IMG/VR virus record: IMGVR_UViG_3300024269_000017
Strand: one strand, 5' to 3'
Length of the DNA stretch: 64,000 nucleotides
Origin: a virus
Taxonomy: Duplodnaviria; Heunggongvirae; Uroviricota; Caudoviricetes
Shown: one piece after another, positions 1-64,000 of the stretch
How the letters are laid out: each line of letters opens with the position of its first letter
Position numbering within the stretch: position 1 is the first letter of the stretch
Made by a program: the position numbers and the translations under genes
Notes under the pieces: model-generated
Seen by the model: the letters and a program-made list of their open reading frames with translations, nothing else
Database searches by the model: none
What the model was told of the DNA's origin: nothing

Positions 1-192
1 TTAAATTCCAACTCAACTACATCCCGCATCCCCTTATCATCTGTCATAATTAAAAAGACTTGATCAAGAATTCTCGGATTCTTATTTTTAGATACATGAA
101 ATTCAATATCAACCAAATCAGTTCCTGAAGCAAAACCTCTTGCAGGATTTAATTTGTCAAGTCTATCAAAATACATAATTGCGGCCATAGTT
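1..192 (-). CDS. hypothetical small protein (~63 aa), stop TAA at window edge
   Basis: minus-strand ATG near 190-192 preceded by GGAGGA RBS; open frame to TAA at 1-3; not in ORF track, probably because it abuts the window edge. Confidence 0.35.
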
Positions 193-263
193 GTTATCCT
201 CCTAAAATAATGGGAGAACTTTATTTGAAAGTTCTCCCACATTCTAGATTATATTAAAAATTA

Positions 264-485
264 TCAAGACTTTTTACTAGAATCTGTCCATCCAATTTCA
301 GTCCACTGATCCAACTCATCCTCTGGAATAGTGACAACTTTTTTTGTAAGTACTCCATTGGTGAGAGTTTTACCTGAATCAGCAATTAATCTCAATAAAC
401 GGACATGGTAAACGTCTTCAAGGTGAATGGGGGTGTCGAGCACCCCATTCGTACCTAAATAACGATATAAAACTGTTTTTTTCAT
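264..485 (-). CDS. hypothetical protein (73 aa)
   Basis: ORF track; AGGAGAATAGGG upstream of ATG; TGA stop. Confidence 0.5.
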   Translation of the reverse strand: MKKTVLYRYLGTNGVLDTPIHLEDVYHVRLLRLIADSGKTLTNGVLTKKVVTIPEDELDQWTEIGWTDSSKKS

Positions 486-503
486 ATCCCTATTCTCCTT
501 TTA

Positions 504-3500
504 TTAAGCTTGCATAATTTGGACAAGATTTGGATTAGCTGTAATATGAAGATCATAGTTAGTAATCCAATCATCTACATAGGAAAGAATTTCATCATAT
601 GAAGTACTGTTATTATCGTAAGTAACAACAAAACTACTTAAAGATAAATATTCTTGAGAGCTTGCACCAAACATGGCATTTGTTGACAACCAAGTTAAAG
701 CGTTTGCATTAATTGGTCTTTGAGCGGTGCCAAAATTAATAATAGACCAACCACAGTTTTGGAATGTCTTATTACCATAAGCAGCACCAAAATCTTCAAT
801 ACCATCATTGTTAGTGTCTCCAAGACTGTACTCATTATAAGGAACAGTAAGAACAACACAATCCTTATTTCGGCATGCATTTGCAAATGCACTATTGCCA
901 AAATAGCTAACATTGTTAGTATTGTCAACCACTAAATTAGTACAATTTCTGAAGCAGAAAGTTCCAATAGTAGTTAGTGAGTCAGGGAAATCAACATGAA
1001 CTAAGCTGGTTGCTTTATCAAATGCAAAATCATTAAATTTATAAATCTTACTTAAATTCTCTGCATTTTCTTGACAACCTAAGAAGAACACAGCGTACAG
1101 ATCAGTATTTTGACACATACCATTAGATACAGAGCCTGTTGCAGAAGTACCTGCAGCAATTTCTAAGATCGGCCATTCGACACCTTGTTCATCAAATACG
1201 GTAATTGGGAAACAAACTTTTCCACCAATGCCATAAGTAGGATCAAGACCAACAATAGCATAATTGCCAAGAACGGCGTCTGTTTTATAAGTAATATTTA
1301 AATACTGCTGATCAATTATATTGTCATAAACACTACTTTCCATGTAAACCGCATAGAAGTTCATGTCGCTACCTGCTAAAATACGATTTAAATCGGTGGT
1401 GTCAGTAGAAGAAGTAAGAGAAGTATGCCAACCAATAAATTTATAACAAGAAGTCAAAGCCAAAGAGGTGCTATCTCTTTGAGGAATTCTAGTAGGAGTA
1501 ATAATTGGCTTACCAGCAGGAGTTTCAATTTCTTCAAACAAAGAGCCATCATAATTATAAAAGCTCATAGTATAACCATGCACTTTATATACTGCAACAA
1601 CAGTTACGCGTCCACCATCAATAGCAGATAAGACGTGAGTATTTAATTCATTAGTTGCATAAAGTGTAACTTTATCATTATCGGTAATTACGGAATGTGC
1701 CGCTCTAAAATCAAATGTGCCATCTTCAATTGCCCAACCAACAAAGTCATAATGCAATCTAGAAGGTTCTTCTCCTTCGTAAACTACTGGGGACTCAGCA
1801 TATCCATAAGGATACTTTAACCATCCAAGTGTCTTTTGAACACCTTCTGCATTATATTCAACAAAATGAACAGAATAAGCAGGATTTACTTTGTCACCAG
1901 TAATTTCAAGATCTGGATAAAGTGCATTATAACGTTTCCACAAAGTATATTCGTCTAATGCATCTCCCTCTTCCTGATTGTTCACGTGCATACGACCAGT
2001 TAAGCCTGGAAGAATTTTAGTATTTGGTAAAAGTTCATTATAAGTTAAGAAAGAGCGGTAACGATAAGTATCAGTTTCCACAGTTGCGGTTTTATCCTCA
2101 TACATATCTAAGAAAGCTGTTACAATATCAAGATTTTTAATGACGTTTGTATCAAAAGCATCATCAAAAGTATAAATTACACCATCATTAAGTTTATTGA
2201 TCCAGCCTTCCTCATAATAACCAGTAGCTCCGTTAGGATCATGGTATACTTCGTAAGTGGTTTGATTTTTTAATTCATAATACTTTGTTGCACGATCGAA
2301 AGATGTACCAATTTCAACTAATTTATATGGAGACCATTCCACATCGGTAAAGTCACACTTTAAAATAGGTGTGGTATTTCCATCAGTAATAATGCCATTG
2401 TGTTTAGCTTCTTTTACTTTATATAAGTAATCTAACAAACGATAAGAATCAATACCCATTTTACTTCTGTCTAATACAAATGTCTCAATATTACAAGTTG
2501 TATTAGCATTAGGAGTAGTGGTATATTTATCTGTTAAATTCTTAATATATAAACCAGTTGGAGTATTATCAATGGTTGGAGCTGTTTCTACAATACCCCT
2601 TAATTCAAGAGGTTGTTTCAAAACAAAGGAGGTAATTGTTTCTGGCAAGTACAAGGTCTTTAACAAGTTACCTTCAGTAAACTCGACAGAACTTAATTGT
2701 GTACCTGTTGCCATAAAAGTATTAATTTTTTCAGCACCAGTTAATTGAAGAGAACCAGCCAACTTAGTTAAATTAGATAGGTCCATATATGTCAAAAGTC
2801 CTTTTGGACTTGTAGCAGTGATAGCCAAAGCATCAATAAATTTATCTGTGATACCATCATTGCGATAGCCATCTATCAAAGAACCAAGTGTGAAAGTACG
2901 CAAACGAATTGCTTGAGAATAGTCAATTTCATTAAGGTACTTGTCACTTAAGTTGCCAAGATCCGCGATATATTCTGGACCGCGAATATAAGCCAACTGT
3001 TGAGACAATGGAACGCCATCGTCTAAGCGGTTTTTAATAGAAGATGGTGGGTCAATAAGAACAGGATCGTCTTGACCGGCAACATAAGGCTTAGGCGTGG
3101 TAGCAGTTTCATCATATACTACAGATAGATACTGAGATAAGTATCCATGTAGATTGAATGATGCACTTGCCTGCAAACCTTCTACTAAGTTACCTTCTTC
3201 ATCTTTAGTATCATCAGAAGTACGAGCAAGGTCGTTTGCATTATAACGCAATTTAATTTGCTTCTTAATAAATTCAGGATTATAAGAACCACCTAACCAC
3301 TGAGAGTCAAGATAATTCAAACGATTGCGGAAGAATGCTTGACGATTTAAAGTTCTATCACCTTGCAAGCAGTAGAAATAACCTTCAGTTTGAGAAATAG
3401 TTCCTTCTTGATCGGTATATCCTGTAGTTGCAGGAGAGATATATTTATAATCAGCGTCAATGTTCTTCATAATTTCGCTCCACTTGTCAGAACCATTGGT

Positions 3501-6500
3501 ATTATAATGTTCATTAAGTGTATCGAGTTCAATCGCACCTTCATTGCGTAAGCCGCGATAAATTGCTAAAATTTTGTCCATCATTAATCCAGCGAAGTTG
3601 ATCCATAAAACTGAACCAGCACCAGAGAAGATGGAAGCATCTTTAAATGCATGACCTGTGTCGTCATAAATATCAGGATCTTCAGATACTAATGTTGCAT
3701 CAGTGTTGTAGTCCCAAGAAACATGTCCGGAATTGTTTACACCTAACTGAGTATCAATATCGTAGAAAATTGGGAACCAAATAAAATCACCGTTAGCATT
3801 AGACTTAGCAGTTGGACCCCATGTTGCAATCATCATATTCTTTTGACGAGAGTCATAGCACAAAAGCAATTCAGTCATAATGAAATAGATTGCACAATAA
3901 TCAAGATCAAAGTGCTCAGTAAATTCATTTCTGAACTTAGCTTTTCTATAGCGGATAGAGTCAGTATCAAATTTCTCATAAAGATCTGCGCTAAAACCTT
4001 CCCAGACCAAATTTACTTCAATAGTAAATTCATCACGAGCATAGTTTTCACTAATCTCTAATCCACAATTTGCAACTGCCTCTTGGTCACTACCTTCAGG
4101 CATTTCGTAATAGAATAATCCATCTTCATGTTTTACAAAAGTATAAGGTCCAACGTATTTCTCATAATCATGAGTCATACCATTAGCTTTATCTTCTTCA
4201 GTCAGAGTGCCATTTACAGCTACTAAGAAATCAGTAAATGTCTTAAGATTATTAACAATTACGCTATTTGCATTATCTGTTTCATTCAAAGTCTGATAAG
4301 CAGCTTGAATGGTAGGAGTAATATTTGCTTTTGTATAAGTCTGATCTGCGCCAAGAGTATAATAAGTAACACCATGCTCATATTGAGAAGATAAGGTTAA
4401 ATAATATTTGGTCGCATCTAATGCACTACCAGTGAACTTTGTGGTATCTGTGCTATGTACCCAATCCCACATTACCTTAAAATTCTTGGTATGATCTTTA
4501 ATATACTGATTTGCTACACCAATCTCATTATCTTTATAAACATCTCCGATATCCCAGTCTTCATAAGTATAACGAGGCTCGAAATGATTATAAATTTGTA
4601 GACGACCAGCATTTTCTTCAGTGTTAGGAATTAATTCGTAGAAACCATTCACATCATCGCTTTGGAATTTACCAAGACCAGACTGGTTCTGGCAGAATTC
4701 CCAACATTCGGCTAACTCGCCAAAAGTACTCTTACGAGGCGTAGTTTCTTCTCTTAGCTCTTCATCATCGCTTAATTCATCGACCTTCTGCCAAGAGGTA
4801 TGAATCTTTTCTACGGAATATGGATTATATACACGTTTTGTTGGGTCTAAATCCCATCCAAAGTCAAAGCCAAATGTATTGGTAGCACCCTTATCAAGAT
4901 TAAAATTGTACTTACCAACATACTCAATATTACCATCAATGTCTTCCCAGAATACCAAAATTGGGAATCCGAAAACAGTGGTTCTATAATCTTTGGTTTG
5001 ACCAAAATATTTCTTTAATGGATGTCTCAAGTCTGCACTCTTGTCACTGCCAGTTTGATTTGCAATAGTCTGGATCAAATTGGCAAATTGCGTATTATGT
5101 GTACTTGAACTTTCCATATAGTCAGCTTTTAAACAGAAAGTCTTCGCGGCGATACCATTACCAATATCAATTTTAGAAATCATTTTACTTTCGTCATTAT
5201 GATCTTGATACCAGTAATCTTTCTTGTTTTCGTCGCCATCCCAAGTTTCAAAGCGGAAAGGTTTGTCCCAACTTGTAATACCAGAAACTTTTTCTTGGGT
5301 CTTTAACTTATAATTACGACGTGGATAACCCTGAGAAGAAGTTCCTTGCACGTCCAATTCAACATTCTGACAATGGAAGCCTTGACTTGGTTTAGCTGGA
5401 TTCCAGAAACGAATACCAACAGCTTTCTTGTTTCCTTTTGCGTAAGGAAGTTTATTGTCAGCCGTAGCACCTACATCAGAATTTTTATAAGTTGTAATAA
5501 CCATTGTTGGGATAATATCTGCTTGACGCACTTTAGCATAATCAATTTTATTACTTTCAACAATAGAACCATTGCGATTATAACGATTATGTCTCTCATC
5601 AAGAGTTGGAGCATCACCAATCCAGTTTTGAGTAATCGCAGAATAATTTAATGCATTTGTGTAAACACGAATATTAAAAATATCAACATCACAATAATCA
5701 GAGTTAATAACAATCTTATCAACGGAAGCGCTAAAGTCATCATTAGAAGTAAATTTCATAATATTGGTCAAAACACCATTAACATATAAATAAATTAATG
5801 GAATAGTATTTGAAGTTGGAGCACCAGTTTCTGTATTATAAATCTGAGTAAATTTACCAGCTGCATCTACTACGATAGAAATTTTTACTCTTTCATCATC
5901 GGTATAACGAGCATTAACAACTTTAGTTTTAGAAAGACTGAAGAAAGCCTCTTGAGTACCAAGCATAAAACCACGATAGTTGCTAGGATTAAAATATGTT
6001 AAAAATGCTCCTTCGCCACTAGATACAGTTTTTACCTGTTCAGTTTCTGGAGTTCCATCTTCGTCGAACATTGGGTTGCCATTAGCATCAATCTTTTGTA
6101 CTGCTTTTTCAATAATTAAGCGAGAGTAATCAACAGCATTACGAACTTTAAAATCAAATTCATAAGTACGAGAAGCCGCTTTGACAGTAGACATCGCTGC
6201 TAAAGGAATTTCAACAGAAGCACCATTGCTAACTCTTAAACAAGTACCTTCAGATTCATCCTCAATCCAACCATTATTAGCCCAGTTAAAATTATTAAAT
6301 TTAATTTCTCCAAGACCAATAGTATCATCTTGAGTTTCTGCTTTGTTTGGCCATTGTTGACGTTTATTTGGGGTTTCTAGATTAGAACGTCCAAGAGCAT
6401 TCAAATATAAAACTGCACCTTTTGTAGCGTCAAGGTCCATCTTATAATTTGGAACAATGAACACTTGGAATTCTTTATAAGTTAAACCGCACTGTAAAAT

Positions 6501-7817
6501 GAAAGAGTTCATTTCATTTACATTATAAGTAGCGATAGTCCATGGTTGCCATTCGGTTTCAGAATAAGTTACAGTAACACCAATTTGTTCTTCACCATTG
6601 ATGTAATATTCAACATACGCTTTACCATCATTACGAGTTGGATCATATACATTATAAGGAATCTTAATAATTGTATAATTTTCCTCTTCTGTCTTATTAT
6701 ATGGAGACCAAATAATTGGTACAGCTTTTTCACCAGAAGTGATATTTCTAAATACACCAATACCGTAATGATAATCACCAACAACAACTTCACTCGTGCC
6801 GATCATCATTGTCGCGTGAACATCTAATGTATGACCACCTTGATCTACGTTAGACAATAAATCATTTAATTTAAAGGCGCCACTTTGAGAAGTAACAACA
6901 TCGCTTACTTCATAGCTAAGTCCGCTTAATCCATCAGTGAGCGTATAAACAACATTAATACTCCAGTCGTCAGGAAGCTTAGATCCTTGTCCGGCATAAA
7001 CTTTATAATAATATTGCACATCTTGTTCTTCTGGTTTTAAGAGTGCAATTGGATTCCATTGATTTGTTGGCTCATAGTGAACATCAACACAAGTAACTTG
7101 ACGAGTTACTGGAGAGCTATAGCGGAGATCTACTTCTACTTGGAAAAGGAAATAGTTCTGATCACCAGCAACCACATCATCGGCATTTAGCTCAATATCA
7201 AACCAATCTCCAACATCAACGGTAAAACTCTTTGTAAAACGAGGAGCAATACCTTCTTTATATTCTCCAACGTTATTATAAATTTGCAAAGTAAAAGTAC
7301 CAGATTGACCTCCGCGGGCATCAGTAACTTTACCTTTACCAATTAACTTTGTTCCATATGGATGATATTTAGGAAAATCAATAGAAAGCAAAATGCTGGA
7401 ATCGAAGATTTCATCTCCATCTCCATCGCCGATTCCACCACCACCGCCACCGGCAATGAGAAGCTTTTCGCAATAAGCAAGAACATCATCCATCTGCACA
7501 ATCTTATAGAACGTATTATCAGAATTAATAATAATACTACCAACAAGATAGTGATCTTCTAAAATATTCTCACGAGGAAATGGATATAGTGCTGTTTCAG
7601 GATCTAAAACAAGCTCTTCGGGTGGAGTGTCACCATAAACGAAAAGGATACCATTTCCGCTCATTTGATAACGGTTACCATTTACATCGAAGAAGATTTT
7701 TCTATTATCATAAGCAAAATAAACGGCGCCGTTTCTTTTAATCGCGGCATTAACCATTTCTTCTGTACCATGATAAGGACTAAAAGCATCAGTAGAGATT
7801 CTTTCAGATACATTCAT
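504..7817 (-). CDS. giant tail fibre / host-recognition protein (2437 aa)
   Basis: uninterrupted 7.3-kb ORF; RBS GGAAGGAG 8 nt upstream; Gly/Asp low-complexity tract near N-terminus; position at distal end of tail module; TAA stop; no in-frame TAG. Confidence 0.8.
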   Translation of the reverse strand: MNVSERISTDAFSPYHGTEEMVNAAIKRNGAVYFAYDNRKIFFDVNGNRYQMSGNGILFVYGDTPPEELVLDPETALYPFPRENILEDHYLVGSIIINSDNTFYKIVQMDDVLAYCEKLLIAGGGGGGIGDGDGDEIFDSSILLSIDFPKYHPYGTKLIGKGKVTDARGGQSGTFTLQIYNNVGEYKEGIAPRFTKSFTVDVGDWFDIELNADDVVAGDQNYFLFQVEVDLRYSSPVTRQVTCVDVHYEPTNQWNPIALLKPEEQDVQYYYKVYAGQGSKLPDDWSINVVYTLTDGLSGLSYEVSDVVTSQSGAFKLNDLLSNVDQGGHTLDVHATMMIGTSEVVVGDYHYGIGVFRNITSGEKAVPIIWSPYNKTEEENYTIIKIPYNVYDPTRNDGKAYVEYYINGEEQIGVTVTYSETEWQPWTIATYNVNEMNSFILQCGLTYKEFQVFIVPNYKMDLDATKGAVLYLNALGRSNLETPNKRQQWPNKAETQDDTIGLGEIKFNNFNWANNGWIEDESEGTCLRVSNGASVEIPLAAMSTVKAASRTYEFDFKVRNAVDYSRLIIEKAVQKIDANGNPMFDEDGTPETEQVKTVSSGEGAFLTYFNPSNYRGFMLGTQEAFFSLSKTKVVNARYTDDERVKISIVVDAAGKFTQIYNTETGAPTSNTIPLIYLYVNGVLTNIMKFTSNDDFSASVDKIVINSDYCDVDIFNIRVYTNALNYSAITQNWIGDAPTLDERHNRYNRNGSIVESNKIDYAKVRQADIIPTMVITTYKNSDVGATADNKLPYAKGNKKAVGIRFWNPAKPSQGFHCQNVELDVQGTSSQGYPRRNYKLKTQEKVSGITSWDKPFRFETWDGDENKKDYWYQDHNDESKMISKIDIGNGIAAKTFCLKADYMESSSTHNTQFANLIQTIANQTGSDKSADLRHPLKKYFGQTKDYRTTVFGFPILVFWEDIDGNIEYVGKYNFNLDKGATNTFGFDFGWDLDPTKRVYNPYSVEKIHTSWQKVDELSDDEELREETTPRKSTFGELAECWEFCQNQSGLGKFQSDDVNGFYELIPNTEENAGRLQIYNHFEPRYTYEDWDIGDVYKDNEIGVANQYIKDHTKNFKVMWDWVHSTDTTKFTGSALDATKYYLTLSSQYEHGVTYYTLGADQTYTKANITPTIQAAYQTLNETDNANSVIVNNLKTFTDFLVAVNGTLTEEDKANGMTHDYEKYVGPYTFVKHEDGLFYYEMPEGSDQEAVANCGLEISENYARDEFTIEVNLVWEGFSADLYEKFDTDSIRYRKAKFRNEFTEHFDLDYCAIYFIMTELLLCYDSRQKNMMIATWGPTAKSNANGDFIWFPIFYDIDTQLGVNNSGHVSWDYNTDATLVSEDPDIYDDTGHAFKDASIFSGAGSVLWINFAGLMMDKILAIYRGLRNEGAIELDTLNEHYNTNGSDKWSEIMKNIDADYKYISPATTGYTDQEGTISQTEGYFYCLQGDRTLNRQAFFRNRLNYLDSQWLGGSYNPEFIKKQIKLRYNANDLARTSDDTKDEEGNLVEGLQASASFNLHGYLSQYLSVVYDETATTPKPYVAGQDDPVLIDPPSSIKNRLDDGVPLSQQLAYIRGPEYIADLGNLSDKYLNEIDYSQAIRLRTFTLGSLIDGYRNDGITDKFIDALAITATSPKGLLTYMDLSNLTKLAGSLQLTGAEKINTFMATGTQLSSVEFTEGNLLKTLYLPETITSFVLKQPLELRGIVETAPTIDNTPTGLYIKNLTDKYTTTPNANTTCNIETFVLDRSKMGIDSYRLLDYLYKVKEAKHNGIITDGNTTPILKCDFTDVEWSPYKLVEIGTSFDRATKYYELKNQTTYEVYHDPNGATGYYEEGWINKLNDGVIYTFDDAFDTNVIKNLDIVTAFLDMYEDKTATVETDTYRYRSFLTYNELLPNTKILPGLTGRMHVNNQEEGDALDEYTLWKRYNALYPDLEITGDKVNPAYSVHFVEYNAEGVQKTLGWLKYPYGYAESPVVYEGEEPSRLHYDFVGWAIEDGTFDFRAAHSVITDNDKVTLYATNELNTHVLSAIDGGRVTVVAVYKVHGYTMSFYNYDGSLFEEIETPAGKPIITPTRIPQRDSTSLALTSCYKFIGWHTSLTSSTDTTDLNRILAGSDMNFYAVYMESSVYDNIIDQQYLNITYKTDAVLGNYAIVGLDPTYGIGGKVCFPITVFDEQGVEWPILEIAAGTSATGSVSNGMCQNTDLYAVFFLGCQENAENLSKIYKFNDFAFDKATSLVHVDFPDSLTTIGTFCFRNCTNLVVDNTNNVSYFGNSAFANACRNKDCVVLTVPYNEYSLGDTNNDGIEDFGAAYGNKTFQNCGWSIINFGTAQRPINANALTWLSTNAMFGASSQEYLSLSSFVVTYDNNSTSYDEILSYVDDWITNYDLHITANPNLVQIMQA

Positions 7818-7851
7818 AAAACGATTTTCTCCTTCCTCTCAAAAAATAAAA

Positions 7852-7880
7852 AGGGCAAAGTGCAGTGTCACTTTGCCCTG
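7852..7880 (-). terminator. rho-independent terminator after 7899-9545 gene
   Basis: GC hairpin GGGCAAAGTG...CACTTTGCCC followed on minus strand by T-run. Confidence 0.5.
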
Positions 7881-7898
7881 TGTAGTAAAATTTATAAA

Positions 7899-9545
7899 TT
7901 AGGCGAATTCTCCCCAGACAAGATCAATAGTAACTGCAGAACCAGAAGCGGTTACAGTTAAGTTATTACTCTTAACGGAGAAGGAGCCTTCTACTTCCTC
8001 ACCAGACTGCTGAGCCACGACAGTCTTAACAGTCGCGGTATTGCTTGCAGCGGATGCAGAATAAGCAATACTGCTAAGAGTGTGATTGGCTACAGAATAA
8101 GTACCAGTGGTGATAGCAGTTACATGGCCATACTCATCATAAGTTACGCCACTAATCGCAGCGAAGGTTTGAGTGGTACCAGCAGTAGTAAGATTTGCAG
8201 TACTGGTCTTTGCCTGTACGGTCTTAGTTGGGTGAGCAATAGTTAAAGTAGTACCACTAGCGCTGCCAGTTAAGCCACTACCAACTGCAATAGAACCAAC
8301 ATTAGACTCTTCACTTGCAAAGCTCTGAACAAGAGTGAATTCAGAATCAGAAACAGCAGCTGTATACTGATACAAATCATCATTGCCTGCAGGTACGTAC
8401 TTCCACTCAAGAGCAGCAGTAATCTTACCGTCGGTCTCAGTACCAGTTGCAATGAACAAATCACCGACCTTGGCGCCAGCTTGTACCAAAGCACCAGAAG
8501 TATTCTTGATATCGCCAGCGGTACTTACAATGTAAGTATCACCAACTGCAACACCAGAATTAGCAACTGGAAGATTGGTAGTTCCGCCAACCGCGCCAAT
8601 AAATGTCATTGCATTCGCAGTCTTTAGCTGTGCGGTAATTGCAGCATCAACTTCAGTCTTAGTGTAAAGATCAGCAAGAGTTGCAGTACCATTTACAAAC
8701 TGAGCAGTCGCCTTTGCTGCGCCATAACCATACTTAATAATCGGAGTGATACCGGTGCTAGCAACTTCCTCACCATCAGCAAGCTGAATAGTAGTCTTAA
8801 AGGCACCATTATTATCAAAAGCATTGGTAATGCTCTGAGGGGCAACATTCAAATTAATTTGATTTGTGCCAGTTGCAGTAATCGCAACACCGCCACCATT
8901 ATTTAACTTTAAGGTATGGTTGGTAGTGCTTGCAGTTTTTGCAGTACCATCTGCATTATAACCACTCTTGATTTCACCCAAGGTGATAGTAGCCACATTA
9001 CTTGCAACGCTTGCGCCCAAGCTATTGCTGGTAATAGTATCTGCAGAAGTGATGACAATACCATTGCTATCAGCATTAACATTGGTAGTCGCGGTATTAC
9101 CACTTGCAATAATTAAGCTAAATCCATCGGTTACATCTGTGCCATTCTTGTCATACAAAGAAAGCTTAGCCTTAGCCTTCTCGCCATCAGTTACTTCTGA
9201 ATATACAGTTTCGCTGCTGGCAATAATATTCTCAAGAACAGGAGCAGCATTAATTTGTACCCATTGAGAATTGTTTTCAGTTGTATTATAGCAACACAAA
9301 ATGTTATCCTTGCGGACATAGTAAAGAGCAGTCTTACGCTCCTCAGGTGGATAAGTAGGCAAATCCGCAGTGGTATTTACCATAACAATATCACTTAAAC
9401 GAAGTCTCTTGCCACCCAAGTCAGCATACATAATATGCTCATCGGTCGTAACATACACATTACCATTAGTAATGTCAACCTTACTTAGATTAGTAGATAA
9501 ACCACTTAAAAAGCGAAGTTTGTTATCTGTTGCATTAATCGCCAT
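7899..9545 (-). CDS. tail fibre-like protein, Thr/Ala/Gly-rich (548 aa)
   Basis: ORF track; composition typical of fibre shaft; TAA stop. Confidence 0.7.
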   Translation of the reverse strand: MAINATDNKLRFLSGLSTNLSKVDITNGNVYVTTDEHIMYADLGGKRLRLSDIVMVNTTADLPTYPPEERKTALYYVRKDNILCCYNTTENNSQWVQINAAPVLENIIASSETVYSEVTDGEKAKAKLSLYDKNGTDVTDGFSLIIASGNTATTNVNADSNGIVITSADTITSNSLGASVASNVATITLGEIKSGYNADGTAKTASTTNHTLKLNNGGGVAITATGTNQINLNVAPQSITNAFDNNGAFKTTIQLADGEEVASTGITPIIKYGYGAAKATAQFVNGTATLADLYTKTEVDAAITAQLKTANAMTFIGAVGGTTNLPVANSGVAVGDTYIVSTAGDIKNTSGALVQAGAKVGDLFIATGTETDGKITAALEWKYVPAGNDDLYQYTAAVSDSEFTLVQSFASEESNVGSIAVGSGLTGSASGTTLTIAHPTKTVQAKTSTANLTTAGTTQTFAAISGVTYDEYGHVTAITTGTYSVANHTLSSIAYSASAASNTATVKTVVAQQSGEEVEGSFSVKSNNLTVTASGSAVTIDLVWGEFA

Positions 9546-9564
9546 AAGTTAGTCCCTCCTATTT

Positions 9565-10920
9565 TTAATTATCAGAAATTGCAGACCAAGTCATAGTCAT
9601 GCTAGAAGAACGAGCATCGACATACTCGGTAACAGTAGTATAAGTAACTCCATCAAAAGTAAGATTTCCAATGCGACTATCCATCGGTTGAGCCCAATTG
9701 CCTTGAGCAGTTAATACATACATATTATCTGTATCGGCAACAACACCAGCTGATGGAACAGGCACTAAACCAGCTAAGCCTTGACTCTTAGTAAAATCAT
9801 AAAGTAAAGCTTTACCGTCAGACTCAGGAACATCTGTACCATTAATACGAACACCATTAATATAATCTAATCCGCCAATTTGATTTTGTAGATTTTCTAA
9901 GGAGCCAAGAATGCCTGAGGCAATAATTGGATTGCCTTCTGCATCAGTACCGGAAGCAGTTCCGATAATTGAGGCTAAACCATCTACATCAGTACGTAAC
10001 GTACCAATATTAGTTTGTGCAATTTTAACAGAACTTTCTAATGTGCCAGTACGAGACTCTAAATTGGCAATAGATGTATTTAATGTCCCAACAGTTGTTT
10101 TTAAACCAGAAACATCTGTCTCAAGTGTTCCTATACGAGTTTCAAAACTAGAAAGATCAACTGGGCTACCCAACTCTTCCCATTTTTGTCCATCGTAGAT
10201 ATATTCTGTTGAAGTTTCTTTTACGATATAAATATCGCCAGATTCTGCTGTTTCTGGAAGATCATCTTCTGTTTCAACAGAACCGCGATAATGAGTTGCT
10301 CCAGCGAATTCCGCTTGAGCCTCTTCCTTAGTATAATAATTATTGGTTAGATTGGATTTAACACCTGCGACCTCAGTTTGCAATGCAGTAATTGCGGTTT
10401 GAAGTCCATCTACAGTAGTTGGATTTGGTTCATACCAACCTAAAACGAAAGTTGTACCATCTTCATCAAGAGTAACCTGAGGAATTAATCCTGCTTTCCA
10501 AGGGTACTCATCATTAACTTCTTGAAGCACGTAAGCGGCAGGAACTTCTGCCCCAGACTCATCTTCATGAGCAGCAACATAACGATAATACTTAGATCCA
10601 AAATCTCGTAAAGTCAAAAGACCCTGATCATCAAGAACAATAGTATTTTCGTCTACATTAACTGCGTCTCCACCTGCTCCAGAACCAACTTCAAGTAAAG
10701 TGCCAGCAGTATCGGAAATTACATATACCGTAGAGGTGTTATCTGTTTCATTAACATAAGTAACAATTTGACCAACATAAGCAACTGTGCTTGTGCTTGC
10801 ATATGTTACAAGAGCGTCATAATCATACCAAATAGAAGTGGAATCTAATGGAATAGGGTTACCACGCTTGATATTAATCGGAAGAGGCATAAATCCGCCG
10901 TCTTTTTTAATTACAGCCAT
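9565..10920 (-). CDS. tail fibre/needle protein with heptad-like GTLxT repeats (451 aa)
   Basis: ORF track; repeated TRIGTLETDVSGL / TLESSV motifs suggest trimeric coiled coil; TAA stop. Confidence 0.7.
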   Translation of the reverse strand: MAVIKKDGGFMPLPINIKRGNPIPLDSTSIWYDYDALVTYASTSTVAYVGQIVTYVNETDNTSTVYVISDTAGTLLEVGSGAGGDAVNVDENTIVLDDQGLLTLRDFGSKYYRYVAAHEDESGAEVPAAYVLQEVNDEYPWKAGLIPQVTLDEDGTTFVLGWYEPNPTTVDGLQTAITALQTEVAGVKSNLTNNYYTKEEAQAEFAGATHYRGSVETEDDLPETAESGDIYIVKETSTEYIYDGQKWEELGSPVDLSSFETRIGTLETDVSGLKTTVGTLNTSIANLESRTGTLESSVKIAQTNIGTLRTDVDGLASIIGTASGTDAEGNPIIASGILGSLENLQNQIGGLDYINGVRINGTDVPESDGKALLYDFTKSQGLAGLVPVPSAGVVADTDNMYVLTAQGNWAQPMDSRIGNLTFDGVTYTTVTEYVDARSSSMTMTWSAISDN

Positions 10921-10934
10921 TTCTTTTCTCCTCC

Positions 10935-12152
10935 TTATCCTAAAGTAATTACGTAGTTTTCAGTTGGATCGAGAGCTGCTGGCTCATATACCCAAACTTT
11001 ATAGTCTACTGCCTGGTAACCGCTCTTGCCTTCAACTTGTACGTAATCCTCTTGAAGTTTGAACTCAGAAGTAATATCTGCGTTCTGACTGACAGGCATA
11101 GTAACTTTCTTAACACCAATAGAGCTTGTCGCAGGAATTGCAACAACTACCTTCGCGGCATTCGCCACTGAACTTGCCTCATATTGAGGCAATGTTTTTG
11201 CGGAAACTGCTGCATTACTATTTGTTAATTTTCTAATATTGGCAGAATTTAAGGCTGTACCTGCAGTCATTGCACCATAGAAAAATTGACGATAGCCATA
11301 AAGCTTACCGCTCTTAGCTGTTGCAGTTCCTTCTTTAATGCGATAGCCTGCAACTGCATTACCCAAATTATTAACAGGAATGTCACCTTGAGTATATTCT
11401 GCAGTAGCATTAATGTAATAAGCAGTATCATCAGTTACAGTCAAAGCTGGGAATGTACCAGTAGTTGCTGTCTGAGCAGTATTGCCAATGGTATCAGTGA
11501 CAGAATAAGTTGCAGTGACACCAGTTGGACTAGGACCATATTCATAAGAGCCTGGATTAAAAGTCAAAGTATAGCTTGGGGTCACAGTACTGCCAACTTC
11601 ATAGGCTTTGTTTTGTGCTGCGGCGATACTTAAACCTGGCTGAGTAACATCAGGATTTTCTGGTTGAGAGAACAACATTTCAAAAACTTCTTTAACATTT
11701 TTGCCTTGTGTTTGTACAACCTCAGAACCAGAAGCACCAATCTCAACATATCCTACGTCAGTAGTAAATGTTAAATTCTGGTCAAAATAAACGTTTTCAG
11801 CGTTATAATTGCCATCCATGGCTTTCCAGTGAATGCCGTCATAAACATAAGCTGTATGACTATAAGAATCACCAAAAAGTAATTCCTTAATTACACATAC
11901 ATCATTTTTAATGAGTGTGGCACCAGCAGTAACTCTTGCAATTGCTTCTTCCTTAGACTCAGTAAACACGCCATTTTCTTGAAGGCGTACGCCTTCATAA
12001 AAATTAGCTTGAGCTAAATTTTTTTCTCCTCGAAGCAATTCTCCGGTATCTGTTAAGAAGTATAATGCATTACTTTGTTTAGAAGCTAAAGCATTATATT
12101 CTGCTCGCGTACCAAATTTAAAGAGTACGGGACTATTAGTTGCCATAAGCAA
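10935..12152 (-). CDS. tail structural protein (405 aa)
   Basis: ORF track; TAA stop. Confidence 0.7.
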   Translation of the reverse strand: MLMATNSPVLFKFGTRAEYNALASKQSNALYFLTDTGELLRGEKNLAQANFYEGVRLQENGVFTESKEEAIARVTAGATLIKNDVCVIKELLFGDSYSHTAYVYDGIHWKAMDGNYNAENVYFDQNLTFTTDVGYVEIGASGSEVVQTQGKNVKEVFEMLFSQPENPDVTQPGLSIAAAQNKAYEVGSTVTPSYTLTFNPGSYEYGPSPTGVTATYSVTDTIGNTAQTATTGTFPALTVTDDTAYYINATAEYTQGDIPVNNLGNAVAGYRIKEGTATAKSGKLYGYRQFFYGAMTAGTALNSANIRKLTNSNAAVSAKTLPQYEASSVANAAKVVVAIPATSSIGVKKVTMPVSQNADITSEFKLQEDYVQVEGKSGYQAVDYKVWVYEPAALDPTENYVITLG

Positions 12153-12326
12153 TTTACCCCCTTCTTTATTATAAATAAAATGTTGAGCTACGCTCTTTTT
12201 TCTATCAAATTATGACTAATTCAATTATCTAATACAACCCATTTATGCAGCTGTATCATAAGTATAATCAATGAATAGATAAAGAGGATCGTCATTATCT
12301 AAAATGCGGTTTGCATTTAGAAAATT

Positions 12327-12632
12327 CTAAATTGAGTTAGCATCAAAGCGTAAGCTATAAATAGGTACTTGCATTACATTAGTGGTATCAAAAGACCACT
12401 TGCCTCGAGTATCTTCTTTATATAGACCATTCACGCGCGTGCTTAATGGAGTAGGAGTGTCATTTAAATAAAATTTAATTCCAAATACTCCTCCAGAGAT
12501 AGTTAAAGCTGAAATACGAATGGAACTATCAAACATAGAACCACTAATTAACATTTCTGCAGTTAAATTGGCAGGATAATTACGACTATCTCCATCTTTA
12601 ACATATCGCATTTGTTTTGTTTTTGTTGCCAT
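12327..12632 (-). CDS. small tail-associated protein (101 aa)
   Basis: ORF track; separate frame from neighbours. Confidence 0.5.
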   Translation of the reverse strand: MATKTKQMRYVKDGDSRNYPANLTAEMLISGSMFDSSIRISALTISGGVFGIKFYLNDTPTPLSTRVNGLYKEDTRGKWSFDTTNVMQVPIYSLRFDANSI

Positions 12633-12643
12633 AATATCCCTCC

Positions 12644-15343
12644 TTAGAAGATTCTATCTTCTGCTTTCGTAGCAGTGATATTCATAGTTCCATCATGAGA
12701 GAAAGAATAACTAAAAGATTTTACAAAATATTCTCCTCGAATTCCAGTTATATCATCTGAAACAGATATGCGCACATTTGGTTCAAAATAATAAACTGGC
12801 AAAGAATTTAAAGTAATAGTTTCTTGATAATAAGTATATTGATATACCATATTATCTAAAACTTCTTTAGCACTTTTTCCCTAGCCACTTAAAGTAAAAT
12901 AATTAAGTAATCCACCCACCAAATTTAATTTTACATAATTCAATGTAGATTCAGTTGGTTGAGTGTCTGTAGGATCAATAAACAATATTTCAGGAGTATC
13001 TCTAAAAAATATCGCTTTTACATCGTTATCATTAACAACTTTCGGCCGTCTACCGATTTTATCCATACGGTATTTCTCTAATTCGCTACCCTCGCCAATA
13101 AAATCAATCCAAAACAACAATTTACCTGGATCTTTAAAATATAAAGTATGTGGTAAATTATGTCCTTCACTATCAAGTTCAGCCTAACAGTAAATAATAT
13201 CGGGATGCCAATATTTATTCTCAAACCACTCATTATGTCGTTTAATACGATCTTCTTTTTCTGAATCAGTTAAAGAATTATCTTTTTCAATTTCACTAAT
13301 TGAACGATTATCATATACCAATCGCCAAAAGGCTAACATATCAGCATAACAATAATCATAACCAGTATTCCAAGTATTTTGCCATTTATCAATTAATTCA
13401 ATATGAGTACTACTCATAAATAAATCAGCATCGCTACCATCAGCAGCCGGAATTCCAAAAATCATTGAGCCTTTTTCTTGTAAATATTCAATAGACTTTC
13501 CAGTGTTTTTGTCTGTCATTTCTAAAACTGGATGTTTCCAAGATTTTTCATCAGCATCATAATAATAACATTTTGCGGGAACATTTAATTTAGCACCTGT
13601 TTTATATGGATAATATCCTTTATTCATGGCTAACGTTAATTGTTCTATATATGCAGAAGCTCTTGAATTATCATAGGCCATACGGTATAAAATTTCTCGC
13701 CAGTCCACAATCTAAAAATTATTAGTATCCCACTGTAAAGCATCTAAATTCACAGTAACTATAACTGTTTGATTAATATATTCAGGCTTTTCTGGGATAG
13801 TAATACCAAAATAATCAGAATATCGGCTACGACCATCAGCCAAGAAATATTGCCATTTATTAGAATAAGTTCCATCTCCATTGTCGACATATACCCAATG
13901 AAAAGAATAATAACCATTCAACTCAGTTGTGCCAAGAGTTTCTGTCATTGCAGATAAGAAATTCTCTTCATTAACAATAACATCATGACAATTAAGACCG
14001 TTATTGCGACCTGGCTCAAAATAAATCTTTTTCCCAATTTCGCCAAAACGCCAATTATCTTCTGTATAATAAGTGATACCATTAAATAAACAGAAATATT
14101 CTTGCGGTTTATTATCAATAGCATAACGTAAATGTATTGGTGCATCAGTTGAAGTTGTGCCCCATACAACAAAATCATTACGAATATTACTTAATAAAGG
14201 CTTATTTGCAAATGAGTTAATCAAAAAACCATTAATAAATTCATATTGAGTCTAAGTACTATTTAAACTATCATAATAAGTACTTTCACCTTCATTTGTA
14301 ATTGCACCATGCCAAGCAATATTATGATAAATACGCTTTCTTTGAAAAACAAATCTACCCCAAATATCATAGAAATATTCAAATTCACCAAGCATATTTA
14401 CAATAGCATCAAGAGCTTGTGTGACTGGACTACCAGCATTTACAATTAATTCACCTGGATAAGTAAGTTCTGTTTCACGATATCCTGCAGTATCACCATA
14501 TTCTACAAATTTAATAATACGATAATAAATTCCATTTAGTTCAAATGGCTCATAAGGAATATAGTAATCAGGATCATCTTCTGTAGCGCCTTCTTTTTTG
14601 GGTGCAGCTTGAATAAAATCATTAGCCAAAGCAGATCCTTCAAATACCATTTGACTAGTATAAAACTTAAAATCAGATGATGTAGAAATATCATAAATAA
14701 ATAAGCCTTTATCAGCTACTTTATAATCTAATAATTCTACTGCGCAATCATCTAAATCTGCAATTATAATATTTTCGTAAGATTCAAGAGCATAAGTGTG
14801 TACGGCGTCTCTGACAATTTCTTTGATAGCAATTTCTTTGCGGTAAGTGGTGCCATCACCATTAATAATTTCAATATCACTAAAGCTGTGATCGGCAAAT
14901 AAACTTCCTCCAATTGAACCATCTAACATGCACATTTTATCTTTTCCCTAAATAGAAATTGATAATCCAGATGTATTGGAGGTCTAAGAGAAAGAAGTAA
15001 TAATAAATACTCCCTGTTGAAACCAAATAATTTCATCATGAATTGTATCAATGTAGTTTCGTAATCCAATTAAAACCGCAAATTTAGTATGTAATCCCCA
15101 ATAAATTTCATTTAATTCTGAATTGGTATTATCTGTTGTAATATTGAGGCTGCAAGTGCGGCGGGTGGCTGAAGAGCCATCCACAGAAATATTGCCAGAT
15201 ACAATATTACCGGTAATTTCTGCGATGGCTCGTTCATCCCAGTCTAATGAAATTAATTTAGCAAATACTTCACGTTGAGTATAATTATCTAACTGCTTTA
15301 AAAAGACATTATCTAAAGAAGCTTGAGAAGTACCAATAAACAT
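12644..15343 (-). CDS. ~899-codon baseplate/tail structural gene read through 5 in-frame TAG codons
   Basis: six ORF-track fragments (12644-12850, 12881-13120, 13184-13708, 13712-14224, 14252-14935, 14984-15343) share one frame; every separating codon is TAG (checked at 12881, 13184, 13712, 14252, 14984); gaps contain no TAA/TGA; GGAGGTAG RBS before ATG at 15341-43; TAA stop. Confidence 0.6.
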
Positions 15344-15657
15344 TATCTAACTACCTCCACTTCTTTTTCTTCCTCTTCAAGGACTTGTCGTAAATAATTA
15401 TTCAAACGGTCACGATTAACAAGCCAATTTAACCGCAATGTTTCAACATCATTCTCAGAAATAATTTGTGGATAAGCCTAAACATAAATTCTATATCCAC
15501 CTTGATAATAGTTTTCCACTTGAATTGCATTAATTTCAATCATTTGTCGATTATTAAATATATAGAAGAAATTATAATTCTCAATATCACCCAATGGTTT
15601 ATTAATGTTTTCTGGGTCTGCTATTACAGTAAAATTAAAGCGAGCTGCCAAATAATC
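15342..15657 (-). CDS. small ORF (~100 aa) between two large tail genes; start codon unclear; one in-frame TAG
   Basis: open frame ending in TAA that overlaps the next ATG (TAATG coupling); no convincing ATG/RBS, so start could be TTG or a frameshift product. Confidence 0.25.
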
Positions 15658-18351
15658 TTCATAAGCTCGTAACTCAAGCTTTGTTAAATTATCTTTATCA
15701 CCATATTGTTCTTCTAATGTATAAGTTCTAGTTTCAGCTTTGCAATAAACATATACCTAAATACCAGATTGAACTCTTAAATCTAAATCTCCATGAACAT
15801 TCAATGGTAAATTATAGAAATAATGAGCTAAACCATTATCCTCATTATTATCTGTAAATAATGCTTCTGCATCAAAAGCTGTTGAACCAAACAGTACATA
15901 AGTACCATATTCAATCTCTTCAAAATCCGCGTCTGTAACAGCTGGATATTGTCCTGTTGTAGGATCCACAATACCATGTGCAGGATTTGGAATATATCTC
16001 CAATAAGTATTATCACTTTTACGCAATAAAATACTATTACCATATTGTAATGCTGCAGGCCAATTACCATAATTTAAATCATTATTCCAAACATAAGATA
16101 ATTTCTTTACGCCACATTCGTAAATTGGAATTGAGCGATATTGAATATATACAATACTTGGAATAGTTGCTTTTAAGCCATTCCAGCCTTCAAATAGATT
16201 TCGACTAAAAACACCAGATTTAGTTTCATAAATTTTTTCTTTTGTAATAGGATCTAAGGCGTATGAACCATCTGCCTCTAACTTATATTCATCAATATCA
16301 TAAGTATATAGTTCTTGTTTTTCAGTTAGACCATATAATCCATATCCTACATAAGTCTGAGCATGAATATCTTGAATGGCTTCAAGATTATCTTCGTCTA
16401 TATTTTCAACTGTTAAAATTAAATATCCTTTTACCAAACTTAAAATATCTGGAGGATTAATATATCGTAATGGCGCGGTTGAATAAGTATCTAGTTCTAA
16501 TTCATAAGTGCCAGTTTTATTAATGGCAAAATTATATTCTCCCCACTCAAAGCTCATACCATATGTGCTTGCTTTATTTATTGTATTTGTAGGATCTAAA
16601 TCATAAATAAATTCAATCTTGCGACATCCAGCACCTTCTGTTAAATCATATTCAGAAAATTCTTTTGAATTTTTCATTACTCTTGCAAGATCGCTTAAAG
16701 AAATTGTTTTTTTCATATCAATATGAACGATTTCGTCTTGAGCATTTAATAAAGAATAATTCGCAAGTGTACTAATATTAAATTTATCTACCTCTGATGC
16801 AGTACAAGAAAAGCTATGTAACATTCTACTTATGGTATCATTAGGAGTCAGACTAACGTTGGTTAATCGAACAATATAACTACCTTCTTGTGGAGATTTA
16901 AATAATTTAATCTTACCATTATTTAGCCATTCTAAAACGGCTAACTTAAATTTCCGCTCATAAGTGAAATTTTCGTCTGTAAGGGCAGTACCAGGTTCAA
17001 TGAATGCACTGCGGATAAGAGTCTTATCTTCTTTAGTTCCAAACCATTCAAGGTCATCGCCAGTAAGAATCCAACTTTTATCAAGATCAGTTTTTTTCAT
17101 AAATAATTGATCATTATCCATATGATATGAAATTAAACCATTAATTGGAAACTCTTTATAATTTAAAATACCATTTCGTAAAATAAAAGGATATTGTCTA
17201 CCAAGCGTAGTTTTTTTAGTTTCAGATAAAACTGACTTAAAAGAAGAAATTTTTGGATTAAAACGAATACGCAATTGTTTGTCACCATCATACAGAAAAG
17301 CATCTTCAAATACTGGAATTGTTAAATTAGCAGTAGATACTCTCTTAGAATAAATATTGCGTGAATTTACTTTTTGCAAAGAATACATATACTTTGCACC
17401 AGATTCAATAGCATAATCAATATACTGATAACTACGAGTTTTTGATAATGCCATATTAATAGGAAGTTCTGCAATCGTTTCCCAAAGTCGATTTTCGCTC
17501 TAAAAGTCTTGTCTACAAATAACAAAATTACCAATTAGAGGATATTCTTCTATTTTATTTTCTATTAAATATTTTGATTCAGGATAAATATGTAGAATTA
17601 CACGAGCATTTTCATTATCTACCTCTGTAGCTAAATATACATTTAATGTACTAATAGTGACTGTGGTTTGGGTAATTTCATAATTAACAGTATTTACTAC
17701 TAATCCATTATTAGTAATAATGCTGTACTATACTCGATAAATTTCGCCTTCTGTTAAATTAAATGTTAAAATACATTCATCTGAAGAAGCATCTAAATCG
17801 GTATCAGTTTGAGTATTATGAATTAACCATCCAGTATTTTGTAATTCTGCACCTTCACTATTAGAAAAAATAAAACGATATTGATATACTTTTTCTGATT
17901 CATCCTCATTCTGATAAGTGCCAATAAAAGATGTGTGTGAAATTGCAGTAATTGATTGCATATTTAAACCAGCAATTTCTACGATTGGCTTTGATGTATA
18001 TTTTACAATAGCAACAGTAGAATAATATCCATCATTACCTGCTTGATCAACATATGCTAATTGAACTTTATAAAAATTACCTACAACAAGTTTTGCCACA
18101 ATGTCCTCTGTCAAGTCATAAATTACAGAACGATTTTGGGCGTCATCTCCATATTTTTGAGAGAAAAGATTTGCAATAACAATATCTGTAGATGTTGTTT
18201 TTAAGCGAAGTCGCATTCCCTTAACTGCGGCGTTACTTACTGTAACATTCATAGAAAAAGGGACCTCTAATGAGGTCCCCGTGTTCGTAGTATAAAATGA
18301 GGGAATGGTGCCCGCTATATTTGGTGGATATAAGCGGTTAATTGCGGCCAT
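15658..18351 (-). CDS. ~897-codon tail structural gene with in-frame TAGs at 17728, 17500 and 15757; TGA stop
   Basis: ORFs 15757-17454 and 17728-18351 are in frame; the 273-nt gap stepped by hand contains only TAG codons; frame continues past TAG 15757 to TGA at 15658-60. Confidence 0.55.
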
Positions 18352-18353
18352 TC

Positions 18354-18740
18354 TTACTCCTCCTCAATAAGCATTTCCAAAGCAAGTAATTGTTTGGGGG
18401 TAAATTCCATATTTTCAATAAGTGCAAGAGGAATCTTACGAAGCTCAAGATCTGCAGTAAAATCATTTAGATCTTGACGAGCTTTACGACATTCTTCTTC
18501 CTTGCCTTCTTGAATAGCAAAAACGCCAGGAGCATTCTGAACAAATTCTTGCTTTTCAGCATCAAACTTCAAATATTCAAGAGCAAACTTGCGCTCTTGG
18601 TCAATATAAAACTCTTCTTCTTTCTTAAGCGCAGTAAGATTCTTTGCAATAATCATACCAAGCTTAAAAGGAACTTTAGAATCTTGAAGTTCTTCAAGAC
18701 CTCGCATAAGAGTATCAATTTGAGTATAATTAAGTGTCAT
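18354..18740 (-). CDS. hypothetical protein (128 aa)
   Basis: ORF track; GGAGAAAAAGG RBS; TAA stop. Confidence 0.6.
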   Translation of the reverse strand: MTLNYTQIDTLMRGLEELQDSKVPFKLGMIIAKNLTALKKEEEFYIDQERKFALEYLKFDAEKQEFVQNAPGVFAIQEGKEEECRKARQDLNDFTADLELRKIPLALIENMEFTPKQLLALEMLIEEE

Positions 18741-18765
18741 AATCCTTTTTCTCCTTTATATATGA

Positions 18766-21700
18766 TTAATAGTAAGATTCCCATCCTGAAGAGGGAGTTG
18801 ATTCCTAAGCAGGAAAGAATGTACTAGCAGTATAACTTGATGGCGAATATGAATGAGAGGCTGGGGTATATGAATGTGATGAAGCTGTATAATTACAAGT
18901 TCCATCTGCATTTTTGCTATGTGAAGAAGCTTTATAATAATGGCTTGCTGCCGTATAACTATGTGACTCTTGAGTATATGAAGAAGCAGTATATTGAGTG
19001 TCTGCTTCACATTGAGCAAAACCCGCACTATAACCAGCTTTATATGCCGCCGCGATTTGGTCCATATGATATTTCGTGGCGGCAATATTAAAAGAATCGG
19101 ATACTGTTGCCCCCGCGATAGTTAAAGAATAAACAATAGATCCGCCCTCTGCACTCATTGTAAAACCGCCCTCACCAAAAATTTCAGGCTCATCTGTTAA
19201 GTCAACCTATTTTCCTGCGATTGTCAAAGAGCCAGTTAATTTTCCACTGCTTGTACCCATAGTCCAAGCCCCATCTTCAAAAATGGGTTGTCCAGCATCT
19301 TCTCCCATAGAAGTATCAGCACCAACTGTACCAATCTATACGGAAGCTTTTAATTTACCTTCTGAAATTTCATAATTTAATACGTGTCCATGCTCCGCTA
19401 AAGCAAGAGCGGTACCTTCACCGACAGTTGCGCCAGGAGTATTACCATTGCCGTTAAAACTCTCCTGCAACATTTTTCCATAAATACTCTATAATTCAAT
19501 GGAAATAATCGCAGAGCCATCTCCTCCAGCAGGGTCAACACGTAAATTTGCTTGACCAACAGCCTTAGCTAAAGCATTTTTAGCTTTCTTTAAAGCTTCA
19601 ATTGCTTTATTCATTGCCGCAGCAGCTAAGTTGTTAGCAGCAACAATTTTTGGATAAACTTCTTCACAAAGAATTCTATTTACCCAAGCTTGAGTTGCAA
19701 CCAATGAAGGAGTAGGTGTTCTTGATTCATTATTATCATCAAGCATAAAAATTACTCCTCCATAAATGGAGCCATCAACATCAAGATTTTTAGTAAATCT
19801 AGCAGATTCACCATAAATATTCCACTAATAAAGATAACCTAAATCGGCTCCACGAGGAACAATTGTAACATTGCTGCCAATAGATTCTCCGCCAGAACCA
19901 AGATAGACATTAAATCCCATACCTTTAGCATCATGATACACAGCAAATAAACCCGCTCCACCAAGCTGTAAAGTTTCATCTGATTGCGCATCTGTTAATT
20001 CTACTGAAGTGTGGAATGTACCAGTAAAATTAGTTAACCAAACCAAACCATCACTGTCTGGAGGAGTTACAATATCTGAGTCATCTTGAGAAAAATCTGG
20101 GAAACCACTTAAATCAAAAGGAATAATTGTTCCTTCTGCGGCATAATTATCATCTTTACTACCTTTTGTAAATTCAGTGGTTCGTTTATATTCTTCACCC
20201 ATTTCATATGCACGTGGCATAATGAAATTAGTATTTGTATCTTCTTTATAAGTCAAACCTTGTAAATGAATTGCTGCAAGATATAAATTACCTTCAACCA
20301 ACTCTTCTGTTACTGCAATATCTTCCGAAAGATCAGTAAAAACACCCTGACTTTCAGTCGAAATACCACAATAAATAGAAGCAGTTTCTCCATCAATTTG
20401 AACTTGACCTTTAGAGAAATAAGCACTACCATTATTGCCACTGATAAAGCTTTTTGGAATTGGGAATGGATCTTCTCCTGTTGCTTTTTCTAAACCAAAA
20501 CCAATATCACCTGTAGTAAAATTGATTAACATATTATAATATGTTGGTTCAGCAATTAACTCAATACCTTCATCTTCAGTAGATAAACCCATCCAACCAT
20601 ATCGGCCACTAATAATCATTTTACCTTTCATAAAGGCAATAAATGAATCATGACCATTTAAGTTAATCCAGTCACCATTATGCTCGCCATCTCCTTGATC
20701 TCTAAAACCAGAAGGCATTCCATTTTCATCAGTAAAATCATCATAAAATTTACGATAACCTTGAGCTTGGCCTCCACCAAAATTTCTATCGGTTGCATAA
20801 ATTTCATAATCATTAATATACCAATTACCAATGGTTGCATATTTGGTGTATAGATAACCATCAGATCTAATACCTGTCTAAATAACATTATCTTCATTTG
20901 CAAAAGATGCAGTAAAGAAATTCTCTGGAACAGGTAAAACTTCAGTGGTTCCATCTTTATATTCTTTGGTATAAGAAGTAACTTCTTCTCCATTTAAAGT
21001 ATATGTAGGATTTGGAATAAAAGAACCATTTGACAAGTTCTTTTCTGGATTTCCTAAAAATATTCTACCAAAAATATTCTTCTATGTCAAGCCATAGTCA
21101 CTAATAACCCATGGATAATCTTTACCGATACGACCATATCTAGCAAAAATACCACCAGTTGTAACTACGCCATAATTTGGGTCTACTAAGAAATAATCAT
21201 GATCTTCATCATTCATAAATTCATCTACCCATAGTAGTTCTTCATGATGACTCCAATCTTGCATCCAACTTAATGTTTTATCCGCCAATTCATCGCAAAA
21301 TGTTGAAATACGTCTTGGTGTCTATGTATATAAGAAAAATTGTGAAATACTTTGATTACCAATAGCATCCCATGCTTGATTACTAATTACATAACCACCA
21401 TTTTCATCTTCTGTCAGATAATCCAATAAACGACGAGGATTTAAATTAATATAACAAGTCTAAGTTGAATTACTAATTAAAGCGTTTCGTCCATCAAAAT
21501 GGATACGTCCTTCACCAGATGGACCAATAAAACCAGTGCCATCAGTTTTAAATCCAAAAGACTGTTGTCCTGCATTGAATCCGTATAGGCCAGGAGTATC
21601 TAATGATTCATCGCCTTTTTCATGCCAGTCACCCATCATAACACCGGTAAAACGATTGCGCTGATCTTTTGTGCCTGCTGCAATCATTTTTGCAATAATC

Positions 21701-24700
21701 GCACTGTTCTCATAATCAAGAGATAGACTCTAACCATCCCACTCATTAACAAGAGAAGAAGGATAAAGGTTCTGCGCAAATGCGATACCCTGCGCGACTG
21801 TTGTGGTACCATCCATAAAATATATATAAGTAAAATACTCATCTGTTAATAAATCTTCTGTCCATTGTTGTGCATAAGCCGAAGGATCTGCTACATGAGT
21901 ATTTAATTGTTGCGCGGAAAAACCTAACGCATAAGAAGTTTGATTTGCTTTACTTACAGAAGTTCCATTTGGTAAAGTAAATACTGGATATTCAGCCTCT
22001 TTTTCAATTAAGCGTAATACTTTTGTTTGATTGATCTACCATGTTGGATAAATCAATTCATTCATATAATCATATGTTTCGCCGGTTTCTTCAGAAGTAT
22101 CAGATCCAGTAATAATTTTTTGTACTTCAAATACATTTGATGCATAAATTGGTGCTTGACCGTCAGATCTAAATTCTACACGATCTGGACACACAATATC
22201 ATGCGTTTGCATATATTGAGCACTGTTACTTACTAAAATACCTTTTCGGACTGTAATATCATATTCTGCCGCACCAGATACCGTAACCTCAACAACAAAA
22301 GGATAAGGTTGTGTAATGCGGCCACGGATAACATTGCCAATAAAATCTTTATAATTTAGATGGTCTCTATCATCTTTTGGTTTATATGCAGTACCATAAT
22401 ATTTCCAAGTGAATTCGCACTTTGCTCTTTCATCCAATGGTAATAATTGACCTTTACGATCATATACTAAACAGTAGATTTCAAATTCACTTGCGGTATC
22501 AACATAATAATTGCCAGCAGGTTCACTAATGGTAATAACAGGAGTATATTCACAACCAAAAGCTCCTGCTCGTCCAAAAATTAGTTCTTTCTTAATAGAA
22601 AAAGAACCCATACCATCAATATCAATTGTAGCACTAATTTCATTGTCATTATATCGCACATTATGAATAGCATCAATATAAAAATAGCGAGTTGCTTTTT
22701 TATCTAATTCAAATAAATGATCTGAACGATGATTCCAATATGCAATATCTCGTGCGTTATCATCAAGCATTCCCCATGCTCTAATCATAGTAAAACTTTC
22801 TGGGAATTGCCAAGTAATATTAAAATTCGGTTTATTACCATCTCGATCAGTGTACTCGCTTAAACGAACATAAGCGGCATCTTTGTCTGCATATACGTAA
22901 TCTGAAGCAAGATTTCTACGATCCTCTTCAACTTTGATCCAAGGTTCAATATAGTATTGCACATCTGAGAATAAAATATTATCATCATTAGCTAATACAT
23001 TATTATTTTCATTATATACAAAGAAATTACCAACAGTGTCATCGGGAACAAGAGTTTCAGATTCTCTTGGCGCTAATCTATGAGTATCAGTTAAAAGTTC
23101 CATTTTACCTGTTGTAGTTGTAAAGAAATAACCTTTACCAGTAGGTAATTTTTCTGAACAGGAACCAACCAAGTTTCCACGAGAATCATATACGTCATAG
23201 CCAGATGGTTTCAATAACGCACAACGTAATACAACTTTATCATTGCGCGCCAAATTGGCAATATCGCTCTCAATCGTTGTGTTATAATTCTAAAAAATAA
23301 ATACATTACTTGTAGTATATGTATTATTAAAATGAATTACAACCTTGTAGCGCTCTTTTGCTTTATTTATATCGGGAGTAACAACAAAATTAATTGGAGT
23401 ATTTTCATCATATTCTACATCAGCATCTGTTCCAATAGGGCGCCAATAATTACCACCGAAACGATGAGATGGAATTTCTGAATTATACTCGGGATGCTCT
23501 GGCGCCCATTCAGGATCATATCTATACCAATATGTTTTTGCTTCTAATTCTTCTAATCTTGAATATGTATCAATTAGTTCAAGAGTGTTATCTACTTTAT
23601 GAACCCATGCGGCATAAAGAGTACGATCAGGTTTACGCACTGCCTCATTCTCAGGGTCTGCGCCATATGTAACTACATCATATGTATATAATGTAATTGT
23701 TTCCTCTTGCATTTCCTCAACAGAAAGTCCAAGCAAACAATGTAAATTATTAAAAATAATATTTTTTAACTCTGCACTTCGACCAGTGGCTTCTCCAAAC
23801 TAAACATAGATTTCGTTAATACGAATCTTTTTTTCTTCTTCTGAAAGACTTGTATCATCTTCTACGGCTTTAATCTAAGCCATAAAATCTTCTTTAATAG
23901 TTTCTATGTCTTGAGATCCCCAAGGGATTGGATTACCATATTCATCAATAAATTTATGATCTTGCCAAAACCATACGTCAATACTATCAATAGAATTGGT
24001 AAATTTAGAGATGTCCACAACGATTTGTTGTGTTGAGGCTAAAGTATAAGCATATGGATTACCGTACATATTATTGTTAGTAAAGTAATATTCTTGTGTT
24101 AAAGTTTCAATAGCACCAGAAGTTTTATCTTCAGTGCCTTGACCTCTTACACAAATACGTAATCCATATTCACCAGATTGAGGTCTAAAAGTATGTAGAA
24201 GTGTAGTAACATCAACTTCTAAACCCAATTTTGTGGCACAAATAGGACGTTTTTCAATGTTTTCCCAATGCCATACATGATCTTCGGATATTGGGAATGT
24301 TTCATTCGCAACATCCATAATAAGCGTTTGTTCTTCTCCATGATAAGGACAATTAGCCCAATAACCAACTTCCTACATTGGCGTATTATATGATAAATTA
24401 TATAATCCCACAAAATCATCAAAAGGAAGTTTGAGATTATATATGCTCTATTCATCTTCAGTATTAATTTTTAAACCAATAATAAATTTTTGAAGATTAA
24501 AATCACCATTTGGGATTTGTACATAAACTTGCTGACCTGCACTATATACTTCTCCCTATTTAGCATAAGCATCAAAAACTGCGTCTTGGCTTTTTACTTT
24601 ATAGACACCAGTGCGAGCACCTTTATCATCAAGATAAACCTCAATGATTTTACACTCTTTGGTAATATCAAAATTTTGCTTTGATACGACTCCAGTTACA

Positions 24701-24759
24701 ATTGTATAAATCGCATCAAATAAATCGTTTTGCAAATTACCATTTTTCTATTCTGCCAT
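18766..24759 (-). CDS. very large (~1998-codon) tail gene (Dit/Tal-like position after the tape measure) with >=15 in-frame TAGs; may be more than one gene
   Basis: all ORF-track fragments between 18805 and 24318 are in one frame; gaps stepped by hand (19747-19824, 21289-21459, 21688-22035, 23254-23289, 23737-23874, 24319-24759) contain only TAG; ATG at 24757-59 behind AAAGGAGATGAAAC; TAA at 18766-68; Ser-Tyr 21-nt tandem repeats near C-terminus. Confidence 0.4.
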
Positions 24760-24840
24760 CCATGTTTCATCTCCTTTTACTCAAAACACTTCTATCTTTT
24801 TATAGAAAAATCGTGTGATATATTAGCCGAAATAGACCAA

Positions 24841-24870
24841 CCAAAAAGAAGGGGTCTCCGAAGAGACCCC
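24841..24870 (-). terminator. rho-independent terminator after tape measure gene
   Basis: GGGGTCTC-CGAA-GAGACCCC hairpin with T-run on minus strand directly after the TAA at 24880. Confidence 0.6.
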
Positions 24871-24879
24871 TTATATTTA

Positions 24880-27800
24880 TTAGCGTTTTGAACCAATGTA
24901 CTGAGCCGCGCGATTAATAAGATTATCAAAAGCATCTTGGATTTCATTACTATCTTGTACGTTCGGGAATTCTGCGGTAATATGAACTTGTTGTTGCAAT
25001 TCAGTTTCCTTGGTGGTTTGGGTAGTTTCTGCATGTAAATTATACATATTAGCTCTTGAAGCTGCGGTTGCCAAATTAATATATTCATCCATCATAGTTA
25101 ATGTGGCTTGATCAAGTTTATTTACTACTTTAACTGTATCAAGCAATTTTTGTGTATCATTTTGATTTAATACTAATTCCGGTCTACTCTTAGTGCCATC
25201 AACCCAAGCGGGGCCAGTATAATCAGCGAGGCCACCAGTGGCATATTTCTTGCCAGTTTTATCTTTAATTAGATCACCAAGCTTATTGCCAACAATAGCT
25301 CCTGCTACGCTAGTGACACCAGATCCAATGATCGCACCAACTGTGCCACCAACTTTAGAACCTACGCCTCCACCAACAACTCCACCAACAACTGCGCCTA
25401 GAACGGCACCAATATTTAATCCAGAAGATTTATCTTGTGTACCGGTTCCACCAGTGCCGCCAGTTTTACCACCTGTATCTCCAGTTTTATCATTGTTTTT
25501 AGTGGTGGTGGTATCTTTTTTGGTCGTAGTTGTAGTAGTTTTAGTGGTAGTTGTTGTAGTACTGCCAACACTCGCGCCGGCCAATTTTGCCTAGGCCTAA
25601 ATAACTTTCTAAATTTCTAAATACATTGATTCATAAGTACCAATAACACTATTTAATTTAGAAATATAATTATCCCAAGCTGTTGTAGTAGTATGAATTT
25701 GACTTACCTCTTGACGCAGTGAATCTGTCATTTTTACAGTTTCATTTTTTGCATCTTCTGTTACTTTATCATAAGTATTTACAGATTCGACCATACTACC
25801 ATAACTAGTATTTGTTAATATAGTTACTTCTGCAATTTTAGTTGCATAATCTGACATGGCCTGTTTAATACGATCATAAGCGGTTTCCATTTCATCTCGA
25901 TAATTATCAGTATCATTAATCATTTCACCAATAATTTCAGCAACAGTACCTTTTGTTCTATCTGTAATTTCTTCAACTGCAATACCATAATGATCAGCAA
26001 TTAATTCATTGGTTGTCATTGTATTTTCACTAACAATATTATATTGCTCTTGTAAATAACGAGAGCGTTCATAATAATGATCTAAAATCTCATTGATTCT
26101 TTGTTGTTTTTGTTCTTCTGTTAAAGTTTCATCCATAGCAATTTCTTTAATAGCTTCAAGCGTGTCTTGGCGTAATTGTAAAGTTTGATTATAAATATCT
26201 TGTTCGTATTCCCAATTGGTATCAGCCATTTGCTGAAGTACATCTTCATATTCTTGCTGGGCTTGATTAATAGCATCTTCATCAGCGGTATATTGATATA
26301 CCATGTTGCCTTCGCTATCACGAGTTAAGCGTACAGTACTCTTAGCGTTTTGAGCCTCTTCAAGAGCAATCTACTTAAGAAGAAGTTCATATTTAAGATT
26401 CATCATTTCAATTTCATATTCGCTTAATTCTTTTAATTCACTTTGAGCATTAATTTCATCTTGTAATGCTTTTAATTGCTTTTTATGTACACTAGAAGTT
26501 GTGTCGTTGATTGACTGTTGGATATTACGATTTAACTTACTAATTTCATATAGTTCACGCTGAGAAGAAACATATTGCTCCATTTCTTCCATGTAGAAAC
26601 CATATTCCTCAGTGAGCCAAGCAAGATCATTACCCACACCAACCATTGATTCTTCAAGATCTTTCATAATATCTTCGATTGTAGTATCGTACATATCTTT
26701 TAAGGCTTGAAGAGTTTCTTCAGTCTTAGATAGAATATTTGCTTGTACTTCATTCATTGTCTCTTGCAATGCCTCATATTGAATTCGTTCTGTTTCAGTT
26801 AATCCTTCCGCAGAGTTCATGCGCGCAAGATAATATTGCTCTTCTTCTTTAAGTACATTAAGATAGGACATTTGAGATTCAAGAGAAGCCATATTATAAT
26901 CATATTGCTTTTCATAGAAGAATAACAAATCTTCAAATGTTTGTCCTTTACCCATAAGCTGAAGAATAGACATATAAGAGCCCATAGCTTCAGAAGCAGC
27001 ATCAATTTTTGCAGTATGCTTGTCAAGTTCTTCACTAGCAAGTTCAAGAGTCTTACCATAAAGTTCTTCAATTGCTTTTTTAGCTTCTTGAATTGCCTCA
27101 AGATTATCAAGAATTTGAGATTGAATATCCTGTAGACCTGCAACGTAATCAGCTTGATTAAGATCTCCCGCCGCGAATGCAGCTTCAAGTTCTTGACGAG
27201 CTGTGGCAAGATAACTTAAATTCTATTCTGCGATTTGTCCTTGACGAATATAATTATCCATAAGAAGATCTTGTTTTTCAAGAACTTCATCATATTTATC
27301 ATTAATATAATCAAGATAATCTTTTTCAGCTTCATTAATTTCAACTTTGTATTCGACTTTATATTGAATCTTTTCAAGAGTCTTTTCAGAAATTTGATTC
27401 TGCAATTCAAGAATTTCATTTTGTTTGTCACCAATAAGGTTTAAAGTTTCTTGATATTGATCAATCCATTCCAAGGCTTCTTCAAACCATTCGTCCATTT
27501 GCTCTTTTTCTTCTTCCATATTTTCTTGAGCAGAAGCATCAGCAGCGTTGTATTTATCAATAAATGCATTGTATTTAGCTAAAATAGAATCCATTAAAGC
27601 ATCATAATTAGAAATATTCCCTTCGCCATCAAAAGTAGCACCAAGAGAAGCAACTCTCTATTTATCAACTGCTAACCACTCTTGAGCCTATCTGACATAT
27701 TCTTCCTATAAGCCAATTTCTTGTTCAATTAAAGAAATTTCTGCTTCTAAATTTTTTAAATAAGATTCTCCATAAACACGCTTTTTAACTTTATCTACTT

Positions 27801-30800
27801 TTTCTAATGCATCCGCCATACGCTCTAATGCATTATCTACTTGGAAATAGCGCTGTTTATGATCTTCTGGCTTCTTTTTATCAAGCTTCTTTGGCTTTCC
27901 GCCACCTCCGCCACCTCCACCTCCGCCGCCACCACCGGTGATACCTCCACCATAGGTGCCTTTGTTAGTGATAGTTTTAATAGCAAAACCTTTAACCATA
28001 CCATCAACAGGATTGGCATGAACACTTAAAGGAATATAAAAGTCTTGACCATTTTCACCATGGGCGATATAACTACCTGCTTTTGCAGACCACTCTGTTT
28101 GTTCCACTGGAAATTCTTTAGTTTCAACCTGCATATCCATTCCCAATGCCGCAGCCAAAGCTTGCATAATACTTGCTGCTTCATTCGCATTAGAGGCTAA
28201 ACCAGAGACAAAACCAGCCAATGAAGTTAAGTTATTCGCAACCACTTGACCCATTTCGCCTTCTCCTAACAATTCACTCCAATTAAGAGCTTTACCTTCT
28301 GGTAAACCATTAACTGCTGTTGATAAGGCTTCAAGCTCATCCGTCATAGATGAAATATCAGCATTACCTGTTAATTGATCTAAAATATGCTTAGAAGCTT
28401 TTTCTTGCAATCTATCGTAAGCTCCATCGACACCATCGGCAGCATCCTACAAATCTTTTAATACGTCATCTTGTAACATAAAGTCTTCTGTTAATGCTTC
28501 AATTCCCTTATCATCCAAATCGAGAACATCACCATACATTTCTTTCATGTCATCAAGAGCTTTTTTATGTTCAACAGTGCCCTTCTATGCCTCTTTTAAT
28601 GTTTTAGAATATGTTTTTAAATTGGACTAAACAGATTTTAAACCCTTTTGAACTCTTGCATATGAAGCTGCCAATTTGATATTATCTTCTTCTGTTTCTC
28701 CATTAATTTCGCCTAATTCTTTTAGATATTCTGTATATTCTTTTAATTCTTCAACACTACCAAAACCAGCTTTAGTTGCCAAATCATCAAGGGAAGCTTC
28801 AAAATTATCCTCTCCAGTACCAGTTGTAGCATCATCTTTAGCTTCTTGTGTCTCTTCTTTTACCCCTCCAATAATTTGATCAAATGCTGAAAGTACATCT
28901 AACCATTTCTATGGATCCCATCCAAGAGCAGTTAAGTCTGCCATCGCCGATGCTTTATCTTGATCAGTAGTTGCAGAAGATAATCTTAATAACGCCTTTT
29001 GCTCTGCTTCAGAAAATTCTATACCATAAGGAGAAAATTTTTCTGTGTTACCTGCAATAAGGCCCGCAATCGCAGCTTCTTGATCGGTATATTTATCATC
29101 TGTAAAATCACGAGTTTCTCCTTCTTTATTTGTCGTAGCAACTTCAATTGATTTTAAAATTGTATCAAAACCTGCCATAGCAACAGATTCCAAGTTCGCT
29201 GCCCAAGTTTCAGGATTAACGCTATCACTTAATTCATATTCTCCCCAACGATTGGCTTCAAATTCACCTCTAGCTCTAATCTCAGCCCTTTTATAAGCTT
29301 CTGCATCAGAAATCTCTTCTCCGTTTGCTTTAGCTTTAGTTTTTTCCTATTCTGCATATGCAGCAATAACTTCTGCATATTCTTCTGCTGTTAATGCTTC
29401 ACCTTCTCGGACTTTATCAGCAATATCTGTACGAGTTTTATAAATATTTGCTGCACCTGCCAAAGACATAAGTGCTTCCGCTGCGGCTTGAGCCGCAGTT
29501 GCAACTGCATTAATCGCAGTTTGCAGAGGTCCCTCTAAAGTAAATCCTGCAGCCTTTAATCGATCTTCAAAAGCTTGTACAGAAGCAGGATCTCCCCAAT
29601 CAACACCAGAAAGAGCATTGGAAAATTCATCTAATCTTTCTACCGGAACTGCTTTTAACATTGCTTTCATTCGATCAATACCAATTTGTCCAGCAGAAGC
29701 TTCGGCATTGGCCAAAATATTTGCCGCAGTCTCTTGATCTTCGGCAGTATCAAAAATGTAGTTATCACTAATCATTTCTTCATAAGCAGATTTAACTCTC
29801 TGAGAAAACTTACCATTAGCAATATCAAAAGTCTTAGCTCCATTATTTACCGCGGTAATAATGGCTGCATAAAATCCATCTACATCTTTAGCAATTGCTG
29901 CACCCTATTGCGTTAAACTAAGATTACCTTCTTCATCTTCGGTTAAATATCCTGCTTGAATACCCCAATTTTTCATTAAAGTGGTATCAGTTGGTAAAGC
30001 ATATTTTCCGTCTTTTAAAGAAAGTCCCAGTCCCATCGCCAAAGTGTTTTTGTTTTCTGCCCATGCATTACGACCAACATCAAAATATCCTTCTGCTAAA
30101 TTTGCCTAGGATAAAATATAAGCCGTTGCAGGATCTATACCTAATACTTTAGCAATTTGCTCCGGGTCTTGCTTAAAAGCTGCATCAATATAAATACCCT
30201 CTTGAGACCAATTTCTATTTGTATACCCTTCAACATCTTTGTATAATGCCGTTTCTACAGCAGCTAAAGCCTCAGAACCACCAGTTCCATCACTATCAAA
30301 TAATGCAGAAACCAATTTCCAATTATCTGCATTCTATAGCCAATCTGTAGTTACTTCTGTCCCAAAAATTAAAGTTAAAATATCAGCTAAAGCTTTAAAT
30401 TTTTCCAAATTTGCTTCAGTAATAGTGGAATCTGCCATATCTTGATTTAATGCAGTAAAATCTGACAACATACCAATTAAAGAATTAAATCCTTTGGCTC
30501 GATTTGATTTAATTACTGCATCTTCATAAGCTTGCTATGTTGTAATTGCTGCATTAGAATTATATAATTTTAATTCTTCTAAGTCATAACCATTCGCACT
30601 AGCGATATTAGATAAAATTGAATCTCTTGCCCAAGCTGGGATGGTAGAAAAATCTGCTTTACCATCTTTCGTAAAACCTGCATTAATTAAATCTGTAAAT
30701 GAAGTAACTGTTGCGTACCAACTATTTAAATCTTCTGATGTAACCTATAAGGTATCTCGACTAGCCCATAAAGTTCCAATTCGACTATTAACATCCTATT

Positions 30801-33800
30801 TTTCTGTATCAGTAGATGATTCTAACCACTTATCCAAAGCAGTTTTGCCTGCTGTATCTTTGGTAATATCATCTAACCCTAAAAGCAGAGATAATAATTT
30901 GCGATCTTCTGACGTTAAATTATCAAAATCAATTAAAGCATCTTCTGTATTTGCGAATTTATTTAAAATTTCATATAATGTATTTGAAAATAAAATTGAT
31001 TTAGACAATGCATTGTCTTGTGAATTTGCGATATATTGCCATTCTTCACCAATTTTTGCAAATTGATCTTGAGTTAAAATACCATACTATTCTAATAAAT
31101 CTAACTCTTCTTGTGAGATCAATCCACCCTCTTGAATTGTTGCTAAAATTTCAGACAATGCAGGAATAGCATTTTTAAAATTTAATAAATTATCGGTTGA
31201 ACGAGATGATTGTGTCTAATGATAATTGTTTAATCCATCAACTTGTGATAAATCTAAAGTTCCACCTTTTGTAAAAAGGCTTAAAATTTTATTTATATCC
31301 CCATTAGCCCAATCTTTAATTAATTGCTATTCGTAACCACTAAGTTCTGATAACATTTTTTGCTATCTTCTAGTTAACTAATTGCCAAATTCGCCCCATT
31401 CTGAAACCCATGCAGTAGAATCTTCCAATAAAGTTGCCAAATTACCTTCTGAAAAAATGCCTAAAATGTCACCGCCATAAATATCTGCCAATGCACTCTA
31501 ATGCTGTGCAAACACAGCTTGCCCTTCTTCGGTTTGGTAATATGCTAACTCTTCTCCTGTAAGGACATCCATATTACCTTTTGATAAATATAATTTCTAT
31601 AATACAGGATCTGCAGTTGCGTAACTAGAAATTAAAGGACTTATATACTACTCTGGATTATTCATAATATCAGTAAGAGTAGGCATAGATAATAATGACG
31701 TAATAGGAATTAATAAATCTTCGACGTCTTCTGACAAAGATTTAATTGTAATCATACCAGACTCTTTATCATAATTATCCATTAATTTGTCTGTTGTCCA
31801 ATCATATTGACTAATATCATAATCGCTATTGGTTGCGAGATAATCTCGATATGATAATAAATAACCACCCATTTGAGCCCAATCTTGTGCTTCTGCATCA
31901 GGCACCCAATTCTCAGGTAAAGAATTTACTAAAATTTCTTCTAATTTATATGGGAGAGCAGTCTATAGCCATTTCATTGTATCTGCATCATATTTAGCAG
32001 TTTTATTATTGTCATTTAATAAATAATTAGCTAAAATGCCATATTGTGCAGGCTACCAAAGAGCATCAGCCCTTGCTTTAGCTGCCCCTTGTGCAAACAC
32101 AGTATCTGTATTTACAGTTAAAACACCTGTATCTGTTAAAGCTCCTACAAAAGCGTTTGGATCAAAAACACTGCCATATTGAGCAGATGGATCCATCCAT
32201 AAATGAAGCTATTGCTCTAATGCGTAAGGTAAATGTCCATTGTTTAAATAATCTAAAACTGCTTCTCCGGCATTTTTATATGTTTTATCATATTGTGTAC
32301 TTGCCCAAGTTAAAGCTTCAGTAACAACAGTATTAATTAACGCTCTTTGATCATATTCATAATCATCGCCACTAAGAGTCTTAAAAAACTTGTCGCCATC
32401 TGCGCTGTTTAATAACCATTGAATCGCTTCATAATTTTCAACAGACCAGCCTTGTGTTGTGTCATAACCAACCTCTTGTGCATCCTCAGGAGTTAAATTA
32501 TGTCTAGTTTCTCCCGATGGACTAGTAAAAGTTGTAGCATATTCAGGCTTAAAAGCGGTACCATATGGATTTGCCCAACCTAATATATATGGCAAAGAAC
32601 TTTCTCGTGATCCAAGTGCCTCTAATCCCGGAAAAGCTTCTTGTAAAATTTCAGGAATTATTTCTGAAGTAGTTTCCCACTTAATAGCTCCAAATAACAT
32701 AGAATGCTTAGTAGTTTTTGTTTCAGTATTAGTTAAAACATTTCCTGAAGCTCCCGCCATTTCAGCACGTCTTTCTTGCGCAATTTCCAATTGACGCATG
32801 GATGATTCTCCTAACGCTGACCAAGCATACTGCATACCTAAATTACGTTGTTCAACTTCTAAGGCTCTAGAGACCAATAGATCCATATTAATCAAGCCAT
32901 TATCATCATATAAAGAACTTAAATCAAAATTATCTCCAAAATATTTTATTGGATCTTTTAATATCTTCCCCAATAAAGGATATGCACTTAATAATTCTAA
33001 AGTCGCAGACTAAACATTACTTAATGCTTGATACCATGCTGAAGTTCCTTCAGTGCAATTATCTAATGCTTCTCTAACACTTGTATAAGAATCAAAATCA
33101 TCTTCTAAAGAAGATATTTTATTTTTAGTATTGGTAATTGCTGTGCTTAACTCTTCAACCTAAGATTTTAAATTTTGCAAATTTTCATCTACACTCATAG
33201 GCTTTTCGACTTCTTTTCTAAAAGCAACGAATGCACCTACAACTAAAGCCAATGCTCCTACAATTAAAGTTAATGGCCAAATTGCAGTATTTAATGCAAC
33301 ACCAAAACCTGTGACTGCATGTGTTGCACCAGCCGCGCCTGCTCCAACCGCAGCCGTTCCTGCCGCGCCAGCAGCTCCAGCAGCAGGCAATAGTGACATT
33401 ACGCCGATTAAGCCTTGACTGATAGAAACAAGAGTCATTACAGTTGTAATAACAAATCCTAAAATTGCATCGAATTTTTCCCAGCCAGACACTTCAGGAT
33501 CTTTTAATGTGTCAACTAAACCCTTAAAAGAATTAATTAAACCATAAATTGATTCAAGACTTCCTGCAATATCTAAAACTGCATTTAAATTTTTAGATGT
33601 TTTTTGTGCGGCTTGAGCAAAAGCTTGTTCCATCTTTTCGCCAGCTTCTTCTGCATCTTTACCCAGTTTATCTAATTTAGATCCACCTTTTTCCCATTCT
33701 TGGAATAACTCTTCAAAACGGCTTTTTAATTCTGGTGGTACCATATTTAAAATAATCGCTTTAATTTTTGGTACATTTTTAGATAATTTCGCTTCAGCCT

Positions 33801-36255
33801 TAGACATACCTTCAGAAATTAAATTAAATAATTGTTCAATTTCTGCTTTTGTTTTATCCCCAGCAAAAGCTTCTTCTAATGATCCAGCGTTGCCTTTAAT
33901 TTTCGCAACTTGACCATTAATTAATTTACTACCTGTTTCTTGTCCAATTCGTTCTAATTCTTTAGCATATTGCAATAGATCTTTTAGAATTTCAGCATCA
34001 CTACGATTAGATGCAAATAATTCTGGTGCTTCAATTGTTCCAAAAGTTTGTTCAATTTGTTTTCCCATATTTTTAACATCTCCAAAAGCTGTAACCAATG
34101 TCTAAGCAGAAGAAACCGCCTAATCAAATGTTAAATTTTCTAAATCCTTAAAACCTAATTTAGTAAAACTAGAACCAAGCTCTTGTGCAAGCTAAGATAC
34201 GGTTTTTTCAAGTTCTTTAGTGGAAGTAGCATCTGTTGTAAACTTAACTTTAATATCAGCCGCATCCACTAAAAATTTTTTATTTGCTTCTTCTGTAAAT
34301 TTTTTCTTTTCTCGCGCATTTAAATAAGCATAATCCTTATTCTATTTATGAGCTCTAGCTTTAGCTTCTTGACTTACTACTTCATCTACTAATGAAGATT
34401 TTTCTTTTTTCATGTTAGTCTGACGTTTTTGCTCTAATTGCATTAACTCATTTAATGCAGCAATTTGTTCTTGATAAGCTGAAATTACTGCTTTAGCTTG
34501 CGCAATTTGTCCTTCTGACATATTTTTTGATGCAACTAATAATTGATCTTTTTTCTCAGAAACTTTTAAAGCTGCATTAATTTGCATATCTTGTGATGGA
34601 TCTAATACTGAACTATCTTTCTAAATTTTTTGTAACTCTTGACGCATCTGCGCTGAATTTTGTAAAAATCTAGTTTGTTCATTCATTCCAGTAAATGCGT
34701 CTTTAATTTTTGTAGTAATTTTTGTAATACCGTTTGCAATATCATCACTAAAAGCTTGAGTTAATGCACCACCAACAGTTCCGATAATACCAGCGACACC
34801 GCCCATACCATCAATTAAGCCGCCAAGAGTAGTTACAATTTTTTCAATTGCATTAGTCACTCCGACCAAAGCTTTATCATTAATTAAACTACTAAAAATT
34901 TTTTCCCAGGCTGCTTGAACTCTTCTGGATGCTGCCTCCCAAGATTCTGCTGCAATATCTGCCATTTCTTGTAAAGAACCTTCCGCATTTGTTGCAATAG
35001 ACATATTGGACTTATACATAGAAGAATTTTCCATTAAGGCCATCCATTGAGTATATTGTCGTTTACCGGCAATCACTTGTGCTATAGCAGTTTGCTCTGC
35101 TCGTCCCATTTCTCCCCATTTGGCCATTAAATCTTCAATAATTGTTCCCATATCTCTCAATTCGCCGTTAGCATCTAAAATAGATACACCAACTTTTTCT
35201 AATTGAGAAGATACTTGTCCAAGATTTACCCCGTCTTCTAATGTCTCTCCAAGTTTCAAATCACCAATACGAGCAAAAATTGTTTTAAATGCAGTACCAA
35301 TAGATTCTGCGGATTCACGAGTAACAGAACTAACTGTAGCAATAATGGAAGAAACTTGCTCCATTGATACACCAACTGTATTAGAAGTTGCAGCTACTTT
35401 TTGCATAGAAGTTGCAATTTCTTCTAAGCTAGTGGCGGTTTTTGCACCAAGGGCTGCCATAATATCTACATATCGTTCAAGTTCATCAGCACCGACTTGA
35501 TAAGAGTTCCATACTGCAGTTAAATATTCTGACATTTCTTGTGCAGAAGTATTAAAACTTGAATTAGCTGCCTTAATTGTAATTGCTGCTTTTTTAGCTA
35601 CCTATTCTGCACTATCGCCCTATTGAAAATAAATCAAAGATGCATCAGCATATGCTTTAGTGGTTGTAGATAATTCTCTCGCCGCGCGATTAGCCTATAC
35701 AGCAAATCGAGACATATCTTCTGCACTTTGTCCAGTAACAATACGAATATTTGTTAAAGAACTATTTAAATCTTTTACATAGGACACAGCTCCAGATAAT
35801 GCACTTTCTAAACCATGTACCATTGTAGAAGATAATTCCCATTTTACTGTATTTTTTAAAGTCTGTCCCCATGCAGCTAATGTGCTATTCATGCGCTTAA
35901 TTGGTACTTCTGCACTGGCAATAACAGAAGCCAATTGTGAAAAAGCTGCTTGACCAGTTTGTCCTGCATCTAATAAAGCATTGCCTAATTGAGTAACAGA
36001 TGTGCCAGCTTTATTTAAACTATTAACAAATGTGTTAAGATTTAATTCACCAGTATTTACATTAGTAGCCTCTTGTAAATGCTTTTTTAAATCTTGCGCA
36101 GCTTCAGAAGCTTTTTTAAGTGCTGAATCTGAAATTGCTACTTCCAAATCCACAGTTGACACTTTATTTAAGCTTTTTTGTAATTCACTTAAAGCTTTTT
36201 TAGCCTAAGAGGTGTCAGCATTAAATTGTAATGTAAACTATCTGTTTCCAGCCAT
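24880..36255 (-). CDS. tape measure protein, ~3791 codons, dozens of in-frame TAGs
   Basis: 15 ORF-track fragments (24880...36162) all in one frame; coiled-coil-rich sequence, hydrophobic Ala/Gly transmembrane-like segment (33160-34098 fragment), C-terminal Thr-rich region; ATG at 36253-55 after AAGGAGATTG RBS with TAG as codons 6 and 17; TAA stop followed by terminator. Confidence 0.6.
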
Positions 36256-36280
36256 TTACACAATCTCCTTTCTCTCAAAA

Positions 36281-36311
36281 AAGCCTGACACAAATATTGT
36301 GTCAGGCTTTT
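36281..36311 (-). terminator. terminator between chaperone gene and tape measure gene
   Basis: AAGCCTGACAC...GTGTCAGGCTT hairpin flanked by A/T runs. Confidence 0.45.
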
Positions 36312-36344
36312 CTCCTAATCTCTATCAAAGTTTATTTAAATAAA

Positions 36345-36869
36345 TTAACCAATCTTATCAAGAATATCCTTCACTAATCCAATCTTATCAGGTTGATCAA
36401 GTGTTTTCATAATCTCTTCAACATTCAATTTAGTAGCATCATAATCATTAGTTACAGTTTTCATCATTCCAACAAAAGAATTCAAATACTTAACAGTATG
36501 CTCCGCACAATCTTCAATCGCATCAAAAATAGCATCATATTCATCTTCGGGAATTGCAGCAATAACATGATCAAGAACTTCATTAATCATTAATAGATCA
36601 TAAGTATTCGGAGCATTTTCTATCATCTTATCAGTAATAGAAATATTTGTATAAGTTTTTACAATTTCAAGAATTGCATAAACTTCTAAACGAACAGGAT
36701 TCAAAAATCCAGTATCGTCAATAGTCAAATTCAATACTCGCTCAACAAGAGCAAGCTTATCATTTACAGGAAGATACTGAATGACTTCAACTTCCTGTTC
36801 ACCAATCTTAATAGTCTGTGGATCAACCTTCTTAATAGGGGTGACCGCTTTCAAAGAAACTTTAGCCAT
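36345..36869 (-). CDS. tail assembly chaperone-like acidic protein (174 aa)
   Basis: ORF track; lies immediately upstream of tape measure gene; AGGAGAGATTAGC RBS. Confidence 0.5.
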   Translation of the reverse strand: MAKVSLKAVTPIKKVDPQTIKIGEQEVEVIQYLPVNDKLALVERVLNLTIDDTGFLNPVRLEVYAILEIVKTYTNISITDKMIENAPNTYDLLMINEVLDHVIAAIPEDEYDAIFDAIEDCAEHTVKYLNSFVGMMKTVTNDYDATKLNVEEIMKTLDQPDKIGLVKDILDKIG

Positions 36870-36902
36870 GCTAATCTCTCCTTTTTCTCATTTTATGTAT
36901 AT

Positions 36903-36931
36903 ATTATACCAGAAAATTTTTTGTTTGTCAA
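36903..36931 (-). promoter_or_regulatory. sigma70-type promoter (TTGACA-17-TATAAT) reading into chaperone/tape-measure operon
   Basis: minus strand reads acTTGACAaacaaaaaattttctggTATAATatatac; same TTGACAAAC -35 as the early promoters. Confidence 0.5.
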
Positions 36932-37060
36932 GTTAAATCATCGCGTTCGTCCAATCTAATCTAATATACTTTCTAAATCTGCTAATTCAGATTCAATAAG
37001 CTATACAATCTAATTTCGTTTAGGTCCTATTATTGTTGCTGAAAATTGTCGAGCCCAATA

Positions 37061-38215
37061 CTACTTTTCTTCTAAATCCATTTTGGCTTCAAAATCTTTG
37101 ATACGTAATGCAAATTTATATACAGTTTCCATACCCGCCGCGGATGCGCCATTACTCTTTACGCCATAATAAATAGTTTTACCATTAATATCTACTCCGC
37201 CTTCAATATCTTCTGATAAGAAACCTGGAGCATTATCTACTTGATGTAACCATCCTCGTACAAAATCATCAATGCGCTCATCCCAATTGCCATGATTAGG
37301 TTTTAAAAAATCTGGCATAATGTCAACTGGATTTTTTAAATTGGGATTATTCATAAGCCTTGTGCTAAAAGTTACTAAAATATTTGCATAAGTTTCTGCT
37401 AAATCACCTAAAGAGCTGATTTCTACTTTATTCCATTCTCCGCCAATTTTCCACATTAAAAGATTAGTGCCTTTATCTTGCGCAATTTCCATTCTACGAG
37501 ATAACTCATCATAAAATGCGGTTAATTGAGTCCCAATAGTTTCTAAAGCTTTATCTATTAAAGTAAAATGTTTGCCATCTGAATCTTTAATAGTTTTAAC
37601 ACGAGCGGTTGCACGACCACCATGACTCAAAGAAGCAAAGTCTGTATATAAATATTTTTCACTAAATTCTTTTGCATTACCCAATAAACGAATATCCACA
37701 GTGCCTTTTTTACCTTTAACAACATACAAATATTCAATACGTCTATTCACTAAATCTAATAGTGCATTTTGAAACTCATTACGTGCCTATTCAGCAGTTA
37801 ATAATAGTTTATCAATTGTTCTTTGTTTGCCTTCTAATACACGTAACTTTTGTCGCTGTGCTTCTGCTTCTTTTTTTATATTTAATAATTGTTCCATAGC
37901 TTCTCTGCCAGAATCATCCAAAGATAACTCACCAGACTAATATGCTCTAATTGTATTAATACGGATTTTTGCTATACCAGTGCGCTTCTAAGTTTCTGTT
38001 AATTGTGTCATATATTTAGAAGCTATAGCATTATATTCACTCACAGCTGCATCTAATACCTGATAAGCATCTACAAATAATTTAGCTTTTTCGCGTAATA
38101 CCTATCCTTGTATATTATTTTCATCTACTAAAGCGTCAGAAGCTTTTGATAAAATATCAATAATATCATCTGCCGCTTTTTGGGCTGCTTCTGTTATAAA
38201 ACTATATTTTCCCAT
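37061..38215 (-). CDS. ~385-codon tail/coiled-coil protein with 4 in-frame TAGs
   Basis: ORF 37061-37750 extends upstream in frame; hand-stepped 37751-38224 is open except TAG at 37787, 37937, 37988, 38102; ATG after AAGGAGTAATTGACT RBS; TAA directly upstream of ATG. Confidence 0.55.
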
Positions 38216-38228
38216 AGTCAATTACTCC

Positions 38229-38762
38229 TTAAGACAAAGGCTTAATTTGATCTTCTACTCCATGTACGGCATCATAAGTTGCAGACAATCCGCATAATTC
38301 ACTATTCATATTTAAACCAGAACAAATTCTTAATGTAACTTCTCCAATTCCAGTTAGCTTTTGACCATTTAACATAGCATCAATTTCGCCCATAATTTTA
38401 TAAGGACGTAAAGCAAAATCACCAAGATTCCAGTGATCTGGATGACATAAAACTTTAATTTCAATTGCACAATCTCTAAATTCAGGATTAGTGTCATTTG
38501 GCATAAAATCAGTCATAGATACAATAATATAATTAGGACATTCTTTATCAATAAAAATCCAAGGCACAATTTTAATTTGCTTATTGATCATAGACAATTT
38601 TTGTGCCATGGTTAAATTTTCTGCTTTTAAACAATCTTTTTCAGTATAATAAAGCAGTTTACATAATCTATCATTGTTTAGAATTTTATTAATAATGATC
38701 GATAAATCTTTATCTACAGATAAAAAACTGGATTTTGGGAAAAAATTTTGTCCGACTTTCAT
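38229..38762 (-). CDS. hypothetical tail/neck protein (177 aa)
   Basis: ORF track; no TAG. Confidence 0.6.
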   Translation of the reverse strand: MKVGQNFFPKSSFLSVDKDLSIIINKILNNDRLCKLLYYTEKDCLKAENLTMAQKLSMINKQIKIVPWIFIDKECPNYIIVSMTDFMPNDTNPEFRDCAIEIKVLCHPDHWNLGDFALRPYKIMGEIDAMLNGQKLTGIGEVTLRICSGLNMNSELCGLSATYDAVHGVEDQIKPLS

Positions 38763-38789
38763 ATATCATTCTCCTTTTTCGCAAATAAA

Positions 38790-38832
38790 AAAAAGGGAGA
38801 TACTAACCGAAGTTAGTATCTCCCTATATTGT
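38790..38832 (-). terminator. strong rho-independent terminator after 38845-39777 gene
   Basis: GGGAGATACTAAC-TTCG-GTTAGTATCTCCC hairpin followed on minus strand by TTTTTTTA. Confidence 0.7.
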
Positions 38833-38844
38833 CATAGTATTAAA

Positions 38845-39777
38845 TTATTCTTGTGCTTCATCCAACTGACCGAAGATACCAGCATCTTCAACGATCTGAA
38901 GAGCAGCAATAACCTTCTTGGTCTTGTCAAACTTGGTATAATCCGGGAAAGCATCCATGGTAAAGGTGAAGGTGGAAGGATCACCGGTAGGAGCCATGGT
39001 GAAGGTGAAGTTAGACTGAACCTTGCAGTTTGGAATAATGAACTCTGCAGGGAAGTCATCACCAGTTGCCTGATCACGGAACAAGGTAGAAGCTTCAAGA
39101 TAGTAAGAACCACCGAACTTACCAGCTTCAATATCAATCTGCTTTACGCCCTTAGCAGCTTCGATGTAGTAGTCAACATAAAGAATGTCGCCTTCTGCAA
39201 CAGTAGGAGCGTTCTGAGTGGGTAGCTTCAATTCAATATGACGAGCATCCTGATTGTAAGCGGTAGCCCAGTTATCAAGAACATCCTGAATAACCATTTC
39301 TGCACCAATATCAGTAGAAGCAATCTGCATAGGTAGCTTAGAAGCATCAATAGAGCCGTCCTCAGTCATGAGCATGATATACATTTCACCCTGATTAGAA
39401 GGCTTCTTCTCAAGCTTAACCTTTAGAGCGCCACCATCATTAACAACTTCCAACTGTTCGGTAGCATGAACATAAATCTTCTCATCATCAGAAGCATCCA
39501 TGAAACCAGCACCAGAAAGAATGGAGAAGCTCTCAGGAGAAATCAAAGCATCTTCCATAGTAAAGGTTACAACGCGGTCGCCTTCCCAAGCTACCAAGCG
39601 AGGATTACCTTTACCACCCTGAGCATAAACAGTAGTAGCAGTACCTTCAAGACTGGAAGTCTTCAAGGTATCGAAATAAAGAACAGGCATGTTCTTATCC
39701 AAATAAAGCTTACCGAAATAACCGCCGGCCTTCTTCTTTAGCACAACGTCACAAATTTCGCGTACACCAAATTTCAT
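38845..39777 (-). CDS. abundant structural protein, major tail (tube)-like (310 aa)
   Basis: ORF track; GGAGGAAAAAACC RBS; higher GC and codon bias than neighbours; strong terminator downstream; no TAG. Confidence 0.6.
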   Translation of the reverse strand: MKFGVREICDVVLKKKAGGYFGKLYLDKNMPVLYFDTLKTSSLEGTATTVYAQGGKGNPRLVAWEGDRVVTFTMEDALISPESFSILSGAGFMDASDDEKIYVHATEQLEVVNDGGALKVKLEKKPSNQGEMYIMLMTEDGSIDASKLPMQIASTDIGAEMVIQDVLDNWATAYNQDARHIELKLPTQNAPTVAEGDILYVDYYIEAAKGVKQIDIEAGKFGGSYYLEASTLFRDQATGDDFPAEFIIPNCKVQSNFTFTMAPTGDPSTFTFTMDAFPDYTKFDKTKKVIAALQIVEDAGIFGQLDEAQE

Positions 39778-39802
39778 AGGTTTTTTCCTCCTTAAAATTC
39801 AA

Positions 39803-40549
39803 TTAATGGATATTTTTCATCCAATCATTGGGCTTGCCATCGGGTTTACCTCCGGCCAAGCGAGACCGTATGTCTAAATCCCAACTAATCCATAAGCCAT
39901 ATCGTTCAATTAAATCATATAGCTAATAAACAGTTAGATCTAAACACTTATCTAGACTCATTGAATTTAATCCAATAGTAAGAATAGATACATAACGAGC
40001 TAACACGCTTCCTTCCCCTTCTCCTCGTAGCTGGGCTGCTCTCTAACGACCTTTCATTAGCTTGGCCGCAATTTGAGCGGCTCGCTCATTAGCAGGGTTG
40101 AAATTAGAATTCTATCCACCCGCAGTATTATTCATACCAGCCATATTTGTTAATACAGCCTAAAAAGCATCAAAATTATTTTCATCTAAAACAAAGTGGT
40201 GCTAAGTTTCAGCATTATTAAAATAGATGCTATGAGGAAGAAATTGAGCGGTATACCCAGGAAAAAGTAATACAAACATTGAAATCATTGCATTTCGTTT
40301 TTCATTTACGTTTTTCATTTCTGGGTCTGTTACCAACGTCATAAATATCTAAAAATTATTCATAGCCTATAGAGCAGAACTGCCCTATGGGTTTGCAGCT
40401 ATGATTATCTATTTATTGAAGCATAGTATTTGTAACGATGAAAAATACTATTCTTCGCCTAAGAAAGAAATTTCTCTAATAGTTGGCTAATGTAAACTTG
40501 TACCTAATTCTGGAATTGGGATATCGGTTCCAGCCATTAACTGCAACAT
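39803..40549 (-). CDS. 249-codon structural gene with 11 in-frame TAG codons
   Basis: hand-stepped every codon: ATG 40547-49 after GAGGGAGGGG RBS; TAGs at 40487, 40448, 40409, 40385, 40367, 40349, 40202, 40160, 40112, 40043, 39923; no TAA/TGA until TAA at 39803-05, which sits just before the RBS of the next gene. Confidence 0.6.
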
Positions 40550-40564
40550 GCATACCCCTCCCTC

Positions 40565-41509
40565 TTAAAACAGCGATTCAACAACAACTGTTTTTACAAG
40601 AGGTCCATAATGAATTTCAAATTGTCCACTAACCATCGCGGTCCATTGAACAGTTAACACATTTTTATCTGTGCTCCAAGTTAATACATCAGCAACCTCT
40701 TTATTATCAGAAGCTAACGTAATATACCAATAGCAATCGGGATCAATAAGATTAGAGGTATAAGATACACTTTGCAAAGGTTTAATAAATGTTTCTCCAG
40801 AAATTTGCGGCGCCAATGGTGCCTCAACCTCTTTATTGGGATCAACAACCTCTACAAGCAATTCATCATGATGACAATCATAATCTTCTTCTGCAGTCAC
40901 TTCCAATACTCCTGGTGTACTAATAGCATCAGGAGCTTGCACCATCCAAGTGCGTCCCGCAAATGAAAATCTACAGTAGCGCTCAAATAATTGTCGATTT
41001 TTTTCTGTATTTGGTACATAAAAAACTAATGACATATTCGGCACATCTGCAACAATACCAGCCTTTTGAATTGTATTAATTTTAGTTTCAACTGGTCCTC
41101 TAATTGAGCCATAGATTGTTAATTTATCTCCAGTGTCTGGATCTTCTACTTCAATCTCTTGGCATCGTCTAATATTGCCCCTAAAGTAGGCTAACTCCGT
41201 TAACTCTTGTTTAAGAATAATCCAATGGATATGAGAATCCTTTGGCCATTCAAAAGTATCACCCGGCTTAAAGTCATGTTTCCAATCGACCGATACAATT
41301 TTTTCATCATAGTCAAATTTCACTTTATCCGGATTGATTAATGCCCTACACCATTCAGCATCTTCTGCATCTTTTCTAATCCAACCAGATTGATAAGAAT
41401 ACAAAAGTGCACGATGAAAAGAGCGTTCTTTATCTCGAATCATGCGCTCACGCTGGCGATCATTATTCGCGTAAATCGCACGAATTCGCATTCTATCTAA
41501 ATTATCCAT
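40565..41509 (-). CDS. head-tail region structural protein (314 aa)
   Basis: ORF track; TAA stop. Confidence 0.65.
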   Translation of the reverse strand: MDNLDRMRIRAIYANNDRQRERMIRDKERSFHRALLYSYQSGWIRKDAEDAEWCRALINPDKVKFDYDEKIVSVDWKHDFKPGDTFEWPKDSHIHWIILKQELTELAYFRGNIRRCQEIEVEDPDTGDKLTIYGSIRGPVETKINTIQKAGIVADVPNMSLVFYVPNTEKNRQLFERYCRFSFAGRTWMVQAPDAISTPGVLEVTAEEDYDCHHDELLVEVVDPNKEVEAPLAPQISGETFIKPLQSVSYTSNLIDPDCYWYITLASDNKEVADVLTWSTDKNVLTVQWTAMVSGQFEIHYGPLVKTVVVESLF

Positions 41510-41792
41510 CCAATAAAGAGTTAGCTAATTCAGTTAATAAAGAAATAGAACTAAATACAGCTACTCTATATGTCATAAAATCTGTGGTCTGCGGCAAACC
41601 TTCTAATTTCGATAAAAGAATTAAAAGATTCAATTGATCGCCAAACATTGCCTATAGACCATACAATTCATTCAAAACAGAGCCTAATTGCTTTTGCCAA
41701 TCCTCATTATTTTCTCGCATTGGTAGCAATTTCCAAACTTGGTTTATTAAACGTCTTAAATCTTTATTGAGAGTTTCATTAGAAAAAATCAT
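41502..41792 (-). CDS. small head-tail protein (~96 aa) with one in-frame TAG
   Basis: ATG after GGGAGGCAATTGGAAA RBS; open to TAA that overlaps the start of the 40565-41509 gene; too fragmented for the ORF track. Confidence 0.35.
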
Positions 41793-42148
41793 TTTCCAAT
41801 TGCCTCCCATCCCCACATATCATCACAGTTACAATCTTCTGTGTTAGAAGTTTTATCACTAGTGATTGGGATCCAGTCTGGATCATCGCAATCGCAATTA
41901 ATATTGCCATTTACATTAGAACCAGTACCAGTACCCACTGTTGTGGAAGTGGTAGCACCTCCATCAAATACACTTTGTCTGAAGATACTCCAATTAGATT
42001 CAATTCTACCATCACTGGTATTTCTACGACGTTTATATAAACGTTGTGCGTGAGTTGACTCACGCACATTCTCTGATTTTAATTGTAATAGTTTAGATAA
42101 ATGATTGGCTTGAGAAGTCATTTTGAAGTCTGAACCAGAATACTTCAT
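41789..42148 (-). CDS. hypothetical head-tail connector-region protein (119 aa)
   Basis: ORF track. Confidence 0.5.
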   Translation of the reverse strand: MKYSGSDFKMTSQANHLSKLLQLKSENVRESTHAQRLYKRRRNTSDGRIESNWSIFRQSVFDGGATTSTTVGTGTGSNVNGNINCDCDDPDWIPITSDKTSNTEDCNCDDMWGWEAIGK

Positions 42149-42172
42149 TCGAGTATTCTCAATAGAATTGAT

Positions 42173-42427
42173 CTATCGCTCAAGCCAAGCAGTTTTCATC
42201 AAAAGAGCTAAAATATGAATTTCTTCAATCGTTAGATCGACATTATACTGTTCCAGCTCTTCGTCGTAGTTATACAATTGAAAACGAGGAAATTCAAAAA
42301 ATGGGATGGCATCCAATAGAAACTGTTTTACATCACGCAAAGTATCTTCATAGGTCAACTCAAGATACATATCATCTGTAATCTTGCCGAAGAATCTATT
42401 ATAGATAGTTTCAAAGGATGTTGCCAT
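42173..42427 (-). CDS. hypothetical small protein (84 aa)
   Basis: ORF track. Confidence 0.5.
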   Translation of the reverse strand: MATSFETIYNRFFGKITDDMYLELTYEDTLRDVKQFLLDAIPFFEFPRFQLYNYDEELEQYNVDLTIEEIHILALLMKTAWLER

Positions 42428-42430
42428 TGA

Positions 42431-43021
42431 TTACGCCTCCTGCTTTGGAGTGACTACCTTATACTGCGGGACTGCGGTACGACGGCCAGTAGCAGGCTGT
42501 GCTTCCTCAGTCTTCACACGACGCACAGGAGTAATTGCTTCGGCTTTCACGCCAGACTCTTCTTCCTCTGCCTTGCGAGCTTCTTCCAAATGCTTAATCG
42601 CTGCGGTTACGTCGAAGCCCATCTTTTCTTTGATAGCTTCACGCTTACGATTATCATTTACTGGAAGTGCCACAGCGTGCTTCTTAATTAAATCAAGCAC
42701 GCCTTCGGGAGCAAAATCCAAACAATCTAAGAATGCATCAATAGAACCTTTTTCAAGTAGATCAATAACACCCTTTTCATCCAAATAATATTCAGGCTCA
42801 ACTTTTACAGACATTTCTTGTAGAGCGGACTCATCCTGAACAAATAGATGCTTGCGAATTAGATTCATGCCGCCGGGCAAATAAGACAGAGCATTTAGTT
42901 CGTCCATAGAAATGGTTTTTACTTCGTTGGGAGCAAACTCGCGACGAACACCCATTTCCGGCACACTGTATACAACCATAGAACTACTTCTATTCTTTAC
43001 AGAAACTTTCTTATCACTCAT
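42431..43021 (-). CDS. hypothetical protein (196 aa), possible head completion/DNA-packaging protein
   Basis: ORF track; directly downstream of capsid gene. Confidence 0.5.
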   Translation of the reverse strand: MSDKKVSVKNRSSSMVVYSVPEMGVRREFAPNEVKTISMDELNALSYLPGGMNLIRKHLFVQDESALQEMSVKVEPEYYLDEKGVIDLLEKGSIDAFLDCLDFAPEGVLDLIKKHAVALPVNDNRKREAIKEKMGFDVTAAIKHLEEARKAEEEESGVKAEAITPVRRVKTEEAQPATGRRTAVPQYKVVTPKQEA

Positions 43022-43039
43022 ATTTTAAAACTCCTTTTA

Positions 43040-43068
43040 CTCAAAAATGGGGAGGGAGTGATCCCTCC
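43040..43068 (-). terminator. terminator after major capsid gene
   Basis: GGGGAGGGAGTGATCCCTCCCC hairpin with T-run on minus strand. Confidence 0.5.
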
Positions 43069-43085
43069 CCGATATATTTATTTAA

Positions 43086-44132
43086 TTAACCAGAAACCTT
43101 GTCACCATCATAAACCTTGGTATCCAAGGAGTTGTTTACATAAACGCAAATGTCAGGAGTCATAACGACGCCAACGCCAACCTTCTTGTAAACCTGGATT
43201 TCACGGCTACGATCCTTGTTAACATACTCGTCAACAATGGTAGCACCTTCCATAACAACCTTAGCTGGCTTTACAGAACCAGGTAGGATGTAGCAATGGG
43301 AAGGATCAATAACCTTCTCGGTATGAGTAGCATCAGTGAAACCTTGTGGAAGAATAACAACAGGATGATTCTTATAAGAAGCAAAGCGACCATTATTCCA
43401 GATAACATCCTTCATGTTGTCAGACCACATATTAGCATTCTCAGGACGAATGGTGCTAGCAAACTCCTCAGTGCAGTAGATGGTAGGAGTACCATAAGCT
43501 GCAGCAATAGAAATAAGACGATCGAATGCCTTCTCGTCGAAAGCAGAAGCCTCAACCTTATTCATGGTTGGAAGCTGATTCAAACCAGTCTTAAGAGCCT
43601 GACCGATCTCCCAGTAAATAAGCTCGTCCATGCCGTCCATAACGATCTTGGTAACTTCAGCAAAATCAGCACGACCATCAAGGAACTCCTCAAGACCGAT
43701 CTGAGCTGCGCCACCAATAGCGCTGGTCTGCATTTCGATAGCAGTATCCTTACCAAGCTTAAAGACTTCGTAGATACCTGCAAGTCCGACCTTGGTAATA
43801 AACTGCTTAGCACGCTGACGATCATGGTGACGATGGAAGATAGCCTTATCGCCCTGACCAATGGTCTTGATCTCAGCAAACTGACCATAGTTTTCCATAA
43901 CCTTCTTAGGAAGTACTTCATCCATAGTCTGCTCAATTAGAGCAAAAATCAAATTCTTATTCTCACGATACTGAGCGAAAGTGCCAGCATACTCGTTGAG
44001 TTCACGGCGAAGAGTCTCATTAAGAGCATCATAAGTCAAATTCTCGCCGTTAAAGCTGTAAGCAACCGGAGCGGAGCGATCAGCTTTAGCAGTAGCCTTC
44101 ATAAGCTTCAAAAGTTCATTTCTTTCTAACAT
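43086..44132 (-). CDS. major capsid protein (HK97-fold-like, 348 aa)
   Basis: ORF track; follows protease/scaffold genes; codon-biased; terminator downstream; no TAG. Confidence 0.6.
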   Translation of the reverse strand: MLERNELLKLMKATAKADRSAPVAYSFNGENLTYDALNETLRRELNEYAGTFAQYRENKNLIFALIEQTMDEVLPKKVMENYGQFAEIKTIGQGDKAIFHRHHDRQRAKQFITKVGLAGIYEVFKLGKDTAIEMQTSAIGGAAQIGLEEFLDGRADFAEVTKIVMDGMDELIYWEIGQALKTGLNQLPTMNKVEASAFDEKAFDRLISIAAAYGTPTIYCTEEFASTIRPENANMWSDNMKDVIWNNGRFASYKNHPVVILPQGFTDATHTEKVIDPSHCYILPGSVKPAKVVMEGATIVDEYVNKDRSREIQVYKKVGVGVVMTPDICVYVNNSLDTKVYDGDKVSG

Positions 44133-44155
44133 AGCTAGTTTCTCTCCTTTCCGAA

Positions 44156-44860
44156 TTACTGAATACGCATGACCTTAACGGCCTTCTGCATATCGCCTAA
44201 ATTGTATACCTTAACAACCTGCCACAACATGCCGGACTCAGCCTCGGTCTTAGCCAAGTAGCCCTTTGCATTAGGAGCAAGAATGTCACCAAGAGCAAGA
44301 GTTTCCTCTGCAACACAGTTAGTAGTAAAGATGTCGCCCTCATGAGTCTTGAATAGACGAGGAGTCATCATACCCTGAACATCAGAAAGTAGCTGAGGCT
44401 GATTTAGATTCTCAATCTCATAGGACTGACCAATCTTCAAATGCATACGACCAAAGTCATCAGCAGCACCCTCATCAGTATAACCAGCAGCATAAACATC
44501 GGTCTCAGCACCGATAGTCTTCATCTGGTTGTCAACATCGCCCTTAGCGCCAACTGGGCTATAAACATAACCATTGTAGTCACGAGCGATCATAGCGAAG
44601 TCCTGGTCGGTCTCCCATGGAGCATAGACCTTAACTTCATTGAAGATAAGCATCCATTCGCCCTTACCTTCAAAATCAACAGTACCATTTACATAGTTGT
44701 ACTTAGCAAACTGACCATTCTCTAGGATCTTGATATCCTTATGAGCAGGCAACTGAGCATAAATTTCACCAGTGCGCTGTGCGGAGAGATGGTTAGGCTC
44801 AACCTGACCGAAGCCATAAGTTACATACTTAGCTTCAGGAGATAATCTTTTAAAAGCCAT
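44156..44860 (-). CDS. head protein (decoration or scaffold-like, 234 aa)
   Basis: ORF track; between protease/scaffold and capsid genes. Confidence 0.5.
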   Translation of the reverse strand: MAFKRLSPEAKYVTYGFGQVEPNHLSAQRTGEIYAQLPAHKDIKILENGQFAKYNYVNGTVDFEGKGEWMLIFNEVKVYAPWETDQDFAMIARDYNGYVYSPVGAKGDVDNQMKTIGAETDVYAAGYTDEGAADDFGRMHLKIGQSYEIENLNQPQLLSDVQGMMTPRLFKTHEGDIFTTNCVAEETLALGDILAPNAKGYLAKTEAESGMLWQVVKVYNLGDMQKAVKVMRIQ

Positions 44861-44886
44861 TTTTTAGCTCCTCCTTTGATATCTAA

Positions 44887-46296
44887 TTACATAGTTTTGG
44901 CAGTCTCACGCACGGCCTTAATCCAGGCTGGTGCATTGTCATTGCCATCGTCGTTGTCACCAAGGGAATAAACCATTGGATCCTGTTTTTCGGGTTCTTG
45001 TTTATCGTTATCAAGGCTGAAATTAACCTTGTTACGAACACAAATAATAGAAAGCTTGGCTTCAATATCATCCAAGGAATAGTTGTCAATATTAGCAACA
45101 ACATCAGCCTTGTCAGTTTCAGTCAACATATAGAAGCCATCAATCATAGCCTGCTTTTCCTTACGATCAGCAGTGGCCTTAAACTCACGAAGTGGAGCGA
45201 TTTCCTTCTCAAGAGAAGCACACTTTACTTCGAGAGCAGCATAATTCTTGGCGAGCTCAACATATTCTGGAATCTCTTCAAGATTATACTTCTTTTCTTT
45301 ATTGCAAGAGCATTCAGACGCAGGTTTTCCGCACTTCGGGCACTTCTTGTCATCCTCGTCCTCTTCTTCATCATCGGACTTGGCGAACTTCTTCTTACCC
45401 TTCTTCTTCTTGTCCTCGTCTTCGTCTTCATCCTCCTCAGACTCTTCAGATTCCTTCTTATCCTCTGAATCATCTTCGTCCTTCTTTGGAGGGAATGGAG
45501 GCTTTTTCTCTTCTTTCTTTTCCTCTTCCTCGTCGGGCTTCTTCTTGAACTCAGTCTCTTCGGCTGAATTCTCGATATTCTGCTCCTCCTCAGTCATAGG
45601 GGTCTTAATATCCTCATTCATTTGAGTTTTTCCTCCTTCTTGTAAAGCTGTTTGTAATTCTTTAATCATGGAGAACAATTGTTCCTTGAACTCTCCATCA
45701 ATAGAGAACTGCGAAGCGATACCCGCTCCCTCAAAGCAAGGTTCGACGTTCTCTCCAAGAATACACAATTTTTGGATAATTGCTTCATTGATAATGAAAA
45801 ACTTAGGCATTCCATTATCGTCTGTTGTCCACTTCCCTTTTGTAAGTTTATTATGAAGTTCCATGGACTGATTATTCCCCTTCTCAATGATACGCTTAGC
45901 CTCTGGGTACACATCATCCCAAATATAACCTTCAGTCATAAGGTACTCATGCTCAACACCATCATCTAAGAATTTCTGGAACCAGACTTTTGCTCCCAAA
46001 TCAACGAAACCATATGGTCGAGTGGTATCAATAATATCAAACTTACCATTTGAAACATCAATCATACGATTATGCTCTTCAAAATCACCAGTAGCCTCAT
46101 TAAAAAAACCAACAATAGGGCAACCTGGCAATGACTTCGCCATATCAGTGGCAACAGCCTTGGTAATTACACTGTGGTTTCTATTGGGATCTTCTCCCAC
46201 ATAACACACTTTAATCTGACACTTAGAGATTAAAGGGTTAACAGGAGTGAAGTTAAGCAATTCAACAGTAGCTTCAACTGGAACACTAATATGCAT
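44887..46296 (-). CDS. prohead protease fused to Glu/Lys-rich scaffold-like domain with Cys4 motif (469 aa)
   Basis: ORF track; long EEKKEEKK / DEDED low-complexity region; CPKCGKPASECSC; GGAGGAAGTTAAATA RBS; no TAG. Confidence 0.55.
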   Translation of the reverse strand: MHISVPVEATVELLNFTPVNPLISKCQIKVCYVGEDPNRNHSVITKAVATDMAKSLPGCPIVGFFNEATGDFEEHNRMIDVSNGKFDIIDTTRPYGFVDLGAKVWFQKFLDDGVEHEYLMTEGYIWDDVYPEAKRIIEKGNNQSMELHNKLTKGKWTTDDNGMPKFFIINEAIIQKLCILGENVEPCFEGAGIASQFSIDGEFKEQLFSMIKELQTALQEGGKTQMNEDIKTPMTEEEQNIENSAEETEFKKKPDEEEEKKEEKKPPFPPKKDEDDSEDKKESEESEEDEDEDEDKKKKGKKKFAKSDDEEEDEDDKKCPKCGKPASECSCNKEKKYNLEEIPEYVELAKNYAALEVKCASLEKEIAPLREFKATADRKEKQAMIDGFYMLTETDKADVVANIDNYSLDDIEAKLSIICVRNKVNFSLDNDKQEPEKQDPMVYSLGDNDDGNDNAPAWIKAVRETAKTM

Positions 46297-46311
46297 TATT
46301 TAACTTCCTCC

Positions 46312-47919
46312 TTAATTAGCAGATTCCTTATTCTAAATAGTTTTTTCAGATTTCTGTCCATCTGGTTTTTCAGGACGACCGCCTTTATTTTCAGAGGAAG
46401 AACCTGTCTAAGAACTTTGAGCTTTCTTCTAAGCCTTCTATCCTAAGATGTCCTCACCATTCATTGTAGAACTCATAATCGGTGGGATCATAATTTCATA
46501 CAAGTGCAATACTTCATTTTCAAAGTGTGCAGTAGCAATAATAGCACTTTGAGAATGACCCATCGCAATCTGCGGTAGCATCTTGGAGTAACCAATCTGC
46601 ACTTGTTCCTTATACATCTTCGCAAGCTCGATGTAGTTGTAGACTGTCGTCTCCAACATATACACTCTAAAGTTATACTTCTTCTTACCGGGGAACTTGT
46701 GACGAACGATCTTGTTTAACATATTACCAAACTGTAGAATCAAATTGCGCATTGAAGCCTCATCATTTAAGATAGACTTTTCAAGAGCAATATTACCATC
46801 TGTATTAAACAAGTTCTAAGAAACACCAAATTGGTTATACAAAGTTCTTTCAACCTTTTCCAAATCATCGGTAGAGGTTGTAGTATTTTTATCCGCCAAG
46901 TCCGCAACAGAGGTATCCGCAAATGTAGTCATAACGTCTACACCAACCGCACGCTTCAACATCTGAACCGCATTGTTGTGAATATCTTTTGCTTCATCAA
47001 CGTCAAAAATCAAATCACCATTCTTATCAAGAGGAAGTTTCTGAATTACAATTTTCAACAATTTCTGCATGGTCTTGCGACGGTCTAAATCCTGCGCTGC
47101 ATCCAAATCCAAAATCGCGGGAATCGCATTTGCAAGAATTGGATAGTCACTACCATTCAGATTTAATTTAATCGCACAAGCGGGATCAAGTAAATACCAC
47201 CCAGCTTGAGAGCCAGATTCATCTTTAAGTTTGCCTTTCTTGTATAAAACATAACCTTTGGCAAACTCTTCTGGGAACATCTTTAAAATTCTAAGTCGCT
47301 GTTCAATAGTTGGGAACTTATCATCAAAGAACTTCATATTGAACTCAACGGCCGGCGAATCGCCAACCATATAACGACTGCGACAATAAGCAACTGGCAA
47401 TTCCTGCAAGGTCATGCCATTAGTGGTATCTACAATATAACCATAGTAGCAACCATTCTTAATAACCTAAAGGGCTACATTGCCGCACATGTATTTAATA
47501 TTTGAGTTATCTAAATAATTAAGAACCTTAGAAAACTCACTTAGAATTTTTTCTTCCTTGATAGAATCATCTTCAACATATGGAACAACATACCAGTCAT
47601 ATCTATACAAAAATGCAAAATATTTGCATAGACGTTCATAGATACCACTTACCTCATAGAAGTAATTTGATATTTCACGCAAGGTGTTATAATCCTTAGT
47701 AGCTAATGCGCGTAAAACCGCATTCTTGTCACCATATGTACGATTGGTCTTTTTTAAAGCACCCAAATCTAAAATAGCATCATCAAGGGTTTGTAGACCA
47801 ATACGAATCTTGCTAAAATCAAGTGGCTCATTATTTTCCGGATCAATATAATCAATATCCCTGCGAGGCGGAGTTAATGCAAAACCTTTAGCACGGATTT
47901 CATCCTATCTTCTTCGCAA
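46312..47919 (-). CDS. portal protein (~535 codons) with >=8 in-frame TAGs; TTG start
   Basis: fragments 46438-46812, 46816-47415, 47467-47766 share one frame; hand-stepped ends: TTG at 47917-19 after AAGGAGG RBS with TAG as codon 5; C-terminal TAGs at 46438, 46429, 46408, 46333; TAA at 46312-14. Confidence 0.55.
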
Positions 47920-47932
47920 CCGTCACACCTCC

Positions 47933-48289
47933 TTAATAGCCAGCCTTTGTCATAATATAATCATAAGTAATAAGATTCTCTTCTGTATACGGAATTTCAA
48001 CTAATGGGATTTCCTTTAATGCACAAAAACGACGTTTCTTGTTATCATTGAACTACTGTTGATAAAAACCTTTTGTTCCACCAAATTTACTTGATGGTTC
48101 ATAATGTTGTTTACCTTGATATTCAATAAGGAAATCAATATTTCCATCATCGTCAAATACACAAAAGTCAAACCGCAAAGGACGACCATTCGGGCTATTT
48201 AAACCCTCAAATGATTGTTCCATTGTGAACCGCAATCCCGCCTCTTCCAGAATCTCTTGAATCTTGATTTCTCCACGAGACGCTCTCAT
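47933..48289 (-). CDS. free-standing DUF559/Vsr-like endonuclease-domain protein (~118 aa), one in-frame TAG at 48053
   Basis: FDFxVFD...IEYQGKQH...EIPLVEIPY motif pattern of the DUF559 PD-(D/E)xK family; GGGAGG RBS; sits between terminase and portal, a typical homing-endonuclease position; paralogous to C-terminus of 53149-53925. Confidence 0.5.
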
Positions 48290-48301
48290 AATGGACCTCC
48301 C

Positions 48302-50044
48302 TTAGTTCATAAACATCATTTCAGAAATTCTGCCTTTGCGTTTACGCTTTTTACTATCTTCCTCTTGTTTAATATAGTACAAGCCATATTCAAAAGCAGA
48401 GAACTTATCTTTCTTAATTGACTTATTAGCTTGCTTTAAAATGATGTTAACACCTTCGTTTTCTTCACGAAGATTCATCATCTCTTCCTTCAATATGGAA
48501 GTTAGAGTAAACGGTTTAAGATATTCCGCCCTCTCTTCAGGTTTCATATCTTGTCCACGCTTAGTTCCCATTAACTTAACTTTTGCCACACGTTCATCAA
48601 TCAGCATCTTTACTTTACCAGAAGATAACTGAGTTTGCGCATTCGCGTGAGCTTCAGTGTTAATAGGTGCATTGGCCTTAATAATATACATAGCATCAAA
48701 CTCACAGGCATCAGTGCGGAACTTCTTATAATAATTTTCTTCATCGTTCTCAACACCAAAGTCAGGATAAGTTTCATTAGTATCCGGATCAATTTGAGTT
48801 TTTACCATATAGTCAACAAGACCAATACCAAGACCATTACCGTCGATAACAATACGACGAGCCTTGTATTTATAGAACAACTTCTTCAATGCAATAGCTT
48901 GATCTTCAAAGTGTTCATCATGTAAAGTATAAATATTTACCAAAGTCTTTAATGATACACCCGCAGTCTGTGGTGTTACCTTAAATACACAAACTACAGT
49001 ATCGCAACCTTTACGACCTACGTCAACCGCAAGTACATAATACGCAGACTTCATAGATCTACCAGAATACTCGTATTCAGGCTGCTTTAAGATTCTATTA
49101 CGATCAAATTGCTCAGCACGGAAGAACGCATCTTCAATAGTGCCAGACCATTTAGATTCATACTCACGGTCAAAAGAGGACTCATTAAATGTACCGTCCA
49201 ATTTCAAGTCGCGCACAAAGTTCTTATCAAGTAATTTCATAAGAACAGGAATTCTCCAAGTACCACCCATAATACAAAACTTCTCCGGTTGCGTAATCTG
49301 TCCAACAAGCATTTGAATCAACTTATCATAAGCGAAAGTATTCTTCCAGCCCGCAGTTGTAACAAAGATCTGACTTTTATTCAGAACCTCTTGATCATCA
49401 GAAGTACCATCCGGCAATCTGCGAGAAACGTTCATAACTGGAATAATAACTTCGTTTAGGATAGTTCCATCTACGCCAACGCACTCCTCAACAAGTCCGC
49501 CATGTCGGCGCTTACCTCTTGATTTTTCGCTAGCACCCAAGTTATCAATATAAGAACCACTTCGGAAAATATATTTACAATAGTCTTTACCTTCTAATGT
49601 TTTACCACGGCCCCAGTCAATCTCTTTTGCGAAGCCCGGCACAAGAGTACAGATTTCCTGGACTTTTTCTTTCAAAATACCAGAAGCCTGTTCCTTACCA
49701 CCAGAAGTAACAAATAGTTTAGATCCCGCATATAGTACTGCACGAGTCATCAAAATCAAAACCGCAAGGAATGATTTTGAATAAGCACGCGGAAAGACCG
49801 CATACACGTATTTGTAACGCATAGCGGCCCGCAAAAATACTCGTTGATAAAAGAATAAGTTAAGCGTTTCCTTTGGAGGATTTGGCTGCCATTTACCTGC
49901 CATGAAGTCAACAAACATGTCAGGGTATTCGCGCCAATAGGCAATATACTAACGTGCGACCGGAATAACGGCCCGCACACGCTCTTCAGATAAACCAATT
50001 TTCTATCGGTCGTTTGAGAGGTTTAATAAGTCTTGTAAAGCCAT
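48302..50044 (-). CDS. terL: terminase large subunit (~580 codons) with 2 in-frame TAGs near N-terminus
   Basis: ORF 48302-49918 extends upstream in frame through TAG at 50003 and one further TAG to ATG 50042-44 behind GGAGGA RBS; size and position typical of terminase large subunit. Confidence 0.6.
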
Positions 50045-50045
50045 A

Positions 50046-51218
50046 TTATTCCTCCTTTAACATTTCCATCATCGTTAAGGCATCATCTTCAGCCTCTTGT
50101 TCTAAGAATTCATAGTGTTCGGCAAAGTCATCATCTTTCAATTCATCAAGAGAATCCATATCCATAATTTCATCTTCATCATCAATATCTTCATCTTCTT
50201 CGCGTTCGGCTTCGCGCTGCAATGCCTTAACCGCAGATTCGATAAGATTACCAAGATTCATCTCTTCAGTAACAAGAGTGTTAGTGTAGCCACGCAAGTC
50301 CGCAAGAGTTTCATCAACTCTATCCTTCGGCTTGTCGGTATAGAAACGAGGAATAAATCCCTCTTCTTTTTCACATAATAAAACCAGTTCAGAAATTGAG
50401 TTAACAAACTCGCCAGCCTCAGCCTTATTCTGAACCGCAGTAAATTTAGCGGATTTCATCAAAGCGTCATAAACCTTAGACATCTTTTGGAAACCTTCGA
50501 TGTCGCCCAAGTCAATCAGTTGATGAGCCTTGATTGAAGTTTTACAAATAAGCTTTAAATAGTCTTCATGAGATGGAGTCTGAATATCGAACGATTGCAT
50601 CATCTCTTGATAATACTTCTCTAACTGAACCCATTCATACGGTTTGTAGGTCTTGCCCCACTTAATCGCCAAGTAAGTTTTATCTTCTTCAGTTAGATCA
50701 TCTTCGAATCCCACTGGCTCAAAGGCATCAATCGGAGCAGGCTCCTCTCGTGTTGCTTCTAGTTCAGCGGGTCTTTCAGGTGTCCTGTTTGCGGCGAGAG
50801 CTTCCTCAATCTCTTCTCCAGTATAGCCTTGTCGAGCCATAACGTCTCGCTTCCGCGCATCCATTTCAGCCTTAATCTTTTCAGTATCTTCCCATGAATA
50901 ATTTTTGTATTGATTCAATTTCATTTTGGAAAGGTAACGACCCAAGATGGTCATACCAGTAACCTTGGTGCGGTCCTTGCCATAACGTTCAAGTAGAGTA
51001 TTCCATTCCTCTTCAATATAAGGAACATTGATCTCTTCCAAAATCCATAAATAAGTTTTCGGATTCCAATTGTCTACATGTCGAGTGATGCATTTCTTAC
51101 ATTCAGGTAATTTACCATCGTCGGGGTATCTATCCAACCGATTAGATGTGTAAAATTGATCAGTATCCATCGTTCGACCGCAGACCTTACAATAATAAGT
51201 TTTATTTAAGTCTGCCAT
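50046..51218 (-). CDS. Zn-ribbon protein with acidic C-terminus, possible terminase small subunit (390 aa)
   Basis: ORF track; CxxC...CxxC near N-terminus; immediately upstream of large terminase. Confidence 0.35.
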   Translation of the reverse strand: MADLNKTYYCKVCGRTMDTDQFYTSNRLDRYPDDGKLPECKKCITRHVDNWNPKTYLWILEEINVPYIEEEWNTLLERYGKDRTKVTGMTILGRYLSKMKLNQYKNYSWEDTEKIKAEMDARKRDVMARQGYTGEEIEEALAANRTPERPAELEATREEPAPIDAFEPVGFEDDLTEEDKTYLAIKWGKTYKPYEWVQLEKYYQEMMQSFDIQTPSHEDYLKLICKTSIKAHQLIDLGDIEGFQKMSKVYDALMKSAKFTAVQNKAEAGEFVNSISELVLLCEKEEGFIPRFYTDKPKDRVDETLADLRGYTNTLVTEEMNLGNLIESAVKALQREAEREEDEDIDDEDEIMDMDSLDELKDDDFAEHYEFLEQEAEDDALTMMEMLKEE

Positions 51219-51223
51219 TCACA

Positions 51224-52290
51224 TTACTCCTTTGCCTTCTTGTTCTTGGCATTCCGGCAACACTTACACAAAGAATACCATCCATCTCTTGAACCTTTGT
51301 TTATGGAAAAAAATCTTGAATGGGCTAACTTAATTTGCCCACACCTAGTACATTTCTTCCACTTCCCATATTCTTTTTCAGTATAATACCAGGTCAGCCA
51401 TTCATCTGTATAATAAGAGGCAATGAGCTTTGGAATTTTATTACGCCATAACGAAGAAATATATTCGAGCGAATGAGTGAAGCCGAATTCCTTTTCAATC
51501 ATTTCCTTGATATCAACATTAGATTGCCCGTCAATTTTATATTCTACAATACGACGGTATAAAGGATAGCCGGCAAGTGAATTATCTACTAATCTATCAA
51601 AGTCTTCCATCATATACCAGGTATCACCCTCGAACCTGCCATAGCATCCTTCTTTTAGTTTAGAATAATTGCATAAAATAGTGCTAATAACAACGGGATT
51701 GATAAAGGACACACCTTCATACTGGATTTCTCCATTTTCATCTACCCATTCATCCCATGGGAGTTTAATATAGTGTCCGATATTTCTTGTAATATTTCGC
51801 GCAACAATTGGTTGGCGGTAGGCGTTTTTAATAAGATATTGATCCTTCCGCAATTCGATAATAGTTGATTTGATAATATAGGCTGCTCGCCCAGTCGCAG
51901 TTTTAGACAGCTTTTCCCAATATGCTATGCTGTCGCGCAACTGACGTAATGGCTCAATTTCTTCTAAATCTTTTTTCGTAATTGTTACTTTCGGCTAAAA
52001 TATTACATTCTTATCGTTCGTTACTAAATTATATATACCATCTTCGCCATTCTCCAACTGGCCAACAAGACCCTCGAAAGATGTTTCTCGTTTATTGACA
52101 GTCGCCATACGGTTGTCGGTGAGAATCTTTCGCTCCTTCTTCTCTTGTTTCTCCATACAAAGAACCAAATAATCAGCAAGGATTTCCAGATATTGCTCGC
52201 TTGGGTCGGGAGTCTCTGTTAAAATCTATTTCACCAATTCATTTCGCTCTTGAGGAGATTCAATCGTATAATCTAGCTTGATTATAATAA
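51224..52290 (-). CDS. ~355-codon protein with C-terminal CxxC...CxxC Zn-finger and 2 in-frame TAGs; first gene of late operon
   Basis: ORF 51224-51940 continues upstream in frame through two TAGs to AGGAGG RBS near 52295; exact start codon unclear (TTG or ATT). Confidence 0.4.
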
Positions 52291-52311
52291 TCAACCTCCT
52301 TCTATGCCTCT

Positions 52312-52340
52312 ATTATACCACAAAAATTTTCATGAGTCAA
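52312..52340 (-). promoter_or_regulatory. late-operon sigma70-type promoter (TTGACT-17-TATAAT), divergent from early promoter
   Basis: minus strand reads tacTTGACTcatgaaaatttttgtggTATAATagaggcatagaAGGAGG. Confidence 0.5.
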
Positions 52341-52358
52341 GTAAAAAAGATCGCCCAT

Positions 52359-52387
52359 TTGAAAATTTAAAAAAAATTTGATATAAT
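52359..52387 (+). promoter_or_regulatory. first plus-strand promoter (TTGAAA-17-TATAAT)
   Basis: catTTGAAAatttaaaaaaaatttgaTATAATgtat upstream of 52419 gene. Confidence 0.5.
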
Positions 52388-52418
52388 GTATATAGAAATG
52401 ATAAAGGAGATGACTTCA

Positions 52419-52751
52419 ATGGTACAGAAGATCATTAGTCTGATTTTAATTGTGGCAATTGCGGTCGGTCTATTGTTTGTTGCAATTGGAGCAACCAAAG
52501 GCACAAGTTATTACATCGTGGATAAGGGGTACGCATTGAGCTATATCGATGAATATGCATTTGTACACGATGATGTATTCTGGTTTGTGTTGGGTGACCA
52601 GAGTGGCAAGATGGAGAGCATTACTGTATTTGTGAGTCCAAATTCTTGGTACCGCTATTCTGTAGGTGAGCGATACGGCGGACCAATTGAGAATTTTATT
52701 ACTTATGAAGGTGATGACAGCATTGCTCGTCACTTGGATGGGGTACACTGA
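52419..52751 (+). CDS. small membrane-anchored protein (~110 aa)
   Basis: AAAGGAGATGACTTCA-ATG; N-terminal hydrophobic helix; TGA stop overlapping next ATG. Confidence 0.5.
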   Translation: MVQKIISLILIVAIAVGLLFVAIGATKGTSYYIVDKGYALSYIDEYAFVHDDVFWFVLGDQSGKMESITVFVSPNSWYRYSVGERYGGPIENFITYEGDDSIARHLDGVH

Positions 52752-53149
52752 TGTTCATCCTTAACTCCGTCGGTAGCACGATTCTGCGCGCAGAAGAAAA
52801 ATTTATGCGAGAGGTTGCACCGACGATGGGACTAGAAAATCCCTTTAAGCGTAAACATAAAGTACTAGCGAGTATGTTTAAAGAGGTAAATACTGGCCAG
52901 TACAAAAGAGTCCCAGATGAAAAATTAGATTGGAGCGACTATCCTACAGAAGAAGAGTGCGCGCATTGGGAAAGAGAAAAAAACCACTATGTGGCGAAGC
53001 AAGTATTGCTTCGCCATGGATGGGTGGAACTACAGAAATTTGCGGAAAGCCGACATGTGGAAGAAGTGTTGAAAAGTTTACTGCCCTGTGAAGCAGAGAG
53101 TGGTCAATGTCACATGGATTGTTATATGAGAGGAGAATGTCATCTATAA
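52751..53149 (+). CDS. hypothetical protein (132 aa)
   Basis: ORF track; ATG overlaps previous TGA (TGATG). Confidence 0.5.
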   Translation: MFILNSVGSTILRAEEKFMREVAPTMGLENPFKRKHKVLASMFKEVNTGQYKRVPDEKLDWSDYPTEEECAHWEREKNHYVAKQVLLRHGWVELQKFAESRHVEEVLKSLLPCEAESGQCHMDCYMRGECHL

Positions 53150-53925
53150 TGAAATGGCAAGAAATGATTGGTCAAACTTTTAAGACATTAACTGTTATTC
53201 GGCGTCCTTCTAAAGAAGAGACACCTTGGAAGAGTCATTCGACACCACTGCTATGTAAATGCAATCAATGCGGCAAGGAAGCTATTTTGCGGAAAGAAGA
53301 TGTTGAAAAGGGTTGTGTTGATTGCAGAATCGCCGCAGGAGAAATTTCAGGTGGTAGAGGTCATCAAGCCTTAAAAATGGGAGATAGGTTTGGTAAATTA
53401 ACAGTGATTGAATATGATTTACCTTATAAAACCGCGGGTGGAAGATATACTTCTTATGTTAAATGTCAATGTGATTGCGGCAATGTGGTTTCAGTGCGAA
53501 AAGACCATTTAACTGGATATAAGCGCGGTAGCGATAGAGATGGATATAAATATACTGTATCGTGTGGCTGTTCTCAAGTATCTGCTGGTGAACTATACGT
53601 GCGGACAATGCTGCAAGATCTTGATGTAATATTTGAAGAGCAATATTCCATTGAAGAGCTGTCTACAGGTTTAAAGTTTGATTTTGCGGTTTTTGATTCA
53701 AATAGACAGTTATCTTATTTAATTGAATATGATGGAGAGCAGCATTTTAAGGCTGTTGAAGCATGGGGCGGAGAAGAAAAATTACAAATTCAAAAAGAGC
53801 GGGATGAGCGCAAGAACGTATACTGTAAAGAGCAAGGGATCCCTTTAATTAGAATTCCCTATACCGTTAAACTTTCCAATCTCACTTTTGATGATATATC
53901 TCCGTCTTCCAGATTTCAAATTTGA
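53149..53925 (+). CDS. Cys-rich Zn-ribbon repeats fused to C-terminal DUF559/Vsr-like endonuclease domain (~258 aa)
   Basis: GAGGAG RBS before ATG 53149; two CxCxxCG...CxxC repeats; C-terminus FDFAVFD...IEYDGEQH...ERDERKNVYCKEQGIPLIRIPY matches DUF559-like pattern. Confidence 0.5.
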   Translation: MKWQEMIGQTFKTLTVIRRPSKEETPWKSHSTPLLCKCNQCGKEAILRKEDVEKGCVDCRIAAGEISGGRGHQALKMGDRFGKLTVIEYDLPYKTAGGRYTSYVKCQCDCGNVVSVRKDHLTGYKRGSDRDGYKYTVSCGCSQVSAGELYVRTMLQDLDVIFEEQYSIEELSTGLKFDFAVFDSNRQLSYLIEYDGEQHFKAVEAWGGEEKLQIQKERDERKNVYCKEQGIPLIRIPYTVKLSNLTFDDISPSSRFQI

Positions 53926-54201
53926 TTTAGTGGGAATTGTGACCAGGTATAACCCCTTTTCTCTTTCAAAATAATTTTTTTCCCGAAAGGGTGCCCGGAG
54001 GGTGAATGTTGAATGGATTTACATACCAGAAAAAAATACAAGAGTACTGCCAGCATCTGGAACGCTCGTCGGGGCGTGCATGGTCGGCACGCCCCGAGTT
54101 TGCGCAATAAACCTGTCATGCAACAAAAGCGTCGCGAATGCATTGAATGCATCATGTTAAGTGTTATCCTAAAACTTAATAAAAAAAATTGTAAAAACCT
54201 A

Positions 54202-54230
54202 TTGACAAACGCGGTCAGTTGTAGTATACT
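54202..54230 (+). promoter_or_regulatory. early promoter P1 (TTGACA-17-TATACT)
   Basis: cctaTTGACAaac-N-TATACTataat with A-rich upstream tract. Confidence 0.6.
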
Positions 54231-54281
54231 ATAATCACAGCAAGGGACAAGAGCCCAGCTGAAAGAAAGGAAGTAACTACA

Positions 54282-54560
54282 ATGATGACTGCTGAAATGC
54301 TGATGACCATGCTGGAAACCCTCGAACAGGCTGGCGATGTTGAAATCCGTCGCGAATCCGACACTGAAATCTGTGTGGATTTCATCGACTTCATCGGCTT
54401 CGATGATGACTGGTGTGAGCAGTTCCGTGACTATACCATGCCTGAGCTGGTTGAGCAGGTGCAGGACATCATCGACGAGCTGGGCACTGGTGACTTCTAC
54501 CATGAAGTGGTGCTTGATGGTGTGGGCTTCATGTTCGGTTGTACCTCTTACGACATCTAA
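54282..54560 (+). CDS. very acidic small protein (92 aa, ~25 D/E), DNA-mimic candidate
   Basis: conserved leader aaaggaagtaactaca-ATG; TAA stop. Confidence 0.6.
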   Translation: MMTAEMLMTMLETLEQAGDVEIRRESDTEICVDFIDFIGFDDDWCEQFRDYTMPELVEQVQDIIDELGTGDFYHEVVLDGVGFMFGCTSYDI

Positions 54561-54641
54561 GAGGTCACCGAGCACGGGCCTAGCTAGCCAACAAACAAGA
54601 GACACAACAAATAATTAACAAAAATAATCTGTATAAACCTA

Positions 54642-54670
54642 TTGACAAACATCCTGAAACCTGCTATAAT
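54642..54670 (+). promoter_or_regulatory. early promoter P2
   Basis: TTGACAaac-17-TATAAT. Confidence 0.6.
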
Positions 54671-54708
54671 AGGTAGTGTCAAGGGAACAACGAAAGGAGA
54701 TCAAAGCA

Positions 54709-55017
54709 ATGTTTATCCTCATGAAGTATTCGAAGGTAGAAAGTACTCGCACTCGCACCGCCGCACACAGAGTAGGTCTGTTCCGCACTCGCAAAGGTGC
54801 AAACAGAGTGATGGCAAGGCTTCTGGAAGCAGAAAAAAAGAAGCCTGTACCTGCCACTTTCAAGGTGGAACATGAGTGCTATTACAGTACCCGCGCATTC
54901 TGGGATGCTGTTGCACAGATGTACTGGGGTTGGCAGGATCGCCGCTATGCCAAACTGTTGGCGAAGTTCGACCGCATCCAGCAGAAGCTCGAAGCCATGA
55001 GGAGGGCAAGAGGATGA
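54709..55017 (+). CDS. hypothetical basic protein (102 aa)
   Basis: AAAGGAGATCAAAGCA-ATG; TGA stop. Confidence 0.55.
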   Translation: MFILMKYSKVESTRTRTAAHRVGLFRTRKGANRVMARLLEAEKKKPVPATFKVEHECYYSTRAFWDAVAQMYWGWQDRRYAKLLAKFDRIQQKLEAMRRARG

Positions 55018-55136
55018 ACAGCGCAAGGTTTAAGAAGCTCGTCAAGAGGAAAGAAAAGCAAGTCTATGCACAGAGGAGGGAAGAGCGATCTTCCCCCTCG
55101 AAAAAAAAGATAAAAAAGTTTGCGGAAAAGGCTTGA
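55014..55136 (+). CDS. possible 40-aa Lys/Arg-rich peptide
   Basis: ATGA overlap with upstream stop; very basic; no own RBS; weak. Confidence 0.25.
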   Translation: MNSARFKKLVKRKEKQVYAQRREERSSPSKKKIKKFAEKA

Positions 55137-55161
55137 CAAATACCCTAAGACGTGCTATACT
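55133..55161 (+). promoter_or_regulatory. early promoter P3
   Basis: gcTTGACAaa-17-TATACT then gtgtcgaaagggacaag. Confidence 0.6.
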
Positions 55162-55202
55162 AATAGTGTCGAAAGGGACAAGACAAAACACAGAAAGAGG
55201 TA

Positions 55203-55646
55203 ATGAGAATGAAGATCTGGTTCGATATGGATGGTACGATTGCTGACCTGTATGCGGTTGATGGATGGCTTCAGATGCTCCGAGCTTACGACCCTGCACC
55301 CTACGCAATGGCAAAGCCCATGCACCACATGGCAACGCTGGCAAGGATGCTCAACAGGGCACAGGCACAGGGACACGAACTCTGCATCATCAGCTGGTGT
55401 AGCAAGGAAAGCACTCTTGCCTATGATGAAGCAGTCCGAGCCGCCAAGCTCGCATGGCTCGCCAAGCATCTGCCTTCTGTTCATTGGGATGTGGTGGAGA
55501 TCGTTCCCTATGGGCAGAACAAGTGGGACACCTGCAAGAGCGGCATTCTCTTCGATGATGAAGAGCGCAACCGCAACGCATGGGAACAGGGCAAGGCGTT
55601 CACTCCCGAAACTATCTTCGCCACTCTCTCTGCACTCACTCGCTGA
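55203..55646 (+). CDS. HAD-superfamily 5'(3')-deoxyribonucleotidase-like protein (147 aa)
   Basis: N-terminal KIWFDMDGTIADL DxD motif and later ILFDDE motif typical of NT5C-type nucleotidases; AAAGAGGTAATGAGA-ATG. Confidence 0.55.
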   Translation: MRMKIWFDMDGTIADLYAVDGWLQMLRAYDPAPYAMAKPMHHMATLARMLNRAQAQGHELCIISWCSKESTLAYDEAVRAAKLAWLAKHLPSVHWDVVEIVPYGQNKWDTCKSGILFDDEERNRNAWEQGKAFTPETIFATLSALTR

Positions 55647-55675
55647 GTGCAGAGAGCAACAAGAAAGAGAGGTAA

Positions 55676-55915
55676 ATGACTATGGGATTCAGTTATAATA
55701 GTTATAATAGTGATAACTCTGGATGCGCGACTGTGATTGCGGCGCTGATTGTGCTGGCGCTGGTCATCTTCGCTGGGCCATGGGTTGTGCAGATGGGATA
55801 CAATGCAGTAAAGCTGGACTTCAACCTGCCTGACCTGAACTACTGGCAGTTCTTCTGGGCTACCAATGCATTGCAGGTTATCTTCAAGACCAATGTTTCC
55901 AGTAAGAGCAAGTGA
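55676..55915 (+). CDS. small membrane protein (79 aa)
   Basis: AGAGGTAAATGACT RBS; hydrophobic core; co-transcribed with 55203 gene. Confidence 0.5.
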   Translation: MTMGFSYNSYNSDNSGCATVIAALIVLALVIFAGPWVVQMGYNAVKLDFNLPDLNYWQFFWATNALQVIFKTNVSSKSK

Positions 55916-55925
55916 TAAATGAAAT

Positions 55926-55960
55926 GCAGGATGACTCCACACATCCTGCATTTCTTTTCC
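55926..55960 (+). terminator. rho-independent terminator
   Basis: GCAGGATGactccacaCATCCTGC followed by TTTCTTTTCC. Confidence 0.6.
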
Positions 55961-56400
55961 CTCTGGCCGGCTGGTGCACGGGCGCCAAGTCTGTGCACCA
56001 GCCGTATTCCCGCACGCATAGGCCATGCATAATTATTCATCGACAATGCATAAACATACAAAAACAAGCCCCATCCCAAAACAGAGCCACTCTCGTCTTC
56101 GCTTGCGCGGGCGGAATTTCACCGCCGTGGATGTATGGGGTGGAGTGATCGCGTAGGCTAGGGGGACGATTTGAACGTCTCTTCTACTTGCGTAGCGTGC
56201 TAACCGAGCTGACACTACCCGTTCGCCGCGATCTGGAAGCTCTTGATACCTGCGAGAGTTTTGCCACCGAGTAATCGCGAATCCTCAGTGCCCGTAGTGG
56301 TTGTGCTTCCCTCAACCTCTGATAGTATTATACTACAAGAGGGATCAAATGTCAATACCTTTTTGCAGAAAAAGAAAAAAAAGTTTTTTTCAAAAACCTA

Positions 56401-56429
56401 TTGACATTCCTGCCCACCTATGCTATAAT
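56401..56429 (+). promoter_or_regulatory. early promoter P4
   Basis: aaaaagtttttttcaaaaacctaTTGACAttcc-N-TATAAT. Confidence 0.6.
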
Positions 56430-56486
56430 AGTCTCAGTTGGTGAGGGAAACACCGACAAGACAAAATGACAAAGGTGGTAATCACA

Positions 56487-57056
56487 ATGAATGCACTGGA
56501 ACTGATGGATCTCTACTACGACCGCATGTGCGCTTGCACTTCCACTTCTGGACGCAACAACAACTTCAAAAAGATGCTTGCTCTGTGGGAAGAAAATGAA
56601 GTTGTTCGTGCGGTTTGGACTTTTGTCAAGGATGCCTATTTCATCGTTGATCGGTTTGTCAAGGGCGTTGTTGACAAGGTAAAGTCTTTCTTTAAGCCGA
56701 CCGCAAACGTGGTTTACTCCTGCGACAAGGTAGAGGGCAATCAGCTTGTGTATCTCCTGCGGCTGCTTAATGAAGAGGGCAATCTGGTTTGGTCAAAGGT
56801 CGGCACGACCACCCGAACCATTGAAGAACGCATGAGCGAACACCTGCGCTACTATCGCAAGTATGGTATCAAAACGATCGAAGTTACTAAAGTTTGGGAT
56901 TGCGGAGAAGTTGACGCAGAAGGTTTGGAAAGTTTCCTGCGTTCCAAGTACATCCGCAAGCATCCGAACACTTTCCAGAAAAATGATCGTTTCTATCAAG
57001 TTGAGTTTGATCTGGAACAGGCTGAAAAGTGGGTTGACTTCTATCTGAACGATTGA
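56487..57056 (+). CDS. T5orf172 / GIY-YIG-like domain protein (~190 aa)
   Basis: LVYLLRLL...WSKVGTTTRTIEERMSEH...DAEGLESFLRSKY pattern resembles T5orf172 domain; GGTGG RBS 8 nt before ATG 56487 (an upstream ATG at 56466 is also in frame). Confidence 0.5.
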   Translation: MNALELMDLYYDRMCACTSTSGRNNNFKKMLALWEENEVVRAVWTFVKDAYFIVDRFVKGVVDKVKSFFKPTANVVYSCDKVEGNQLVYLLRLLNEEGNLVWSKVGTTTRTIEERMSEHLRYYRKYGIKTIEVTKVWDCGEVDAEGLESFLRSKYIRKHPNTFQKNDRFYQVEFDLEQAEKWVDFYLND

Positions 57057-57087
57057 AAAAAAAGTTTGTCAAGGGCGTAAAAACCCC

Positions 57088-57116
57088 TTGACAAACAGCC
57101 CAAGATGCTGTATAAT
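57088..57116 (+). promoter_or_regulatory. early promoter P5
   Basis: ccccTTGACAaacagcccaagatgctgTATAAT; spacer nearly identical to P11 and P15. Confidence 0.6.
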
Positions 57117-57141
57117 AGTTAATGTAAAGGAGGTCAAGAAC

Positions 57142-57546
57142 ATGGCTAAGGAACTTCAGTATCCTACCCCTGAGTGGTTGGACGCCATGGTCGATAAGAC
57201 TGGTTGCTCACTGGAAGAAGCCGAAATGGCATGGTGGGACAAGCAGATCGACAAGGGCAACCCTACCCCATGGGACTTGCCACCCGAGCAAGAGAAGGAA
57301 GCACGCAAGGCGAACCGACCCAAGGCTCACAAGGTGGTTGACCCTGCAGGCAAGACCCGAACCCGAGAACGCAAGCCCAACGAGGACAAGCGACTATTGG
57401 TGGACTGCCTGCACGACGCATTGAAGGACTTTGACAACTGCGAGGTTGTCAACCCCGAGCGTCAAGTGGACTTTGTGCTGAACGGCGTTTCCTATTCGGT
57501 TACGCTGACCGCCCACCGACCCCCCAAGGACAAGGGGAAGGGCTGA
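57142..57546 (+). CDS. hypothetical protein (134 aa)
   Basis: AAAGGAGGTCAAGAAC-ATG; TGA stop. Confidence 0.55.
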   Translation: MAKELQYPTPEWLDAMVDKTGCSLEEAEMAWWDKQIDKGNPTPWDLPPEQEKEARKANRPKAHKVVDPAGKTRTRERKPNEDKRLLVDCLHDALKDFDNCEVVNPERQVDFVLNGVSYSVTLTAHRPPKDKGKG

Positions 57547-57597
57547 TACCCTTCCCCAAGCCCCGAAAAAAAACTTGAAAAAAGTTTCAAAAAGGGC

Positions 57598-57626
57598 TTG
57601 ACAAACCGACCGACCTGTGGTATACT
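57598..57626 (+). promoter_or_regulatory. early promoter P6
   Basis: gcTTGACAaaccgaccgacctgtggTATACT with A-tract UP element. Confidence 0.6.
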
Positions 57627-57697
57627 TAAGATGTTCCAAGGGAAGGAACAAAACAAAACGACAGCGCCAAGAGCGCGGAAAGAAAGAGGTAATCGCT

Positions 57698-58066
57698 ATG
57701 ACTACTATCAATGTGAAGAATGAGAAGCTGACCTACGTGACCGCCCTGACCTACGCCATTGAGAACGGCAACCTGCCCACCGAGATCGCGGAAAAGCTGA
57801 TTGCCCTGCGTACTCAGCAGGAGAAGCGTAACAGCGGTGAGAAGAAGCCGACCAAGGTTCAGGAAGCCAACGTTGGCATCAAGCAGGTTATCCTGACTGC
57901 CCTTGAGGGTCAGGAAGCCAAGACCGTAAGCGAGATTCAGACCCTTGCTCCCGAGCTGGGCGAGCTGAGCAATCAGAAGGTTGCAAGCCTTGTCCGTCAG
58001 CTTGTGGAAGAGGGCAAGCTGACCCGAATCGAGGAGAAGCGCAAGGCGTATTTCCGCCTTGCCTGA
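57698..58066 (+). CDS. winged-helix DNA-binding protein, paralog 1 (122 aa)
   Basis: AGAGGTAATCGCT-ATG; C-terminal SNQKVASLVRQLVEEGKLTRIEEKRKAYF shared with 61254 and 63165 genes. Confidence 0.6.
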   Translation: MTTINVKNEKLTYVTALTYAIENGNLPTEIAEKLIALRTQQEKRNSGEKKPTKVQEANVGIKQVILTALEGQEAKTVSEIQTLAPELGELSNQKVASLVRQLVEEGKLTRIEEKRKAYFRLA

Positions 58067-58113
58067 CCCTCGCGGGGTGGTGAAAAAAACTTTCACCACC
58101 CCGAAAAAACCCC

Positions 58114-58142
58114 TTGACAACCTGCCTATCCTGTGCTATAAT
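58114..58142 (+). promoter_or_regulatory. early promoter P7
   Basis: ccccTTGACAacctgcctatcctgtgcTATAAT. Confidence 0.6.
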
Positions 58143-58187
58143 AGTATCAACGAAAGGGCAAGAGCCCGAACAACGAGGAGGATCCCC

Positions 58188-58445
58188 ATGAAGAACACCA
58201 TCGCTGCCACCCTGATCGCCAACTACGGTTTCGAAGCCCAGTCCAACTGCCTGTTCACTGGCAAGGGCTCTTGGCTGGCCTCTCACGAGACCGTCAAGGT
58301 CACCTTCCACGGTGACATGGTCACCATCGACCACTACCGCTTCTTCTGGGATGGCGGTGATGTGGAGTGGGAACGCTCCACGGTGGTCACCTGCCACCTC
58401 TCCCGACTGTGGGAGAACCTCCCCGAGTGGGTGCTCAGAGCCTGA
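58188..58445 (+). CDS. hypothetical protein (85 aa)
   Basis: GAGGAGGATCCCC-ATG; TGA stop. Confidence 0.55.
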   Translation: MKNTIAATLIANYGFEAQSNCLFTGKGSWLASHETVKVTFHGDMVTIDHYRFFWDGGDVEWERSTVVTCHLSRLWENLPEWVLRA

Positions 58446-58461
58446 GCCCCACTCTTTTTTT
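58425..58461 (+). terminator. rho-independent terminator
   Basis: GAGTGGG...CCCACTC stem with TTTTTTT; followed by a second GC hairpin. Confidence 0.5.
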
Positions 58462-58563
58462 ATTCGCCGGCGCGTGGGCGGGCGCTGCGCTTGCCCACTC
58501 GCCGAATTTCCGCGAGGAGCACCAGCCAGCAAAAAATAATTTGAAAAACTTGCAAAAAAGGTA

Positions 58564-58592
58564 TTGACAAATCATCCCGAATCTGCTATAAT
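58564..58592 (+). promoter_or_regulatory. early promoter P8
   Basis: gtaTTGACAaatcatcccgaatctgcTATAAT; near-identical to P18. Confidence 0.6.
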
Positions 58593-58642
58593 TAAACCAT
58601 CGAAAGGGAACACAGAGTCCCAACAGAAAGGAAGTTACTACT

Positions 58643-58894
58643 ATGATGACTGCCAAAGAAGCTAAGACCATGACCACCAACTACCTGACCGCCGAAGCTG
58701 ACAAGCACCTGCAGAAGATTGAAGACACCATTCAGATCTATGCCAGCAAGGGCAACACCTCCATGTATTACAGCAATGGTCTCAGCGGTGCCGACCCTCG
58801 CATCCAGTCCAAGGTATACAACACTATGGTTGAAGCAGGTTACAAGGTTCGTTGGTGTGAATCCAGCCTGCACATCAGCTGGGCAGATGCCTAA
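58643..58894 (+). CDS. hypothetical protein (83 aa)
   Basis: ORF track; aaaggaagttactact-ATG leader; TAA stop. Confidence 0.6.
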   Translation: MMTAKEAKTMTTNYLTAEADKHLQKIEDTIQIYASKGNTSMYYSNGLSGADPRIQSKVYNTMVEAGYKVRWCESSLHISWADA

Positions 58895-58913
58895 AAAAAG
58901 TTGCTCAGAGGGG

Positions 58914-58942
58914 TTGACAAATCCCTCTGAGCATGGTATAAT
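58914..58942 (+). promoter_or_regulatory. early promoter P9 with inverted repeat flanking -35
   Basis: GCTCAGAGGGG-TTGACAA-ATCCCCTCTGAGC then catgg-TATAAT. Confidence 0.6.
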
Positions 58943-58979
58943 AAGTACATCAAAAGGAACAAGAAAGGAAGTAACTACA

Positions 58980-59318
58980 ATGACTAAGAAGATTTCTCTG
59001 AATGACTGGACCTACATCGGCAAGTACAATCCTGCGGCCAAGTGGCTTCGTCCCCTCTGCTCCTACTCTCTGACCGAAGCTGGTGCCTATTCTGCAGATG
59101 GCAACCCCGACTATCGCCGCGATTGCAAGATTAGCTGGCCTGTGTATCTGCTCCTGTTCCTGCCTGTGCATCTACTTCAGTTGCTGGTGTGCCTGTGGGA
59201 TGGCGGCTTGAAAGAATTTGAAATTGCAAGTCGCCACATTGGGCATGATTACATCACTGCACATGGCGACAACAGCGGACGCTATCAGATGGCAAAAGAA
59301 ATTTGGGAAAAGGCTTGA
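58980..59318 (+). CDS. protein with C-terminal transmembrane segment (112 aa)
   Basis: aaaggaagtaactaca-ATG; WPVYLLLFLPVHLLQLLVCLW hydrophobic stretch; its TGA lies inside the -35 of P10. Confidence 0.55.
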   Translation: MTKKISLNDWTYIGKYNPAAKWLRPLCSYSLTEAGAYSADGNPDYRRDCKISWPVYLLLFLPVHLLQLLVCLWDGGLKEFEIASRHIGHDYITAHGDNSGRYQMAKEIWEKA

Positions 59319-59343
59319 CAAAGCCTTTCCCCTGTGGTATAAT
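59315..59343 (+). promoter_or_regulatory. early promoter P10
   Basis: gcTTGACAaagcctttcccctgtggTATAAT. Confidence 0.55.
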
Positions 59344-59371
59344 AAATGTATCAAATGAAGGAGTGATAAAC

Positions 59372-59545
59372 ATGGGTATCATGATCGGTGCTATTGTTGC
59401 AAGTCAGACCGCTATGAGAGTGGCGGCAATGAATGCCATGAAAAAAAATCTGGAAAATCAGAAAAAAGCTGTTGACAAACAGCCCAAAGTGTGCTATACT
59501 AATAATGTCGAAAGGGACAACAGAAAGGAAGGTAAACAAAAATGA
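59372..59545 (+). CDS. 57-aa peptide whose 3' half is embedded in promoter P11
   Basis: GAAGGAGTGATAAAC-ATG strong RBS; hydrophobic N-terminus; TGA overlaps the ATG of 59542 gene. Confidence 0.4.
   Translation: MGIMIGAIVASQTAMRVAAMNAMKKNLENQKKAVDKQPKVCYTNNVERDNRKEGKQK
59472..59500 (+). promoter_or_regulatory. early promoter P11
   Basis: gTTGACAaacagcccaaagtgtgcTATACT then aataatgtcgaaagggacaac. Confidence 0.6.
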
Positions 59546-59856
59546 TGAAGATCGAAATGACCAAACACGCTATGGTAGACCGCATTGACCGCTGTGTGTA
59601 CATTGCACAGAAGATTGGCTTCGGTGACAAGATTGTGTGCGAAGGTTTCCGCAGAGACAAGGGCACTCGGCAGTGCCTGTCCGAAACTGGTGTGCTGATT
59701 GTCAAGATGCCGGAAAGCGAAACCATGGTGACTGCTTACATTCCCACTCTTGAACAGGCTGGCATGATTTACAAGTCCGCAGGCTTGCACATGCCGAACT
59801 GGATGGCACAGAAAATCAAGAAGAATCAGAAGTATGCAAAGGGCTGTCCTGTGTGA
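59542..59856 (+). CDS. hypothetical protein (104 aa)
   Basis: ORF track; AAAGGAAGGTAAACAAAA-ATG. Confidence 0.6.
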   Translation: MMKIEMTKHAMVDRIDRCVYIAQKIGFGDKIVCEGFRRDKGTRQCLSETGVLIVKMPESETMVTAYIPTLEQAGMIYKSAGLHMPNWMAQKIKKNQKYAKGCPV

Positions 59857-59891
59857 CAGCCCTTTGCAAGAAAAAAATTTTCAAAAAGGTA

Positions 59892-59920
59892 TTGACAACC
59901 TGCCGAACCTATGGTATAAT
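59892..59920 (+). promoter_or_regulatory. early promoter P12
   Basis: aaaaattttcaaaaaggtaTTGACAacctgccgaacctatggTATAAT. Confidence 0.6.
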
Positions 59921-59952
59921 AAGTACAACGAAAGACGAAAGGAAGTAACACA

Positions 59953-60426
59953 ATGAACACTCTGCTTCTCACCTTCATCCTGCTGAACATCGCCAATGTT
60001 ATCATTCAGACCGTCAAGAGCATTGCAACCATCAAATGCGGAAAAGGGGTCGCCGCGATTGTTAACGCTGTTGCCTTCGGACTCTACACTGTGGTCACTG
60101 TCTACATGATGTGCGATTTGCCTCTTGCCACCAAGGCGCTGATTGTCGCAGGCTGTAACCTTGTGGGTGTGTATGTGGTCAAGTATTTTGAAGAAAAGGC
60201 AAGAAAAGACAAACTCTGGAAAGTCGAAGTCACCATTCCTGCCGAACAAGCAGAACAGATGATTGAAGATTGCAAATACTATGGATTCACTTACAACTAT
60301 GTGAACATCGAAAAGTATTTCTTGTTTAACTTCTATTGTCCCACTCAGCAGGACAGTCTGAATGTTAAGAAACTGTTACAGAGCTATGATGCAAAATACT
60401 TTGTGACTGAAAGCAAAAATTTGTGA
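59953..60426 (+). CDS. membrane protein, 2 predicted TM helices plus soluble C-terminal domain (157 aa)
   Basis: ORF track; aaaggaagtaacaca-ATG; hydrophobic N-terminal ~80 aa. Confidence 0.6.
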   Translation: MNTLLLTFILLNIANVIIQTVKSIATIKCGKGVAAIVNAVAFGLYTVVTVYMMCDLPLATKALIVAGCNLVGVYVVKYFEEKARKDKLWKVEVTIPAEQAEQMIEDCKYYGFTYNYVNIEKYFLFNFYCPTQQDSLNVKKLLQSYDAKYFVTESKNL

Positions 60427-60434
60427 GAAAGGGG

Positions 60435-60463
60435 TTGACAACCCCTCTCACATGTGGTATAAT
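60435..60463 (+). promoter_or_regulatory. early promoter P13 with inverted repeat flanking -35
   Basis: GTGAGAAAGGGG-TTGACAA-CCCCTCTCAC then atgtgg-TATAAT. Confidence 0.6.
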
Positions 60464-60493
60464 AAGTACATCAAAAGGAAAGAGGTAATGAAC

Positions 60494-60766
60494 ATGAGAG
60501 CAACTGGTATTGTAAGAAGAGTCGATGAACTGGGTCGCATTGTTATCCCCAAGGAAATCCGCAGGAACCTGAACATCAAAGAGGGCGATCCCCTTGAGAT
60601 GTATCTGGACAAGGAATACGGGCTTGTGATGAAGCCCTACCATGAAGAGCATCTGAGCTTTGACCGCCTGCAGTCTGAGTGGGAAAGCCTGAGCACCGCA
60701 AAGCGGCAGGAACTGATCTGCGAAATGGTGAACCACCTCGATGACCCCATCCGCTGTGAAGAGTGA
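60494..60766 (+). CDS. AbrB/MazE/SpoVT-family (swapped-hairpin) transcriptional regulator (~90 aa)
   Basis: N-terminus MRATGIVRRVDELGRIVIPKEIRRNLNIKEGDPLE matches AbrB-N domain pattern; AAAGAGGTAATGAAC-ATG. Confidence 0.6.
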   Translation: MRATGIVRRVDELGRIVIPKEIRRNLNIKEGDPLEMYLDKEYGLVMKPYHEEHLSFDRLQSEWESLSTAKRQELICEMVNHLDDPIRCEE

Positions 60767-60786
60767 CCGCAAGGTCACTCTTTTTT
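60761..60786 (+). terminator. rho-independent terminator (first of tandem pair)
   Basis: GAGTGACCgcaaGGTCACTC + TTTTTT. Confidence 0.7.
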
Positions 60787-60793
60787 CGCCCGC

Positions 60794-60820
60794 GCGCCCA
60801 CGAGCGTGGGCGCCGGTTTT
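60794..60820 (+). terminator. second tandem terminator
   Basis: GCGCCCACgagcGTGGGCGC cgg TTTT. Confidence 0.6.
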
Positions 60821-60912
60821 CCCGCGTATCCTTCCATTATACCATTTTTCGAGCAATTTGTCAATAGGCAAACTGCACAAACTTTTTCCCGAAACTTTGT
60901 GCAATCTGTCAA

Positions 60913-60941
60913 TAGACATTTGGGGTCTGATACTGTATAAT
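60913..60941 (+). promoter_or_regulatory. variant promoter (TAGACA-17-TATAAT) with conserved upstream TTTGTGCAATCTGTCAA element and palindrome
   Basis: caaTAGACAtttggggtctgatactgTATAATagataatgtcaggaggg; same architecture recurs at 62818. Confidence 0.5.
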
Positions 60942-61022
60942 AGATAATGTCAGGAGGGCACTGAGGTGATGCCGAGTGAAGCTGGTCGACAAAACTTCTT
61001 CAAAAAAAGTTTTGAAAAACCC

Positions 61023-61051
61023 TTGACAAAGCCGCCAAGATGTGATATACT
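61023..61051 (+). promoter_or_regulatory. early promoter P14b (drives ~90-nt leader RNA)
   Basis: cccTTGACAaagccgccaagatgtgaTATACT. Confidence 0.55.
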
Positions 61052-61143
61052 GATAGTGTCAAGAGGGCAAGGAACTGCAAGAGGAACCCTTCGGCGCTGA
61101 AGCGCACAGGATAAAAACTCAAAAAAAAAGTTTCAAAAACCCC

Positions 61144-61172
61144 TTGACAAACACCGCAAGGTGTGGTACAAT
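61144..61172 (+). promoter_or_regulatory. early promoter P14c
   Basis: ccccTTGACAaacaccgcaaggtgtggTACAAT. Confidence 0.55.
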
Positions 61173-61253
61173 AAGGATGTCGAAAGGGCAAGGCGCCAGC
61201 CCCACTCGACAGTCACTAACACCAATCGACAAGAAAGAAAGAGGTAATGAATC

Positions 61254-61607
61254 ATGGAAAAGATGACTTATGTGAAGGCTCTGGAAGTTGCTCTGAACTG
61301 CGAAGCTCTGTCTGCCGAAGTGCGTGAGAAGCTGTCTGCTCTGCGTGACCAGCAGGTCAAGCGTAACTCTGCGGAGAAGAAGCCCACCAAGACCCAGCAG
61401 GCGAATGAGGGCGTGAAGTCCCATGTGCTGGAAGTGCTGGCTTCCTGCGCCCAGCCTGTGACTGTGTCTGAACTGATGCAGGCTGATGAAGAGCTGTCCC
61501 AGCTCTCCAATCAGAAGGTCGCTTCGCTGGTTCGCCAGCTGGTGGAAGCTGGCAAGGTTCAGCGACTGGAAGAGAAGCGCAAGGCTTACTTCACTCTGGT
61601 GAAGTGA
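61254..61607 (+). CDS. winged-helix DNA-binding protein, paralog 2 (117 aa)
   Basis: ORF track; AGAGGTAATGAATC-ATG; shares SNQKVASLVRQLVEAGK...EEKRKAYF with paralogs. Confidence 0.65.
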   Translation: MEKMTYVKALEVALNCEALSAEVREKLSALRDQQVKRNSAEKKPTKTQQANEGVKSHVLEVLASCAQPVTVSELMQADEELSQLSNQKVASLVRQLVEAGKVQRLEEKRKAYFTLVK

Positions 61608-61667
61608 CCTTGCGGGGCAGGGGTAAAACCCTGCCCCATCTTCCCGAAAAAAAGTTTCAAAAAGGTA

Positions 61668-61696
61668 TTGACAAACAGCCCAACATCTGCTATAAT
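61668..61696 (+). promoter_or_regulatory. early promoter P15
   Basis: aaaaagtttcaaaaaggtaTTGACAaacagcccaacatctgcTATAAT. Confidence 0.6.
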
Positions 61697-61740
61697 AGAT
61701 AATGTCGAAAGGCAATAGAACAAGAAAGAGGTAATGCAAA

Positions 61741-62397
61741 ATGAATCGCCACTTCTACATTCTGATGGATACTGAAACTGCCAACGGTCTGGATTGCCCC
61801 ATCAACTACAATACCGCATGGTCTGTAATTGACCAGCACGGCAACACCTACGAAAACTTCAATTTCATCAACCGCGACATTTTCTTTGACCGTCCCGAAC
61901 TCATGCAGTCCGCATACTACGCCCACAAGATTCCGCAGTATCTTGAACAGATTGAACGCGGCGAAATCAAGGTTGCAACGTGGTACGAAATCCGCAAGGC
62001 GTTCCGCGACTGTTGCGAAAAGTACAACATCAAGGCAGTTATCGCCCACAATGCCCGATTCGACTATCGCTCCTGCACGATGACCCAGCGTTACGAAACC
62101 TGCTCCAAGTATCGCTACTTCTTCCCGAAGGGCGTTGAAATTTGGGACACGCTGGCAATGGCTCGTGATGTGGTCGCCCCGATGCCCACTTACCGCAAGT
62201 GGTGCGAAACCAACGGTTTCACCTTGAAGAACGGACAGCCCCGACTGACCGCCGAAATCCTGTTCCGCTTCATCTCCAAGGACATTGACTTTGTGGAAGA
62301 ACACAAGGCAATGGAAGATGTGAACATCGAAAAGGAAATCTTTTGGTACTGCATCCGCAAGCACAAGGCAATGCGTCGAAAGGCTTTCAAGGACTGA
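61741..62397 (+). CDS. DnaQ-like DEDDh 3'-5' exonuclease (218 aa)
   Basis: YILMDTETANG (Exo I), AHNARFDYR (Exo II), EEHKAMEDV (Exo III H-x4-D) motif pattern; AGAGGTAATGCAAA-ATG. Confidence 0.6.
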   Translation: MNRHFYILMDTETANGLDCPINYNTAWSVIDQHGNTYENFNFINRDIFFDRPELMQSAYYAHKIPQYLEQIERGEIKVATWYEIRKAFRDCCEKYNIKAVIAHNARFDYRSCTMTQRYETCSKYRYFFPKGVEIWDTLAMARDVVAPMPTYRKWCETNGFTLKNGQPRLTAEILFRFISKDIDFVEEHKAMEDVNIEKEIFWYCIRKHKAMRRKAFKD

Positions 62398-62404
62398 AAA
62401 AGTC

Positions 62405-62433
62405 CTTGACAGCCGCCCCAAAGTGTGATATAA
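62405..62433 (+). promoter_or_regulatory. early promoter P16
   Basis: gtccTTGACAgccgccccaaagtgtgaTATAAT. Confidence 0.6.
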
Positions 62434-62465
62434 TAAGTACATCAAAAGGAAAGAGGTAATTGACC

Positions 62466-62702
62466 ATGACTCAGTTTCAGTATGAAGTAAATGTTTACGA
62501 AGAAGACCACGTCCTGTCCTGCAAGACCAACAATCCCCGCACCGCCTGCCAGTTTATGCTGGATCATGCCGACTGCTATCTTGATGTCATCAACGGTTTT
62601 ACTGGTGAAGTGCTCGCTGTGATGAACCATGAGAATGCTTACTGTCAAGAGGATTTCGGGCTGATGCTTCTCGGCTATATGACCGAAACAATTTGGGGCT
62701 GA
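62466..62702 (+). CDS. hypothetical protein (78 aa)
   Basis: AAAGAGGTAATTGACC-ATG; TGA stop. Confidence 0.55.
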   Translation: MTQFQYEVNVYEEDHVLSCKTNNPRTACQFMLDHADCYLDVINGFTGEVLAVMNHENAYCQEDFGLMLLGYMTETIWG

Positions 62703-62728
62703 CCCTTCGGGGTTGGCTCTTTTCTTTT
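62697..62728 (+). terminator. rho-independent terminator (first of tandem pair)
   Basis: GGCTGACCCttcgGGGTTGGCT + CTTTTCTTTT. Confidence 0.6.
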
Positions 62729-62731
62729 GAG

Positions 62732-62763
62732 CCGGTCGTGCGCGGGCCACACGACCGGTTTTT
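62732..62763 (+). terminator. second tandem terminator
   Basis: CCGGTCGTGcgcgggccaCACGACCGG + TTTTT. Confidence 0.7.
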
Positions 62764-62817
62764 CCGCAATGGGCAGATCTACCAAGAAATTCGCTGAAAA
62801 TTTGTGCATTTTGCCAA

Positions 62818-62846
62818 TAGACATTTTATCCCGAAAGTGGTATACT
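62818..62846 (+). promoter_or_regulatory. variant promoter (TAGACA-17-TATACT), second copy
   Basis: tttgtgcattttgccaaTAGACAttttatcccgaaagtggTATACTaataatgtcaggagggg. Confidence 0.5.
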
Positions 62847-62938
62847 AATAATGTCAGGAGGGGAGGCCAAGAAACCGAGAGGCGGCCGACTCTCAGGAAG
62901 TAGAGGAAGAAAACTTGAAAAAAAGTTTCCGAAACCTC

Positions 62939-62967
62939 TTGACAAACCACTGACCCTGTGGTATAAT
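62939..62967 (+). promoter_or_regulatory. early promoter P17b (drives ~95-nt structured leader RNA)
   Basis: ctcTTGACAaaccactgaccctgtggTATAAT. Confidence 0.55.
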
Positions 62968-63090
62968 AAGGGTGTCAGGTGAGGGAAGCAACTGACAGTC
63001 GCTTAGCCAAGGTAGCCTGCGGAGTGGGTGCGCAACACTCCATGGTTAGACCCTGTGCAAGCGAAGCGAAAAAAAAGTTTGCGAAACCCC

Positions 63091-63119
63091 TTGACAAACA
63101 ACTGAATAGGTGCTATAAT
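63091..63119 (+). promoter_or_regulatory. early promoter P17c
   Basis: ccccTTGACAaacaactgaataggtgcTATAAT. Confidence 0.6.
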
Positions 63120-63164
63120 AAGAGTGTCCTAAGGGACAAGACAAAAAGAAAGAGGTAATGAATC

Positions 63165-63572
63165 ATGATGAAGTTCACTAAGAAGGTTGCTCTGGAAGTC
63201 GCTATCAATGCTATCGAGAACTCCACCCTGCCCAACTGGTCTTTCACTGAGGGCGAGGAAACCCTGACCATCTCCAAAGCGGAAGCCATCGAGAAGCTCC
63301 AGAAGATGATTGAGCAGTTGGAGGCTAAGTCCAACGCTCCCAAGAAGCCCACTAAGGTGCAGGAAGCCAACGAGGGTGTCAAGGACATCATCAAGGCTGT
63401 GCTGGAAGGTCAGTCCCCCATGACTGTCTCCGAAATCATGACCCACTCTGCGGAACTGAGTGCCCTGTCCAACCAGAAGGTCGCCTCTCTGGTGCGCCAG
63501 ATGGTCGAGGCTGGCGTGCTGGTTCGCACTGAGGAAAAGCGCAAGGCTTTCTTCGCCCTCGCTCAGGGCTGA
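63165..63572 (+). CDS. winged-helix DNA-binding protein, paralog 3 (135 aa)
   Basis: ORF track; AGAGGTAATGAATC-ATG; shares SNQKVASLVRQMVEAG...EEKRKAFF. Confidence 0.65.
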   Translation: MMKFTKKVALEVAINAIENSTLPNWSFTEGEETLTISKAEAIEKLQKMIEQLEAKSNAPKKPTKVQEANEGVKDIIKAVLEGQSPMTVSEIMTHSAELSALSNQKVASLVRQMVEAGVLVRTEEKRKAFFALAQG

Positions 63573-63576
63573 GCCT

Positions 63577-63601
63577 GAGACCCCGAAAGGGGTCTCTTTT
63601 T
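63577..63601 (+). terminator. rho-independent terminator (first of tandem pair)
   Basis: GAGACCCCgaaaGGGGTCTC + TTTTT. Confidence 0.7.
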
Positions 63602-63607
63602 CTTGGG

Positions 63608-63638
63608 CTGCTCGCGGACGGGCGCCGCGAGCAGTTTT
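63608..63638 (+). terminator. second tandem terminator
   Basis: CTGCTCGCGGacgggcgCCGCGAGCAG + TTTT. Confidence 0.6.
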
Positions 63639-63693
63639 CCGCGATACACTAGACCCACCGAAAAATTTTCTTGAAAAATCGGCATTTTAGGGG

Positions 63694-63722
63694 TTGACAG
63701 ATTATCCCGAATCTGATATAAT
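63694..63722 (+). promoter_or_regulatory. early promoter P18 (near-duplicate of P8)
   Basis: ggggTTGACAgattatcccgaatctgaTATAAT. Confidence 0.6.
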
Positions 63723-63749
63723 AGAACCATCGAAAGGAGCTGATCTGAA

Positions 63750-63890
63750 ATGTTCACCTGTCCTGCACTCTGTATCCTTGGTCTGGTTCTCTCTATGTGG
63801 GGATTCATCTGGGGTATCTTCTTCCAGGAATTCCTGTGGCTGTGTGTAGCTGGTTTTGCGCTGGGCTGGATGTTTTCTAAAGATTGTTGA
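63750..63890 (+). CDS. 46-aa hydrophobic membrane peptide
   Basis: AAAGGAGCTGATCTGAA-ATG; two hydrophobic helices; TGA stop. Confidence 0.45.
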   Translation: MFTCPALCILGLVLSMWGFIWGIFFQEFLWLCVAGFALGWMFSKDC

Positions 63891-63899
63891 AATTAGGGG

Positions 63900-63928
63900 T
63901 TGACAAACTGCCCCAACTGTGTTATAAT
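63900..63928 (+). promoter_or_regulatory. early promoter P19
   Basis: ggggTTGACAaactgccccaactgtgtTATAAT. Confidence 0.6.
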
Positions 63929-63953
63929 AATAATGTCGAAAGGAGCTGATAGC

Positions 63954-64000
63954 ATGGAGTTCAAGGAAGCTATCAAGGCTTACGCTAAAATGATGGGCGT
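63954..64000 (+). CDS. 5' end of next early gene (truncated by window)
   Basis: AAAGGAGCTGATAGC-ATG; MEFKEAIKAYAKMMG... Confidence 0.45.
   Translation, partial: MEFKEAIKAYAKMMG

What the first reader, a model, noticed from the sequence alone, without database searches (positions are those of the whole stretch)
24880..36255. Single ~3,790-codon tape measure gene spelled with dozens of TAG codons
Fifteen ORF-track fragments from 24880 to 36162 all sit in one frame. The gene starts at an RBS-coupled ATG (36253-55) with TAG as codons 6 and 17. It ends with TAA followed by a terminator. If tail length scales with tape measure length as usual (~0.15 nm per residue), this predicts an unusually long tail (>500 nm). 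It also contains a (GGN)13 poly-Gly tract (~27895-27950) and a Thr-rich C-terminal region.
Basis: partly seen in the sequence, partly recalled or inferred. Interest (0 to 1): 0.6.

Follow-up and report, generated by a model that had tools for sequence, protein, structure and literature searches.

The report
Giant TAG-recoded phage tape measure gene
This is one real 3,791-codon phage tail tape measure gene in which 42 TAG "stop" codons are read as glutamine; it predicts a tail of roughly 570-610 nm, but both giant tape measures and TAG-recoded gut phages are already known.

Summary
Window 24880-36255 (minus strand) is one open frame of 3,791 sense codons with 42 in-frame TAG, no TGA and no internal TAA. 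It starts at an AAGGAG-coupled ATG and ends in TAA followed by a strong terminator hairpin. TAG means Gln: TAG exchanges mainly with CAA/CAG in homologous genes, and an invariant Gln in 120 homologs, including a standard-code Enterococcus phage, sits at one TAG position. The tape measure reading is supported. The N-terminal ~500 aa match PF10145 and tape measure PHROGs. Both ends align to both ends of the 2,673-aa tape measure of Enterococcus phage VRE9_2. Gene order matches SPbeta/EF1-like siphophages. More than 100 metagenomic homologs are single ORFs of 3,500-4,800 aa. Within-group calibration (Perkons 0.156 nm/aa; P23-45 0.16 nm/aa) predicts a ~570-610 nm tail; this is inferred, not shown. 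The poly-Gly and poly-Thr tracts are ordinary tape measure features. The ~1,450-aa middle is hypervariable, has almost no relatives and shows no detectable enzyme domain. TAG-to-Gln gut phages with 3,149-3,209-aa tape measures (phAss-1 group) and a 5,002-aa tape measure (P23-45) are published, so this is a new member of a known kind. No suppressor tRNA was found in the window or within 10 kb of either end.

The parts
24880..36255 (-). Tape measure protein gene: 3,791 sense codons plus TAA, with 42 in-frame TAG read as Gln
36265..36270 (-). Shine-Dalgarno AAGGAG, 9 nt upstream of the ATG
36277..36313 (-). Terminator-like hairpin (17-bp stem followed by a U-run) between the chaperone-like gene and the tape measure RBS; it may attenuate transcription into the gene
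   Evidence: dG -24.3 kcal/mol, z -6.3
24849..24872 (-). Intrinsic terminator hairpin 7 nt after the stop codon
34666..36225 (-). N-terminal tape measure domain (aa 11-530). The PF10145 core is aa 190-397, window 35065-35688
   Evidence: 101.5 bits, cutoff 33.2; phrog_34405 E 3.6e-61, and others
33208..33477 (-). Hydrophobic, transmembrane-like block (aa 927-1016) with an Ala/Gly-rich linker
28846..33198 (-). Hypervariable middle (aa ~1020-2470). Among 120 homologs only P0001 shares it (44% identity). No family, PDB or motif hit
27937..28845 (-). Widely shared module before the poly-Gly tract (aa ~2471-2773; up to 77% identical to otherwise more distant homologs, so the gene is mosaic)
27898..27936 (-). 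(Gly)13 tract, aa 2774-2786
25606..27888 (-). Conserved E/Q-rich, high-helix-propensity segment (aa ~2790-3550); it aligns to the C-terminal half of the Enterococcus phage tape measure
25516..25560 (-). Thr-rich run (aa 3566-3580)
25288..25419 (-). Gly-zipper-like hydrophobic segment (aa 3613-3656)
24883..25251 (-). Conserved C-terminal domain (aa 3669-3791; motif GGLADYTGPAW.DGT..PELVLN ... VHITAEFPN); it matches the extreme C-terminus of annotated tape measures
36345..36869 (-). Upstream chaperone-like gene (phrog_30570; the homolog hits Pfam YomO weakly)
38845..39777 (-). Tail tube gene (phrog_2729; homologs hit Pfam YomU_Tube); no TAG codons
18766..24759 (-). Downstream 1,997-aa virion protein with 18 TAG codons, the first at codon 4

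Best explanation
The ORF is the tail tape measure protein of a roughly 168-kb SPbeta/Enterococcus-EF1-like siphophage from gut-type metagenomes. The host is probably a Clostridia member such as Lachnospiraceae. The phage decodes TAG as glutamine (genetic code 15) in its late genes. Shown: it is one gene, TAG corresponds to Gln, and both termini and the gene's position are those of a tape measure. Inferred: copies of the protein fill the lumen of the growing tail tube. The N-terminal PF10145 domain and C-terminal domain would engage the tail-tip and tail-terminator ends, and the total length would set tail length at about 0.15-0.16 nm per residue, giving about 570-610 nm. On infection the protein would be ejected, and its hydrophobic blocks (aa 927-1016 and 3613-3656) would help form the channel through the envelope. 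The hypervariable middle would act mainly as a length spacer, because it varies in sequence and comes in length classes while the end blocks stay constant. With 42 TAGs in one message, full-length product needs near-complete TAG decoding (0.98^42 = 0.43; 0.95^42 = 0.12). TAGs at codons 6 and 17 would abort translation at once if the suppressor is absent. The gene can therefore be made only after the late-infection code switch. No gene in the window ends in TAG, so release factor 1 is dispensable for the phage.
For: One frame with 42 TAG and no other internal stop. PF10145 at 101.5 bits and ten tape measure PHROGs on aa 11-530. aa 1-929 and 2786-3790 align to aa 1-962 and 1640-2673 of the annotated 2,673-aa tape measure of standard-code Enterococcus phage VRE9_2 (E 2e-60 and 2e-53). 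The last 123 aa hit the extreme C-terminus of tape measures in Enterococcus phages, phage c-st and Phass-1. The PHROG/Pfam gene order matches VRE9_2, and SPbeta-named families (YonD, YonB, YomV, YomU_Tube, YomW, YomO) flank the homologs. At least 120 single-ORF homologs are 3,170-4,800 aa long. TAG = Gln: position 212 is Q in 120/120 homologs and in VRE9_2; CAA is the commonest codon opposite TAG, and the substitution spectrum mirrors that of CAA; codons 6 and 17 are TAG in four genomes and CAG in L006. All 26 late genes end in TAA or TGA, and 23 early ORFs end in TGA or TAA. The end blocks are length-constrained and the middle falls into length classes. Calibration: Perkons tape measure 2,439 aa with a 380.6 nm tail (PMC13245101); P23-45 5,002 aa with an 800 nm tail (10.1101/2022.12.01.518664). 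The recoding pattern agrees with published code-15 phages (10.1101/2021.08.26.457843; PMC10607447).
Against: No suppressor tRNA was found in the window or within ~10 kb of either end, so who decodes TAG is unknown. There are no particle or proteomic data. The middle 1,450 aa has lower helix and heptad scores and more Pro and aromatic residues than the ends. Both AlphaFold models have low confidence (pLDDT 40 and 45), so an extended helical ruler is not demonstrated for that part. The host assignment rests on a single binned MAG contig.
Confidence: 0.9

Rival explanations
1. The region is several separate standard-code genes, or pseudogene fragments, and each TAG is a real stop.
For: Under table 11 the region reads as 43 fragments, 15 of them >=60 aa. 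The GenBank annotation of the related Phass-1 shows exactly this kind of fragmentation.
Against: There are zero TAA or TGA codons in 3,791 codons, where about 224 are expected. Only 1 of 42 restarts has an SD-like motif, whereas nearly all the real genes here have strong AGGAG-type sites. TAG columns align with CAA/CAG/Gln in homologs and in a standard-code phage. No gene in the window ends in TAG. The homologs are collinear over the full length.
Confidence: 0.01
2. It is a tape measure fused to non-ruler cargo. The hypervariable middle (aa ~1020-2470) would encode one or more globular, injected effector or enzyme domains, as in the P23-45 tape measure with its fused RNA polymerase. The tail would then be shorter than the residue count predicts, and the middle would have a function of its own.
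For: There is a precedent in P23-45 gp96 (PMC10770324). The middle has lower heptad contrast and more Pro and aromatic residues. It is swapped between lineages like a module. Some homologs carry other inserts, namely inteins and PG-binding domains by Pfam and stretches that look Ig-like by eye.
Against: There is no Pfam, PHROG or PDB-sequence hit and no DxDxD motif. The exhaustive HMMER search found only 28 weak hits, none to a non-tape-measure family. The low-confidence AlphaFold model is mostly helices with no confident globular domain. Even P23-45, with its polymerase, keeps 0.16 nm per residue.
Confidence: 0.15
3. TAG read-through is only partial and regulatory. Most ribosomes would stop at the early TAGs, and a minority would make full-length protein, which keeps tape measure copy number low.
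For: The tape measure is a low-copy virion protein. TAG is absent from the most highly expressed genes (capsid-like and tube) and common in low-copy ones. There are early TAGs at codons 6 and 17.
Against: With 42 TAGs, even 90% efficiency per codon yields only 1.2% full-length product. Homologs carry up to 83-110 TAGs, which only near-complete reassignment can tolerate.
Confidence: 0.05

Closest known systems
phAss-1 / proposed Phassvirus group tape measure proteins (Babkin et al. 2023, PMC10607447; GenBank OQ749652)
   Same: Human-gut siphophage of >130 kb related to Enterococcus phage EF1, with TAG decoded as Gln in late genes. The tape measure is the giant recoded gene: 3,149-3,209 aa in the paper, and a 3,155-codon ORF with 110 TAGs in my reading. 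The public standard-code annotation shatters it.
   Different: Only 31.8% identity over the N-terminal domain, and no nucleotide-level match. This gene is ~600 aa longer. phAss-1 has three tRNA-Sup(CUA) genes, while none was found in the 84 kb examined here. The genome here is ~168 kb against 136 kb.
Enterococcus phages VRE9_1-4 / EF1 / EF5 / H1 tape measure (phrog_34405; 2,673 aa)
   Same: Same order of structural-gene PHROGs, and both termini of the protein are homologous (E 2e-60 and 2e-53).
   Different: They use the standard genetic code and are ~1,100 aa shorter; the extra length here lies in the middle.
Thermus phage P23-45 gp96 (5,002-aa tape measure, ~800 nm tail)
   Same: A giant tape measure with membrane segments that sets an extremely long tail (PMC10770324; 10.1101/2022.12.01.518664).
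   Different: It has a fused N-terminal RNA polymerase (DFDGD motif) and a metallopeptidase domain, neither detected here. It uses the standard code and is an unrelated lineage.
Psychrobacillus phage Perkons (tape measure 2,439 aa; tail 380.6 +/- 16.1 nm)
   Same: Its N-terminal tape measure domain is homologous (32% identity, E 3e-40). It is a long-tailed siphophage of ~137 kb, and it provides the within-group calibration of 0.156 nm/aa (PMC13245101).
   Different: Standard code, temperate, soil Bacillales host, and a much shorter protein.
Bacillus SPbeta tail module (YomI tape measure; Yon/Yom structural proteins)
   Same: Homolog loci hit the Pfam families YonD_N, YonB, YomV_2nd, YomU_Tube, YomW and YomO, in the same order.
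   Different: From my own knowledge, SPbeta YomI is ~2,285 aa and carries lytic transglycosylase and peptidase domains. No lysin domain was detected here.

Membership tests
Phage tail tape measure protein (PF10145-type, Firmicutes siphophages) | N-terminal PhageMin_Tail / tape measure domain | tested here: met
   PF10145 at 101.5 bits against a cutoff of 33.2, aa 190-397 covering profile positions 2-201 of 201; ten tape measure PHROGs
Phage tail tape measure protein (PF10145-type, Firmicutes siphophages) | Position in the tail module: after the tail tube and chaperone genes, before the distal tail/baseplate genes | tested here: met
   Tube (phrog_2729 / YomU_Tube) and chaperone-like (phrog_30570 / YomO) genes lie upstream, and large tail proteins lie downstream. 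The order is the same as in VRE9_2
Phage tail tape measure protein (PF10145-type, Firmicutes siphophages) | C-terminus homologous to tape measure C-termini (the part that sits in the tail tip) | tested here: met
   aa 2786-3790 against VRE9_2 tape measure 1640-2673, E 2e-53; the last 123 aa hit the very end of annotated tape measures
Phage tail tape measure protein (PF10145-type, Firmicutes siphophages) | Hydrophobic / transmembrane-like segments | tested here: met
   aa 927-1016 and 3613-3656
Phage tail tape measure protein (PF10145-type, Firmicutes siphophages) | Predominantly extended alpha-helical / coiled-coil structure along its length | tested here: inconclusive
   The AlphaFold models are mostly helical but have low confidence (pLDDT 40 and 45). 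Propensity scores are weaker in the middle
Phage tail tape measure protein (PF10145-type, Firmicutes siphophages) | Protein length determines tail length (deletions or insertions change the tail) | not testable with these tools
   Needs genetics and EM. Only indirect support: length classes in homologs and calibration from Perkons and P23-45
Code-15 (TAG to Gln) recoded phages | In-frame TAG in conserved, essential late genes | tested here: met
   12 of 26 late genes contain TAG, including the tape measure, portal, TerL and the sigma factor
Code-15 (TAG to Gln) recoded phages | TAG positions correspond to Gln in relatives, including standard-code ones | tested here: met
Code-15 (TAG to Gln) recoded phages | TAG is not used as a terminator | tested here: met
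   0 of 26 late genes and 0 of 23 early ORFs end in TAG
Code-15 (TAG to Gln) recoded phages | Phage-encoded suppressor tRNA(CUA). This is common but not universal: about 40% of TAG-recoded genomes in 10.1101/2021.08.26.457843 | tested here: inconclusive
   ARAGORN and Rfam find no tRNA in the window or in ~10 kb beyond each end. About half of the ~168-kb genome was not seen
Proposed genus Phassvirus (phAss-1) | High nucleotide identity to phAss-1 (members share 80-86%) | tested here: not met
   No megablast match of the gene to any GenBank phage, and 31.8% aa identity in the most conserved domain. It is related at a higher rank only
Tape measure with fused virion RNA polymerase (P23-45 type) | DxDxD catalytic motif / two-barrel polymerase domain | tested here: not met
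   No D.D.D motif anywhere in the protein, and no Pfam or PDB hit

The most novel reading that the evidence does not exclude
These gut Clostridia phages would form an abundant, unannotated family whose tails are among the longest of any virus: about 530-760 nm for tape measures of 3,500-4,800 aa. Tail length would be set by swapping a sequence-unconstrained but length-quantised middle cassette (~1,800, ~2,400 or ~2,700 aa). Alternatively, that orphan cassette could be a new injected cargo. Either reading would make the family a natural experiment on the ruler mechanism and on why a gut phage needs such reach.
Probability: 0.2. Interest if true: 0.55.

Novelty: new member of a known kind. Interest (0 to 1): 0.3.

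Why it matters
Practically, this shows how standard-code annotation shatters the largest structural gene of a common gut phage group into dozens of meaningless ORFs. None of the >100 relatives carries a name in any public source. Biologically, 42 TAGs in one message, and up to 110 in relatives, set a hard lower bound on how completely the code must be switched late in infection. The family's length classes offer a testable ruler system, and a ~600 nm tail would rank among the longest known. None of this changes current concepts: recoded gut phages, giant tape measures and homopolymer tracts in tape measures are all documented.

Tried and rejected
Megablast of the whole gene against GenBank phages gave no match. 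The search for homologous proteins with the middle region alone returned nothing. That was a miss by the word-index candidate step, not biology, because P0001 aligns locally at 44% identity. I folded P0001's orthologous middle instead (pLDDT 40) and the TAG-free C-terminal 236 aa with a 22-sequence alignment (pLDDT 45). Both models were too poor for a fold search, so none was run. The PDB sequence search of the middle gave nothing. Rfam on the whole window gave nothing. tRNA scans of the window and nine related or flanking loci gave none. Walking further with an exact 38-mer in IMG/VR found no match, and I abandoned further walking because each step adds only ~10 kb. Literature searches for EM data on Enterococcus EF1-like phages, Enterocloster phage PMBT10 and SPbeta YomI gave no usable tail length. 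The 54-64 kb region at first looked anomalous, with no long ORFs and 49% GC. I checked it for another recoding and for repeats, and it proved to be an ordinary early-gene region of small ORFs behind repeated consensus promoters. The simple helix/heptad heuristics were only weakly informative.
Full report
OBSERVATION. Translating window 24880-36255 on the minus strand gives 3,792 codons. There are 42 TAG codons, no TGA, and a single TAA, which is the last codon. The other two frames of that strand hold 246 and 469 stops. Base composition predicts about 141 TAA and 83 TGA in a frame of this length, so a frame free of both has a chance probability near 1e-100. Under the standard code the frame breaks into 43 pieces. 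The ATG at 36255 follows AAGGAG by 9 nt. The TAA is followed after 7 nt by a 10-bp GC-rich hairpin and a T-run at 24849-24872 (dG -22.5 kcal/mol, z -4.8). The (Gly)13 tract is at aa 2774-2786 (window 27898-27936), and the Thr-rich run is at aa 3566-3580.

ONE GENE, NOT SEVERAL. After the 42 TAGs, only one candidate restart codon has an SD-like motif, against a 6% background among in-frame start codons. Nearly all the real genes in the window have strong AGGAG-type sites. All 26 minus-strand genes end in TAA (24) or TGA (2), and 23 small plus-strand early ORFs end in TGA (19) or TAA (4); none ends in TAG. A search of 5.8 billion proteins returned 120 listed homologs of 3,170-4,800 aa, each called as a single ORF and each starting MAGN(R/K)QQFTLQFNADT. 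Their DNA shows the same pattern: 41, 69, 71 and 83 in-frame TAGs with one terminal TAA.

TAG MEANS GLUTAMINE. The database pipeline had already translated TAG as Q in those homologs, so counting Q at aligned positions is partly circular. I therefore tested at codon level. Opposite TAG, the commonest codon in aligned homologs is CAA (81), then TAG (68), GAA (61) and AAA (49). The order of non-TAG partners is the same as the order seen opposite CAA. Position 212 is Q in 120 of 120 homologs, is encoded by CAA in three homolog genomes, and is Q in the standard-code tape measure of Enterococcus phage VRE9_2. Positions 3549 and 3555 are also Q there. Codons 6 and 17 are TAG in four genomes and CAG in a fifth. 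This matches published code-15 phages (10.1101/2021.08.26.457843; PMC10607447).

IT IS A TAPE MEASURE PROTEIN. aa 190-397 match Pfam PF10145 (PhageMin_Tail) end to end at 101.5 bits against a cutoff of 33.2, and aa 11-530 match ten tape measure PHROGs. The window's minus strand is a phage late module. In order it holds a sigma factor, a phrog_3314 protein, the large terminase, an HNH endonuclease, the portal, capsid-like genes, head-tail genes, the tube (phrog_2729), a chaperone-like gene (phrog_30570), this ORF, and then proteins of 1,997, 128, 1,002 and 899 aa. Homolog loci carry the Pfam families YonD_N, YonB, YomV_2nd, YomU_Tube, YomW and YomO in the same order, so the module is SPbeta-like. 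The PHROG order also matches Enterococcus phage VRE9_2, whose annotated tape measure is 2,673 aa. Both ends of the ORF align to both ends of that protein: aa 1-929 with 1-962 (E 2e-60) and aa 2786-3790 with 1640-2673 (E 2e-53). The last 123 aa hit the extreme C-terminus of annotated tape measures in Enterococcus phages, Clostridium phage c-st and Phass-1. No tail sheath family was detected among the genes scanned, which fits a siphovirus.

ARCHITECTURE. The parts, in order, are as follows:
- aa 1-530: tape measure domain.
- aa 530-925: helix-prone stretch.
- aa 927-1016: hydrophobic block.
- aa ~1020-2470: a middle shared only with P0001 (44% identity) among 120 homologs.
- aa 2471-2773: a widely shared module, up to 77% identical to otherwise more distant homologs, so the gene is mosaic.
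- aa 2774-2786: (Gly)13.
- aa ~2790-3550: a conserved E/Q-rich segment.
- aa 3566-3580: Thr run.
- aa 3613-3656: Gly-zipper-like hydrophobic segment.
- aa 3669-3791: a strongly conserved C-terminal domain (GGLADYTGPAW.DGT..PELVLN ... VHITAEFPN).
In the 25 homologs where all four anchors could be placed, the N block measures 874-939 aa and the C block about 890-1,060 aa (one outlier at 1,233). The middle falls into classes of about 1,750-1,860, 2,350-2,500 and 2,600-2,750 aa. A segment that varies in sequence and comes in length classes between constant ends is what a spacer/ruler would look like, but this is inference.

IS THERE HIDDEN CARGO? The 5,002-aa tape measure of P23-45 carries a fused RNA polymerase (PMC10770324), so I tested the middle. 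It gave no Pfam or PHROG hit, no PDB sequence hit at E <= 1, and no DxDxD motif. An exhaustive HMMER search of P0001's orthologous middle against 1.84 billion representatives gave only 28 hits at E <= 0.001. The best was another giant protein (3,312 aa) matching only a sub-stretch, and the rest were short fragments. AlphaFold on that middle, run as a single sequence, gave pLDDT 40: mostly helices with loops, one small sheet, and no confident globular domain. The C-terminal 236 aa, run with 22 aligned sequences, gave pLDDT 45: a disordered Thr/Gly region followed by two long helices. Both models are too weak for fold searches. Cargo is therefore not supported, but it is not excluded.

TAIL LENGTH. 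Psychrobacillus phage Perkons shares the N-terminal domain (32% identity, E 3e-40). Its tape measure gene is 7,320 nt, or 2,439 aa, and its measured tail is 380.6 +/- 16.1 nm (PMC13245101), which gives 0.156 nm/aa. P23-45 gives 5,002 aa for 800 nm, or 0.16 nm/aa (10.1101/2022.12.01.518664). Applied here, 3,791 aa predicts about 570-610 nm.

HOMOPOLYMER TRACTS. [quoted passage not shown] The Gly and Thr runs are therefore ordinary for this protein class.

CONTEXT OF THE RECODING. TAG makes up 19% of the Gln codons in this gene (42 TAG, 161 CAA, 17 CAG). It is absent from the capsid-like and tube genes, which have GC 0.43-0.44 and prefer CAG. It is also absent from the four genes of the left block (504-12146). 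It reaches 69% of Gln codons in gene 39803-40549. In six of the twelve TAG-containing genes the first TAG falls within the first 25 codons. The plus-strand region at 54-64 kb holds small early ORFs behind about a dozen near-consensus TTGACA-17-TGnTATAAT promoters. Because 0.98^42 = 0.43 and 0.95^42 = 0.12, full-length tape measure requires near-complete TAG decoding. No phage gene here needs RF1, since there are no TAG terminators. No tRNA was found in the window or within ~10 kb of either end. The window maps to about 39,973-103,972 of a 167,964-bp contig, so about half of the genome was not examined. A 154,615-bp contig binned with a Lachnospiraceae MAG carries a 3,749-codon homolog with 83 TAGs, which is weak evidence for the host.

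COMPARISON AND NOVELTY. The closest published case is the phAss-1 group: human gut, TAG read as Gln, tape measures of 3,149-3,209 aa, related to Enterococcus phage EF1 (PMC10607447). Its GenBank record shatters the gene into small ORFs, and I read it as a 3,155-codon ORF with 110 TAGs. The present gene is only 31.8% identical in its best-conserved domain and has no nucleotide-level match, so it belongs to a different lineage of the same broad group. The ~154-176 kb contig sizes resemble the "Agate" clade of Borges et al. (154 +/- 27 kb); I did not test that membership. The exact protein is not in the 15-billion-protein collection, and no relative carries a name. Verdict: the finding is correct and cleanly supported, but it is a new member of a known kind.

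Noticed in passing
window 54000-64000 (+ strand): Early-gene region with ~49% GC, against ~35% in the late module. About a dozen near-identical cassettes are present: A-tract, TTGACA, 17 nt, TGnTATAAT, a leader, then the GAAAGAGGTAAT..ATG RBS, each ahead of a small ORF. Of 23 ORFs, 19 end in TGA and 4 in TAA, whereas the late genes end 24 in TAA and 2 in TGA.
   Followed up: partly
window 38845-39777, 42431-44860 and 504-12146 (-): TAG is completely absent from the tube and capsid-like genes (GC 0.43-0.44, CAG-preferring) and from the four genes of the left block. It makes up 10-69% of Gln codons in low-copy virion genes. This suggests selection against TAG in the most highly expressed genes, or recent acquisition of the TAG-free blocks.
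   Followed up: partly
window 36277-36313 (-) and 36903-36931 (-): A strong terminator-like hairpin (dG -24.3 kcal/mol, z -6.3) sits between the chaperone-like gene and the tape measure RBS. A perfect 12/12 sigma-70 promoter with an extended -10 lies just upstream of the chaperone-like gene, inside the late module.
   Followed up: partly
window 51224-52294 (-), promoter near 52320-52350: A phage sigma-factor gene (phrog_5767) heads the late module behind its own near-consensus sigma-70 promoter. It contains 2 TAG codons, the first at codon 23, so the late transcription factor may itself depend on TAG suppression.
   Followed up: no
window 47933-48289 (-): An HNH/homing endonuclease gene lies between the large terminase and the portal genes. 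The terminase matches two separate PHROG families for its N- and C-terminal halves.
   Followed up: no
window 504-7817 (-); L010-L012: A 2,437-aa protein with BspA-type leucine-rich repeats (PF13306 LRR_5) and no TAG codons. Exact copies occur in contigs from >=31 sample blocks, the longest 167,964 bp. It is a likely adhesin or receptor-binding protein.
   Followed up: partly
homologs P0041, P0058, P0059, P0067 and the C-terminal segments printed: The stretch just before the conserved C-terminal tape measure domain is a swap site. Different homologs carry Hint/intein domains (PF07591, PF14890), a PG-binding domain (PF01471), or sequences that look like Ig-type beta domains by eye. This window has the poly-Thr run plus the Gly-zipper segment there.
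   Followed up: no
window 24880-36255 compared with public assemblies: The flanking proteins (135 aa and 2,437 aa) have exact copies in dozens of public contigs, but the exact TAG-to-Q tape measure sequence is not in the collection. Its ends are 92-97% identical to P0003, while its middle resembles only P0001 (44%). The tape measure appears to be a recombination hot spot within one phage species.
   Followed up: partly

What the first reader, a model, noticed from the sequence alone, without database searches (positions are those of the whole stretch)
39803..40549. Extreme case: one 249-codon gene carries 11 in-frame TAGs (4.4% of codons) and no other stop
I stepped every codon. ATG at 40547-49 sits behind a GAGGGAGGGG RBS, TAA at 39803-05 abuts the next gene's RBS, and the only interruptions are 11 TAG codons. 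In AT-rich random sequence a stop would appear about every 20 codons. An open 249-codon frame with TAG as the only stop is very non-random. It makes this gene the cleanest test locus for the recoding hypothesis.
Basis: seen in the sequence. Interest (0 to 1): 0.7.

Follow-up and report, generated by a model that had tools for sequence, protein, structure and literature searches.

The report
Amber-recoded phage tail-module gene
This is an intact, conserved phage structural-module gene in which the 11 "stop" TAG codons are read as glutamine by a suppressor tRNA encoded elsewhere in the phage genome: a clear but ordinary example of the known "genetic code 15" recoding of gut and rumen phages.

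Summary
Window 39803-40549 (minus strand) is a 249-codon frame with 11 in-frame TAGs, no internal TAA or TGA, a GAGGGAGGGG ribosome-binding site and a TAA stop. An independent assembly carries the identical gene.

The recoding interpretation is supported. The product is a full-length member of a conserved siphovirus family (PHROG 4051, Pfam YomV_2nd) under strong purifying selection (dN/dS 0.04). In relatives with no in-frame TAG, the window's TAG positions align to Gln as often as ordinary CAA/CAG positions do (45.5% against 48.5%). They do not align to Ser, Leu, Tyr, Trp or Lys.

TAG is never a terminator in about 92 genes of this phage. It is a sense codon almost only in the late structural module.

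The window has no tRNA. A contig 99.99% identical to the window over 17.8 kb carries a 27-tRNA array, roughly 60-65 kb beyond the window's right end, that includes a tRNA(CUA).

This is TAG-to-Gln recoding as already described for crAss-like, Lak, "gemstone" and phAss-1 phages, here in an undescribed ~168 kb lineage.

Two local peculiarities:
- 69% of this gene's Gln codons are TAG, against 14% in the other late genes.
- The suppressor tRNA has an unusual long variable arm.

The parts
39803..40549 (-). YomV-like (PHROG 4051 / Pfam PF27211 YomV_2nd) conserved siphovirus protein of unknown function, 248 aa. It has 11 TAG codons read as Gln and a TAA stop.
40487..40489 (-). TAG codon 21. The column is Gln (CAA/CAG) or TAG in 54 of 59 other distinct homologues.
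40448..40450 (-). TAG codon 34 (variable acidic column: D/E/K in relatives)
40409..40411 (-). TAG codon 47 (variable polar column)
40385..40387 (-). TAG codon 55 (E/K/Q column; TAG in 17 other homologues)
40367..40369 (-). TAG codon 61 (variable column)
40349..40351 (-). TAG codon 67 (36 CAA/CAG, 19 TAG, 4 Glu in relatives)
40202..40204 (-). TAG codon 116 (variable E/K/D column)
40160..40162 (-). TAG codon 130 (40 Gln, 7 TAG, 12 K/R in relatives)
40112..40114 (-). TAG codon 146 (CAG in L001-L004; D/Q column)
40043..40045 (-). TAG codon 169 (29 Gln, 11 TAG in relatives)
39923..39925 (-). TAG codon 209. This is an invariant Gln column: 45 CAA/CAG and 14 TAG, with nothing else. It is CAG in the 93%-identical relative L005.
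40555..40564 (-). Shine-Dalgarno-like GAGGGAGGGG, 5 nt upstream of the ATG and directly after the TAA of the upstream gene
504..52294 (-). Late/structural module (GC about 35%) in code 15, with 104 in-frame TAGs in 15 of 27 genes. TAG-containing genes include the tape-measure protein 24880-36255 (42 TAG), 18766-24759 (18), 36938-38221 (8), the portal-like gene 46312-47919 (7) and the terminase-like gene 48302-50044 (2). TAG-free genes are the tube 38845-39777, the YonB-like putative capsid gene 43086-44132, 44156-44860, 44887-46296, and the distal tail/fibre-like genes 504-12152 (function inferred from position and weak PHROG hits).
52386..63572 (+). Divergent module of 17 small genes read as early genes (from orientation and gene size). 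GC is about 49%. There is no in-frame TAG and no TAG terminator (15 TGA, 2 TAA), so it is readable in the standard code.

Best explanation
The window is part of a ~168 kb siphovirus-like phage genome related to SPbeta in its structural genes. Its late module is written in genetic code 15 (TAG = glutamine).

The gene at 39803-40549 encodes an intact 248-aa YomV-like protein of the head-tail/tail module. Its biochemical role is unknown. Its 11 TAGs are decoded as Gln by a phage-encoded tRNA with anticodon CUA. That tRNA sits in a 27-tRNA array outside the window.

Before the tRNA has accumulated, host release factor 1 would terminate translation at codon 21. The protein can therefore be made only once the phage has switched the cell to amber suppression.

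Most probably, the number of TAGs also lowers the yield per mRNA. This would fit a protein needed in few copies, whereas the tube and the putative capsid proteins contain no TAG at all.

Shown here:
- the intact conserved ORF;
- TAG = Gln by comparison with relatives;
- TAG never used as a terminator;
- TAG confined to the late module;
- tRNA(CUA) present in the same genome.

Inferred:
- charging of that tRNA with Gln;
- the timing and attenuation role;
- the copy number of the protein.
For: 1. The read-through protein matches PHROG 4051 over positions 8-245 of 247 (E 4.9e-33). It has 1339 homologues, which carry Pfam YomV_2nd.

2. Synteny is conserved: a 314-aa gene, YomV, the YomU tube gene, YomW, and so on to the tape-measure gene.

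3. dN/dS is 0.04 against L005 (18 synonymous, 3 non-synonymous differences). The C-terminal region beyond the last TAG is the most conserved part of the protein.

4. A codon-level alignment of 60 distinct homologous genes shows TAG paired with Gln codons 11-fold above background. TAG+CAA+CAG stays roughly constant (about 10-22 per gene) while TAG ranges from 0 to 11.

5. A non-circular test used only relatives with zero in-frame TAG. Window TAG positions from the late genes with orthologues in the related loci align to Q in 45.5% of 297 cases. The baseline for CAA/CAG positions is 48.5%. The other candidates fall far short of their own baselines: S 9% (47%), L 0.7% (61%), Y 0.3% (73%), W 0% (63%), K 4.7% (61%).

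6. No gene ends in TAG: 27 late and 17 early window genes, plus 48 genes in flanking loci. Relatives fall into two classes. One has 0% TAG and uses TAG as a terminator. The other has 8-41% of Gln positions as TAG.

7. Contig ena:ERZ27248314:k141_1461088 is 99.989% identical to window 1-17817. It carries a tRNA(CUA) at L237:17564-17654. The same tRNA is found syntenically in three related contigs, and the L235 copy scores 53 bits on Rfam tRNA.

8. The distant relative phAss-1 is published as TAG-to-Gln recoded with tRNA-Sup-CTA (PMC10607447). The late-gene bias is the published pattern (bioRxiv 10.1101/2021.08.26.457843).
Against: No tRNA or Rfam match exists in the window itself or within 10 kb on either side. 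The link to the suppressor therefore rests on a near-identical contig, not on the window.

The tRNA(CUA) does not look like a plain tRNA-Gln. It has an 18-nt insertion forming a long, tRNA-Leu-like variable arm. Its charging with Gln is thus inferred only from protein comparisons and from its acceptor features (G73, G2:C71, G3:C70, unpaired A1/C72).

There is no protein-level evidence.

No release-factor or aminoacyl-tRNA-synthetase family appears in the precomputed Pfam annotations of the flanking loci (about 44 kb). Most window proteins were not screened for such families, and about 60 kb of the genome was not seen at all.

The attenuation idea is confounded. The TAG-free genes are also richer in GC and in CAG. 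Family-wide, YomV (26% TAG) is no more TAG-rich than its neighbours (24-29%). The 69% seen here could therefore be drift.
Confidence: 0.9

Rival explanations
1. TAG is read through, but as an amino acid other than glutamine. The candidates are leucine or serine (the suppressor has a class-II-like long variable arm) or pyrrolysine (ARAGORN labels the tRNA 'Pyl').
For: The tRNA(CUA) has an 18-nt variable-region insertion. The 3' half of that insertion (AAGGCGTAAG) is identical to the one in the phage's own tRNA-Leu(UAG), and tRNA-Leu(UAG) is its best overall match in the array (77%). LeuRS and SerRS do not read the anticodon (established knowledge).
Against: At the window's TAG positions, standard-code relatives have L in 0.7%, S in 9% and K in 4.7% of cases. 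Self-conservation baselines for those residues are 47-61%. Q is 45.5% against a baseline of 48.5%.

Invariant Gln columns (codon 209, and largely codons 21 and 67) hold only CAA/CAG/TAG.

The discriminator base is G73, not the A73 that LeuRS requires (established knowledge). The variable arm is the short 3-bp Leu type, not the longer Ser type.

The tRNA shows none of the tRNA-Pyl hallmarks (very short variable loop, 6-bp anticodon stem). No pyl genes are listed in the loci examined.
Confidence: 0.05
2. The ORF is a decaying pseudogene, or the TAGs are assembly or sequencing errors. On this reading no full-length protein is made.
For: Under the standard code the frame is broken 11 times. GenBank and UniProt annotations of relatives show fragments: the phAss-1 homologue is split into 3 CDS, and the BFVD hit A0A8S5T6P2 is a 151-aa fragment.
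Against: Only TAG interrupts the frame, never TAA or TGA (P about 8e-7). dN/dS is 0.04. The C-terminal 40 residues beyond the last TAG are nearly invariant across the family. The identical sequence occurs in an independent assembly. TAG positions are shared across diverged relatives.
Confidence: 0.01
3. The recoding is real, but the exceptional TAG density of this one gene has no function. It would be mutational drift in an AT-rich, weakly expressed gene: CAG, GAG or AAG changing to TAG once TAG had become a neutral synonym of CAA/CAG.
For: Six of the 11 TAGs lie in variable polar columns (D/E/K/S/N in relatives), one base change away from GAG or AAG. Family-wide, YomV's TAG share (26%) equals that of its neighbours (24%, 25%, 29%). 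YomV homologues range from 0 to 11 TAGs with no change in the protein.
Against: TAG share differs strongly between genes (chi-square p = 2e-10). It is reproducibly 1% or less in the tube, YonB-like and 44156-44860 families across 79-83 loci. Selection therefore acts on TAG use at least in some genes.
Confidence: 0.45

Closest known systems
Genetic code 15 (TAG to Gln) recoding in uncultivated gut and rumen phages: crAss-like, Lak, and the Garnet/Amethyst/Agate/Topaz clades (Borges et al., bioRxiv 10.1101/2021.08.26.457843; Peters et al., PMC9523058)
   Same: In-frame TAG is concentrated in structural/late genes. The divergent module read as early is free of TAG. A suppressor tRNA(CUA) is encoded by the phage. 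The genetic code varies among close relatives of one clade. TAG is absent as a terminator.
   Different: This is a different, SPbeta-like siphovirus lineage of ~168-175 kb. No megablast match exists among 50,697 GenBank phages. No release factor 2 was seen in the parts examined. The suppressor tRNA has a long variable arm. Membership of a named clade such as Agate (154 +/- 27 kb) could not be tested.
Phage phAss-1 (OQ749652; proposed genus Phassvirus; Babkin et al. 2023, PMC10607447)
   Same: It has a homologue of this very gene (32% identity over 98% of the query), likewise interrupted by TAGs and split into three CDS in GenBank. It carries a large tRNA array with tRNA-Sup-CTA. TAG = Gln was inferred in the same way.
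   Different: The relationship is distant: 136 kb against ~168 kb, and 32% identity. Its CUA tRNA is of normal length (77 nt), against 91 nt with an extra arm here.
Bacillus subtilis prophage SPbeta structural module (YonG, YonD, YonB, YomV, YomU, YomW, YomO Pfam families)
   Same: The same protein families occur in a similar module. The target gene belongs to the YomV_2nd family and sits next to the YomU tube gene.
   Different: SPbeta uses the standard code (established knowledge). Local gene order differs: YomV-YomU-YomW here, against the alphabetical order expected from the SPbeta gene names (from memory, not checked). The function of YomV is not established.
E. coli amber suppressors charged by GlnRS (supE tRNA-Gln(CUA); su+7 tRNA-Trp(CUA) mischarged with Gln). 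This is recalled from the classical literature and is a lead only.
   Same: A CUA anticodon (U35) combined with G73, G2:C71, G3:C70 and a weak or unpaired 1:72 pair. These are the features known to favour GlnRS.
   Different: Those suppressors are class I tRNAs with short variable loops. Many Bacillota make Gln-tRNA by the GluRS/GatCAB route instead. The host here is unknown.

Membership tests
Code-15 (TAG to Gln) recoded phage | Multiple in-frame TAGs in otherwise intact, conserved ORFs, with no in-frame TAA or TGA | tested here: met
   The target has 11 TAGs. The 27 late genes hold 104 TAGs with no TAA or TGA inside them.
Code-15 (TAG to Gln) recoded phage | TAG positions correspond to glutamine in homologues that use the standard code | tested here: met
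   Q at 45.5% of TAG positions, against a 48.5% baseline for CAA/CAG. All other residues fall far below their own baselines. TAG pairs with Gln codons 11-fold above background, and there are invariant Q columns.
Code-15 (TAG to Gln) recoded phage | TAG is not used as a terminator | tested here: met
   0 of 44 window genes and 0 of 48 genes in flanking loci end in TAG. Relatives with 0% sense TAG do use TAG as a terminator.
Code-15 (TAG to Gln) recoded phage | Phage-encoded suppressor tRNA with anticodon CUA | tested here: met
   Not in the window. Present at L237:17564-17654 on a contig 99.989% identical to window 1-17817. The L235 copy, which differs by 1 nt, scores 53 bits on Rfam tRNA.
Code-15 (TAG to Gln) recoded phage | Recoded codons enriched in late/structural genes and absent from early genes | tested here: met
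   Late module: 104 TAGs. The 17 genes of the divergent module: 0. The 48 non-structural genes in L088 and L237: 1.
Code-15 (TAG to Gln) recoded phage | Gln actually incorporated at UAG (peptide evidence), and the suppressor tRNA charged with Gln | not testable with these tools
   This needs mass spectrometry or aminoacylation assays. Only sequence features are available here: G73, G2:C71, G3:C70, unpaired A1/C72.
Code-15 (TAG to Gln) recoded phage | Accessory code-change genes (RF2, GlnRS), present in some members only and so not strictly defining | tested here: inconclusive
   No such family appears in the precomputed Pfam annotations of the flanking loci. Most window proteins were not screened for them, and about 60 kb of the genome was not examined.
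YomV_2nd (Pfam PF27211) / PHROG 4051 | Significant full-length match to the family profile | tested here: met
   PHROG 4051 at E 4.9e-33, covering profile positions 8-245 of 247. All 120 listed homologues carry precomputed PF27211, including P0001, which differs from the window protein by 3 residues. The local Pfam-A copy gave no hit, so the Pfam assignment rests on the precomputed annotation.
Pyrrolysine (TAG to Pyl) decoding | tRNA-Pyl architecture (3-nt variable loop, 6-bp anticodon stem) together with pylS and pylBCD genes | tested here: not met
   The CUA tRNA has a 5-bp anticodon stem and a variable region of about 20 nt. No pyl-related Pfam family is listed in the loci. TAG positions align to Gln.
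Named clade 'Agate' of Borges et al. | Phylogenetic placement (terminase tree) among TAG-recoded phages of ~154 kb | not tested
   Reference sequences of that clade were not available in the tools. Only genome size and recoding type are compatible.

The most novel reading that the evidence does not exclude
The phage may decode UAG as glutamine with a structurally atypical suppressor. The tRNA is 91 nt long. It has a tRNA-Leu-like long variable arm, a tRNA-Gln-like D-arm, an unpaired A1/C72 and G73. It may be a chimera that evolved to be charged with Gln while differing from the host's tRNA-Gln.

The phage may also use the number of TAGs per gene as a dial for protein stoichiometry and timing. 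The tube and putative capsid genes have 0 TAGs. The YomV-like gene has 11 in 248 codons.
Probability: 0.25. Interest if true: 0.55.

Novelty: new member of a known kind. Interest (0 to 1): 0.3.

Why it matters
It matters first for annotation. Under the standard code this gene, the 3791-aa tape-measure gene and about a dozen other late genes break into fragments, as has already happened to relatives in GenBank and UniProt.

Biologically it adds an SPbeta-like ~168 kb siphovirus lineage to the phages that switch the infected cell to amber suppression. In this lineage, sister genomes use either the standard code or code 15.

The gene is a convenient reporter. It is short, it has 11 UAGs, and the cognate suppressor tRNA is now located. 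It could be used to test experimentally how efficient phage-driven suppression is, and whether UAG density tunes expression.

None of this overturns current understanding.

Tried and rejected
**Function of the protein**
- The local Pfam-A copy gave no hit for the target or its neighbours.
- A PDB sequence search found nothing meaningful.
- The afdb50 library was unavailable.
- The capsid role of the YonB-like gene was not confirmed: no PDB hit, and its PHROG family is of unknown function.

**Closest relatives**
- Megablast of 10 kb of the window against GenBank phages found no match.
- The search for related loci with the single Q-substituted protein found nothing in IMG/VR. The alignment-based scan worked.

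**Search for the suppressor tRNA**
- ARAGORN and Rfam on the window found nothing, even at E<=1. The same held for 43 relatives' structural loci and for the 10-kb flanks.
- An exact anticodon-arm search in IMG/VR found nothing.
- The one metagenome scan returned only a 2.4-kb contig.
- Walking by exact-protein look-ups finally reached the array.

**Other**
P0001 and the neighbouring tube gene were used instead.
- Host assignment from GTDB genomes gave only hits in metagenome bins (Lachnospiraceae, Erysipelotrichia, Muribaculaceae and others) that are probably mis-binned phage contigs. The host is undetermined.

**Explanations rejected**
- Pseudogene.
- Sequencing error.
- Pyl, Ser, Leu, Tyr, Trp or Lys decoding of TAG.

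Full report
**1. The observation**

On the minus strand, window 40549 to 39803 reads ATG, then 247 further codons, then TAA. TAG occurs at codons 21, 34, 47, 55, 61, 67, 116, 130, 146, 169 and 209. There is no internal TAA or TGA.

The start codon follows GAGGGAGGGG by 5 nt, and that motif directly follows the TAA of the upstream gene. The gene's own TAA is followed by AAGGAGG and the ATG of the next gene.

From the base composition of this strand, a stop is expected every ~13 codons. The chance of 248 codons without TAA or TGA is about 8e-7, and none of 20000 shuffles achieved it. The other five frames of the same stretch hold 6-19 TAA+TGA each.

It is not a sequencing error. An independent ENA assembly carries the identical 747 nt. 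A relative 93% identical in DNA keeps 10 of the 11 TAGs.

**2. Context**

Positions 1-52300 form one minus-strand operon-like block of phage late genes with GC near 35%. When TAG is read through, the block resolves into 27 tightly packed genes. Most end in TAA; two end in TGA.

The public collection annotates the orthologues with SPbeta-named Pfam families: YonG_N, YonD_N, YonB, YomV_2nd, YomU_Tube, YomW, YomO and PhageMin_Tail. The block therefore runs from a terminase-like gene and a portal-like gene, through head genes, to the YomV-like gene, the tube gene, a 3791-aa tape-measure gene and distal tail/fibre-like genes. The terminase, portal, capsid and fibre labels rest on position, size and weak PHROG hits, not on a direct family match.

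The target gene lies immediately upstream of the tube gene.

From 52386 onward, 17 small genes run on the plus strand. Their GC is about 49%, their stops are mostly TGA, and none contains a TAG. I read this divergent block as the early module, from its orientation and gene size.

**3. Is the read-through product a real protein?**

- With TAG read as Q, the protein matches PHROG 4051 end to end (E 4.9e-33).
- A search with X at the 11 positions found 1339 homologues. Most are 240-260 aa, and all 120 listed carry PF27211.
- The most conserved segment of the family, RLAGGKPDxKPxDWMKNIH together with the helices before it, lies downstream of the last TAG.
- Against the closest relative there are 18 synonymous and 3 non-synonymous differences, giving dN/dS 0.04.

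A pseudogene is excluded.

**4. Which amino acid does TAG encode?**

The database proteins had themselves been called with TAG = Q: the look-ups report 'translates_to_query: no'. I therefore went to the DNA.

In 60 distinct homologous genes, TAG+CAA+CAG stays roughly constant (about 10-22 per gene) while TAG ranges from 0 to 11. Columns that contain TAG pair with Gln codons 11-fold above background. Codon 209 is an invariant column holding 45 CAA/CAG and 14 TAG and nothing else. Codons 21, 67, 130 and 169 are similar.

The cleanest test uses only relatives with no in-frame TAG at all (see section 5). Across the window's late genes that have orthologues in those loci, TAG positions align to Q in 45.5% of 297 cases. 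Ordinary CAA/CAG positions align to Q in 48.5%. The alternatives fail against their own baselines:

| Residue | At TAG positions | Own baseline |
|---|---|---|
| Q | 45.5% | 48.5% |
| S | 9% | 47% |
| L | 0.7% | 61% |
| Y | 0.3% | 73% |
| W | 0% | 63% |
| K | 4.7% | 61% |

TAG means glutamine.

**5. Genome-wide pattern**

No gene ends in TAG. This holds for 44 window genes and for 48 genes in flanking loci of the same phage. Those 48 non-structural genes contain a single in-frame TAG, against 273 CAA/CAG.

Among 86 related loci there are two classes:
- 0% TAG at Gln positions, with TAG usually seen as a terminator;
- 8-41% TAG, with TAG as an apparent terminator in only a few cases.

The code therefore varies within the family, as reported for other recoded clades.

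Within the window, TAG use is strongly heterogeneous (chi-square p = 2e-10):
- The target has 11 of 16 Gln positions as TAG (69%). The other late genes have 93 of 677 (14%; Fisher p = 1.2e-6).
- The tube gene, the YonB-like putative capsid gene, 44156-44860, 44887-46296 and the distal tail/fibre-like genes (504-12152) have none.
- The tube, YonB-like and 44156-44860 genes are also richer in GC (43-44%) and use CAG rather than CAA.

Across the family, the tube, YonB-like and 44156-44860 families stay at 1% TAG or less. YomV, its 314-aa neighbour, YomW, the portal-like and the terminase-like families run at 19-29%. Avoidance in those three families is therefore systematic. The 69% in this particular gene is a lineage-specific extreme.

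**6. The decoder**

The window has no tRNA and no Rfam match, even at E<=1. Neither do the 10-kb flanks.

I walked rightwards by exact-protein look-ups and reached contig ena:ERZ27248314:k141_1461088 (167,964 bp). This contig also carries the window's exact 2437-aa protein and is 99.989% identical to window 1-17817.

Its segment 116,684-136,968 (locus L237) holds 27 tRNA genes. One of them has anticodon CUA, at L237:17564-17654. By contig coordinates, that is roughly 60-65 kb beyond the window's right end.

The same 91-nt tRNA sits at the syntenic place, downstream of tRNA-Cys and directly upstream of tRNA-Gly(UCC), in three related contigs. Two copies are identical to it and one differs by 1 nt. 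The L235 copy scores 53 bits on Rfam tRNA. A promoter-like TTGATT-17-TATAAT with an extended -10 lies 40 nt upstream (a consensus match only).

The tRNA is unusual:
- It has an 18-nt insertion in the variable region.
- The 3' half of that insertion equals the one in the phage's tRNA-Leu(UAG).
- Its D-arm resembles that of the phage's tRNA-Gln(CUG).
- Position 1:72 is an A/C mismatch, and the discriminator base is G73.

G73, G2:C71, G3:C70, a weak 1:72 pair and U35 are the classical GlnRS identity elements. GlnRS is a class I synthetase, and class I enzymes leave the variable region facing solvent. Both points are established knowledge that I did not test here. Charging with Gln is therefore plausible but inferred. 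ARAGORN's label 'Pyl' is only its default name for a CUA anticodon.

**7. Mechanism**

Shown:
- an intact conserved gene;
- TAG = Gln;
- TAG confined to the late module;
- a tRNA(CUA) in the same genome.

Inferred, following the published model: in the uninfected or early-infected cell, RF1 terminates at codon 21. Once the tRNA array is expressed, UAG is suppressed and the late proteins, including this one, are completed.

More speculative: each UAG costs some yield, so 11 UAGs would hold the protein at low copy number, while the tube and putative capsid proteins avoid UAG. The rival reading is drift after TAG became a synonym of CAA/CAG, and I rate it about equally likely for the density itself. 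Six of the 11 TAGs lie in variable polar columns, one mutation away from GAG or AAG.

**8. Function of the protein**

**9. Comparison with what is known, and novelty**

TAG-to-Gln recoding of phage late genes with phage suppressor tRNAs is established:
- Borges et al. (preprint 10.1101/2021.08.26.457843);
- metaproteomic validation (PMC9523058);
- phAss-1, a distant relative that carries a TAG-interrupted homologue of this very gene (PMC10607447).

NCBI taxonomy already has a 'Caudoviricetes code 15 clade'.

This lineage has no close relative among GenBank phages, but it is common in metagenome assemblies as contigs of 168-176 kb. The finding is thus a new member of a known kind. The long-armed suppressor tRNA is the only element that may be a new variant, and it lies outside the window.

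Noticed in passing
L237:17564-17654 (contig ena:ERZ27248314:k141_1461088, the window's own phage); also L235:19489-19579, L239 and L240:11189-11279: The tRNA(CUA) is 91 nt long, with an 18-nt insertion forming a long variable arm. The 3' half of the insertion (AAGGCGTAAG) equals that of the phage's tRNA-Leu(UAG), while the D-arm resembles tRNA-Gln(CUG). It also has an A1/C72 mismatch and G73. The sequence is identical or differs by 1 nt across four contigs, so covariation could not be assessed. A hairpin (CCCCTAT/ATAGGGG) overlaps the 5' acceptor strand, and a promoter-like site lies 40 nt upstream.
   Followed up: partly
window 52300 junction; 1-52300 against 52386-64000: GC jumps from about 35% (late genes, TAA stops, CAA-rich) to about 49% (divergent small-gene module, TGA stops, CAG-rich) within one phage genome. 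AT skew also rises to +0.15. The junction is spanned by an independent contig (ERZ27248457 k141_453581, loci L244 and L087), so it is not a chimera.
   Followed up: partly
window 38845-39777, 42431-43021, 43086-44132, 44156-44860: The tube gene, the YonB-like putative capsid gene and two neighbours have zero TAG, GC of 43-44%, and almost exclusively CAG for Gln (for example 13 CAG and 0 CAA). They form a codon-usage island inside the AT-rich late operon. TAG avoidance in these families (1% or less for three of them, 3% for 42431-43021) holds across 79-83 related loci.
   Followed up: partly
window 504-12152: The four distal tail/fibre-like genes contain no TAG among 123 Gln codons, although the genes just upstream do. 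They include a 2437-aa protein with LRR_5 repeats. Three of the four have GC of 39-42%. This is compatible with recent acquisition from standard-code phages or with host-range cassette exchange.
   Followed up: no
window 24880-36255: A very large tape-measure-like gene of 3791 codons with 42 in-frame TAGs. Orthologues in relatives reach 4710-4758 aa.
   Followed up: no
L237:10694-19319; L239 and L240:2245-16800: The tRNA array has 27-30 genes. It is interspersed with several small PDDEXK_5 ORFs (possible homing-endonuclease-like genes) and sits next to auxiliary genes: a FolD-like gene, a CitMHS transporter, chorismate mutase, ThiF and a glycosyltransferase.
   Followed up: no
L095:20107-20177; L239:16724-16800; L240:16182-16258: ARAGORN could not name these tRNA-like genes (odd anticodon loops, reported as 'tt' and 'ga'). 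The one in L095 has the loop ATTTAAG, which could be read as anticodon UUA (matching TAA).
   Followed up: no
L092:41983-42750 (phAss-1, OQ749652); BFVD A0A8S5T6P2: Public annotations of homologues are truncated or split because the standard code was applied. The phAss-1 homologue is three separate 'hypothetical protein' CDS. A 151-aa UniProt entry is 62% identical to part of this protein.
   Followed up: partly
window about 60488-60766 (+): One of the small plus-strand genes carries a MazE_antitoxin (SpoVT/AbrB-like) domain, according to the collection's precomputed Pfam hits (L087:7324-7602).
   Followed up: no

What the first reader, a model, noticed from the sequence alone, without database searches (positions are those of the whole stretch)
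52300..54300. Abrupt composition and codon-usage switch between late (~33-36% GC) and early (~50-58% GC) halves
Left of ~52.3 kb, genes use AT-rich codons and TAA stops. Right of ~54.2 kb, they use GC-rich codons (CTG, GCC, ACC) and TGA stops. The transition spans two intermediate-GC genes (52419-53925). A jump this large inside one phage genome is unusual. It could mean a mosaic junction joining modules from phages of different hosts, strong selection of early genes toward a higher-GC host codon usage, or a chimeric contig.
Basis: seen in the sequence. Interest (0 to 1): 0.7.

Follow-up and report, generated by a model that had tools for sequence, protein, structure and literature searches.

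The report
Genetic-code boundary in a gut phage
The GC jump is real: it separates a phage's AT-rich late genes, which read the TAG stop codon as an amino acid, from a 12-kb GC-rich block of standard-code early genes, nearly every one behind a consensus or near-consensus host-type promoter. Dual-coded phages of this kind are already known, but I found no report of this sharp codon split.

Summary
The composition step is real. GC is 0.360 left of about 54.0 kb and 0.488 to the right, and GC3 is 0.24 against 0.63 while GC2 is identical. It is not an assembly artefact: contigs from at least three other samples span it at 99.9-100% identity, and 14 related lineages and the published phage phAss-1 show the same layout.

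The minus-strand late operon (504-52156) is TAG-recoded. Reading TAG as sense merges 64 broken ORFs into 29 genes, raises coding density from 83% to 97%, and reveals 103 in-frame TAGs that most often align to Gln.

The GC-rich part is not a "half" of the genome. It is a roughly 12-kb island (54.0 to about 65.95 kb) of about 20 small standard-code genes with TGA stops. It carries 15 perfect and about 9 near-perfect TTGACA-N17-TATAAT promoters.

Best reading: this is the border between a module transcribed by the host polymerase and translated by the naive host, and a late module that depends on a phage-altered translation system. The cause of the GC3 split is inferred, not shown. Candidates are host-matched codon selection, a GC-rich pool of exchangeable early cassettes, or both.

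This is a new member of a known kind (code-15 phages of the phAss-1/EF1-related family).

The parts
504..52156 (-). Late (virion/packaging) operon, AT-rich and TAG-recoded: 28 genes, GC3 0.24, 103 in-frame TAG, true stops TAA 25 / TGA 3 / TAG 0
   Evidence: With TAG read as sense, 64 ORFs become 29, coding density rises from 0.834 to 0.970 and mean length from 226 to 581 aa. Control reassignments of TGA or TAA give no gain. SPbeta-type Pfam labels (YonG, YonD, YonB, YomV, YomU_Tube, YomW, YomO) appear on identical contigs.
24880..36255 (-). 3791-aa tape-measure-like gene with 42 in-frame TAG codons
   Evidence: One frame is open from 36255 to 24880 with no TAA or TGA. A fragment of it hits PF10145 PhageMin_Tail. 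It aligns to the Enterococcus phage H1 tail protein across 18 TAG positions.
18766..24759 (-). 1997-aa tail-region gene with 18 in-frame TAG
39803..40549 (-). YomV-like 248-aa gene with the highest TAG density in the window (11 TAG, 44 per 1000 codons)
46312..47919 (-). 535-aa gene next to the terminase (portal-sized; function not verified) with 7 in-frame TAG
   Evidence: It aligns over its whole length to standard-code relatives (56% to L001, 32% to H1) across the TAG positions.
48302..50044 (-). Large terminase (TerL), 580 aa, with in-frame TAG at 50003-50005 and 49949-49951
   Evidence: Identity is 48% to the annotated terminases of Geobacillus virus E3 and Enterococcus phages and 45% to phAss-1. 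It reaches 74% over all 580 aa to L001, but only when TAG is read through.
51224..52156 (-). Sigma-factor-like 310-aa gene, the first gene of the leftward arm, with one in-frame TAG at 51995-51997
   Evidence: It matches phrog_5767 'sigma factor'. The conserved N-terminal 72 aa are recovered only by reading through TAG (61% identity to L001 over residues 1-307).
42431..46296 (-). TAG-free late genes with raised GC3 (0.37-0.43) and CAG fraction 0.54-1.0. Presumed abundant capsid-region proteins (YonB, YonD labels). The tail tube gene at 38845-39777 shows the same pattern.
   Evidence: 'Abundant' is an inference from position and Pfam labels.
52157..52418 (.). Divergent control region (GC 0.32) with near-consensus sigma-A-type promoters facing both ways: 52340-52312 on the minus strand and 52359-52387 on the plus strand
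   Evidence: Collinear nucleotide homology with relatives stops here.
52419..53149 (+). Two small rightward ORFs (110 and 132 aa) with intermediate GC3 (about 0.4), no TAG and no family match
53107..53925 (+). HNH/DUF2726 homing-endonuclease-like gene, GC3 0.27, lying just left of the GC step
   Evidence: It matches phrog_559 (HNH endonuclease) and phrog_9084 (homing endonuclease) and PF10881. The content of this stretch differs in relatives.
53981..54235 (.). The GC change point, between the end of the endonuclease gene and the first island promoter (54202-54230)
54202..64000 (+). GC-rich early block: about 20 small standard-code genes, GC3 0.63, stops TGA 17 / TAA 3 / TAG 0. It continues beyond the window to about 65,950.
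   Evidence: Homologues lie in the same position in relatives.
54642..63928 (+). Array of 15 perfect TTGACA-N17-TATAAT promoters, most with an extended -10 TG. Starts: 54642, 56401, 57088, 58114, 58564, 58914, 59315, 59892, 60435, 61668, 62406, 62939, 63091, 63694, 63900. About 9 more on the plus strand match 10-11 of 12.
   Evidence: The window holds 18 perfect sites against 0.06 expected. The same dense array occurs in the early block of relatives.
55203..55646 (+). Early gene with a 5'-deoxynucleotidase (NT5C) domain. Homologues are present in every family lineage examined.
   Evidence: PF06941. Homologues have GC3 0.25-0.45 in low-GC relatives, 0.63 here and 0.74 in phAss-1.
56466..57056 (+). 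Early gene with a T5orf172 domain
   Evidence: PF10544
61741..62397 (+). 218-aa early gene conserved across the family (annotated 'exodeoxyribonuclease' in Enterococcus phage H1)
   Evidence: phrog_20187. Identity is 36% to Enterococcus phages and 27% to phAss-1. GC3 is 0.69 here, 0.28 in H1 and 0.72 in phAss-1.

Best explanation
The window is part of a roughly 168-kb siphovirus genome of the phAss-1 / Enterococcus EF1 / Geobacillus E3-related family, which has an SPbeta-type virion module. The phage runs two expression regimes, and the GC step at about 54.0-54.2 kb is the border between them.

Shown:
- Rightward, a roughly 12-kb block of about 20 small genes is written in the standard code. 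It has GC-rich codons (GC3 0.63) and TGA or TAA stops. Almost every gene sits behind a perfect or near-perfect sigma-A consensus promoter.
- Leftward, more than 52 kb of virion and packaging genes are AT-rich (GC3 0.24), end in TAA and contain 103 in-frame TAG codons. These must be read as an amino acid, most likely Gln.

Inferred:
- The right block is an immediate-early module that the host RNA polymerase and the unmodified host translation system can express on entry.
- The late genes become translatable only after a phage suppressor tRNA(CUA), encoded elsewhere in the genome, is made. That tRNA was not found in the window or its 10-kb flanks.
- The GC3 split arises because early genes are kept on codons the naive host reads well. 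They avoid A-ending codons and TAG. Most late genes drift to AT-rich codons served by a phage tRNA array.
- Exchange of early cassettes within a GC-rich pool probably adds to this.
For: Reality of the junction. Identical or 99.9% identical contigs from other samples span it.

Code switch.
- Coding density goes from 0.834 to 0.970 only with TAG read as sense.
- TAG positions align to Gln in 6 of 12 cases against 55-76%-identical standard-code relatives, and in 10 of 43 non-gap positions against phage H1.
- None of the 51 genes ends in TAG.

Early-module nature.
- There are 15 perfect promoters on the coding strand, against 0.06 expected for the whole window.
- The same arrays occur in the homologous block of relatives.
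- The block holds NT5C and T5orf172 domain proteins and small ORFans.

Synonymous nature of the shift.
- GC2 is 0.364 in both sets.
- GC3 (0.63) is well above island non-coding GC (0.44), and late GC3 (0.24) is below late non-coding GC (0.33).
- G-ending NCG and GGG codons stay rare while C-ending codons, CTG, AAG and CAG rise.

Shared direction with abundant late genes. TAG-free capsid and tube genes also drop A-ending codons. Across bulk late / TAG-free late / island the values are: 4-fold A 0.31 / 0.14 / 0.13, AAG 0.31 / 0.82 / 0.78, CAG 0.20 / 0.84 / 0.87, TTA 0.51 / 0.09 / 0.01.

Heritable architecture.
- phAss-1 shows the same tiers: late GC3 0.32 with 15.4 TAG per 1000 codons, middle 0.46 with 3.5, early 0.64 with about 0.
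- In IMG/VR, 14 TAG-recoded lineages have a median early-minus-late GC of +0.098, against +0.020 in 6 standard-code lineages (p = 0.006, not phylogeny-corrected).
- The same early gene families sit at GC3 0.25-0.41 in uniform-GC relatives.

Suppressor tRNA in the family. phAss-1 carries three tRNA(CUA). Three TAG-recoded family contigs in IMG/VR carry one inside tRNA arrays.
Against: - No tRNA of any kind is present in the window or in the 10 kb on either side, so the decoding agent in this phage is inferred.
- The host is unknown, so 'host-matched' codons are untested.
- Non-coding DNA in the island is also GC-elevated (intergenic 0.44 against 0.33; promoter spacers 0.50 against 0.29-0.38 in relatives). 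Codon selection alone does not explain that.
- The island replaces T-ending with C-ending codons and uses CTG and GTG, whereas the TAG-free abundant late genes keep T-ending codons. RSCU correlation between the island and those genes is only 0.24.
- The link to recoding is not strict. L138/L139 are recoded without a GC-rich early block, and standard-code L178 has +0.07.
- Enterocloster phage PMBT24 is 32% GC throughout, although its host is about 49% GC (from my memory). A higher-GC host therefore does not force a GC-rich early block.
- phAss-1's 36 tRNAs read both A-ending and G/C-ending codons.
Confidence: 0.6

Rival explanations
1. Mosaic origin. The early block, or the cassettes in it, was imported by recombination from phages adapted to a higher-GC host. 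The GC step is then a recombination scar and the composition has simply not yet decayed.
For: - The early block is patchy and reshuffled between relatives, while the late arm is collinear up to about 52.4 kb.
- A variant island from another sample is 84-97% identical in segments with gaps between them.
- A single GC-rich early gene sits in a 30%-GC background in goat-colon contig L034 and is 85% identical in nucleotides to the gene in L014.
- Non-coding spacers in the island are GC-rich too.
- The promoter-flanked monocistronic layout resembles the mobile promoter cassettes of T4-type hyperplastic regions (Arbiol et al. 2010, from memory).
Against: - The same early gene families occur in the same position and order in low-GC relatives.
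- GC-rich early plus AT-rich late is maintained in at least 9 separate lineages and in phAss-1 at 45% TerL identity. This is a standing state, not a recent event.
- GC2 is unchanged and GC1 rises only 0.05, while GC3 rises 0.39.
- No uniformly high-GC donor phage was found among 233-291 family members in IMG/VR.
Confidence: 0.25
2. A region-specific DNA- or RNA-level cause rather than translation. Examples are selection for GC-rich DNA in the segment expressed or entering first (escaping AT-targeting silencing or nucleases, insulating strong promoters from spurious AT-rich promoter-like sites, stabilising mRNA), or a local mutational bias.
For: - Promoter spacers (GC 0.50) and intergenic DNA (0.44) in the island are more GC-rich than in the late arm (0.33) and in relatives (0.29-0.38).
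- The block coincides exactly with one rightward transcription block and ends where the strand switches.
Against: - GC3 (0.63) far exceeds non-coding GC (0.44).
- G-ending NCG and GGG codons are not enriched.
- In phAss-1 the early coding GC3 is 0.64 but promoter spacers remain AT-rich (0.29). This points to a coding-level cause.
Confidence: 0.1
3. Assembly chimera joining two unrelated genomes.
For: One JGI assembly (3300024272) breaks at window 55551-55677, 1.5 kb inside the island, with a 127-bp overlap between two contigs.
Against: - Three other assemblies from other samples span the junction at 99.9-100% identity.
- A 167,964-bp contig carries the late genes.
- Both sides have homologues in the same cultured phages.
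- Relatives share the layout.
Confidence: 0.01
4. A prophage-host junction, with the GC-rich side being bacterial chromosome.
For: A rise in GC marks the edges of recoded prophages in Borges et al..
Against: - The island genes are small phage ORFans homologous to early genes of the Enterococcus phage H1, an isolate with a known host.
- GC falls again after 12 kb and phage genes continue.
- No bacterial genome held this locus. The only hit was one phage-like MAG contig.
Confidence: 0.01

Closest known systems
phAss-1 and the proposed Phassvirus-related group (Babkin et al. 2023, PMC10607447; NCBI 'Caudoviricetes code 15 clade')
   Same: - The virion module is the same: TerL is 45% identical, and most late proteins have homologues.
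- Both have a tape measure longer than 3000 aa.
- Both use TAG for Gln in virion genes.
- Both have an early block of small genes behind many consensus promoters.
- By my measurement, both show the same three-tier GC3 and TAG pattern.
   Different: - This phage is a distant relative, with no nucleotide match in the phage collection. It comes from herbivore or goat-type gut samples, a habitat inferred only from the goat-colon title of related contig L034.
- Its genome is about 168 kb, against 136 kb for phAss-1.
- In phAss-1 roughly half the genome is at 45-55% GC. Here the GC-rich part seen so far is a 12-kb island.
- The phAss-1 paper reports only whole-genome GC.
Stop-codon-recoded gut phages with standard-code early genes and recoded late/lysis genes (Borges et al. 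2022, preprint 10.1101/2021.08.26.457843; block-wise dual coding, Mgcod preprint 10.1101/2022.06.29.495998)
   Same: - Recoded codons are concentrated in structural genes, and early genes are compatible with the standard code.
- The phage is low in GC overall.
- TAA is the preferred true stop in the recoded part.
   Different: - Those papers treat GC as a whole-genome property that precedes recoding. I found no statement in them about a GC-rich standard-code early block.
- Here the suppressor tRNA and any release-factor genes are unseen.
Host-takeover / pre-early modules of large virulent phages (Bacillus phage SPO1 host-takeover module; T5 pre-early region) - from my own knowledge
   Same: - It is a compact cluster of about 20 small genes of mostly unknown function.
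- Each gene, or pair of genes, has a very strong host-sigma promoter and a strong ribosome-binding site.
- It includes a 5'-deoxynucleotidase-like protein (T5 has the pre-early deoxynucleotidase Dmp) and a T5orf172 domain.
   Different: - No sequence homology to SPO1 or T5 early genes was detected beyond the domain hits.
- Location in a terminal repeat, and any host shut-off activity, are untested.
- Those modules are not known to me to differ in GC from the rest of their genomes.
Early-versus-late codon-usage differences and phage tRNAs serving late genes (e.g. Mioduser et al. 2017, PMC5683454; the T4 literature)
   Same: Early genes are closer to what the unmodified host can translate, and late genes are enriched in codons that phage tRNAs can read.
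   Different: - The magnitude is much larger: GC3 0.24 against 0.63 inside one genome, with TTA falling from 48% to 2% of Leu codons.
- The split coincides with a change of genetic code.

Membership tests
TAG-recoded (code 15, TAG=Gln) phage | In-frame TAG codons in conserved phage genes, such that full-length genes appear only when TAG is read as sense | tested here: met
   There are 103 in-frame TAG codons. ORF count falls from 64 to 29 and coding density rises from 0.834 to 0.970. TGA-sense and TAA-sense controls give no gain. Homologues align across the TAG positions.
TAG-recoded (code 15, TAG=Gln) phage | TAG corresponds to glutamine in standard-code homologues | tested here: met
   Gln is the commonest partner: 6 of 12 against 55-76%-identical relatives and 10 of 43 non-gap positions against phage H1. 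Background Gln frequency is about 4% (my estimate). The sample is small and other residues also occur.
TAG-recoded (code 15, TAG=Gln) phage | TAG is not used as a terminator | tested here: met
   None of 51 genes ends in TAG under the recoded reading (TAA 29, TGA 22).
TAG-recoded (code 15, TAG=Gln) phage | Phage-encoded suppressor tRNA with anticodon CUA | not testable with these tools
   No tRNA is present in the window or in the 10-kb flanks. The rest of the roughly 168-kb genome could not be fetched. tRNA(CUA) is present in phAss-1 and in three recoded family contigs.
TAG-recoded (code 15, TAG=Gln) phage | Recoding concentrated in late/structural genes, with early genes standard-code compatible | tested here: met
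   All 103 TAG codons lie in the leftward late arm. There are none in the 23 rightward genes, nor in the 7.5 kb beyond the island.
phAss-1 / EF1 / E3-related siphovirus family (SPbeta-type virion module) | Homologous terminase and virion gene set in conserved order | tested here: met
   TerL is 45-48% identical to phAss-1, E3, EF1 and H1. YonG/YonD/YonB/YomV/YomU/YomW/YomO labels appear in order. Homologues of most late proteins are found in H1 and phAss-1.
phAss-1 / EF1 / E3-related siphovirus family (SPbeta-type virion module) | A divergent early block of small genes next to the terminase end of the late arm | tested here: met
   The same layout occurs in H1 (H1_82-104) and in IMG/VR relatives, with shared gene families and promoter arrays.
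Assembly chimera | The junction is not reproducible in independent assemblies or related genomes | tested here: not met
   The junction is reproduced at 99.9-100% identity in contigs from at least three other samples. The architecture is shared by relatives. Read-level coverage was not testable.
SPO1-type host-takeover / T5-type pre-early module | A cluster of small early genes with strong host-sigma promoters | tested here: met
   There are 15 perfect and about 9 near-perfect promoters for about 20 genes in 9.8 kb.
SPO1-type host-takeover / T5-type pre-early module | Expression first after infection, host shut-off activity, and location in a terminal repeat or first-injected end | not testable with these tools
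   No expression data, genome termini or functional data are available.

The most novel reading that the evidence does not exclude
In this phage family the switch of genetic code comes with a switch of codon dialect. Immediate-early genes are held on codons and stop signals that the uninfected, higher-GC host reads best. They are G/C-ending, avoid A-ending codons, use TGA/TAA and contain no TAG. Late genes are written for a phage-remodelled translation system, with a tRNA array that includes tRNA(CUA). The GC3 split would then be an adaptive, heritable part of the code-switch timing mechanism, and it would predict recoding status across the family.
Probability: 0.35. Interest if true: 0.65.

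Novelty: new member of a known kind. Interest (0 to 1): 0.5.

Why it matters
Practical consequences:
- Standard-code gene callers shatter the late half of this genome. The JGI gene calls on identical contigs are fragmented, whereas the ENA calls are not.
- Composition-based tools for host prediction, binning or chimera detection would split or mis-assign such genomes, because one phage carries two codon dialects.

Biological consequences:
- The window gives a clean natural example in which promoter type, genetic code, stop-codon choice and synonymous codon usage all change at one point.
- Because related lineages with and without recoding, and with and without the GC-rich early block, are available, one question becomes testable. 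Does code switching co-evolve with adaptation of early genes to the naive host translation apparatus?

Tried and rejected
1. Nucleotide search of the phage collection with window 50-58 kb found no match.
2. PHROG, Pfam and PDB sequence searches gave little.
   - Most island proteins have no family.
   - This Pfam copy lacks the SPbeta virion families.
   - The putative capsid and tube proteins have no PDB relatives.
3. The hunt for the suppressor tRNA of this phage failed.
   - There is none in the window, the flanks or 160 relative loci.
   - Walking along the genome is blocked, because the look-up of encoding contigs accepts only window proteins.
   - The single metagenome scan returned only a 2.4-kb contig.
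   - One homologue search gave relatives whose next 10 kb hold no tRNA.
   - H1 proteins near its tRNA array are not conserved enough to serve as anchors.
   - A 14-base family-specific pattern returned mostly chance matches.
4. Host identification failed. The one genome-collection scan found only a phage-like goat-colon MAG contig labelled 'Bacterium'.
5. My first phAss-1 per-bin analysis with two-strand greedy ORFs was noisy. A strand-restricted analysis replaced it.
6. I rejected the idea that phage tRNAs read only A-ending codons. The phAss-1 set is nearly complete and reads both classes.
7. I rejected the idea that abundant late genes use the same dialect as the island. The RSCU correlation is only 0.24. 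What they share is avoidance of A-ending codons, not the swap of T-ending for C-ending codons.
8. An Rfam scan of the window found nothing.


Full report
**Observation**

A 1-kb composition profile shows 31-44% GC from 1 to 54 kb and 46-52% from 54 to 64 kb. A 300-bp profile places the rise between about 53.9 and 54.3 kb. A likelihood change-point search puts the break at 53,981 for the whole window (log-likelihood gain 293) and at 54,235 locally. GC is 0.360 to the left and 0.488 to the right, and no 1-kb bin overlaps between the two sides. All long ORFs left of 52.2 kb are on the minus strand. To the right, small ORFs with strong ribosome-binding sites run on the plus strand. The right side is somewhat less GC-rich than stated, and there are three transition ORFs rather than two.

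**What the window is**

The terminase (48302-50044) is 45-48% identical to the terminases of Geobacillus virus E3, Enterococcus phages EF1, H1 and VRE9, and phage phAss-1. A 218-aa protein from the GC-rich side (61741-62397) has homologues in the same Enterococcus phages and in phAss-1. Both sides therefore belong to one phage lineage. Precomputed Pfam labels on identical public contigs name the virion genes as SPbeta-type: YonG, YonD, YonB, YomV, YomU tube, YomW and YomO. A 167,964-bp contig carries the 2437-aa tail-region protein, so the genome is about 168 kb.

**Not a chimera**

- ENA ERZ27247467 k141_665625 is 100.000% identical to window 49060-61940.
- ENA ERZ27248457 k141_453581 covers 34887 to 64000 and 8 kb beyond at 99.9%.
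- Two JGI 3300024272 contigs are 100% identical.
- Proteins from either side are on record in 31-40 blocks of the collection.

Read-level coverage could not be examined.

**The GC-rich part is an island, not a half**

Identical contigs that continue past the window show that the last GC-rich rightward gene ends at window-equivalent 65,950. Three minus-strand genes follow (GC3 0.24-0.45), and then a FolD-containing rightward set (GC3 0.20-0.53) with regional GC of 33-45%. Ten kb to the left of the window the late genes continue at 30-41% GC.

Under the standard code the left region breaks into 64 ORFs covering 83% of the DNA, and 43 of them end in TAG even though GC3 is only 0.25. If TAG is read as sense, the region becomes 29 genes covering 97.0%, with mean length rising from 226 to 581 aa. 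Examples are a 3791-aa tape-measure-like gene with 42 in-frame TAG and a 1997-aa gene with 18. Treating TGA or TAA as sense gives no improvement, and the right side is unaffected.

The merged proteins align end to end with homologues. TAG positions pair with Gln more than with any other residue: 6 of 12 against 55-76%-identical standard-code relatives, and 10 of 43 non-gap positions against Enterococcus phage H1. ENA gene calls on the 99.9%-identical contig already show the long genes, whereas the JGI calls are fragmented. True stops in the late arm are TAA 25, TGA 3, TAG 0.

phAss-1 and its relatives were described as TAG=Gln phages with tRNA(CUA) genes (PMC10607447). The general pattern of recoded late genes and standard-code early genes is described in Borges et al..

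**Anatomy of the island**

It contains about 20 genes of 57-218 aa. Stops are TGA 17, TAA 3, TAG 0, and GC3 ranges from 0.42 to 0.77.

There are 15 perfect TTGACA-N17-TATAAT sites on the coding strand between 54642 and 63928, most with an extended -10 TG, plus about nine at 10-11 of 12. For the window as a whole there are 18 perfect sites against 0.06 expected. That is roughly one consensus host-type promoter per gene.

Recognisable domains are NT5C 5'-deoxynucleotidase (55203-55646), T5orf172 (56466-57056) and an AbrB/MazE-type fold (60488-60766). The rest match nothing. Three genes are paralogues: 57617-58066, 61254-61607 and 63165-63572.

Between the divergent promoter region (52157-52418) and the island lie two small ORFs of intermediate GC3 and an HNH/DUF2726 homing-endonuclease-like gene with GC3 0.27.

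**Nature of the compositional shift**

GC2 is identical in the two gene sets (0.364). GC1 differs by 0.05 and GC3 by 0.39, so the proteins are of similar make-up and the difference is in synonymous choice.

| Codon (share of its amino acid) | Late | Island |
|---|---|---|
| Leu TTA | 0.48 | 0.02 |
| Leu CTG | 0.02 | 0.54 |
| Lys AAG | 0.37 | 0.75 |
| Gln CAA / CAG / TAG | 0.63 / 0.22 / 0.15 | 0.15 / 0.85 / 0 |

The shift is not a plain GC push, because ACG, GCG, GGG and CGG stay rare while C-ending codons rise. Island GC3 (0.63) is well above island non-coding GC (0.44), and late GC3 (0.24) is below late non-coding GC (0.33). Even so, island non-coding DNA and promoter spacers (0.50) are more GC-rich than their counterparts in relatives (0.29-0.38).

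Within the late arm, the TAG-free genes of the capsid region and the tail tube have GC3 0.37-0.43. Like the island, they avoid A-ending codons. Across bulk late / TAG-free late / island, 4-fold A is 0.31 / 0.14 / 0.13, AAG is 0.31 / 0.82 / 0.78 and CAG is 0.20 / 0.84 / 0.87. But they keep T-ending codons where the island uses C-ending ones. There thus seem to be two components. One is avoidance of A-ending codons, shared by early genes and presumably abundant late genes. The other is an extra GC rise confined to the island.

**Comparative evidence**

- *Uniform-GC relatives.* In IMG/VR relatives with a 57%-identical sigma-like protein, the homologous early block lies in the same place and carries 14-17 perfect promoters and homologues of several island genes. 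It is uniformly 31-38% GC. These relatives use the standard code, at 1-3 TAG per 1000 codons.
- *Enterococcus phage H1.* It has the same layout, but its early block is GC-poorer than the rest of the genome.
- *phAss-1.* It shows the same tiers as the window: late block GC3 0.32 with 15.4 TAG per 1000 codons, middle 0.46 with 3.5, early block 0.64 with none needed. The phAss-1 paper gives only a whole-genome GC value.
- *TerL-centred survey.* In 42 IMG/VR loci, grouped into 20 lineages once the window is added, all eight of the highest TerL matches among the surveyed loci (74-93% identity) are TAG-recoded. Their early blocks are 9-14 GC points above their late blocks. The median excess is +0.098 in 14 recoded lineages and +0.020 in 6 standard-code lineages (Mann-Whitney p = 0.006). 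This is not corrected for phylogeny and has exceptions both ways.
- *Mosaicism.* Nucleotide alignments to the closest relatives are collinear through the late arm up to about 52.4 kb and then become short, reshuffled patches. An island variant from another sample is a mosaic of 84-97% identical segments.

The early block is therefore a mosaic cassette array that stays GC-rich whatever its gene content.

**Mechanism**

*Shown:*
- the code difference;
- the promoter array;
- the synonymous nature of the shift;
- reproducibility of the junction;
- conservation of the architecture.

*Inferred:*
- The island is the immediate-early module read by host RNA polymerase and by the unmodified host translation system.
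- Late genes, including the terminase and a sigma-factor-like protein that carry TAG near their 5' ends, become fully translatable only once a phage tRNA(CUA) is made.
- The codon split reflects the two translation environments.

The suppressor tRNA was not found in the window or its flanks. It exists in phAss-1 and in three recoded family contigs.

*Weaknesses:*
- The host is unknown.
- GC is also elevated in non-coding island DNA.
- The link to recoding is imperfect.
- Enterocloster phage PMBT24 is uniformly 32% GC, although its host is about 49% GC by my recollection. Babkin et al. list this accession, OQ326496, under the name PMBT10.

Import of early cassettes from a GC-rich pool is the main rival and may act together with selection.

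**Comparison with what is known, and novelty**

TAG recoding in late genes of gut phages, block-wise dual coding, and this very family are published. Early-versus-late codon differences and phage tRNAs serving late genes are also established ideas. This is therefore a new member of a known kind.

I found no report of a sharply GC-rich, consensus-promoter-dense, standard-code early block as a recurrent companion of recoding in this family. That covers the papers I could search. It is a modest but testable addition.

**Verdict**

The decisive feature, a genetic-code boundary, was missed. Interest is 0.5.

Noticed in passing
window 504-12152 (-): The four large distal genes (2437 aa with an LRR_5 hit, 548, 451 and 405 aa) are AT-rich (GC3 0.19-0.31) yet contain no in-frame TAG. 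The genes just upstream of them are TAG-rich. This could reflect recent exchange of host-recognition genes with standard-code phages.
   Followed up: no
window 56327-56355 (-), 60836-60864 (-): Two perfect TTGACA-N17-TATAAT sites lie on the strand opposite to the early genes inside the island. They could drive antisense transcripts or small unannotated leftward genes.
   Followed up: no
window 36903-36931 (-): This is the only perfect consensus promoter in the late arm. It lies just upstream of the TAG-free 174-aa YomO-like gene (36345-36869), which has a CAG fraction of 0.75.
   Followed up: no
window 54013-63572 (+): TGA ends 17 of 20 island genes, more than I would expect for about 49% GC (my own expectation, not computed here). 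Several stops overlap the next start (GTGA at 55912-55915, ATGA at 59542-59545). The reason is unexplained. It could be host preference, or reliance on RF2 in a TAG-suppressing cell.
   Followed up: partly
window 51995-51997, 49949-50005 (-): The sigma-factor-like gene and the terminase carry their TAG codons within the first 54 and 32 codons. The sigma-like gene is preceded by a near-consensus host-type promoter (52340-52312). Full-length product would then depend on suppression even if the gene is transcribed early, which is a possible timing device.
   Followed up: partly
window 55551-55677; loci L019/L021: In JGI sample 3300024272 the assembly breaks inside the island, with two contigs overlapping by 127 bp, although other assemblies run through. 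This region lies next to repeated promoter and leader sequences.
   Followed up: partly
window 57617-58066, 61254-61607, 63165-63572 (+); leaders near 55077-55174 and 63068-63161: There is a three-member paralogous early gene family, with a weak winged-helix hit. Upstream leader and promoter segments are repeated at about 80% identity within the island.
   Followed up: partly
L197 158-446, L210 2404-2752, L247 3100-3399: tRNA arrays of TAG-recoded phage contigs carry a tmRNA gene next to the tRNA(CUA). L197 and L210 come from contigs shown to belong to this family; L247's family membership was not checked.
   Followed up: no
L034 (JAFQOI010000013.1, 'Bacterium isolate RGIG2002', goat colon): A MAG labelled only 'Bacterium' contains a 43.9-kb contig of this phage family. 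It is probably a phage contig binned as a bacterial genome. One early gene in it is GC-rich in a 30%-GC background.
   Followed up: partly
L020 versus L021 (same DNA, window 34887-56296): ENA gene calls give long recoded genes, whereas JGI calls on DNA 99.9% identical to it (L021 matches the window exactly) give many fragments. This shows directly how standard-code annotation breaks this phage.
   Followed up: yes
L432 9612-12107 (Enterocloster phage PMBT24): A gene annotated 'RNA-dependent RNA polymerase' lies just upstream of the terminase region. It may be a YonO-like phage RNA polymerase rather than an RdRp. No counterpart was looked for in the window.
   Followed up: no

What the first reader, a model, noticed from the sequence alone, without database searches (positions are those of the whole stretch)
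54196..63930. Array of ~23 near-identical strong sigma70-type promoters, one per small early gene
Each unit reads A-tract (aaaaagtttcaaaaa), cccTTGACAAAC, a 17-nt spacer, TGcTATAAT, then a conserved transcribed leader and Shine-Dalgarno (aaaggaagtaactaca or aagaaagaggtaatgaatc) and ATG. Several spacers are near-duplicates (P5/P11/P15 and P8/P18), which suggests recent promoter duplication or gene-cassette shuffling. Units are separated by strong, often tandem, rho-independent terminators. The result is a 10-kb battery of independently and strongly expressed short genes, typical of a host-takeover or anti-defence early region but unusually regular.
Basis: seen in the sequence. Interest (0 to 1): 0.8.

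Follow-up and report, generated by a model that had tools for sequence, protein, structure and literature searches.

The report
Early-gene promoter array of a recoded phage
A 10-kb stretch of a large gut phage carries 23 near-perfect host-type promoters, mostly one per small gene. This is the familiar "take over the host first" block of lytic phages, here in a phage whose late genes read the TAG stop codon as an amino acid.

Summary
There are 23 plus-strand TTGACA-17 nt-TATAAT sites (at most 1 mismatch per hexamer) between 54202 and 63928. The whole window has 18 exact matches against 0.15 expected. Conservation is confined to the positions RNA polymerase reads: A-tracts, -35, TRTG/TGn and -10. 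The sites lie 25-110 nt upstream of ATG genes with Shine-Dalgarno sequences. Independent assemblies show four more units beyond the window, giving 27 in about 11 kb.

Best reading: this is the host-RNA-polymerase-dependent early/host-takeover module of a roughly 130-kb-class siphovirus related to phAss-1, Enterococcus phage H1 and Geobacillus E3. It is the same kind of thing as the SPO1 host-takeover module, T4 early promoters and Kayvirus early promoters.

It is not unusual within its clade. 81 of 82 related loci carry such arrays, with up to 37 promoters.

- Four promoters drive no ORF; they form conserved triple tandems upstream of wHTH regulator paralogs.
- Only five gene ends have canonical, tandem terminators.
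- Recent promoter duplication is weakly supported, but cassette shuffling between relatives is seen.

New context: the late genes carry 104 in-frame TAG codons and end mostly in TAA, with GC3 of 0.24. The array has no in-frame TAG, ends mostly in TGA, and has GC3 of 0.64. No expression data exist, so timing and strength are inferred.

The parts
54202..54230 (+). P1 promoter (-35 to -10), drives 54282-54560
   Evidence: TTGACA-17-TATACT
54642..54670 (+). P2 promoter, drives 54709-55017
   Evidence: 12/12 match, TGn
55133..55161 (+). P3 promoter, drives 55209-55646 and 55676-55915; leader TGTCGAAAGGGACA
56401..56429 (+). P4 promoter, drives 56487-57056
57088..57116 (+). P5 promoter, drives 57142-57546
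57598..57626 (+). P6 promoter, drives wHTH paralog 57698-58066 (72-nt leader)
58114..58142 (+). P7 promoter, drives 58188-58445
58564..58592 (+). P8 promoter, drives 58643-58894
58914..58942 (+). P9 promoter, drives 58980-59318; the -35 lies in the loop of a hairpin (about 58902-58932)
59315..59343 (+). P10 promoter, drives 59372-59545; the -35 lies in the loop of hairpin 59305-59332
59472..59500 (+). P11 promoter (inside ORF 59372-59545), drives 59542-59856
59892..59920 (+). P12 promoter, drives 59953-60426
60435..60463 (+). P13 promoter, drives the AbrB/MazE-like gene 60494-60766; hairpin 60423-60451 encloses the -35
60913..60941 (+). P14, 'class II' promoter (TTTGTGCA-N9-TAGACA), no ORF; first of a triple tandem
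   Evidence: orthologous element in L036, Phass-1 and L006
61023..61051 (+). P15 promoter, no ORF; second of the triple tandem
61144..61172 (+). P16 promoter, drives wHTH paralog 61254-61607; third of the triple tandem
61668..61696 (+). P17 promoter, drives the DEDDh exonuclease-like gene 61741-62397
62406..62434 (+). P18 promoter, drives 62466-62702
62818..62846 (+). P19, 'class II' promoter (TTTGTGCA-N9-TAGACA), no ORF; first of the second triple tandem
62939..62967 (+). P20 promoter, no ORF; second of the triple tandem
63091..63119 (+). P21 promoter, drives wHTH paralog 63165-63572
63694..63722 (+). P22 promoter, drives 63750-63890
63900..63928 (+). P23 promoter, drives the gene starting at 63955 (runs off the window; 157 aa in L001)
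60836..60864 (-). Minus-strand class II promoter, back-to-back with P14; reads into GC hairpin 60794-60813 and antisense into the AbrB-like gene's terminators
   Evidence: relatives have it as half of a face-to-face pair
56327..56355 (-). Minus-strand promoter driving a non-coding transcript
56058..56320 (-). Putative ~260-nt non-coding RNA with a tRNA T-arm-like hairpin (GACGTTCAAATCGTC); terminator-like hairpin at 56088-56067
   Evidence: no tRNA, tmRNA or Rfam match
54282..54560 (+). gene, 92 aa, no family
54709..55017 (+). gene, 102 aa, no family (a doubtful 40-aa ORF, 55014-55136, overlaps P3)
55209..55646 (+). gene, 145 aa, NT5C-like 5'(3')-deoxyribonucleotidase
55676..55915 (+). gene, 79 aa, membrane protein; no promoter of its own
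56487..57056 (+). gene, 189 aa, T5orf172 domain
57142..57546 (+). gene, 134 aa ('gene A'), conserved next to the wHTH gene in L011 and L016; resemblance to Phass-1 (read by eye only); paralog at 63955->
57698..58066 (+). wHTH paralog 1, 122 aa
58188..58445 (+). gene, 85 aa
58643..58894 (+). gene, 83 aa (phrog_5321)
58980..59318 (+). gene, 112 aa
59372..59545 (+). gene, 57 aa; reads across P11
59542..59856 (+). gene, 104 aa
59953..60426 (+). gene, 157 aa, membrane N-terminus; conserved together with the AbrB-like gene in relatives
60494..60766 (+). gene, 90 aa, AbrB/MazE/SpoVT-type domain
61254..61607 (+). wHTH paralog 2, 117 aa (AF2 pLDDT 90.8; ArsR/SmtB/MarR/Fur-like winged helix)
61741..62397 (+). 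gene, 218 aa, DEDDh 3'-5' exonuclease-like (invariant D10, E12, N104, D108, H188, D193)
62466..62702 (+). gene, 78 aa
63165..63572 (+). wHTH paralog 3, 135 aa
63750..63890 (+). gene, 46 aa, membrane peptide
55921..56003 (+). Tandem terminator 1: hairpin 55921-55954 + U-tract, then GC hairpin 55969-56003 + TATTCCCGC
   Evidence: by reading
58425..58514 (+). Tandem terminator 2: hairpin + T7 (58425-58461), then GC hairpin 58468-58504 + AATTTCCGCG
   Evidence: by reading
60761..60826 (+). Tandem terminator 3: hairpin + T6 (60761-60786), then GC hairpin 60794-60813 + CGGTTTTCCCGCG
   Evidence: by reading
62695..62767 (+). Tandem terminator 4: 62695-62720 + U-tract, then GC hairpin 62732-62758 + TTTTTCCGC
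63577..63643 (+). Tandem terminator 5: 63577-63596 + U-tract, then GC hairpin 63608-63634 + TTTTCCGCG

Best explanation
The region is the early (host-takeover) gene module of a large lytic siphovirus of a Firmicute host. I infer the following sequence of events.

1. After DNA entry, the host's unmodified housekeeping RNA polymerase (sigma-A holoenzyme) binds 23 promoters in the window, 27 in the whole module. The contacts would be alpha-CTDs on two phased A-tracts (a UP element), sigma region 4 on TTGACAAAC, sigma region 3 on TRTG/TGn, and sigma region 2 on TATAAT at the optimal 17-bp spacing.
2. Transcription starts about 6-8 nt downstream of the -10. It yields short mono- or bicistronic mRNAs with purine-rich Shine-Dalgarno sites and ATG starts.
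3. Many leaders begin with a conserved SD-like or small-hairpin element, (A/G)UGUCGAAAGGGACA. I propose it protects the 5' end (STAB-SD / 5'-stabiliser type) or serves as an operator.
4. Five tandem terminators split the module into blocks. Elsewhere, weak hairpins allow read-through.
5. The products are mostly small proteins with few family matches. A conserved core consists of wHTH DNA-binding paralogs (each behind one or three promoters), 'gene A', a DEDDh exonuclease, a deoxynucleotidase, and an AbrB/MazE-like protein.
6. Because every gene carries its own promoter, cassettes can be reshuffled without loss of expression.
7. The module is written for the naive host: standard code, no TAG at all, TGA stops, GC3 of 0.64. 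The divergently transcribed late genes need TAG read as sense (probably Gln) and use AT-rich codons (GC3 0.24).

Shown: the sequence grammar, its statistics, its conservation across the clade, and the code and composition split. Inferred: that the sites fire, that they fire early, and what the leader does.
For: Promoter statistics:
- 18 exact matches against 0.15 expected.
- 23 plus-strand sites, all with 17-nt spacers and all co-oriented with the genes.
- Information content is restricted to UP, -35, TRTG, -10 and the leader.
- TGn is present in 20 of 23.

Genes and code:
- All 20 genes start with ATG behind a purine-rich SD.
- 18 of 20 stop at TGA, and there is no in-frame TAG.
- Late frames carry 104 in-frame TAG and 21 of 23 end in TAA. 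GC3 is 0.24 against 0.64 in the array.
- TAG-containing frames are homologous to portal and tail proteins of Enterococcus phage H1. TAG most often aligns with Q.

Independence of assembly: ENA and JGI assemblies share the array's right junction, and L001 also spans the left one.

Comparative evidence:
- The same architecture occurs in Phass-1, Enterococcus H1, L005, L006 and L008.
- It occurs in 81 of 82 loci found through the exonuclease gene. The logo of 1390 distinct promoters conserves the same positions.
- H1 has the same synteny: late operon and terminase facing away from the array.

Benchmarks:
- SPO1's host-takeover module has about 13 promoters with the same aaaaattttNcaaaaagNNN-TTGAC layout (PMC6873191).
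- Kayvirus early promoters, mapped by RNA-seq, read TTGACW-17-TRTGN-TATANT with the start 6 nt after the -10 (PMC7698491).
- T4 early promoters are 'uber' UP/-35/TGn/-10 promoters (PMC2988021).

Other:
- Cassette order differs from L011 and L016.
- The wHTH fold is predicted with pLDDT 90.8 and matches ArsR/SmtB/MarR/Fur-type regulators.
Against: - There is no transcript, 5'-end or timing data for this phage or, as far as I found, any clade member. Two papers on these phages never mention promoters.
- The host is unknown, so 'host-type' rests on the general Firmicute consensus.
- Four promoters have no ORF and two face the wrong way, so protein expression is not the whole story.
- The generic terminator scan is not above chance.
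- The neighbouring 'sigma factor' gene is supported only by a PHROG label. Pfam and the PDB sequence search gave nothing. How the switch to late transcription works is therefore open.
- No suppressor tRNA was found in the window or in the array loci.
Confidence: 0.78

Rival explanations
1. RNA-polymerase sink or regulatory-RNA platform. Part of the array exists to capture or steer host RNA polymerase, or to make small RNAs, rather than to express proteins. The candidate parts are the ORF-less cassettes P14, P15, P19 and P20, the minus-strand promoters, and (in relatives) face-to-face promoter pairs 36-38 bp apart. This would add to, not replace, the early-gene reading.
For: - Four plus-strand promoters and two minus-strand promoters have no ORF.
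- The triple-tandem arrangement with a TTTGTGCA-N9-T[AT]GAC[AT] first member is conserved in Phass-1 and L036, with a two-promoter version in L006.
- There are 65 face-to-face pairs in relatives (39 distinct GC-rich gaps under relaxed criteria). They bracket a GC hairpin with covariation: 98% of cells paired, 5 of 8 pairs changed on both sides, 0 of 500 shuffles as good.
- Open complexes 36-38 bp apart would be mutually exclusive (inference from the known footprint of RNA polymerase).
Against: - Tandem promoters in front of a highly expressed gene are ordinary (rRNA P1/P2; T7 A1-A3).
- The ORF-less cassettes could be remnants of lost genes.
- In the window the face-to-face partner is missing, and three of the five hairpins have only decayed minus-strand promoters (read).
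- No evidence for any RNA product.
Confidence: 0.12
2. The sites are sigma-A promoters but not specifically early. They might be constitutive or middle promoters, or repressed on entry by a host or phage factor. One candidate is host Spo0A binding the TGTCGAA boxes at +1, as in phi29.
For: - TGTCGAA, the 0A-box consensus (PMC2731898), sits at the same offset after the -10 in 5 of 23 promoters.
- TGTC-N6-GACA in P3, P11 and P21 looks like an operator.
- Three wHTH regulators are encoded in the array.
Against: - The window-wide count of TGTCGAA is at chance (7 found, 6.4 expected).
- The motif is not in the clade-wide logo.
- A standard-code, promoter-per-gene block divergent from the TAG-recoded late genes fits 'first expressed' best.
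- A second promoter class with an A/T-tract spacer, lying outside the arrays, is a better candidate for middle promoters.
Confidence: 0.08
3. The repeats are a mobile or recombination repeat (MITE-like or attC-like) unrelated to transcription. Alternatively, the GC-rich block is a mis-assembly or a recent foreign insertion.
For: - There is a sharp GC jump, 35-39% to 49%.
- An HNH/DUF2726 homing-endonuclease-like gene sits at the left border.
- Cassette order is shuffled between relatives.
Against: - Conservation is limited to polymerase-contact positions. No two units exceed 64% identity.
- Orientation and distance to the SD+ATG are fixed.
- ENA and JGI assemblies both cover the array's right junction; the left one is covered by L001.
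- The low-GC part uses the same TTGACA...TGnTATAAT promoters (36931, 52340).
- Arrays with higher GC3 than their flanks recur in 25 of 28 non-redundant relatives, including Phass-1.
- Array proteins are more diverged from Phass-1 than the terminase is (27% against 45% identity).
Confidence: 0.03

Closest known systems
Host-takeover module of Bacillus phage SPO1 (genes 37-60; PMC6873191)
   Same: - A block of about 10-12 kb of small, mostly orphan early genes.
- Each gene or short operon sits behind a strong sigma-A promoter and a strong RBS.
- The UP layout is nearly identical: aaaaattttNcaaaaagNNN-TTGAC, 17-nt spacer, TGTG before the -10.
- Structured or purine-rich 5' leaders.
   Different: - SPO1 has about 13 promoters in 9.5 kb on two diverging strands, lying in the terminal redundancy. 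Here there are 27 in 11 kb, nearly all on one strand, and the terminal position was not tested.
- The phage lineage is unrelated: SPO1 is a myovirus (Herelleviridae), this is a phAss-1/H1-like siphovirus.
- No protein matches to named SPO1 products appeared in the family searches; not compared directly.
- SPO1 uses the standard code throughout.
Early promoters of Staphylococcus Kayvirus vB_SauM-515A1, mapped by RNA-seq (PMC7698491)
   Same: Same grammar: TTGACW, 17 bp, TRTGN, TATANT, start about 6 nt after the -10. There are many copies (58), and tandem promoters sit on the most highly expressed host-takeover units.
   Different: Kayvirus early promoters are spread over 81% of the genes rather than concentrated in one array. 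There is no recoding and no compositional island.
T4 early 'uber' promoters (PMC2988021); T5 and T7 early promoters (own knowledge)
   Same: Promoters that combine every recognition element (UP, -35, TGn, -10) so as to out-compete host promoters. They show extra conserved positions beyond the canonical elements, including downstream of the start.
   Different: The host is E. coli. T4 adds Alt ADP-ribosylation, and there is no evidence for such a factor here.
TAG-recoded (code 15) gut phages: phAss-1/Phassvirus (PMC10607447) and the early-standard / late-recoded model (bioRxiv 10.1101/2021.08.26.457843)
   Same: - The terminase is 45% identical to that of Phass-1.
- In-frame TAG occurs in structural genes, including a 3791-codon tape-measure-like frame.
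- Late genes prefer TAA stops.
- There is a standard-code part that can be read by the naive host.
   Different: - Those papers do not analyse promoters ('promoter' occurs 0 times in each).
- They do not describe the early array or its GC3 shift.
- No suppressor tRNA lies in this 64-kb window.
STAB-SD / polypurine 5' stabilisers of Bacillus mRNAs (Agaisse & Lereclus 1996; Hue et al. 1995, the latter from an SP82 early RNA by my own recollection; both are cited in PMC3997798)
   Same: An SD-like GAAAGGG element a few nucleotides from the predicted 5' end, with no start codon at initiation distance, followed by the true SD further downstream.
   Different: Function is untested. In short-leader units the same element is simply the SD. 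In several units it can also form a small 5' hairpin (UGUC-GAAAGG-GACA).

Membership tests
Housekeeping sigma-70/sigma-A promoter (Firmicute type) | -35 TTGACA and -10 TATAAT separated by 17 +/- 1 bp | tested here: met
   23 of 23 plus-strand sites have at most 1 mismatch per hexamer and a 17-nt spacer. 18 exact matches in the window against 0.15 expected.
Housekeeping sigma-70/sigma-A promoter (Firmicute type) | Extended -10 (TGn, TRTG at -16) | tested here: met
   TGn in 20 of 23. The consensus is TgTG.
Housekeeping sigma-70/sigma-A promoter (Firmicute type) | UP element (A/T tracts at -40 to -60) | tested here: met
   A-tracts at about -57..-51 and -44..-40 carry 0.8-1.6 bits. SPO1 has the same layout.
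Housekeeping sigma-70/sigma-A promoter (Firmicute type) | Transcription start 6-8 nt downstream of the -10; open complex with holoenzyme | not testable with these tools
   Needs 5'-end mapping or in vitro transcription.
Phage early / host-takeover module (SPO1 type) | Cluster of small genes, each gene or operon with a strong host-type promoter and strong RBS | tested here: met
   20 genes of 40-218 aa. 18 have their own promoter, and all have an SD plus ATG.
Phage early / host-takeover module (SPO1 type) | Expressed immediately after infection without phage protein synthesis | not testable with these tools
   No expression data. Indirect support: standard code and no TAG, against TAG-dependent late genes.
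Phage early / host-takeover module (SPO1 type) | Products shut off or redirect host processes | not testable with these tools
   Several genes have no Pfam or PHROG match. The annotated ones are a deoxynucleotidase, T5orf172, AbrB/MazE-like, DEDDh exonuclease and wHTH.
Phage early / host-takeover module (SPO1 type) | Location in the terminal redundancy / first DNA to enter | not tested
   Genome ends are unknown. The array lies about 4 kb from the terminase gene, and several contigs end in or near arrays, which proves nothing.
Stop-codon-recoded phage (TAG read as sense, code 15-like) | Many in-frame TAG in otherwise intact structural genes | tested here: met
   Coverage by frames of at least 150 codons rises from 0.72 to 0.95 when TAG is treated as sense. 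There are 104 in-frame TAG in total, 42 of them in a 3791-codon frame. The frames are homologous to H1 portal and tail proteins.
Stop-codon-recoded phage (TAG read as sense, code 15-like) | TAG decoded as Gln | tested here: inconclusive
   TAG aligns with Q at 7 of 28 aligned positions, E at 5 and D at 3, at 23-39% identity.
Stop-codon-recoded phage (TAG read as sense, code 15-like) | Suppressor tRNA(CUA) encoded by the phage | tested here: inconclusive
   No tRNA in the 64-kb window or in the array loci. The rest of the genome is not available. Phass-1 carries its suppressor tRNAs elsewhere in its genome.
Stop-codon-recoded phage (TAG read as sense, code 15-like) | Early or standard-code part free of the recoded codon | tested here: met
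   No in-frame TAG in the 20 array genes; stops are TGA (18) and TAA (2).
Intrinsic (rho-independent) terminators between all units | GC-rich hairpin followed by a U-tract at each unit boundary | tested here: not met
   Only five boundaries have them, each tandem. The scan gives 14 sites against 11.9 expected. Other boundaries have hairpins without a U-tract.
STAB-SD / 5' mRNA stabiliser | SD-like sequence near the 5' end without an associated start codon | tested here: met
   'aAAGGg' at +9..+14 after the -10 carries 0.9-1.6 bits. Leaders read show no start codon at 5-12 nt in the long-leader units.
STAB-SD / 5' mRNA stabiliser | Increases mRNA half-life through 30S binding | not testable with these tools
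   Needs half-life measurements with and without the element.
Spo0A '0A box' operator (phi29 type) | TGTCGAA boxes, usually paired, at or near the promoter | tested here: inconclusive
   5 of 23 promoters have an exact box at the same offset, and others have 1-2 mismatches. There are no paired boxes, the window-wide count is at chance, and the host is unknown.

The most novel reading that the evidence does not exclude
In this clade of TAG-recoded gut phages the early array may be a distinct 'boot block' written in the host's dialect: standard code, TGA stops, and GC3 of 0.64 against 0.24 in the late genes. Part of it may not be protein-coding at all. It contains conserved ORF-less promoter cassettes, TTTGTGCA-type promoters, and face-to-face promoter pairs 36-38 bp apart around a covarying GC hairpin. 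These may trap or insulate host RNA polymerase, or make small RNAs that time the hand-over to the recoded programme. The GC3 island would then be maintained by selection, for example for host codon match, mRNA stability, or escape from silencing of AT-rich DNA, rather than reflecting recent transfer.
Probability: 0.2. Interest if true: 0.7.

Novelty: new member of a known kind. Interest (0 to 1): 0.45.

Why it matters
- It supplies the missing transcription map for a large, uncultured group of gut phages. 485 relatives of one array gene are in IMG/VR, and the published descriptions deal only with their genetic code.
- It gives a concrete, testable picture of how a recoded phage starts up. A promoter-per-gene, standard-code block is read by the naive host. 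It lies opposite a TAG-dependent late operon.
- The units are compact, apparently very strong Firmicute expression cassettes (UP, -35, TRTG, -10, leader and SD in about 110 bp). They could serve as parts for Clostridia or Enterococcus engineering.
- Cultivable relatives such as Enterococcus phage H1 and EF1 make the predictions testable.
- The array itself is not a new kind of system.

Tried and rejected
- crAss-like phage. The first impression came from a 2437-aa ORF and PHROG hits. It was rejected because the terminase groups with Geobacillus E3, Enterococcus H1 and Phass-1.
- Megablast of the array and of 22 kb of late genes against GenBank phages: no match.
- tRNA and tmRNA search of the window and of seven loci: nothing.
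- Rfam at gathering threshold over the window, and at permissive threshold over 55850-56450: only chance-level hits.
- nhmmer of the non-coding RNA region against relatives: no hit. Only a 38-nt blastn match in L011.
- Sigma-factor identity of 51224-52312: a PHROG label only. Pfam and the PDB sequence search were negative.
- PDB sequence search for the exonuclease and the wHTH protein: nothing useful.
- Hairpins with the -35 in the loop, as a general rule. They are clear in Enterococcus H1 (7 of 16 promoters), but only 2-3 occur in this phage and they are not above the control.
- A late-promoter motif in the late-region intergenic stretches: none seen by eye.
- A correlation between the GC3 shift and TAG density in the flanks: not significant (rho 0.26, p 0.18).
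- Recent duplication of promoters: the excess of similar spacers lies within the null range.

Full report

Yes. The exact pattern TTGACA-N15-19-TATAAT occurs 18 times in the 64-kb window, against 0.15 expected from shuffles. Fifteen of these lie on the plus strand between 54642 and 63928.

Allowing one mismatch per hexamer gives 23 plus-strand sites from 54202 to 63928, every one with a 17-nt spacer. Twenty of the 23 have TGn in front of the -10.

An ungapped alignment of the 23 units shows information only where RNA polymerase reads DNA:
- two A-tracts at about -57..-51 and -44..-40 (a full UP element);
- TTGACAAAC;
- TgTG, the Gram-positive '-16 TRTG';
- TATAAT;
- a leader motif, 'tc.aAAGGg', a few bases after the predicted start.

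The rest of the spacer and the flanks vary. No two whole units are more than 64% identical.

**2. Corrections to the description**

- Four promoters are followed by no credible ORF: P14 60913, P15 61023, P19 62818 and P20 62939. The 'ORFs' there are translations of the next promoter. With P16 and P21 they form two triple tandems in front of two paralogous genes.
- Two genes (55014-55136, which is doubtful, and 55676-55915) have no promoter of their own.
- Canonical terminators exist at only five gene ends (after 55915, 58445, 60766, 62702 and 63572). Each is followed by a second GC-rich hairpin and a short T-run with CCGC (TTTTCCGCG-like). The generic scan is not above chance (14 against 11.9).
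- Other gene ends have hairpins without a U-tract. At P9, P10 and P13 the hairpin encloses the next -35 in its loop.
- Similar spacers exist (P11/P17 and P8/P22, 14 of 17 identical). The excess of similar pairs, however, is within a column-permutation null: 15 observed, mean 7.5, maximum 22.
- Two promoters of the same type face the other way: 60864-60836 and 56355-56327.
- The array is cut by the window end. Two independent assemblies (ENA k141_453581 and JGI Ga0257077_10002300) carry the same sequence and show four more units. After that the GC content falls back, giving 27 promoters in about 11 kb.

**3. What genome is this?**

The first 52 kb are minus-strand late genes at 35-39% GC. The array is 49% GC.

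The terminase (48302-49918) is 45-48% identical to those of Geobacillus virus E3, Enterococcus phages H1/VRE9/EF1 and Phage Phass-1. These are large siphoviruses of Firmicutes. Phass-1 is filed under the 'Caudoviricetes code 15 clade' (PMC10607447).

The window's late region is recoded too:
- Treating TAG as sense raises coverage by frames of at least 150 codons from 0.72 to 0.95.
- It fuses fragments into a 3791-codon tape-measure-like frame (42 TAG), a 2004-codon frame (18 TAG), a portal-like frame (7 TAG) and others.
- These frames are homologous to portal and tail proteins of the non-recoded Enterococcus phage H1. TAG most often faces Gln (7 of 28 aligned positions).
- Late frames end in TAA (21 of 23).

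The 20 array genes contain no TAG at all and end in TGA (18) or TAA (2). GC3 is 0.64 in the array and 0.24 in the late frames. Gln is CAG in the array (36 per 1000 codons, against 3 for CAA) and CAA in late genes (25 against 9).

The block is not an assembly artefact:
- ENA and JGI assemblies both cover the array's right junction; the left one is covered by L001.
- The low-GC part uses the same promoter type (36931-36903 and 52340-52312).
- Phass-1 shows the same gradient: array GC3 0.64, late 0.36.

**4. Comparative evidence**

Around homologues of the array's DEDDh exonuclease gene (61741-62397), Phass-1, Enterococcus H1 and two faecal fragments all carry the same kind of array.

A profile search of IMG/VR found 485 relatives. 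Of the 82 loci examined, 81 have a plus-strand array, with a median of 17 and up to 37 promoters at 1-3 per kb. The logo of 1390 distinct promoters keeps the A-tracts, TTGACA, T.TG., TATAAT and a purine-rich leader.

H1 also has the same large-scale layout: the late operon and terminase face away from the array.

The array in the window is therefore typical of its clade, not unusually regular.

Gene-cassette order differs between this phage and its nearest relatives, L011 and L016. This supports cassette shuffling. A core recurs across relatives: deoxynucleotidase, 'gene A', wHTH, exonuclease, and a membrane protein with an AbrB-like protein.

Array ORFs have higher GC3 than flanking long ORFs in 25 of 28 non-redundant loci (median +0.11). 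These loci are related, so the p-value is not independent. The window phage is the extreme case.

**5. How it most likely works**

Shown: the grammar, the statistics, the conservation, and the code and composition split.

Inferred: the host sigma-A holoenzyme fires at these sites immediately after DNA entry. This produces short mRNAs for small proteins that prepare the cell. The block can be read by the naive host because it avoids TAG. The divergent late operon needs TAG suppression.

This inference leans on established cases:
- SPO1's host-takeover module (PMC6873191). I scanned it and found about 13 promoters with an almost identical UP layout.
- Kayvirus early promoters mapped by RNA-seq, TTGACW-17-TRTGN-TATANT with the start 6 nt after the -10 (PMC7698491).
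- T4's 'uber' early promoters (PMC2988021).

The conserved leader, (A/G)TGTCGAAAGGGACA, is an SD-like element near the 5' end with no start codon. In several units it can also form a small 5' hairpin. I favour a 5'-stabiliser role, of the STAB-SD or polypurine type cited in PMC3997798.

It could instead be an operator. It contains TGTCGAA, the Spo0A box consensus (PMC2731898), at the same offset in 5 promoters, and TGTC-N6-GACA in three.

The genes behind the tandem promoters are three paralogs of a winged-helix protein. The AlphaFold2 model has pLDDT 90.8, and the best PDB matches are ArsR/SmtB, MarR and Fur-type regulators at E of about 1e-3. These are plausible early regulators.

**6. What remains unexplained**

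(a) ORF-less cassettes. Their first member is a distinct promoter type, TTTGTGCA-N9-T[AT]GAC[AT], with the leader ATGTCAGGAGGG. It is conserved in phages whose proteins are only about 55% identical.

(b) Face-to-face promoters. In relatives such promoters come as pairs 36-38 bp apart around a GC hairpin. The stem covaries: 98% of cells are paired, 5 of 8 pairs change on both sides, and 0 of 500 shuffles do as well. The window has a derived copy, hairpin 60794-60813 with the minus promoter 60864-60836. Four further hairpins now look like second terminators.

(c) A minus-strand non-coding transcript. It runs from about 56320 to 56058, starting at promoter 56355-56327, and contains a tRNA T-arm-like hairpin. 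It has a recognisable homologue only in L011, with its modules in a different order. No tRNA, tmRNA or Rfam model matches it.

(d) The GC3 island itself. Host codon match, mRNA stability, avoidance of spurious AT-rich signals and escape from silencing are all possible. None was tested.

**7. Verdict**

The finding is real, and its main interpretation stands as the best-supported reading (confidence 0.78). It is an instance of a well-known kind of phage module in a lineage where it had not been described. Two papers on these phages do not mention promoters.

The added value lies in three things: the link to stop-codon recoding, the codon-dialect split, and the conserved non-coding promoter elements.

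Noticed in passing
window 504-52312, minus strand: The late/structural region reads TAG as a sense codon. There are 104 in-frame TAG, including 42 in a 3791-codon tape-measure-like frame (24880-36255) and 18 in a 2004-codon frame (18766-24780). 21 of 23 frames stop at TAA. TAG most often aligns with Gln in Enterococcus phage H1 homologues.
   Followed up: yes
window 54000-64000 against 1-54000; L001 1000-12000; L003; 28 loci: The early array is a compositional island: GC 49% against 35-39%, and GC3 0.64 against 0.24. Phass-1 shows the same gradient (0.64 against 0.36). 25 of 28 related loci have array GC3 above their flanks, while Enterococcus H1 shows no difference.
   Followed up: yes
window 56058-56355, minus strand; L011 3870-4270: Promoter 56355-56327 drives a non-coding transcript of about 260 nt. 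It has a tRNA T-arm-like hairpin and a conserved 38-mer (CGGTGAAATTCCGCCCGCGCAAGCGAAGACGAGAG). The only homologue, in L011, has the two modules in swapped order. ARAGORN and Rfam find nothing.
   Followed up: partly
window 60794-60864; L003 2969-3060 and 5173-5263; L030-L050 (e.g. L036 8868-8963): Face-to-face strong promoters whose -10 boxes are only 36-38 bp apart bracket a GC-rich hairpin with clear covariation. They occur 3-4 times per array in many relatives. The window keeps one minus-strand promoter plus hairpin, and four hairpins with decayed promoters.
   Followed up: partly
window 60896-60941 and 62801-62846; L003 3102 and 5305; L006 5660; L036 ~9000-9060: A promoter subtype with an upstream TTTGTGCA, a weakened -35 (TAGACA or TTGACT) and the leader ATGTCAGGAGGG is conserved at DNA level across distant relatives. 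It is the first member of the tandems before the wHTH / 'gene A' genes in this window, Phass-1 and L006. 146 of 1390 clade promoters carry the TTTGTGCA motif.
   Followed up: partly
window 52340-52312 (-), 36931-36903 (-), 52359-52387 (+); L001 11673-14685; L003 10168-16753: A second promoter class has an A(4+)T(4+) tract at a fixed place in the spacer (TTGACnnnAAAAAATTTTTnTGnTATAAT). It lies outside the arrays, in front of the late operon and the replication genes. These are possible middle promoters. 50 of 1687 promoters belong to it.
   Followed up: partly
window 58902-58932, 59305-59332, 60423-60451; L004 (7 of 16 promoters): Hairpins whose loop is the -35 hexamer of the next promoter, so that terminator or 3'-end hairpin and promoter overlap. 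This is prominent in Enterococcus phage H1, where a U-tract follows, but only 2-3 cases occur here.
   Followed up: partly
window 55167, 59506, 61178, 61703, 63934: TGTCGAA, identical to the Spo0A '0A box' consensus, lies at the same offset after the -10 in five promoters. These are five of the seven occurrences in the window (PMC2731898).
   Followed up: partly
window 51224-52312, minus strand: The first gene of the late-facing operon matches a PHROG labelled 'sigma factor' (E 2e-37) and contains 3 in-frame TAG. It has no Pfam sigma domain and no PDB sequence relative, and its C-terminus is Cys-rich.
   Followed up: partly
window 53107-53925: An HNH/DUF2726 homing-endonuclease-like gene sits at the left border of the GC-rich array. 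A similar small ORF lies at 47923-48301, next to the terminase gene.
   Followed up: no
window 57698-58066, 61254-61607, 63165-63572; 57142-57546 and 63955->: There are three paralogs of a winged-helix protein (family of 435 clusters in metagenomes) and two paralogs of 'gene A'. In Phass-1 the whole unit (triple promoter, gene A, wHTH, exonuclease) is duplicated.
   Followed up: yes
window 504-7817, minus strand: A 2437-aa ORF without any TAG matches phrog_14959/24896, both of unknown function. It first suggested a crAss-like virion RNA polymerase and was not examined further.
   Followed up: no
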